From an uncultured virus (IMG/VR IMGVR_UViG_3300042937_000239) (lineage: Duplodnaviria; Heunggongvirae; Uroviricota; Caudoviricetes): a stretch of DNA of 22,557 bases. The notes under the pieces are model-generated. The model had not been told where the DNA came from, searched no databases, and saw only the letters and a program-made list of their open reading frames with translations. Both the position numbers and the translations under genes were made by a program. Of the stretch, positions 1 to 22,557 are shown piece by piece (the first letter of the stretch is position 1; each line of letters starts with the position of its first letter). The stretch lies in the IMG/VR virus record IMGVR_UViG_3300042937_000239; one strand, given 5' to 3'.

Positions 1-2593
1 TATTGGTACTGAAGTAACTGGCATGATGAGTGAAGCAGATAAAGCTACTGCCAAATCTATGGCTATTCAGAAATTGTACTTAGAAGATAAGTTGGCAAAA
101 GACAGTATTGCTGGAAAGTCAACCCAGGCAACAAGCAAACAGTTAGCTGATTTGGCGGATGCAGAGGGTTACCTTAAAGATAAAACTTTAGAAGCTGCTA
201 ATGCTGCTAGAGAGGCAGGTAAGACATTTGCAGAGTCATTAACCTCTACGTTTAAGGACGCATTTAAAGGTCTTTTAAACAGAGAAAGTGATAAGGGTAA
301 ATCTATATTTAAAACTTTTGCTGACAAACTTATTACAGGGATTAAAGATCAAACTGTAGATATCTTTACAAATGCTGTAACAGATAGTATTGGCCTTGGC
401 AAAGGCGGAGTGCTTAGTAAAATGTTAAGTAAAACAGGTACAGGACTTTCTTCTGGTTTCCGCGCATTGGGTGGCGGTGTTCAAAGCCTGCTATCTGGCA
501 AAGGAAGTTGGGAAGGATTTACATCTGGCGTTAGTAATTGGTTTAGCAATTTGACTTCTGATCTTGATAACGCTACGCCTGAAGAGATTCAAATGGCGGC
601 AGCTACAAAATTCTCTGACGCGGTGGACAGATTTGCAGGCGGGAGTGCCATTTCTGGTGCCGCTAATGCGGCTACAGGAAGCGGAATTGGCAGTGCCTTG
701 ATGAGTGCCTTGCCGTGGGTTGGCGGTGCCGCAGGCGTTGCGGGGTTGGGCTATATGGCAACTAAAGGCGGTGACTGGAGTAGTGGTTTAAAAGATCTTG
801 GTGCTAATTTTACAACTAAAGCTGGTAGTGCATTAACACCTTCCGGCAATCCTATGGAGACATTAGATCCACGTACAGGGTTGTTTGGTAAAATGGATTC
901 TTTTGATGCTGATGTTACAGGCTTATTTAATAATAAGAGTAGCAGTAACAAGAACGGCTGGTCAGCTGGTCTATCAGATTCTTTAGCTAAGAGTACCCCT
1001 GACACTACAGGCCTGTGGGATATAATTATGAAACCTATTAAATGGTTCTTTAGTTTAATAGGCGATGGTTTTACAGGAATTATGTCATTCTTTACGGGTG
1101 CTGGGCAGGGCGTTGGGACTAGTTCAGGTAAGCCTGAAAGTGCTACAAGCCCCTTAGATAGTCTTAAGCTTAAGTTTGCTAATGGCGGACCAGTCTCAGG
1201 CGGTGGTACAACTACTTCTGATTCTATACCTGCAATGCTATCTGATGGTGAGTTTGTAGTTAATGCAAAGGCTACCAAAGAAAACAGAGAAATGTTGGAG
1301 CGTATTAATCGTGGTGAAGTAATCAAACGTTCACTAGGCGGTATTGTCTCAATGGGTACAAGCCTTGCAGGAAGAGCTATTGGCGGTAAAACAGGAACAG
1401 CCCTAAGTTCATTAGGTTCTATTGCTAGTGGTGTTGCAGGCATGCTATCTAGTCAGCAAGCTGAACAAGCCGCTGAGTCTTTGTTAGCCGCATCTCAACA
1501 CTTAGAAACAGCCGCAACAGCCTTAGAAAACTTTGCAGCCACTGGCAGTATGGGTGGCGGTGCTGGTGGTTTTGGCGGTCTTAATGGCAGTACAATCGGC
1601 TTAAACGGCATTCCAGAGGGTATGACAAATTTCTCTAGACAGACAGGTATGGAGGGTGCAACCACTCAGGGTATTGCCGATACAAGCGGTTATGGCGCTA
1701 CGCCTGGATTAACACCAATATCTAGTGTAGGTATGGGTGATCTATCGGCTTCAGGTGGTATGGTTGGTGGTGGCGGTGGAATGTTTGATGGTATTTTTGA
1801 CTTCTTTTCAAAATTAGATTTTGGTAAGATGTTTGGAAGTCTTGGCAGTCTGTTTGGTCTTGGGGCTGCTACTGGTGGACATATTGTTGGCCCAGGTTCT
1901 GGTACTTCTGACTCTATTCCAGCTAACTTGTCTAACGGTGAGTTTGTCGTAAACGCAGCAGCTACTAAGGGTAATCTAGGGTTATTACACTCTATCAACG
2001 CTGGTAAAAAGGTTCAACATCGTGCCCTAGGCGGTTTGCTAACAATGATTCCAGGACTAGTTGGTGGTATTGGTGGTATGATTAAAGGCGGTGGCGGAGG
2101 TGGTGCAGGTGGTATTATGGGCATGATTTCGCAGTTACTTGGCCCCTTAATGAAGCTGTTTGGTGGCGGTGCAGGTGGTGGCGGTATTATGAGTTTATTT
2201 GGCGGTACTAAAGCAGCTACTGGTGGAAAGATTGTTGGACCAGGCTCTGGTACTTCGGACTCTATTCCTGCAATGATATCTAATGGCGAATTTGTTGTTA
2301 ATGCCGCAGCTACTAAGGCAAACCTTGGTCTTCTCCATAGCTTAAATAGTGGCCGTCAACACTTTGCAGAAGGTGGTTTAGCTGGCGTTTCAAGTGGCAT
2401 TATGACAACACCGACTTCAAAAGGCTTTAAACCAATATCGGTAGATAAGTCAACAAAGAGTACTCAACAGGTAGTTAACCTTAATATAACAGGTGATATC
2501 TCTCGTCAAACTAAGTCAGAAATCTTTAAGATGATGCCTACAATTGCGAGCGGTGTTAATTTACAAAATAAAGAAGCAGGAATTAAACGATAA
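1..2593 (+). CDS. Tail tape measure protein, C-terminal part (5'-truncated)
   Basis: The frame is open from position 2 (att ggt act gaa gta act ggc atg), so the true start lies upstream of the window. The sequence is Ala/Gly/Ser-rich and amphipathic, with three copies of the lambda gpH-type C-terminal motif (F/A)AxGGxVxGxGxxTSDSIPAxLSxGEFVVNA, then HFAEGG and a terminal VVNLNITGD strand. It lies directly upstream of tail tip genes. Confidence 0.92.
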   Translation, partial: IGTEVTGMMSEADKATAKSMAIQKLYLEDKLAKDSIAGKSTQATSKQLADLADAEGYLKDKTLEAANAAREAGKTFAESLTSTFKDAFKGLLNRESDKGKSIFKTFADKLITGIKDQTVDIFTNAVTDSIGLGKGGVLSKMLSKTGTGLSSGFRALGGGVQSLLSGKGSWEGFTSGVSNWFSNLTSDLDNATPEEIQMAAATKFSDAVDRFAGGSAISGAANAATGSGIGSALMSALPWVGGAAGVAGLGYMATKGGDWSSGLKDLGANFTTKAGSALTPSGNPMETLDPRTGLFGKMDSFDADVTGLFNNKSSSNKNGWSAGLSDSLAKSTPDTTGLWDIIMKPIKWFFSLIGDGFTGIMSFFTGAGQGVGTSSGKPESATSPLDSLKLKFANGGPVSGGGTTTSDSIPAMLSDGEFVVNAKATKENREMLERINRGEVIKRSLGGIVSMGTSLAGRAIGGKTGTALSSLGSIASGVAGMLSSQQAEQAAESLLAASQHLETAATALENFAATGSMGGGAGGFGGLNGSTIGLNGIPEGMTNFSRQTGMEGATTQGIADTSGYGATPGLTPISSVGMGDLSASGGMVGGGGGMFDGIFDFFSKLDFGKMFGSLGSLFGLGAATGGHIVGPGSGTSDSIPANLSNGEFVVNAAATKGNLGLLHSINAGKKVQHRALGGLLTMIPGLVGGIGGMIKGGGGGGAGGIMGMISQLLGPLMKLFGGGAGGGGIMSLFGGTKAATGGKIVGPGSGTSDSIPAMISNGEFVVNAAATKANLGLLHSLNSGRQHFAEGGLAGVSSGIMTTPTSKGFKPISVDKSTKSTQQVVNLNITGDISRQTKSEIFKMMPTIASGVNLQNKEAGIKR

Positions 2594-3225
2594 TGATACA
2601 CGGTATCCTAGATGATTCAGGCAATATAATTGCATCCTTTGTAGTCCCATTGACTGTAAAGAGCAATCAGCCAGTATTTGTCTCGGATACCCTTTCGTTA
2701 AAGCGTGCGATCCAACGTAGATCTTCTCAGAGATGGGAGATAGAGACTCGTCTATCTCCTCTCAAGGAATCAGCTAACGATTTGATGGTAAACTTTATAA
2801 CAAAGGGTTTCGACACAGTACATCAAATTATAGTCCCTCAAAATTATGCTGTTTTTACAAAAACAACTGCTAAGGGACTTGTTCAAACAGATACAGTTAA
2901 TAGAGTAGCCGGCTTAACTCAGCTTGCTATTGCTATGACAGCTATAAATGCAGGTAAGCTAATACCTAGCGGGACATTCATTAAGTTTGCAAATCATTCT
3001 AAGATCTATATGGTTATCGAGAATTGCACTATGTCAGAAACACAGGTGACAACACTTAAAATATTCCCACAGCTAAGACAAGCAGTTCCAGCAGGTACAT
3101 TAATCACATATAGTGATGATGTTAGAATGTCTGTACGATATGATACAGAAGTAGTAACCGGGATGGTATATGAAGACGGTTTACTAATGGATAATGGCGT
3201 TATTAAATTAATAGAGGCGTTATGA
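2593..3225 (+). CDS. Distal tail protein (Dit, T5 pb9-like)
   Basis: 210 aa, TAATG overlap with the tape measure gene. Position and size fit Dit. It has a QRWEIETRL strand and a GTFIKFANHSKIYMV...LKIFPQLRQAV beta domain of the kind seen in siphophage distal tail proteins. Confidence 0.7.
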   Translation: MIHGILDDSGNIIASFVVPLTVKSNQPVFVSDTLSLKRAIQRRSSQRWEIETRLSPLKESANDLMVNFITKGFDTVHQIIVPQNYAVFTKTTAKGLVQTDTVNRVAGLTQLAIAMTAINAGKLIPSGTFIKFANHSKIYMVIENCTMSETQVTTLKIFPQLRQAVPAGTLITYSDDVRMSVRYDTEVVTGMVYEDGLLMDNGVIKLIEAL

Positions 3226-4058
3226 TAACTTTTACCCCAAATGTAAAGTGGGCACTACAACAAGATACTATTGAAGCTTTTTATATGCTTCGTATTCTAC
3301 AAGAAACAGATTGCACGATAGCTGCTGCTGCAGTAGGTGCCACTACAATAAGTTTACTCCCTGCAGTTCCAACACAAAATAAAGTAATAAGAGCTGGCGC
3401 AATTGTTAAATTTGCAGGCGATACAAGTAGTTATTCAGTTGTTACAGGCGGAGATCTTTCTGATACTGTTGCAACTACTGTAACTATCACACCAGCCTTA
3501 ACAAGTGCAAAGCTTGTAAATACAAAAGTTACATTTGAATACAATGTAATACATAGTACAAGTTTGTTTATGGATATAGATCTACTAGATTCTGCAGATC
3601 TTCCTGTGCCAGGGCATAGCTACATTTCAGATGATACAATTGCAAGTGTGGATGCACCACAAGCTACTACTAACGTAGATAGAGAACAATTTAGAATTTT
3701 ACTAAATGATCCACGGCTAGAATCAATGGAAACTGTGTTTAATAATTTAATTGGTTATCCTATTGAAGTTAGACTAGGCTTTTTAAATGTTGACACTTGT
3801 CTGCCTTTTTTCAAATTTTCTGATACTCTTTTAGTGTATAAAGGACGTGTAGATAGTACGGCATACTCGATTAAGACACAAGAAATGGGCGAAGCTGTAT
3901 TACAAGTAACTGGTTCAAGTCCAATGAGAAGCTTAGACGCAAAGAATTCATTATTTCTAAGCAGAGATTATGTACGTCAGTTAACTCCAAAAGATTCCTC
4001 TTGTGACCAAATCTTTGAAGGATCAGAAGCTCTTGTATTAAAGTGGGGTAGAATCTAA
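3222..4058 (+). CDS. Tail tip/baseplate hub protein (gpL/DUF2163-like)
   Basis: 278 aa, ATGA overlap with the upstream gene. Motifs IEVRLGFLN, YKGRVDS, and a C-terminal DSSCDQI...LKWGR are typical of the gene between Dit and gpJ. Confidence 0.65.
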   Translation: MITFTPNVKWALQQDTIEAFYMLRILQETDCTIAAAAVGATTISLLPAVPTQNKVIRAGAIVKFAGDTSSYSVVTGGDLSDTVATTVTITPALTSAKLVNTKVTFEYNVIHSTSLFMDIDLLDSADLPVPGHSYISDDTIASVDAPQATTNVDREQFRILLNDPRLESMETVFNNLIGYPIEVRLGFLNVDTCLPFFKFSDTLLVYKGRVDSTAYSIKTQEMGEAVLQVTGSSPMRSLDAKNSLFLSRDYVRQLTPKDSSCDQIFEGSEALVLKWGRI

Positions 4059-7000
4059 TGGTATTTTTAACACTAACACTTGGCATGTGGCTTATGGTAG
4101 CAATGGTTGCTATCTCAGTCGGAATGACAATTTATAGCTTAATGCAAACACCACCAGCCTTTGACACAAGTGCTTTAGAAGCTCGTAAAGGAGCTGAAGT
4201 TGTTATTGAAGGAAAGTCAGAAGATCTCCCACTAGTTTATGGAAGAGCTATGGTAGGTGGCGCACGTGTATTTCATGCAGTATCTAGTGACTTTAACTAC
4301 GTAGCACCTAATGCAGATAGAACGTTTGCAACAGGTGTTAATCATACGGTAAATTGGACTGCAGAAAAATATGTAGTTCAAAATCCACGTGGACCAAATG
4401 CAACGCTGTTAAAAGTAGCTAGTACAGGTACAACTGAAATTCTCACTCAATTAGCAAAAAGTATTAACGGTAGGAAGAATGAATTTTTATACTTTCAACA
4501 AGCAATTTGTCAAGGCCCGATTGGTGGTGTAATTGATGTTGTATTAGAATCATCGCGTTATTTAGATGACGCAACCTTAGCTACATTTGGTGCTCCAGAT
4601 AACCTTGCTACTGGTGAAAAGCATAAATGGAGTGACCCGAAAAAGGCTCGTACAGCTGTTAGGATTGATGTACATTACGACCTAGCGATGAATGTTGCAG
4701 ACAGTATTATTGCAGCTAATTTCCCTGAAAGATCAGATGCTACTTTTAATAATATGGTATATGCTTCTGCTACAGTACGTACAGATAGAGACGATCCACA
4801 GTTTAGCCAACCACCTAGCCTACAGTTCTATATAGAAGGCAAGAAAGTTCGTAAGGTTGTAAATGGAGTACTAAATACAAATTTTGAGTATAGTAATAAC
4901 CCAGCTTGGTGTTTGTTAGACTATCTATTAGACGGTCTCTCTGGTGCATCAATTCCTATTGAAGAGATTAATCTTCCAAGCTTTGAAGCTGCTTCTTTAG
5001 TTTGTGATTATATTGTTGAGCCAAGTGTAACAACAGCGGGAAAGATTTGGCAGAATACAGAAGGAGATCGCAATATTCATACTAGAGCTTTGCCTCTTTA
5101 TGAATGCAACATGGTCATTGACACTAAGAAGCCAATTAGAGATAATATCACCGGCATGCTAACTAGTATGGGTGATGCACGTTTAGTGTGGTCACAAGGG
5201 CAGTATAAATTAAGTCTTCAATACACACATACAAGTAATGATGATTTGTTTATTGTAGCTGAGCTTGGTGAAGATGACTTAGTGCTTGACCAAGAAGTTG
5301 AAATTAATTTACCTTCAGCTAGTGATCGCTTAAATTACTGTACAGTTAAGTTTCATAATGAATTGTCTAATTTTAAAGAAGATTCTGTAAGCTGGCCTCC
5401 TAAGTTTCCTGGTAAGGTTTATAAAGGTGTTGGCGGTAAGAAATACCCTATTGCAGATTATAGTTACACAGAAGACAATGATGATGGTACCTTTAATAAG
5501 GGCGCCAATTTATTAAACTCTGTAGGTGTCTGGGGATCTACTCTTAATACTACATACTTAAGCTATCATATCATTTTGACTTATGAAGATGTTATGGACC
5601 CCATTACTAATCTGCTCGGACCTGTTAAGTTAGAGTACACAGGTGATAATCAGATTAGAATTAAGGTTAGCGACAAAACCACTAGTAACCTTTATTTAGA
5701 TCAACAACACAAAGACTGGAAATCAGTAAAAACATCTACAATCACATTACCAATTCTGCCGGGTGAAACACAAGTTTTTCATATAGAAATATGGGGAACA
5801 AATACTAAGGGAGACAAAGCTGTAGCTGCTAGGATGACTAATGGCCCTAAAATATTGTGGACAACTCGTGAATCAGCTTACTCAGATGTATTAGAAATTG
5901 ATAACACTAGTACGACATACTCAGTCTTCTTAGAAGAAGATGGCGGTACTAAGTTAGAAATGGAAACTTCAGTTGAAGCAATGACAGACCCCTATCATGC
6001 AGCAGCTAAGGCAGAAGAATACGTAAGGATGAGTCGATCGTCTTTTGTAATTAAATTCAAATATGTTGTAAGAGAGAATTATCTAGAGCCTGGCGATTTC
6101 GTTAAACTCAACAGTCCTACACTTAATCTTGCAGGTGAAATATTTAGAATCAATTCTGTTAAGATTGTTGAGGGCAATAATTGTGAAGTAACCGCGCAAC
6201 GCTTTGATCATTTACAATTAGCTTGGTCGCAAAAAGATGACCAGTTTATGGTTCCGCCAAATATTTATAGTAATCTTTTTAATCCGCCAAGAAATCTTAA
6301 ATACATACCTACGGGTAGTTCCCGATTAATTACATCAGGTACTTTAACTTGGGACGCTCCAAGTGATTCTGTAGATTTGGCTTATTATATTGTATCTGTA
6401 CACGAAGCCGATGGACCCGTTCGAACTAACAATGCTCCAATTTTTAGAGAATTAGGGCGCGTAGCTGAAAATTATTATGTATTACCTAAGCTAGAAGCTT
6501 TTAGCGCAATATTTTCAGTAATGGCTGTTAGCACATCTGGGCGTCGTTCTACTACAATCTATACTGGTGATAAAGCACAAATAATAGATGTTTATGACTC
6601 GTATCTATTTGATGGGTTAACAGTGTCACGTAGTAATCTTATTGTAAATTGGACGGCCTGTAATGTATATGAGAGCGGTGTTCTATTAAAAGCTTTACCA
6701 GCGGGTACAGCCACATGGACAGAAGGCCTGCTGTTTATCTACTTTGATTTTGTTAATGATAAGATTATTAAAGCTACAACAGATTATGCTGAAGTTTATA
6801 ATGGCGTTATATTAGCTACCTTTGATGGTGTTGATCTTAATTTGAGTGTATCGGAATTAGATGCGCCTACAGTATTAACTATTGAAGGACGTACCGATAC
6901 AGTATTTGATTCTAAAGACGCTAAGATTGTTTGGCAAGCTAATTCTTCAAACCGTTTAGCAAGTACTTTCTTAAAACATTATCTTGTTCAAGTGCTTACT

Positions 7001-10000
7001 ACCGCAGATGTATTAAAGAAGGCTTATGTAATTACACCTGATAAAGATGATGCAGGTTCTTTGCTAATTACTGATACAATGAATTTAGAGTTGTTCGGAA
7101 CATTAACTCGTAGCTTTAAAGTTCGTGTATATACAGTTGATTCTGCAGGATTGCTATCGGCAACACCTAAAGTTTCTACTATTACGAATGCAGCACCTTT
7201 AGTAACAACTTTAGAACTAACACCAACTGTTAAGGCTGTGTTTGTAAAAGCTGCAATCATGTCTGAAGATGATATTGTTAAGTATGAATTTAAACAATAT
7301 GCAACTGAAACAGCAACAACTGCAGAAAATACAGTAACAACAGTTAGTAATAGTTGTACATTTCCTACAGCTGACGATTTAGATCGTTGGTACACAGTGA
7401 CTGGATACGACTACTACGGTATTGGTGTCGAGTCTGCGCGTATGAAAGAGAAGTCATTATCACAACCGCAATCAACTGGTTATGCGTTCTTACGGTATGC
7501 GAGTGATACACCGCCTGTTGCACCGACTGGTGGTACGTACCTACTGCCGACACCCACAGCAGGCACAGCAACTGACCCACTTGGCACGCTGGCGTGGGAG
7601 GATGGCATCCCTGATGGCACGGCACGCTTGTGGCAGACAACGCGAATATTCACGGCTGACGAGCAACCACCGCATCAAACGGCATGGCAAACACCACAGT
7701 TAGTGGCAAACACTGCTACAACAAAGTATCAATATAGCTCTGTCAATCCACCTACAACAAGTTATGCAGACTGGGCGGATGCGCCTGGATTAACAACGTT
7801 GTATATGAGAGTTGGTATATCTAAAGATGGTGCAGATGGTCCATGGGAATGGGGAGCAGCTTATAAGGTTAAGGGCGAAGCACCTCAAACTAGTTTCTTA
7901 TCTACTGTGTTTACTAGAAGTACAGGCAATACAATACCACCTTTGCCTACTGGCGGTACATTTCCAAGAGGTATTCCTAGTGCCCCCTGGTCTGATGGTA
8001 TTCCTGCTGGTACAGGTAAGATTTATACTTCTAATAGATTATTTACTAGTGACGGCCAATCGCCACAAGATTCTACTTGGAATACAGTAACTTTAATGGT
8101 TACTAACGACAAGACTAAGTTTCAGCTTAATAATAGCGATCCTGTTGATAGCAATGCGTGGTACGATTCTGATGATGCTAGTAAAGACCCTACGCTTGCA
8201 ATCTATATGCGTATTAATTATTCTGAAGATGGTGGTACAACTTGGTCATATGGTGCTCCTTCAAAAATAAAAGGTGAAAAAGGCGTTCCTGGTTATACAA
8301 GTTTTGTTAGTACTGTATTCACCAGAACAAAAGGGATTCCCTTACCTACACCTCCATTACCTTCTGGTGGTAGTTTTAATAGTGATGGTTTGCCAACCGA
8401 TGGAGTATGGACTGACGGAATACCTGCCTTACCTGGGGTACTCTGGAGTTCATATAGAACTTTTTCAAATGATCCTGCAGAAGCAGCTACCAACTGGTCT
8501 ACACCTGTTCGTATTCTAGATGATAGCAATACGGATTATCAATTCAGTCTTACAAATAGTTCTGACAATAGTACATGGCAAGACAATGAATTTGAAGGCG
8601 CTGTATACATGCGTATTGGTACATCCGTTGATGGTGTAAACTTTGTATATGGTACAGGGATCAAGATCAAGGGTGAGAAGGGTAATCCTGGTTTTATTTC
8701 ATTTAAGAGTACTGTATTTACTAGACGTGCTGCAAATAACCCTGTTAATACAAAGCCTACTGGTGGTTCTTTTGAACAACCGCGTCCTGTAGAAACAGAA
8801 TGGGAAGATGGTATACCAAGCGGTGAAGGTATTGTATGGCAATCATACACTACATTTACAAATGATGTTACTGCAGCTACGCCTATTTGGAGTGATCCTG
8901 AAGCTGTTATTAATGATGATAAGACTAAGTACTATTTTAATACTACTAATGCAACTACAGGTTGGTCTGAAACACCAGACATTAATACTGTGTGGATGCG
9001 TATTGATACCAGTATTGACGGGTTCTTAACAACTATTACTGGAACACCTTTCAAGATAAAAGGTGAAAAAGGTGATGACGGTTATGCAGTATTTAAGAGT
9101 ACTGTATTCACTAGACGTGCTGCAAATAATCCACCGTTAGAAGCACCAACAGGCCTTACTTCTGGCAGTCTTCCGGTGAATACCGAATGGAAAGATGGAA
9201 TTCCTCCGTTGCCAGGTATTCTTTGGGAATCACATGCATCTATTAGTACAGATCCTTTGATAACAACTACAACATGGTCATTTCCAAAGCAAATCTTAGA
9301 TGATAATAATACAAAGTATTACTTTAACAGTGCTAATGTAGCTACAGGGTGGTCACAAGCACCAAGTACCACTACTGAATGGATGCGTATTGACACAAGT
9401 AGTGATGGCTTTTTAACTACTGTTACTGGTACACCATTTAAGATTAAAGGTGAAAAGGGTGAAACAGGTTCCGGAATTGATATAAGGTTAACAAAAGAAT
9501 TAGTTTATATTCCTACAACATTGGCAGATGTTTCTGATTATTCTAATGCAACTACAGGTATTGTTGTTCAAAACAATAATGTAGATGTTGTGTACTCAGC
9601 AACTGCTGTTACGCTTGTTGGCGCATTACCTAATACCTATAGTGTAACTTTTGAAAAAGAAAATCTTACAGGTACACCTTCTTTAGAAGTAATTAACGGG
9701 GTTGTTACGAGTAAAGATTTTGGTACAATTACACAAGGTGTTGCAAGACTTATATTTGTTATTACAATAAAAGATCAGTATGGAAATATACTAGGCCCGT
9801 TTAAGAAAGCGCAATCACTTGTGAAGCAATTTCCTGATGGCGTTTTAGATCTTTTAAATACAAGTAAGGAACAACTTAGTGTAAATGGAACAGTCTTAAA
9901 TCCTGTAACAGATATTACAGTTACGTATTCTCCTGATAAAAATGGAGATGGCCGTACTGATGGTTTTATAAACTGGCAATACCCTCTTGATGCAGCCATA

Positions 10001-13000
10001 AGTGGTTTTGTAGTATGCTATAATAACGTTAGATATGCCCCAGGTACAACTGACTATATACTTTCTGATTATACTTGCGAAGATGTTTTAAACAATATTA
10101 AACATCAGATTGTACAAATTGGTACAGGCTCAAGAGTTGTTAGAGTACCCGATATGGGTACGGAAAGTCATCGAGTTGGTTTTGTATTTGCTTTTAGAAT
10201 ACTATCAAAAGATACCTGGGATAATTACGCCTTCTCCAAATTAAAGCACAAAGGTGAGTATTATGCTGTTTCTTCACCAACAGTGCTTGGCACCACTATT
10301 GTAGAAAAGAGTGCGCCGAATCGTTATACTGATGTTGTAAACAAAGACATGGAAATAACTCTGGAAGACGGCACCACAATCAAAGTATCTGAAATCTTTG
10401 AAAACGGCCTTAGAGTAAATGTTATTAATAGTAACGTAGCATTAGTAGCGCCTACTGATGGTACGGTTGCATTTACTTATTCTAACGCAGATGCTGTCAG
10501 TAGTAGTGTAAATCTGCAAATCACATTTGAAGCAAGTAATGTAATAGCTGTAACATCTGGATATGCTTTTTGTGTTATAAGTAAAGATACTGCAGATTTA
10601 GTCCAATTTGAAAATTTGACTGTAAAGCAAATTATGGAGACTAAAAAGACATTTACAAAATTTGTTGATGCAGCTAATGGCATACTACAGCCAAATGGTA
10701 GATTCAAGTATTCTGTTGAAGCAGCTAATGTTCCTGGCGCACTAAATCATGCTGTATATATTTTTGCATTTAGATATGCATCAGGTGCTAAAACTTCCAA
10801 AGCCACTTATACCGATGGTACAACTAAAATACCATACTATGTATCTCCTGTCCTTAAGGCCGGTACAACAAAGTATAGCGGTAATGTTATTATTAAGGGC
10901 GATGTAATTGAAGATAAAACAGGCACAACGACCAATTTAACAGATCTGTATACAGTTATTACAGATTGGAATGACGGTAATAACAGAACATTAACGGCAA
11001 TAACAGCATTACCTATAATCCCTACAACACCAGCGCCTATTGTTTACGATAGTTCTGCAAATAGTTCGGGCAATGTAGATTACACGCTTAATTTCTTCTA
11101 TAATGGAGTTGTTATATCGCCTGCAACTGGTGCAGATGACAGTATTGATGGTTTTTGTATTTTAGAGCAAACTGTATTACCTAACGCTACTGGACTGCCA
11201 ACCGCTAATATAGCTGCTCCTACAGTTGCAAAGATGATTATTAATCCTGCTGCAAGATTTATTGATGCAAAAGATTATGTAGCTATAGATAACGGTACAT
11301 ATAAGTATGAAGTAAAAATGCCTGAAGCAAAGGCAATACCCTATCGAGTAGTCTTTATCTTTGCATATCGTGCAATATCTGCTGGACAAGCTAAGCTTAT
11401 TCAAAAAGGTGCAACTCTTATAGAGCTTGGTACTAAAGAAAAGAAATCGTATATTGTATCTACTATTGTAAGAACTCACCCCCTAGCTACTCCCAGTCTA
11501 TTTACCGGAGACTTGTATATAAGAGCCGGCTTAAAGGATAGTTATGGAAATACAATAGCTATTAACAAGCTTACAGAAACTATTGCTGATTTTGACGTAA
11601 CTAACAATAAGTCCACCGCTAAGATTGTACCCGTAACTAATTTAGCACTTAGCTATAATATTATTGGTTGTACTTCTGGTAATGTCAATCTAGTTATTGA
11701 CTTTTACTTTACAGGAAGTTTAACAGATATAGATGGGTTTATCTATTATGAGGCTACACTACCTGAACAAGCCAATATAAGTGATCTTACTCATAAAACT
11801 TTATTTGCAAAACCAGATGCAAAGTTTATTGACGTAGACTCTACAGTGGCTAGTGCACACTTTACAGTTGAAATACCTGAGTCTAAAACAACACTATTTA
11901 GAACAGTATTTGTTTGTGCTTTTAGAGAAGTTTATGATAGTGTCTATAAAGCTGCGGGAAATTTGCCAACAGCTACTAGACCTGATAGGTTAACTTATGG
12001 TAAGAGATTTTTAATTGTAGGGCCAATAGCTCGTAGTCACGTTAATGGTAATTTGTATCAACCACAAACACAGGCAATCATAAAGGCAGGTGTAAATGTA
12101 GGTGGTACCAAGGTTGTTACGCTGTCGGATGCAATCGGTGATTGGGATTTAACAAATAATGGCGGATTAGCAGGCATGACAGCTACAGTACCAGCCCCTA
12201 CATATCCAATGGATGGAACAGGAATGGTATTGACTGGTAGCACATTAGAAACTAATGTTGATATCCTGGTCAAATGGGAGTATGTTCTAGCACAGATATT
12301 AGATCCAATCACGAATACGCTAATAAATCCTATTGATGGCTTTCTTATCTATTTAAGAGAAGATACAAATACTTCTCCCGATGCTATGATTGATTTAAAT
12401 AAACTTACTGTTAAGCACACTTTTGTCACAACAGATGTTGACCAGCGTGAATATACTTTTTCAAACATGCCTATGAAGACTAAGAAGGCTTTGAATTATT
12501 ATAATATTGCCGTATTTGCGTATCATCTTATTAGCGAAAATACGTATACAAAGGGCATTAAAGATTCAACAATTAAGTCTAGTCTTAAACGTCCTGCTGC
12601 ATTTAATACGCCAATGGTTATATCGGCTAATACAGGGTATGTATTCTCAGCAAACAAGTCATATGTGTTAAAAGATACAGCAGACTCATTACCGCATGAG
12701 TTCGCAATTGTTGGTGACTATTGGCTAAACACTTCAGGAAGTACAACAGCAGGTATTGAACATCTAAGCTATGGGTACTTTAATAGTGCTGGCTGGTCTC
12801 AGCTTACTGAAGACGAAGTTATTAAGAAGTTTAATGCAGCTCGTGCTTCAAAAGAGGGTATAATTCATACTTACAGCTCTCCTATTGAACCGCCAAACAA
12901 GCCTGGATTTTATTGGAAGAATACTTCAGCTGATGTTCAATCTGGTGTAGCCTCAAATGGTATTGTATATTGGGATATAGATCGCCTACTCTGGCAACCA

Positions 13001-13354
13001 AAAGAAGCTAAGATTGGAGGATTAATACAAGCCACTCCAGCAGCAACTATACCGTATGAGGGTAGTGTTCTGCTAAGCACAACAGTAAACTTAAATGGTA
13101 CAAGAACGCTATACAGAGGTCGTAACGGTCAATGGGAGCCTTTTGTTGATTTATCATCTAGCGAAATCTTTAAAACTGTTAAGTTAATGAACGCTAATAA
13201 GGTTGCAACCAAAGCCTTGGTTACAGATACAGGCGGTTATTATACTCGTGTTATCAACTCGAAGGGCAAACTACCTGCTTGGTCTAAAACTGCTAATGAT
13301 ATATTTGCTAAAAGCTTATTGGCAGGTAACGTTTTACCAACTTTAATTTTATAG
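4058..13354 (+). CDS. Central tail fibre / host-specificity protein (gpJ-like), 3098 aa
   Basis: TAATG overlap. Hydrophobic N-terminus with LPLVYGRAMVGG; hub motifs IEGKKVR, YSNNPAWCLLDYL and LEPGDFVKLN; FN3-like units (PPRNL...LTWDAP...YYIV, about 6284-6550); then two long repeat arrays. Confidence 0.9.
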   Translation: MVFLTLTLGMWLMVAMVAISVGMTIYSLMQTPPAFDTSALEARKGAEVVIEGKSEDLPLVYGRAMVGGARVFHAVSSDFNYVAPNADRTFATGVNHTVNWTAEKYVVQNPRGPNATLLKVASTGTTEILTQLAKSINGRKNEFLYFQQAICQGPIGGVIDVVLESSRYLDDATLATFGAPDNLATGEKHKWSDPKKARTAVRIDVHYDLAMNVADSIIAANFPERSDATFNNMVYASATVRTDRDDPQFSQPPSLQFYIEGKKVRKVVNGVLNTNFEYSNNPAWCLLDYLLDGLSGASIPIEEINLPSFEAASLVCDYIVEPSVTTAGKIWQNTEGDRNIHTRALPLYECNMVIDTKKPIRDNITGMLTSMGDARLVWSQGQYKLSLQYTHTSNDDLFIVAELGEDDLVLDQEVEINLPSASDRLNYCTVKFHNELSNFKEDSVSWPPKFPGKVYKGVGGKKYPIADYSYTEDNDDGTFNKGANLLNSVGVWGSTLNTTYLSYHIILTYEDVMDPITNLLGPVKLEYTGDNQIRIKVSDKTTSNLYLDQQHKDWKSVKTSTITLPILPGETQVFHIEIWGTNTKGDKAVAARMTNGPKILWTTRESAYSDVLEIDNTSTTYSVFLEEDGGTKLEMETSVEAMTDPYHAAAKAEEYVRMSRSSFVIKFKYVVRENYLEPGDFVKLNSPTLNLAGEIFRINSVKIVEGNNCEVTAQRFDHLQLAWSQKDDQFMVPPNIYSNLFNPPRNLKYIPTGSSRLITSGTLTWDAPSDSVDLAYYIVSVHEADGPVRTNNAPIFRELGRVAENYYVLPKLEAFSAIFSVMAVSTSGRRSTTIYTGDKAQIIDVYDSYLFDGLTVSRSNLIVNWTACNVYESGVLLKALPAGTATWTEGLLFIYFDFVNDKIIKATTDYAEVYNGVILATFDGVDLNLSVSELDAPTVLTIEGRTDTVFDSKDAKIVWQANSSNRLASTFLKHYLVQVLTTADVLKKAYVITPDKDDAGSLLITDTMNLELFGTLTRSFKVRVYTVDSAGLLSATPKVSTITNAAPLVTTLELTPTVKAVFVKAAIMSEDDIVKYEFKQYATETATTAENTVTTVSNSCTFPTADDLDRWYTVTGYDYYGIGVESARMKEKSLSQPQSTGYAFLRYASDTPPVAPTGGTYLLPTPTAGTATDPLGTLAWEDGIPDGTARLWQTTRIFTADEQPPHQTAWQTPQLVANTATTKYQYSSVNPPTTSYADWADAPGLTTLYMRVGISKDGADGPWEWGAAYKVKGEAPQTSFLSTVFTRSTGNTIPPLPTGGTFPRGIPSAPWSDGIPAGTGKIYTSNRLFTSDGQSPQDSTWNTVTLMVTNDKTKFQLNNSDPVDSNAWYDSDDASKDPTLAIYMRINYSEDGGTTWSYGAPSKIKGEKGVPGYTSFVSTVFTRTKGIPLPTPPLPSGGSFNSDGLPTDGVWTDGIPALPGVLWSSYRTFSNDPAEAATNWSTPVRILDDSNTDYQFSLTNSSDNSTWQDNEFEGAVYMRIGTSVDGVNFVYGTGIKIKGEKGNPGFISFKSTVFTRRAANNPVNTKPTGGSFEQPRPVETEWEDGIPSGEGIVWQSYTTFTNDVTAATPIWSDPEAVINDDKTKYYFNTTNATTGWSETPDINTVWMRIDTSIDGFLTTITGTPFKIKGEKGDDGYAVFKSTVFTRRAANNPPLEAPTGLTSGSLPVNTEWKDGIPPLPGILWESHASISTDPLITTTTWSFPKQILDDNNTKYYFNSANVATGWSQAPSTTTEWMRIDTSSDGFLTTVTGTPFKIKGEKGETGSGIDIRLTKELVYIPTTLADVSDYSNATTGIVVQNNNVDVVYSATAVTLVGALPNTYSVTFEKENLTGTPSLEVINGVVTSKDFGTITQGVARLIFVITIKDQYGNILGPFKKAQSLVKQFPDGVLDLLNTSKEQLSVNGTVLNPVTDITVTYSPDKNGDGRTDGFINWQYPLDAAISGFVVCYNNVRYAPGTTDYILSDYTCEDVLNNIKHQIVQIGTGSRVVRVPDMGTESHRVGFVFAFRILSKDTWDNYAFSKLKHKGEYYAVSSPTVLGTTIVEKSAPNRYTDVVNKDMEITLEDGTTIKVSEIFENGLRVNVINSNVALVAPTDGTVAFTYSNADAVSSSVNLQITFEASNVIAVTSGYAFCVISKDTADLVQFENLTVKQIMETKKTFTKFVDAANGILQPNGRFKYSVEAANVPGALNHAVYIFAFRYASGAKTSKATYTDGTTKIPYYVSPVLKAGTTKYSGNVIIKGDVIEDKTGTTTNLTDLYTVITDWNDGNNRTLTAITALPIIPTTPAPIVYDSSANSSGNVDYTLNFFYNGVVISPATGADDSIDGFCILEQTVLPNATGLPTANIAAPTVAKMIINPAARFIDAKDYVAIDNGTYKYEVKMPEAKAIPYRVVFIFAYRAISAGQAKLIQKGATLIELGTKEKKSYIVSTIVRTHPLATPSLFTGDLYIRAGLKDSYGNTIAINKLTETIADFDVTNNKSTAKIVPVTNLALSYNIIGCTSGNVNLVIDFYFTGSLTDIDGFIYYEATLPEQANISDLTHKTLFAKPDAKFIDVDSTVASAHFTVEIPESKTTLFRTVFVCAFREVYDSVYKAAGNLPTATRPDRLTYGKRFLIVGPIARSHVNGNLYQPQTQAIIKAGVNVGGTKVVTLSDAIGDWDLTNNGGLAGMTATVPAPTYPMDGTGMVLTGSTLETNVDILVKWEYVLAQILDPITNTLINPIDGFLIYLREDTNTSPDAMIDLNKLTVKHTFVTTDVDQREYTFSNMPMKTKKALNYYNIAVFAYHLISENTYTKGIKDSTIKSSLKRPAAFNTPMVISANTGYVFSANKSYVLKDTADSLPHEFAIVGDYWLNTSGSTTAGIEHLSYGYFNSAGWSQLTEDEVIKKFNAARASKEGIIHTYSSPIEPPNKPGFYWKNTSADVQSGVASNGIVYWDIDRLLWQPKEAKIGGLIQATPAATIPYEGSVLLSTTVNLNGTRTLYRGRNGQWEPFVDLSSSEIFKTVKLMNANKVATKALVTDTGGYYTRVINSKGKLPAWSKTANDIFAKSLLAGNVLPTLIL
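7463..9470 (+). repeat. Five ~130-aa tandem repeats in the gpJ-like protein, joined by collagen-like linkers
   Basis: Each unit follows STVFTR...PTGG...WxDGIP...W...(Y/W)MR...DG...K(I/V)KGE. Units 4 and 5 match at 38 of 40 nt at 8701-8740 versus 9091-9130, giving a 390-bp period. Confidence 0.9.
9895..12630 (+). repeat. Five degenerate ~180-200-aa beta-rich repeats in the gpJ-like protein
   Basis: Recurrent motifs SGNV(D/N), I(D/S)GF and (V/I)FA(F/Y)R (VFAFR, IFAFR, IFAYR, VCAFR, VFAYH), with linkers ITDWNDGNN, IADFDVTNN and IGDWDLTNN. Confidence 0.75.
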
Positions 13355-13362
13355 GAGTATAA

Positions 13363-16300
13363 ATGACAACGTACGTAGCAGCAGGTGATCAGTGGACTAA
13401 CACTGCTGACGCCAATGTAACTGATCCTACTACAGGACAAGTTATAAAACCTGGTACTACTGTCGAATTTAATGGAGAGGACTGGAGCTATATTTCAGTC
13501 CTTCCGACTAAATCGGCAACAGCGCCGACAGAACAAGTAATGGGGCAATTGTGGGTTAACACTTCAGTTACCCCTAATACTTTATCTCAATATATCCCAG
13601 CAACAGATACTTGGGATGTCATAGCAACACTAGTAGATGGTCCAGAAGATCTTAATTGTGAAGCTTATTCAACTCACAATGCGTATTTAGGTTTATATTC
13701 AGGATCGTATTATTACTCAAAAGGCGATGTAGTAAGCTATCAAGGAAAGAAATGGTGGGCATTAAGAGCTAATCAAGGCTCTACACCAGAAGAAAATGCT
13801 GACTGGACGCTATTAACATCTACAGGAGAATCGGGCAAGTCATTGTTTGATATATCTTTTTACCAAGTAGCTCTTTCAGCACCTACGCAAAACCCTGTTG
13901 GCAGTTTTACAAGAGATATGGTAACAGGAGTAACAGCGGCAGACGCAGGTTTTCAACTTAACGGTTGGGCTGTAAACCCTCCAGCGGCTGTCTTAGGGCA
14001 AACATTATGGAGAGTTACAAATACTGTTGAAGTAACCGCAGGGATGGCAAGTAGTGGCTCAATTGCTTGGATACCTAAAACGCCAACAGCTATGAGTGCT
14101 TCCGGTGTCTCCGCTAACTTTACAGTAGGTACTGTAACAAAGGGTGATAACCCTTCTGTAACTAAGACAGGCACTGCTGGTGATTTTACACTAGATTTTG
14201 TACTGCCTAAGGGCGATCCAGGTGCTGCTGAGAGATATGATATTTTAGGCGGTACTACATATATTGATTGTAATCATATAACAGGTGTTCCTGTATTAGA
14301 GTTTTTAATATTTTCATTATTGAAAAGCTTAGGAACGTCTACTTCAGATGTCACTAGCGTAGTCTGGTCAGCCTACTCAATGTCACAATATGGCTATGCA
14401 GGTAATGCTATACCTGTAAGTAATTTAAATAATGGTGCTGTTAATGTTCCTTTAGCTACTTGTCGGTGGGGTTTAGTAATTAGCGCAAAGTTAACTGCAA
14501 ACGGCCCTACAGTTGCAAGTAAATTCATTGCACCTCAGCTTATTGAGATTCCTGGACCAAAGGGTGATACAGGGACAAAAGGTGATACAGGCAATACTGG
14601 CACAATCAATGTCGGTACTGTAAGTGCAATAGCATATGGTTCTACTCCTACTGTAGTTAACTCAGGGACATCTACAGCCGCTGTATTTAACTTTGGGTTG
14701 CCACGTGGTGAGAAAGGTGATGCAGGCGTAATTAGTAGCGTAACAGCTACATCTACAGCAGCAGGTACAACAGCTGCAGTTACGTTAGGTGGCACACCTA
14801 GTGACCGTACAATTGCACTGAGTATTCCAAAAGCTTATAACGGTACAAGCCGTGTATTTATTGAAATGTATAAATGGGCAGTAGATGAGCCTACTATAAA
14901 ACCTTCAGGTACTTCTACTTATACATGGGCAGATGACACGTATAGCTGGCCTACAGGCGGTTCTAATTCATGGACAGCTTATCCAGGTGCTGCACCAGGT
15001 GGTATGACGCTTTGGGTAGTTAGAGCAAAGATTGTTAGCCAAACAGTAGATGTAACAACAGATGTTACTTGGTCAGATGCTGTAATCTATCCTATTAGCG
15101 GGTCTGGTCCAGGCTCTTATACTTGGATTAAATATGCAACTGCTGCTGATGGCACAGGCATGACAGATACTTATAGCGATACTATGAAGTTTATGGGTAT
15201 TGCTGTAAATAAGCTGACGGCTACAGAGTCTACTAGTGCTGCTGCATATGACTGGGTTAGAATTAGAGGTGCTGATGGTATTGATGGGGTTTCTACTACT
15301 ATGTATAAGGTAGAGCCTGTTGATCCAATCCTAACTAAGAATGCTGCAACTGGAACTTTGAATAAAACTCAAATTACTTTTAATTCGTATGCTAGAACAG
15401 GGGTTGGTGCTTTCGTAGATTATGCAGCGTTTTGGCGTGTGTATTTAGATGGCGTAGAAGTTAATGCCTCTGCTGCAAGTACTTCAACAAAGGCTGCAAC
15501 TATTACTAGTGGTTCAAGTTACGTTAAAGCAATCATCTATTCAGATTCTGCTAGAACAATTAAGATAGATGAGGTATATGTACCTATTGTAAATGAAGGT
15601 CCAAAAGGTGATACAGGTACTTTAGCATTAGGTACAATAGCTACAGGTGCTCCAGGTTCTACTGTTGCAATTACTAACACAGGGACAGCGTCTGCTGGTA
15701 TTCTTAATATTACAATACCTAGAGGAGATGTAGGCGCTACGGGTGCTGTACAAACCATTTCTATTGGGACTGTTACAAAAGGTATCACAGCTGCTGTAAC
15801 TCGCACATTAACAGGTTTAAATAATAGTTTTGATTTTGTACTACCACAAGGTGATAAGGGTGATGCGGGAACAATTTCTATTGGTACTGTATCTACAGGT
15901 GCTGCTGGCTCTAATGTTGCCATTACGAACGTAGGTACAGCTTCTTCGGCTATCCTTAATATTTCAATACCAAAAGGTGATCAAGGATTACCGCCTACAA
16001 TAACAGCTAATAGTACTACAACAGGTACTGCAGGCTCATCTGCTAGTGTTACATTGGATGCGTCAAGCACTTCTACAGCCGCTAAATTTAACTTTACAAT
16101 ACCGAAGGGTGATAAGGGGGATGCTGGTAATGCAGGTAGTATTACTGTAGGTACAGTAACCACTGGTAATGCAGGCACAAACGCTGCAGTTTCAAATAGC
16201 GGAACTACATCTGCAGCTGTATTTAATTTTACAATCCCTAGGGGTGATATTGGGCCTGTTGCCGCATTTAGTGTGGGTACAGTTACAACAGGTAGCGCAG

Positions 16301-17169
16301 GCTCTAGTAGTGCTGCAAGTATAAGTGGAACAAGTGCTAGCCCTGTGTTAAACCTAACAATTCCAAAAGGCGATAAAGGAGATATTGGCCCTAATCTATT
16401 TATAACATCTAGCAGAGAGTTAGCTTTCTATTCGGTTGATAACATATATTCTGGATCAGGTAATAGTAATATAACCCTAACAGCTGTTAAGTCGTCAGAT
16501 ATTACTAGTACAAGTTATGTATGGTCATTTTCAGGCTTTAATGGCGGGAATCCCTCTACTAGTGCTCAAAATGCTGTAATTAGTACGTCTAATATGGGTA
16601 CATCTCGCGCAGCAACAGCCACTTGTACTATTGGCGGATACTCTTATATGGTAACTATTTATCGTATGAATGAAAGCTCTGCAGAAGCCGGGGCTACCGT
16701 TGGCGCAGATTGGAGCAGTAACGTAACAAATAGGCCTACTTCTTTATCTGGTATTAACTCAACGGAAGGCACGTTGCTTGGATTGTTTTCATATAGCGGA
16801 TCTACTGTAACTTTAAATGCTAACTTCCAATCAAATGCTAATATTACTGCTTATTATTCTTCTGATGAAAGATTAAAAGAATGTGTACGTAAGATATATG
16901 ATCCTATTGGAAAGTTAAAATCAATATCAGGTAACAACTTTAAATGGGCAGAAGATTATTATGCTAAACAAGATTCTGATTTTGTTAAGGAATGGGATGT
17001 TGGTGTACTTGCGCAAGAAGTAGAAAGAGTATTACCAGAAGCTGTTAGAAAACGTAGTGATGGATTCTTAGCGGTAGATTACGCTAAAATTATACCTTTA
17101 CTTATTGAGGGTTTTAAAGCTCAACAAGAAATTATAGAGGAACTTAGAAATGCCATACAGCATAAGTGA
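13363..17169 (+). CDS. Lateral tail fibre with collagen-like repeats and a C-terminal intramolecular chaperone (peptidase S74)
   Basis: GGAG Shine-Dalgarno overlaps the upstream TAG. CBM5/12-like module (YSKGDVVSYQGKKWWAL...W, 13696-13806). Nine GTVTTG...A.V..SGT...FNFTIPxGxKGD units. C-terminal SSDERLKE...VGVLAQEVERVLPEAV...LAVDYAKIIPLLIEGFK plus coiled coil is the S74 signature. Confidence 0.9.
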   Translation: MTTYVAAGDQWTNTADANVTDPTTGQVIKPGTTVEFNGEDWSYISVLPTKSATAPTEQVMGQLWVNTSVTPNTLSQYIPATDTWDVIATLVDGPEDLNCEAYSTHNAYLGLYSGSYYYSKGDVVSYQGKKWWALRANQGSTPEENADWTLLTSTGESGKSLFDISFYQVALSAPTQNPVGSFTRDMVTGVTAADAGFQLNGWAVNPPAAVLGQTLWRVTNTVEVTAGMASSGSIAWIPKTPTAMSASGVSANFTVGTVTKGDNPSVTKTGTAGDFTLDFVLPKGDPGAAERYDILGGTTYIDCNHITGVPVLEFLIFSLLKSLGTSTSDVTSVVWSAYSMSQYGYAGNAIPVSNLNNGAVNVPLATCRWGLVISAKLTANGPTVASKFIAPQLIEIPGPKGDTGTKGDTGNTGTINVGTVSAIAYGSTPTVVNSGTSTAAVFNFGLPRGEKGDAGVISSVTATSTAAGTTAAVTLGGTPSDRTIALSIPKAYNGTSRVFIEMYKWAVDEPTIKPSGTSTYTWADDTYSWPTGGSNSWTAYPGAAPGGMTLWVVRAKIVSQTVDVTTDVTWSDAVIYPISGSGPGSYTWIKYATAADGTGMTDTYSDTMKFMGIAVNKLTATESTSAAAYDWVRIRGADGIDGVSTTMYKVEPVDPILTKNAATGTLNKTQITFNSYARTGVGAFVDYAAFWRVYLDGVEVNASAASTSTKAATITSGSSYVKAIIYSDSARTIKIDEVYVPIVNEGPKGDTGTLALGTIATGAPGSTVAITNTGTASAGILNITIPRGDVGATGAVQTISIGTVTKGITAAVTRTLTGLNNSFDFVLPQGDKGDAGTISIGTVSTGAAGSNVAITNVGTASSAILNISIPKGDQGLPPTITANSTTTGTAGSSASVTLDASSTSTAAKFNFTIPKGDKGDAGNAGSITVGTVTTGNAGTNAAVSNSGTTSAAVFNFTIPRGDIGPVAAFSVGTVTTGSAGSSSAASISGTSASPVLNLTIPKGDKGDIGPNLFITSSRELAFYSVDNIYSGSGNSNITLTAVKSSDITSTSYVWSFSGFNGGNPSTSAQNAVISTSNMGTSRAATATCTIGGYSYMVTIYRMNESSAEAGATVGADWSSNVTNRPTSLSGINSTEGTLLGLFSYSGSTVTLNANFQSNANITAYYSSDERLKECVRKIYDPIGKLKSISGNNFKWAEDYYAKQDSDFVKEWDVGVLAQEVERVLPEAVRKRSDGFLAVDYAKIIPLLIEGFKAQQEIIEELRNAIQHK
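15622..16389 (+). repeat. Six consecutive ~40-aa beta/collagen fibre repeats
   Basis: Units end in ITIPRGD, FVLPQGDKG, ISIPKGDQG, FTIPKGDKG, FTIPRGD and LTIPKGDKG. Three more units occur between about 14110 and 14840. Confidence 0.85.
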
Positions 17170-20100
17170 TGTAAATGTAGACTTAGGCAGAACTACAACA
17201 GCAACAACAAGCTTAAATGAACCTGTAGTTAGAGATTTATTATTAGCAGACCCTTATCCTGCTCCTGTAAATTTATATCCAGACCTTTCACCTGAAAACA
17301 ATACGCCACCAGTTTTATCTGTTAATACTATTACCCAAAATAGTTGTATCTTTACGTGGACAGGTGGTGAAACTTATGGTACATATCAGCTACGAGGTAG
17401 ATGGAAAGATAAAGATGGCTATTGGGTAAATATTGCAGCTGGGAATACTTTAACAAAAGGGGCTGTATTTAATTTCGGTTATTCGGGTGATCTTCGTAAT
17501 ACAATGTACGGATATTATGAAGTGTTTATTGTAATTAGATTTAATGGAATTGATTATCTGCCTTCTAACACAGTTAATGTACAGCTCTTAGATTGGTCGT
17601 TTGAGGATGGCTTTTATCCAGCTACGCCATATGGTGTAGGCAGCACCGCAGATGCAAACTACCCAAATCATAGTGTAACTTATCGATATGATATAAGATG
17701 GTTTAGACTTGCTCTTAGGCTAAAAGGAGTTGCTGATTCTGAATTAGGAGGTAGTGCACCGGCCACATATACTAACTTCAGCATGTCAATACATAGAAAT
17801 GTAACAATCTATGATAGTAACAATTATAATGGTAATGTAGTAATGACTGTGCTTGCCGGTAATAATAATTATCTATGGGAAGCACCTAAGTTAATTATAG
17901 GCATTGATGTAGGTAGTGATCATGACTTTACATTTGTATATTCAGGCATAGCTAATGTAGATCCTTCTGACTACGTATTAGGTCATTACGAAACAGATAC
18001 AACTTATCAGCCTGGTGATGTTGTTTGTATGTATAGTAATTTAGTAATGTGTATTAAAACATGCACTAATATTGAACCTTTTAATCATGCAAGCTGGTCT
18101 TATTATTGGGACTATCCCCCTACAAATCCTGGAAGAGCTATTGCCTTTTGGAATACTCACTATGCTAGAAATAGTACTTTCATAAATAATGGTACTATTC
18201 TAGGCGGTGGTGGCGGTGGAGGACGGGGCGGTGAGACAACTATTACAGAATTATACTATAACCCTTCAGCTTTTATAAACCAAAAGTATTTAAAGGGAGA
18301 TGCCGTAACGCACTCAGGTAATATATTTGTTTGTGTTACAGACACAGTGTCTGCTTACTTTAATGGTACTTTCACATGGTCAACACCCGTTAGGAGTTCT
18401 CACACAACATACTGGCGTTTCTATGCCCTTAGCACCGAAAAGTTTTCAACAGGCTCAGATGGCCTTCAAGGTGGACCTGCTCTATACCAAGGTAGCGGAA
18501 TATCAGGTGGCGTAAAGCTTATGAATAACGGTACAATCTTTGGTGGTGGTAATGGTGGTGGTGGAGGTGGTGGCGGTACAGTTCCTATGTCTTACGCAGT
18601 TGTTTATGGGTTTAATGGTGAAGGTACATTTAGTAGTACGCCTGTAAGTCCTGCAGGTGGCGACGGTGGTCATGGTTCTTTCTATAACAGAGCTGAAGTA
18701 AACCCTTCTGTTGATTTCAAATACAAAGGTGGTATGGGTGGTAAAGGCTCCATAAATGGATTGACAGCAGGTGAGAATGCTACTGGTGCAAATCATGATT
18801 ACAGCGGAGACGGTCTGGGTGGTGGTTATATTGCAAACAATTGGACAGAAGGTAGCTTCAATGTACTGCCTGGCGGTAAGCCGCTACCCCCTGTTTTAAG
18901 CATAGCAGCTGTTAGTCAAAATTCTATTACATTAGGAATAGCTAAGCAAGATCCTATTGGAGGCAATACACCGACAGGTTATTATATTTATGATAGTGCT
19001 AATGTGCAGCAAGGAAGTACTACAAACGATACATTTACAATAGCAGGGTTGACATCAGATACGTCTTATAGTTATTACGTTACAGCGTATAATACTCTTG
19101 TATCAGCGAGCTCTAGCACTATAATTGGGAAGACAGCTTTAATATTGCCTACATTTACCTTTGGTGTTGATAATAAGACTTACAACTCATTTACAGTTAT
19201 TATTAGCAAGGTTACCTCTGCCATTTATTATGAAATTTATTTTAATGACGTATTAAGGACTACAATAAATGATTCTGGGAACAGTACTGCTGTGTATGCA
19301 ACTGGCCCTACAATGGGGATCTCTTCAACAACTTATGTAAAAGTTAAGGCTTATAGTGGTACTAATTCTTCAGTGCTAACTCCTGCACAAGCGTGGACAA
19401 CCACTTATGCTGCCGTTCCCGCAGTGCCTACTTCATTTACATATGCAGAAACTACTAATACTACTGCATTGTTATCATGGTCTGGCAGTGGCGTCTCGTA
19501 CAAGATAGCTATTAAAAATCAGTCTAATAATGCTGTTACAAATTATACATCTAATATAATGAATATTACAGCTACTAGTCTGGATTATGGCACTCTTTAT
19601 GAAATAAGTATTGTTGCTGTTAATGAGATAGGTGACTCTATGGCGTATGTCATACCAAATGTAATGCTAGTTGATGTATATTTACCAACATTATCTTTAT
19701 CATCAGTTACTTCAAAAACCTTTACTGTATCTTTTGGCGGGCCTCTATCAGGACACACCCATACACTTAGACTACAGTCAATGGACTATTATGGCAACTG
19801 GGAAACAGAGATTATAGGTACATACAGTAGTGGCAGTGCTTTCACCCCTCCTAATAGATCTCGTGGAAAGTATAGGCTAAGGATACAAGTTGCTAATTCT
19901 GGTGGAAAGGTCATGGCAACGCCTTATTTGGATGTACAACTTTCAGACTGGGTTATTAGTTCATCTAATAGTACCAATACACCTCAGAATTTTTCTTATG
20001 GTTGGTACTTTAATGATGCATGGATACGAAATAATACTACTGCATTACCCGCCTCAAACGCAGAATCTACTTGCTTGCGTAGTGTAACTATAAATAGTTC

Positions 20101-20785
20101 TGGAAACTATACAACTACAGTTAGTAGCGGTACAGCCAAGCCTTTAAAAATAGATATTTATGACTCTATTGAGAGCAACACAACACTAATTTTTAATAAT
20201 AGCGGTACTATTCAAGGCGAAACTCTTTCAACATCAAGAGTATTTAATCAACCTGAAAATGCTATTGACATTTACTGCGCATGTAAGTTAATACTGAATA
20301 ACAACGGTATAATACGAGGCAGAGGCGGTAGTGGCGGCAGAGGTGGTTCTTCTATTTACAGAGGTGACAGTAGTGGCGAAAATGGCGGCCCAGGTGGTGA
20401 TGCTATTTTTACTTTTACTAACTTTATTCTATATAATTATGGCACATTAGCTTGCGGTGGTGGTGGTGGCGGAGGGGGCGGTGGTAATGGTTCAGGTAGT
20501 TCAGTCTGGGGCGGTAGCTCTTACGCTAGGAGTACAACCTATCCAACAGCATCAAGCAGTGATACAGGTACTAGCGGAACTTCAGGTAAAGCTGGCGGTG
20601 GTGCAGGAGGTTCTGGCGGTGATGGCGCAAACGGCGCTGCAGGTACAGGTGTATATGGTACCTACTCATCTGCCGGAGATTATAGAAGCATATATTCACC
20701 TGGTGGTAGTGGTGGTGCTAAAGGTGCTGCAATTACCGGCGGTGGTAGTGTAACTCTTTATAACTATGGGACATATAAACCATGA
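17150..20785 (+). CDS. Large receptor-binding adhesin: FN3 domains, two glycine-rich gp38-like modules and CBM-like inserts
   Basis: Overlaps the fibre gene by 20 bp. N-terminus SISDVNVDLG...SLNEPVVRDL resembles fibre-attachment segments. FN3 motifs include GLTSDTSYSYYVTAYN and LDYGTLYEISIVAVNEIGDS. Gly-rich motifs INNGTILGGGGGGGRGG, NNGTIFGGGNGGGGGGG, NNNGIIRGRGGSGGRGG and NYGTLACGGGGGGGGGG. Confidence 0.75.
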   Translation: MPYSISDVNVDLGRTTTATTSLNEPVVRDLLLADPYPAPVNLYPDLSPENNTPPVLSVNTITQNSCIFTWTGGETYGTYQLRGRWKDKDGYWVNIAAGNTLTKGAVFNFGYSGDLRNTMYGYYEVFIVIRFNGIDYLPSNTVNVQLLDWSFEDGFYPATPYGVGSTADANYPNHSVTYRYDIRWFRLALRLKGVADSELGGSAPATYTNFSMSIHRNVTIYDSNNYNGNVVMTVLAGNNNYLWEAPKLIIGIDVGSDHDFTFVYSGIANVDPSDYVLGHYETDTTYQPGDVVCMYSNLVMCIKTCTNIEPFNHASWSYYWDYPPTNPGRAIAFWNTHYARNSTFINNGTILGGGGGGGRGGETTITELYYNPSAFINQKYLKGDAVTHSGNIFVCVTDTVSAYFNGTFTWSTPVRSSHTTYWRFYALSTEKFSTGSDGLQGGPALYQGSGISGGVKLMNNGTIFGGGNGGGGGGGGTVPMSYAVVYGFNGEGTFSSTPVSPAGGDGGHGSFYNRAEVNPSVDFKYKGGMGGKGSINGLTAGENATGANHDYSGDGLGGGYIANNWTEGSFNVLPGGKPLPPVLSIAAVSQNSITLGIAKQDPIGGNTPTGYYIYDSANVQQGSTTNDTFTIAGLTSDTSYSYYVTAYNTLVSASSSTIIGKTALILPTFTFGVDNKTYNSFTVIISKVTSAIYYEIYFNDVLRTTINDSGNSTAVYATGPTMGISSTTYVKVKAYSGTNSSVLTPAQAWTTTYAAVPAVPTSFTYAETTNTTALLSWSGSGVSYKIAIKNQSNNAVTNYTSNIMNITATSLDYGTLYEISIVAVNEIGDSMAYVIPNVMLVDVYLPTLSLSSVTSKTFTVSFGGPLSGHTHTLRLQSMDYYGNWETEIIGTYSSGSAFTPPNRSRGKYRLRIQVANSGGKVMATPYLDVQLSDWVISSSNSTNTPQNFSYGWYFNDAWIRNNTTALPASNAESTCLRSVTINSSGNYTTTVSSGTAKPLKIDIYDSIESNTTLIFNNSGTIQGETLSTSRVFNQPENAIDIYCACKLILNNNGIIRGRGGSGGRGGSSIYRGDSSGENGGPGGDAIFTFTNFILYNYGTLACGGGGGGGGGGNGSGSSVWGGSSYARSTTYPTASSSDTGTSGTSGKAGGGAGGSGGDGANGAAGTGVYGTYSSAGDYRSIYSPGGSGGAKGAAITGGGSVTLYNYGTYKP

Positions 20786-21249
20786 TAGTACGGAAGATAA
20801 AAAGCCAAGAAGAAATGGCCAAGTGCGTAGATATGTATATTGACATCTACGAAAATGAAATTATCCCATTAGACCGTGACAAATCATTATTATCAATGAG
20901 ACGTCATGTTGCTGCAGGACAATTCTTTAAAGTAATTGAAGACAATGGAGAAGTAATAGCATGGATTGCTGGAGCAGTTTTAGAAAGAGAATTTATTGCA
21001 GAGAAATACATGCAACAGATTTATTATTGTTCTAACCAAAAGGGTATGAAAGCTTATCGTTGTGTAGTATTGCTTCATAAGGCATTAATTGAAGAGTCTA
21101 AGAAATTAAATATTAGACACGTATTGTCAACAGGCAGTCATGCAGACACTGAGAATGTATTCGTAAAAATTCTCGGTAAGAATGGTTGGAGCGTTAGAAA
21201 TTATTTAGCAATATGGAGAAACGATGAAATACATATGGGCACGGCTTAA
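20782..21249 (+). CDS. GNAT-fold (acetyltransferase-like) protein
   Basis: 155 aa, ATGA overlap. The pattern MIVR..., FKVIEDNGEVIAWIAG, LLHKALIEESKKLNIRHV and ILGKNGW follows the GNAT strand/helix order. The acetyl-CoA-binding motif is degenerate. Confidence 0.6.
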   Translation: MIVRKIKSQEEMAKCVDMYIDIYENEIIPLDRDKSLLSMRRHVAAGQFFKVIEDNGEVIAWIAGAVLEREFIAEKYMQQIYYCSNQKGMKAYRCVVLLHKALIEESKKLNIRHVLSTGSHADTENVFVKILGKNGWSVRNYLAIWRNDEIHMGTA

Positions 21250-21406
21250 AGAGCCTTCAACATGGTTTGGACTGATTTCAGCTACATTGGCTGTATTAAG
21301 TTCATTCAAATTTGTTACACTAACAGCAGAAGAAATGGATAGTCTGCTTGCGTTGTCAGTTGCTCTTTTGGGCAGTGGTAGCGTAGTATCCAAAGATCCA
21401 CAATAG
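21224..21406 (+). CDS. Small membrane protein, putative holin
   Basis: 60 aa, Shine-Dalgarno GGAG in ggagaaacgATG. It has an RLKEPSTWxGL motif, which I recall from small phage holin-like proteins, and two hydrophobic segments. It is the last gene before the terminator. Confidence 0.6.
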   Translation: MKYIWARLKEPSTWFGLISATLAVLSSFKFVTLTAEEMDSLLALSVALLGSGSVVSKDPQ

Positions 21407-21412
21407 CGGTAC

Positions 21413-21440
21413 GCCTCGACACAACTGTCGGGGCTTTTTT
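21413..21440 (+). terminator. Rho-independent terminator closing the late tail operon
   Basis: Stem GCCTCGACA / TGTCGGGGC (9 bp, one G-U pair), loop CAAC, followed by TTTTTT, starting 6 nt after the holin stop codon. Confidence 0.9.
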
Positions 21441-21450
21441 ACGAGAGTCA

Positions 21451-21630
21451 TGGGGGCAATTTTGCGGGGCAAGACGGGGCATTTCTGCACGAATTTTGGT
21501 GGGCGGCAAATCTGGGCGTGTGTGGCGCGGGGCGGTGGGGGCATCACTGGTGGATCAGGGCGGCAGTTGCGTGCCGTGTAGGGCGGTTTCTGGTGCCAGA
21601 ACTGGTACACGTGGGGCAGTTGCGTGCAGT
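21451..21630. other. G-rich non-coding island with repeated GGGC/GGCA motifs
   Basis: Hand count 114/180 GC (80 G, 34 C) in an AT-rich background. It contains the direct repeat GGCAGTTGCGTGC (21562, 21615) and the inverted repeat TTCTGG-TG-CCAGAA (21588-21601). Confidence 0.8.
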
Positions 21631-21657
21631 TCTTCAGGTACACTCAACCCCGTTAAA

Positions 21658-21686
21658 TTAACCCTTGCGGCCTCCCCCTGTATTAT
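21658..21686 (+). promoter_or_regulatory. Candidate sigma70 promoter for the AcrVA2-like gene
   Basis: TTAACC (4/6 match to -35) - 17 bp - TATTAT (5/6 match to -10), followed by an AT-rich leader and AGGAG at 21746-21750. Confidence 0.4.
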
Positions 21687-21756
21687 CTCTCTTAGTAATA
21701 CGGAAATAATAGTATCTTATATGAAGTACAATAATAACTTTATATAGGAGAATACT

Positions 21757-22557
21757 ATGGAAAACGAAAACATAAGAATAGCACATCAATTTACGCTAAA
21801 TAGACGCGATGCTACAAAACGATATGGTATTGCGCCATACCCGCAGTTTGATGCTTCTGAGAAGTACAGAAGTAAAGGTATGCAAGAAACCTTAGAAATG
21901 TTATGGGGTGTATACAAAGATGCAAATCAACTCGAAATTATCGCAAGAGTGTATACAATAGAATCTTTATGGTACTTAACTAAAAGAATTTTTGTAATTG
22001 ATCCAACAGTGGCAACAGAATTACTTAACTCTAAAGTATCTAAGAAAATAGATATGTCACAAGTAAGACTTCCTGACTGGGGCATTGCTGTAAGCGCAGG
22101 TAACCTGCGATTTAAAGCCGCCAAATTTCGATTACATTGTGATGGGTATTGTAAAGATCGATTAGTCTTCTGGGTACATGAGTCAGAAACTCAGCTTAAT
22201 AGATTGTTTATGTATCCTGCAGATGAGGTTGTCGATCTAAGCGAATTTGAAGATGCCCAAGGGGATCAAATCCTGTCGGTGATATTGTATATAAGTGCAG
22301 TCAAGGATACAATACCAAAGGCTTCACGTTCAAATAATCATGCCAAGCAGCCTAAAAAGATAAAACATTTTGATATGCCTGAACACTCAACCTCAGTAGT
22401 ACTTGGTGCAAAGTTAGGGGAAAGGTTACGAGCTGGATATACTGGTACTAAACTCTCAAATGGAATGAAAGCTCATATTCGTAGGGCACATTGGCACAAC
22501 TACTGGACAGGCCCTAAAGACAACAGAAGGTTAATATGTAAGTGGACAAACTCCACG
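21757..22557 (+). CDS. AcrVA2/FinQ-family protein (anti-CRISPR-like), 3'-truncated; missing from the ORF track
   Basis: Strong Shine-Dalgarno (taggag-aatact-ATG) and 267 open codons to the window end. Hand translation: MENENIRIAH...ARVYTIESLWYLTKRIFVIDP...VRLPDWGIAV...ILYISA...FDMPEHSTSVVLGAKLGERLR...MKAHIRRAHWHNYWTGPKDNRRLICKW. These motifs are colinear with those I recall for AcrVA2 (WRNTLGIYQLD, NLPDWCVYV, IGERLGSEVR, PHIRRGHWHGYWQG). Confidence 0.8.
   Translation, partial: MENENIRIAHQFTLNRRDATKRYGIAPYPQFDASEKYRSKGMQETLEMLWGVYKDANQLEIIARVYTIESLWYLTKRIFVIDPTVATELLNSKVSKKIDMSQVRLPDWGIAVSAGNLRFKAAKFRLHCDGYCKDRLVFWVHESETQLNRLFMYPADEVVDLSEFEDAQGDQILSVILYISAVKDTIPKASRSNNHAKQPKKIKHFDMPEHSTSVVLGAKLGERLRAGYTGTKLSNGMKAHIRRAHWHNYWTGPKDNRRLICKWTNST

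What the first reader, a model, noticed from the sequence alone, without database searches (positions are those of the whole stretch)
598..21630. Three matched GC-rich GGCA/TGCC islands, two hidden inside tail genes: a possible dispersed cis-acting DNA signal
Seen: three islands of similar size and composition in an AT-rich background. At 621-750 GC is 82/130 with 9 GGCA/TGCC in 598-760; at 7511-7690 GC is 110/180 with 10 motifs in 7545-7708; at 21451-21630 GC is 114/180 with 9 motifs. About 2-3 motifs (both strands) would be expected per island even at this GC. GGCAC/GTGCC is the most common pentamer. Islands 1 and 3 share the exact 11-mer TTTCTGGTGCC (651-661 and 21587-21597). Island midpoints are about 6.95 kb and 13.9 kb apart (1x and 2x), but the predicted position near 14.58 kb shows only two motifs (14590, 14599), so the spacing may be chance. 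Inference: these may be clustered binding or loading sites for a phage or host protein involved in packaging, nicking, ejection pausing, replication priming or genome organisation, superimposed on coding sequence through synonymous codons.
Basis: partly seen in the sequence, partly recalled or inferred. Interest (0 to 1): 0.8.

Follow-up and report, generated by a model that had tools for sequence, protein, structure and literature searches.

The report
Bendable GC blocks before phage promoters
A family of freshwater phages keeps a roughly 140-base GC-rich stretch with an 11-base rhythm directly in front of two of its likely RNA-polymerase promoters, which likely serves as a surface for wrapping DNA around a protein to help open those promoters; the two GC patches inside tail genes are real but may be unrelated.

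Summary
All counts are exact, and GGCA/TGCC excess survives shuffled and recoded controls. The shared 11-mer and the 7-kb spacing are chance. The window is the tail end of an 82.6-kb siphovirus with two T7-type RNA polymerases. A fourth island lies outside the window. Island 3 and island 4 each end at the same 18-bp promoter-like motif (7 copies, all sense, before operons). Relatives keep a GC block before exactly these two promoter classes: 59 of 64 and 23 of 26 non-redundant loci, against 1 of 41 at the SSB-gene copy. The sequence turns over, but a sharp left edge near -136, an 11.0-11.75-bp GC/AT period and a GGCA excess (one class) persist, even where a gene overlaps the block. Best reading (0.4): a wrap/bend platform that channels negative supercoiling into promoter opening, loaded by host gyrase or a phage protein. 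The gyrase motif fits only weakly. Islands 1 and 2 are codon-level GC patches found only in the closest relatives; membership in the same class is unproven.

The parts
595..751 (.). Island 1: GC3-rich patch (62% GC) inside the C-terminal part of the tape measure gene (window 2-2593); no promoter motif nearby; class membership unproven
   Evidence: top gyrase-matrix site of the genome at about window 703 (score 10.8)
7511..7688 (.). Island 2: GC3-rich patch (62% GC) encoding the first of five paralogous repeats in the central tail gene (4058-13354); no period, no promoter; class membership unproven
21224..21406 (+). 60-aa membrane-protein ORF ending the late operon (holin-like by hydrophobicity and position; inferred, no family hit)
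21413..21444 (+). Intrinsic-terminator-like hairpin plus T run before island 3
   Evidence: one RNA contig of a related strain ends at 21409 (single study, weak)
21451..21640 (.). Island 3 (class A): non-coding GC-rich block with about 11.5-bp GC/AT period, ending at the 18-bp motif; conserved as a class in relatives
21647..21665 (+). 18-bp promoter-like motif ACCCCGTTAAATTAACCC(T); 7 copies in the genome, all sense and intergenic before operons; likely promoter of a phage RNA polymerase
21671..21678 (+). C tract after the motif, also after the first copy of the terminase and scaffold promoter pairs; role unexplained
21712..21733 (+). Second repeat (3 copies, early region only), candidate early promoter of the head-protein-fused RNA polymerase

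Best explanation
Island 3 and the fourth island are GC-rich blocks of about 135-190 bp with an 11-bp GC/AT rhythm that sit directly upstream of two of the five classes of a likely phage RNA-polymerase promoter, and they likely act as shape-read wrapping surfaces that help open those promoters. Inferred steps: a protein wraps or bends the block right-handedly (a period above 10.5 bp fits plectonemic or right-handed wrap, not nucleosome-type wrap); most likely host gyrase, as needed for N4 early promoters, otherwise a phage protein such as the conserved 206-aa product encoded right after promoter B; the GC-rich block resists melting, so torsional stress opens the AT-rich 18-mer instead. The two promoters start the early region and the block of genes before the packaging operon. 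Selection is on composition and phasing, not on letters, so the block can overlap a gene through synonymous codons. Islands 1 and 2 would be promoter-less, lineage-specific patches of the same kind (about 35%) or unrelated imports.
For: Class B: of 160 loci, 96 non-redundant, 64 had the motif with enough upstream DNA; 63 of 64 above local background, 59 of 64 by more than 0.08 at -136..-40 (0.62 vs 0.43); 52 of 63 change points between -164 and -111, median -137. Class A: of 74 loci, 59 non-redundant, 28 with an upstream motif; 27 of 28 above background, 23 of 26 by more than 0.08 after dropping two duplicates. Control, the SSB-gene copy of the same motif: 1 of 41, mean +0.002; terminase and scaffold copies also lack it in the 23 records. 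Period peak 11.0 (59 distant B loci, z 5.5), 11.25 (20 distant A, z 3.7), 11.75 (6 near A, z 14.7); three control sets z -1.8 to 0.4. Signal carried by AA/TT and GC steps, weakly in antiphase. Block is intergenic in most relatives and overlapped by a gene in others. Length resembles the 130-bp gyrase motif (PMC6379681); 11-12-bp shape reading is how phi29/GA-1 p6 binds (PMC10899789); N4 early transcription needs gyrase (PMC4496689).
Against: No binding or transcription experiment. The published gyrase matrix scores island 3 at 7.2, island 4 at 5.6, island 2 at 5.2, none above shuffles, against 12.5 for Mu SGS; pooled excess (A z 0.76, B 0.65) is nearly matched by an upstream control (0.45); best centres scatter from -115 to -48; the conserved CATG near -100 is out of phase with a gyrase dyad. 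Island GC rises with background (slope 0.8-1.0), which a local mutation or conversion bias would also give. Island 4 of this genome alone shows no significant period. AA/TT autocorrelation is small. Loci are related, so z values overstate independence. 22 of 96 B loci had no motif within 4 mismatches and 31 of 59 A loci gave no usable site. Curved promoter-upstream DNA is usually AT-rich (PMC6301789). 25 promoter-less in-gene patches of relatives show no pooled motif or period excess. The motif's role as promoter and its direction are inferred.
Confidence: 0.4

Rival explanations
1. The blocks are parts of two promoter-primed replication origins; GGCA clusters would be primase sites or the GC block a barrier that makes unwinding one-directional.
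For: T7-type polymerase, primase-helicase, SSB and RNA polymerase; AT-rich DNA downstream of promoter A (GC 0.29-0.34 at +40..+100); GGCA is strand-biased in class B (71 vs 44.9 expected; TGCC 59 vs 46.2); GCA as a primase triplet is recalled for SP6.
Against: No GGCA excess in 20 distant class-A loci (13 vs 13.8); island 1 has the opposite strand; primase zinc-finger residues vary without a matching motif change; no G skew or G4 pattern (3 of 64, 6 of 26); a primase word does not need an 11-bp period.
Confidence: 0.17
2. The blocks are packaging or genome-entry signals: a bent pac-like segment wrapped by small terminase, or a terminal repeat, with the second block marking a second entry stage.
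For: Class A lies at the late/early junction, just before the candidate virion-polymerase promoters, where a first-entering end is expected; fixed length and sharp edge; small-terminase rings select bent 100-bp DNA (PMC4737164).
Against: Two unlike blocks per genome; none at the terminase promoters; DNA contigs run through island 3 and island 4 at even depth; assembly overlaps start at varied places.
Confidence: 0.15
3. The blocks are passive melting clamps or barriers to silencer (H-NS-type) spreading; only GC content matters and no protein wraps them.
For: Constant GC offset over background, no conserved sequence, no RNA-fold excess over the control set.
Against: Does not explain the 11-bp period, the CATG at -103..-95 in 15 of 59 loci or absence at three other promoter classes.
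Confidence: 0.13
4. No function: a local GC-biased mutation or gene-conversion tract beside two promoters; for islands 1 and 2, old recombination imports from GC-richer relatives.
For: Offset scales with background; islands 1 and 2 occur only in G000/G007-level relatives, with normal synonymous divergence (11 of 41 four-fold sites); similar GC3 patches recur at lineage-specific places in other genes without motif or period.
Against: For classes A and B: period, positional motifs and sharp edge over polymerases of 47-100% identity. For islands 1 and 2: GGCA/TGCC excess and island 1's top gyrase score (p 0.02-0.03 under recoding). Weight about 0.08 for A/B, about 0.5 for islands 1 and 2.
Confidence: 0.1

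Closest known systems
Mu strong gyrase site and the E. coli gyrase motif (PMC6379681)
   Same: About 130 bp, GC-rich relative to these genomes, phased GC/AT, read by shape; island 1 is the best-scoring site of this genome
   Different: Period 11.0-11.75 rather than 10.75, no fixed dyad, scores 5-11 rather than 12-16, fixed position before a promoter
phi29/GA-1 protein p6 recognition regions (PMC10899789)
   Same: Bendability pattern without sequence specificity, 11-12 bp repeat, roles at promoters and origins
   Different: No p6-like protein identified; GC-rich; T7-type replication and transcription genes, two internal sites
Coliphage N4 polymerase relay (PMC4496689)
   Same: Virion-type and non-virion single-subunit RNA polymerases; short inverted repeat in the promoter motif; possible need for supercoiling
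   Different: Siphovirus, polymerase fused to a MuF head protein; no upstream GC block described in the passages read; hairpin here is AT-rich and untested
SPP1/SF6 pac DNA (PMC4737164)
   Same: About 100 bp of nucleosome-like bendable DNA chosen by conformation
   Different: Two blocks, neither at the terminase gene
EBPR siphovirus 1 (JF412302) and Naomviridae DSS3_VP1 (NC_055826)
   Same: Nearest named phages (fused head protein 58% and 30%); ESV1 has four copies of the 18-mer and a GC-raised class-B block (0.65 vs 0.55)
   Different: VP1 has another repeated motif and no GC island

Membership tests
Strong gyrase site | About 130 bp with phased GC/AT | tested here: met
   edge at median -137; period peak 11.0-11.75
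Strong gyrase site | High score on the gyrase matrix, above composition, around one dyad | tested here: not met
   islands 2, 3, 4 not above shuffles; 7 of 39 islands p<0.05; centres scattered; island 1 alone 10.8, p 0.007
Strong gyrase site | Strong cleavage and processive supercoiling by gyrase | not testable with these tools
   needs in vitro or Topo-Seq data
phi29 p6-type nucleoprotein region | Bendability repeat of 11-12 bp without conserved letters | tested here: met
phi29 p6-type nucleoprotein region | A p6-like wrapping protein in the genome | tested here: inconclusive
   only the 206-aa candidate was folded; no clear match
T7-type promoter-primed origin | Phage promoter followed by AT-rich DNA (recalled) | tested here: met
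   also true of copies without an island
T7-type promoter-primed origin | One-strand primase words beside the promoter | tested here: inconclusive
   GGCA excess in class B and near class A, none in distant class A
T7-type promoter-primed origin | Replication starts there | not testable with these tools
   only contigs available
pac site or terminal repeat | Single site at or beside the terminase gene, or one sequence repeated at both ends | tested here: not met
   two unlike blocks; none at terminase promoters
pac site or terminal repeat | Virion DNA ends at the site | tested here: inconclusive
   contigs cross both blocks; contigs cannot show ends
Structured RNA, ssDNA hairpin or G4/R-loop element | Folding beyond shuffles, Rfam hit, or G-rich strand | tested here: not met
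Single-subunit phage RNAP promoter (18-mer) | Repeated, one orientation, intergenic, before operons, conserved with the polymerase | tested here: met
Single-subunit phage RNAP promoter (18-mer) | Mapped start site and cognate polymerase | tested here: inconclusive
   one RNA contig begins 20 nt after copy B (one study)

The most novel reading that the evidence does not exclude
A whole phage family uses a DNA-shape enhancer for single-subunit RNA polymerase promoters: a 136-bp GC-rich, 11-bp-phased wrap block read by a phage-encoded protein of new fold (the 206-aa gene after promoter B), with extra copies written into synonymous codons of long late genes and moving between genes as lineages diverge, forming a distributed topological code.
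Probability: 0.15. Interest if true: 0.85.

Novelty: new variant of a known kind. Interest (0 to 1): 0.58.

Why it matters
T7-type promoters are usually treated as self-contained 20-bp words (recalled). A conserved 136-bp upstream block defined by shape, at only two of five copies of one promoter, would give a way to rank identical promoters by DNA topology and shows a structural code that can overlap genes. It is directly testable on plasmids with the cloned polymerase, and marks the likely control points (first promoter, second stage, possibly origins or ends) of a widespread uncultured phage family with two RNA polymerases.

Full report
Context. The window is bases 62,001-84,557 of one virus contig with a 1,996-bp identical end overlap, so the unit genome is 82,561 bp at 38% GC. 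Nearly all genes lie on the + strand. It encodes a 742-aa T7-type RNA polymerase, a second polymerase domain fused to a MuF head protein, pol A, primase-helicase and SSB. The window holds the end of the tape measure gene, tail genes, a small membrane ORF and the first early gene. Nearest named phages are EBPR siphovirus 1 and DSS3_VP1/PM1; the runs that hold it are lake and freshwater metagenomes.

Observation. GGCA/TGCC exceed dinucleotide shuffles in all three islands (p 0.001, 0.002, 0.008). In the coding islands the excess survives recoding of the same protein at matched GC3 (p 0.002, 0.010) but weakens when the island's own codons are permuted (p 0.027, 0.15), so it comes mostly from which codons were chosen. 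GC3 corrected for amino acids is z 4.9 and 5.8, the top values of the genome with the fourth island (5.2); genome-wide p is 0.037, 0.003 and 0.013 in 300 simulations. The shared 11-mer appears in 110 of 1000 shuffles and the spacing is irregular once the whole genome is seen. The motif was chosen after seeing the data, so the fourth island (p 0.005) is the cleaner test.

What the islands touch. Island 3 and island 4 (genome 23,551-23,700, the 3' end of a 223-aa ORF) both end at an 18-bp motif present 7 times, always sense and intergenic: before the early region (A), SSB, a conserved 206-aa gene (B), the terminase genes (twice) and the scaffold gene (twice). It matched in 21 of 21 and 7 of 11 records searched, forward-only except one copy, with no hit for the reversed control (the 21 were chosen because they held it). 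I read it as a phage-polymerase promoter; start site, direction and cognate enzyme are inferred. Islands 1 and 2 have no copy nearby.

Conservation as a class. In 23 whole or partial records, GC is raised upstream of A and B copies and not upstream of SSB, terminase or scaffold copies (A exceptions G021, G025, ESV1). With larger sets: class B, 160 loci, 96 non-redundant, 64 scored (22 lacked the motif within 4 mismatches, 8 were too short, 2 not scored); 63 of 64 above background and 54 of 64 by more than 0.08 at -170..-10; 59 of 64 at -136..-40, 0.62 against 0.43. Mean GC steps from 0.40 to about 0.6 near -136; 52 of 63 change points fall between -164 and -111. In many relatives the upstream gene stops just left of this edge, so the block is a GC-rich intergenic spacer; in others, as here, a gene runs through it. 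Class A, 74 loci, 59 non-redundant, 28 with a usable site: 27 of 28 above background, 23 of 26 by more than 0.08 at -190..-60 after dropping two duplicates. The SSB copy: 1 of 41, mean +0.002. Letters are not conserved beyond near relatives.

Inner pattern. The GC/AT spectrum peaks at 11.0 bp in 59 distant B loci (z 5.5), 11.25 in 20 distant A loci (z 3.7) and 11.75 in 6 near A loci (z 14.7); three control sets give z -1.8 to 0.4. AA/TT and GC steps carry it, in weak antiphase; part of the AA/TT value may be A-tract clustering. A motif search returns a G-run, GCA, T-tract unit (null only mononucleotide shuffles). GGCA is enriched in distant B loci (71 vs 44.9) but not distant A loci (13 vs 13.8) or controls. 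CATG sits at -103..-95 in 15 of 59 B loci. There is no folding, G4 or skew signal beyond control. Loci share ancestry, so z values are upper bounds.

Gyrase test. I used the published matrix (PMC6379681: passages, one section, and supplement parts 3, 238, 242). It ranks Mu SGS first on the forward strand at 12.45 (paper 12.37); my reverse-strand value, 11.1, is below the paper's 14.3. Island 1 is the best site of this genome (10.8; p 0.007, and 0.02-0.03 under recoding). Islands 2, 3 and 4 do not beat their shuffles; 7 of 39 islands reach p<0.05. Pooled excess is z 0.76 (A) and 0.65 (B) against 0.01 and 0.45 in two controls. So the blocks work like wrap sites by length and phasing but are not filed as strong gyrase sites.

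Islands 1 and 2. Both are kept in G007 (z 3.3 and 6.5) with ordinary synonymous divergence (12 of 42 and 11 of 41 four-fold sites). Island 1 is absent from the homologous segment of G002, G006 and G001 (z 1.3, 0.0, 0.6). Other relatives carry GC3 patches of similar length elsewhere, some at fixed positions in sub-lineages of the fused head gene (23 non-redundant genes), but 25 such patches show no pooled motif (z 0.3) or period (z -0.2) excess, against z 7.1 and 5.4 for 9 promoter-adjacent coding patches; the 50-codon scan favours lengths near 150 bp. They may be extra wrap sites in the 38-kb late unit or old imports.

Mechanism. Shown: position, length, edge, GC offset, period, class specificity. 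Inferred: promoter status, wrapping, the wrapping protein and the effect on opening. Periods above 10.5 bp are read as plectonemic or right-handed geometry (PMC4132750, passages); p6 proteins read an 11-12-bp bendability pattern at origins and promoters (PMC10899789, passages); N4 needs gyrase for early promoters (PMC4496689, passages); plectonemes pin upstream of promoters, though usually at AT-rich curves (PMC6301789, passages); small terminases select bent DNA (PMC4737164, passages). I commit to a wrap platform aiding promoter opening (0.4, about half of it host gyrase). Origin (0.17), packaging or entry (0.15), passive clamp (0.13) and neutral bias (0.1) remain. The 206-aa protein after promoter B is a candidate reader by position and conservation only.

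Novelty. Shape-read wrap elements are known; one fixed upstream of selected copies of a single-subunit polymerase promoter was not found in the ten searches run. In PMC8323127 (passages) nothing on termini or such repeats appeared; the preprint 10.1101/2025.10.29.685362 (passages) was irrelevant, and its supplements were not seen. T7, SP6 and H-NS facts are recalled. The scan's only note on this genome concerns the fused polymerase; word and sequence look-ups found nothing.

Noticed in passing
G000 genome 40026-44960 (L072:26-4960): MuF head protein fused to a T7-type RNA polymerase domain, besides a separate 742-aa polymerase; shared with ESV1 and DSS3_VP1
   Followed up: partly
window 21712-21733; genome 1151, 2040, 3213: Second repeat confined mostly to the early region and present in 19 of 23 records; candidate promoter of the fused polymerase, with an imperfect inverted repeat
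   Followed up: partly
G000 genome 23792-24412 (P0001): Conserved 206-aa helical protein with no fold match, two internal repeats, a beta-hairpin start weakly like MBD domains and a Lys/Ala tail; its region has the deepest RNA contigs
   Followed up: partly
G000 genome 27226/27358 and 45704/45814: Tandem pairs of the 18-mer 110-130 bp apart with a C tract and very AT-rich spacer (GC 0.19-0.25), conserved in near relatives
   Followed up: no
G022 14991-15345 and 16476-16730; G004 (63441-63720, 64891-65090): Arrays of GGCAN-type pentamers on one strand (up to 21 GGCA) between primase and ligase genes, one followed by a tRNA-like sequence; a different feature from the islands
   Followed up: no
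NC_055826 (DSS3_VP1) 2333, 19202, 19237, 45926, 46393, 46551, 59196: Repeated 16-bp motif before SSB, portal and other genes, a likely unreported phage promoter in a cultured phage; partly resembles the reverse complement of the 18-mer
   Followed up: partly
window 4058-13354: 3098-aa central tail protein with five 130-aa repeats; tape measure gene of 4330 codons with three C-terminal repeats
   Followed up: no
G000 genome-wide: CCGG is depleted (28 seen, 60 expected) and CG is at 0.63 of expectation, suggesting host restriction or methylation pressure
   Followed up: no
fused head gene, residues about 190-240, 400-450 and 1520 of relatives (L081, L093, L094, L122, L127, G008, G013): GC3 patches recurring at the same positions within sub-lineages
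   Followed up: partly
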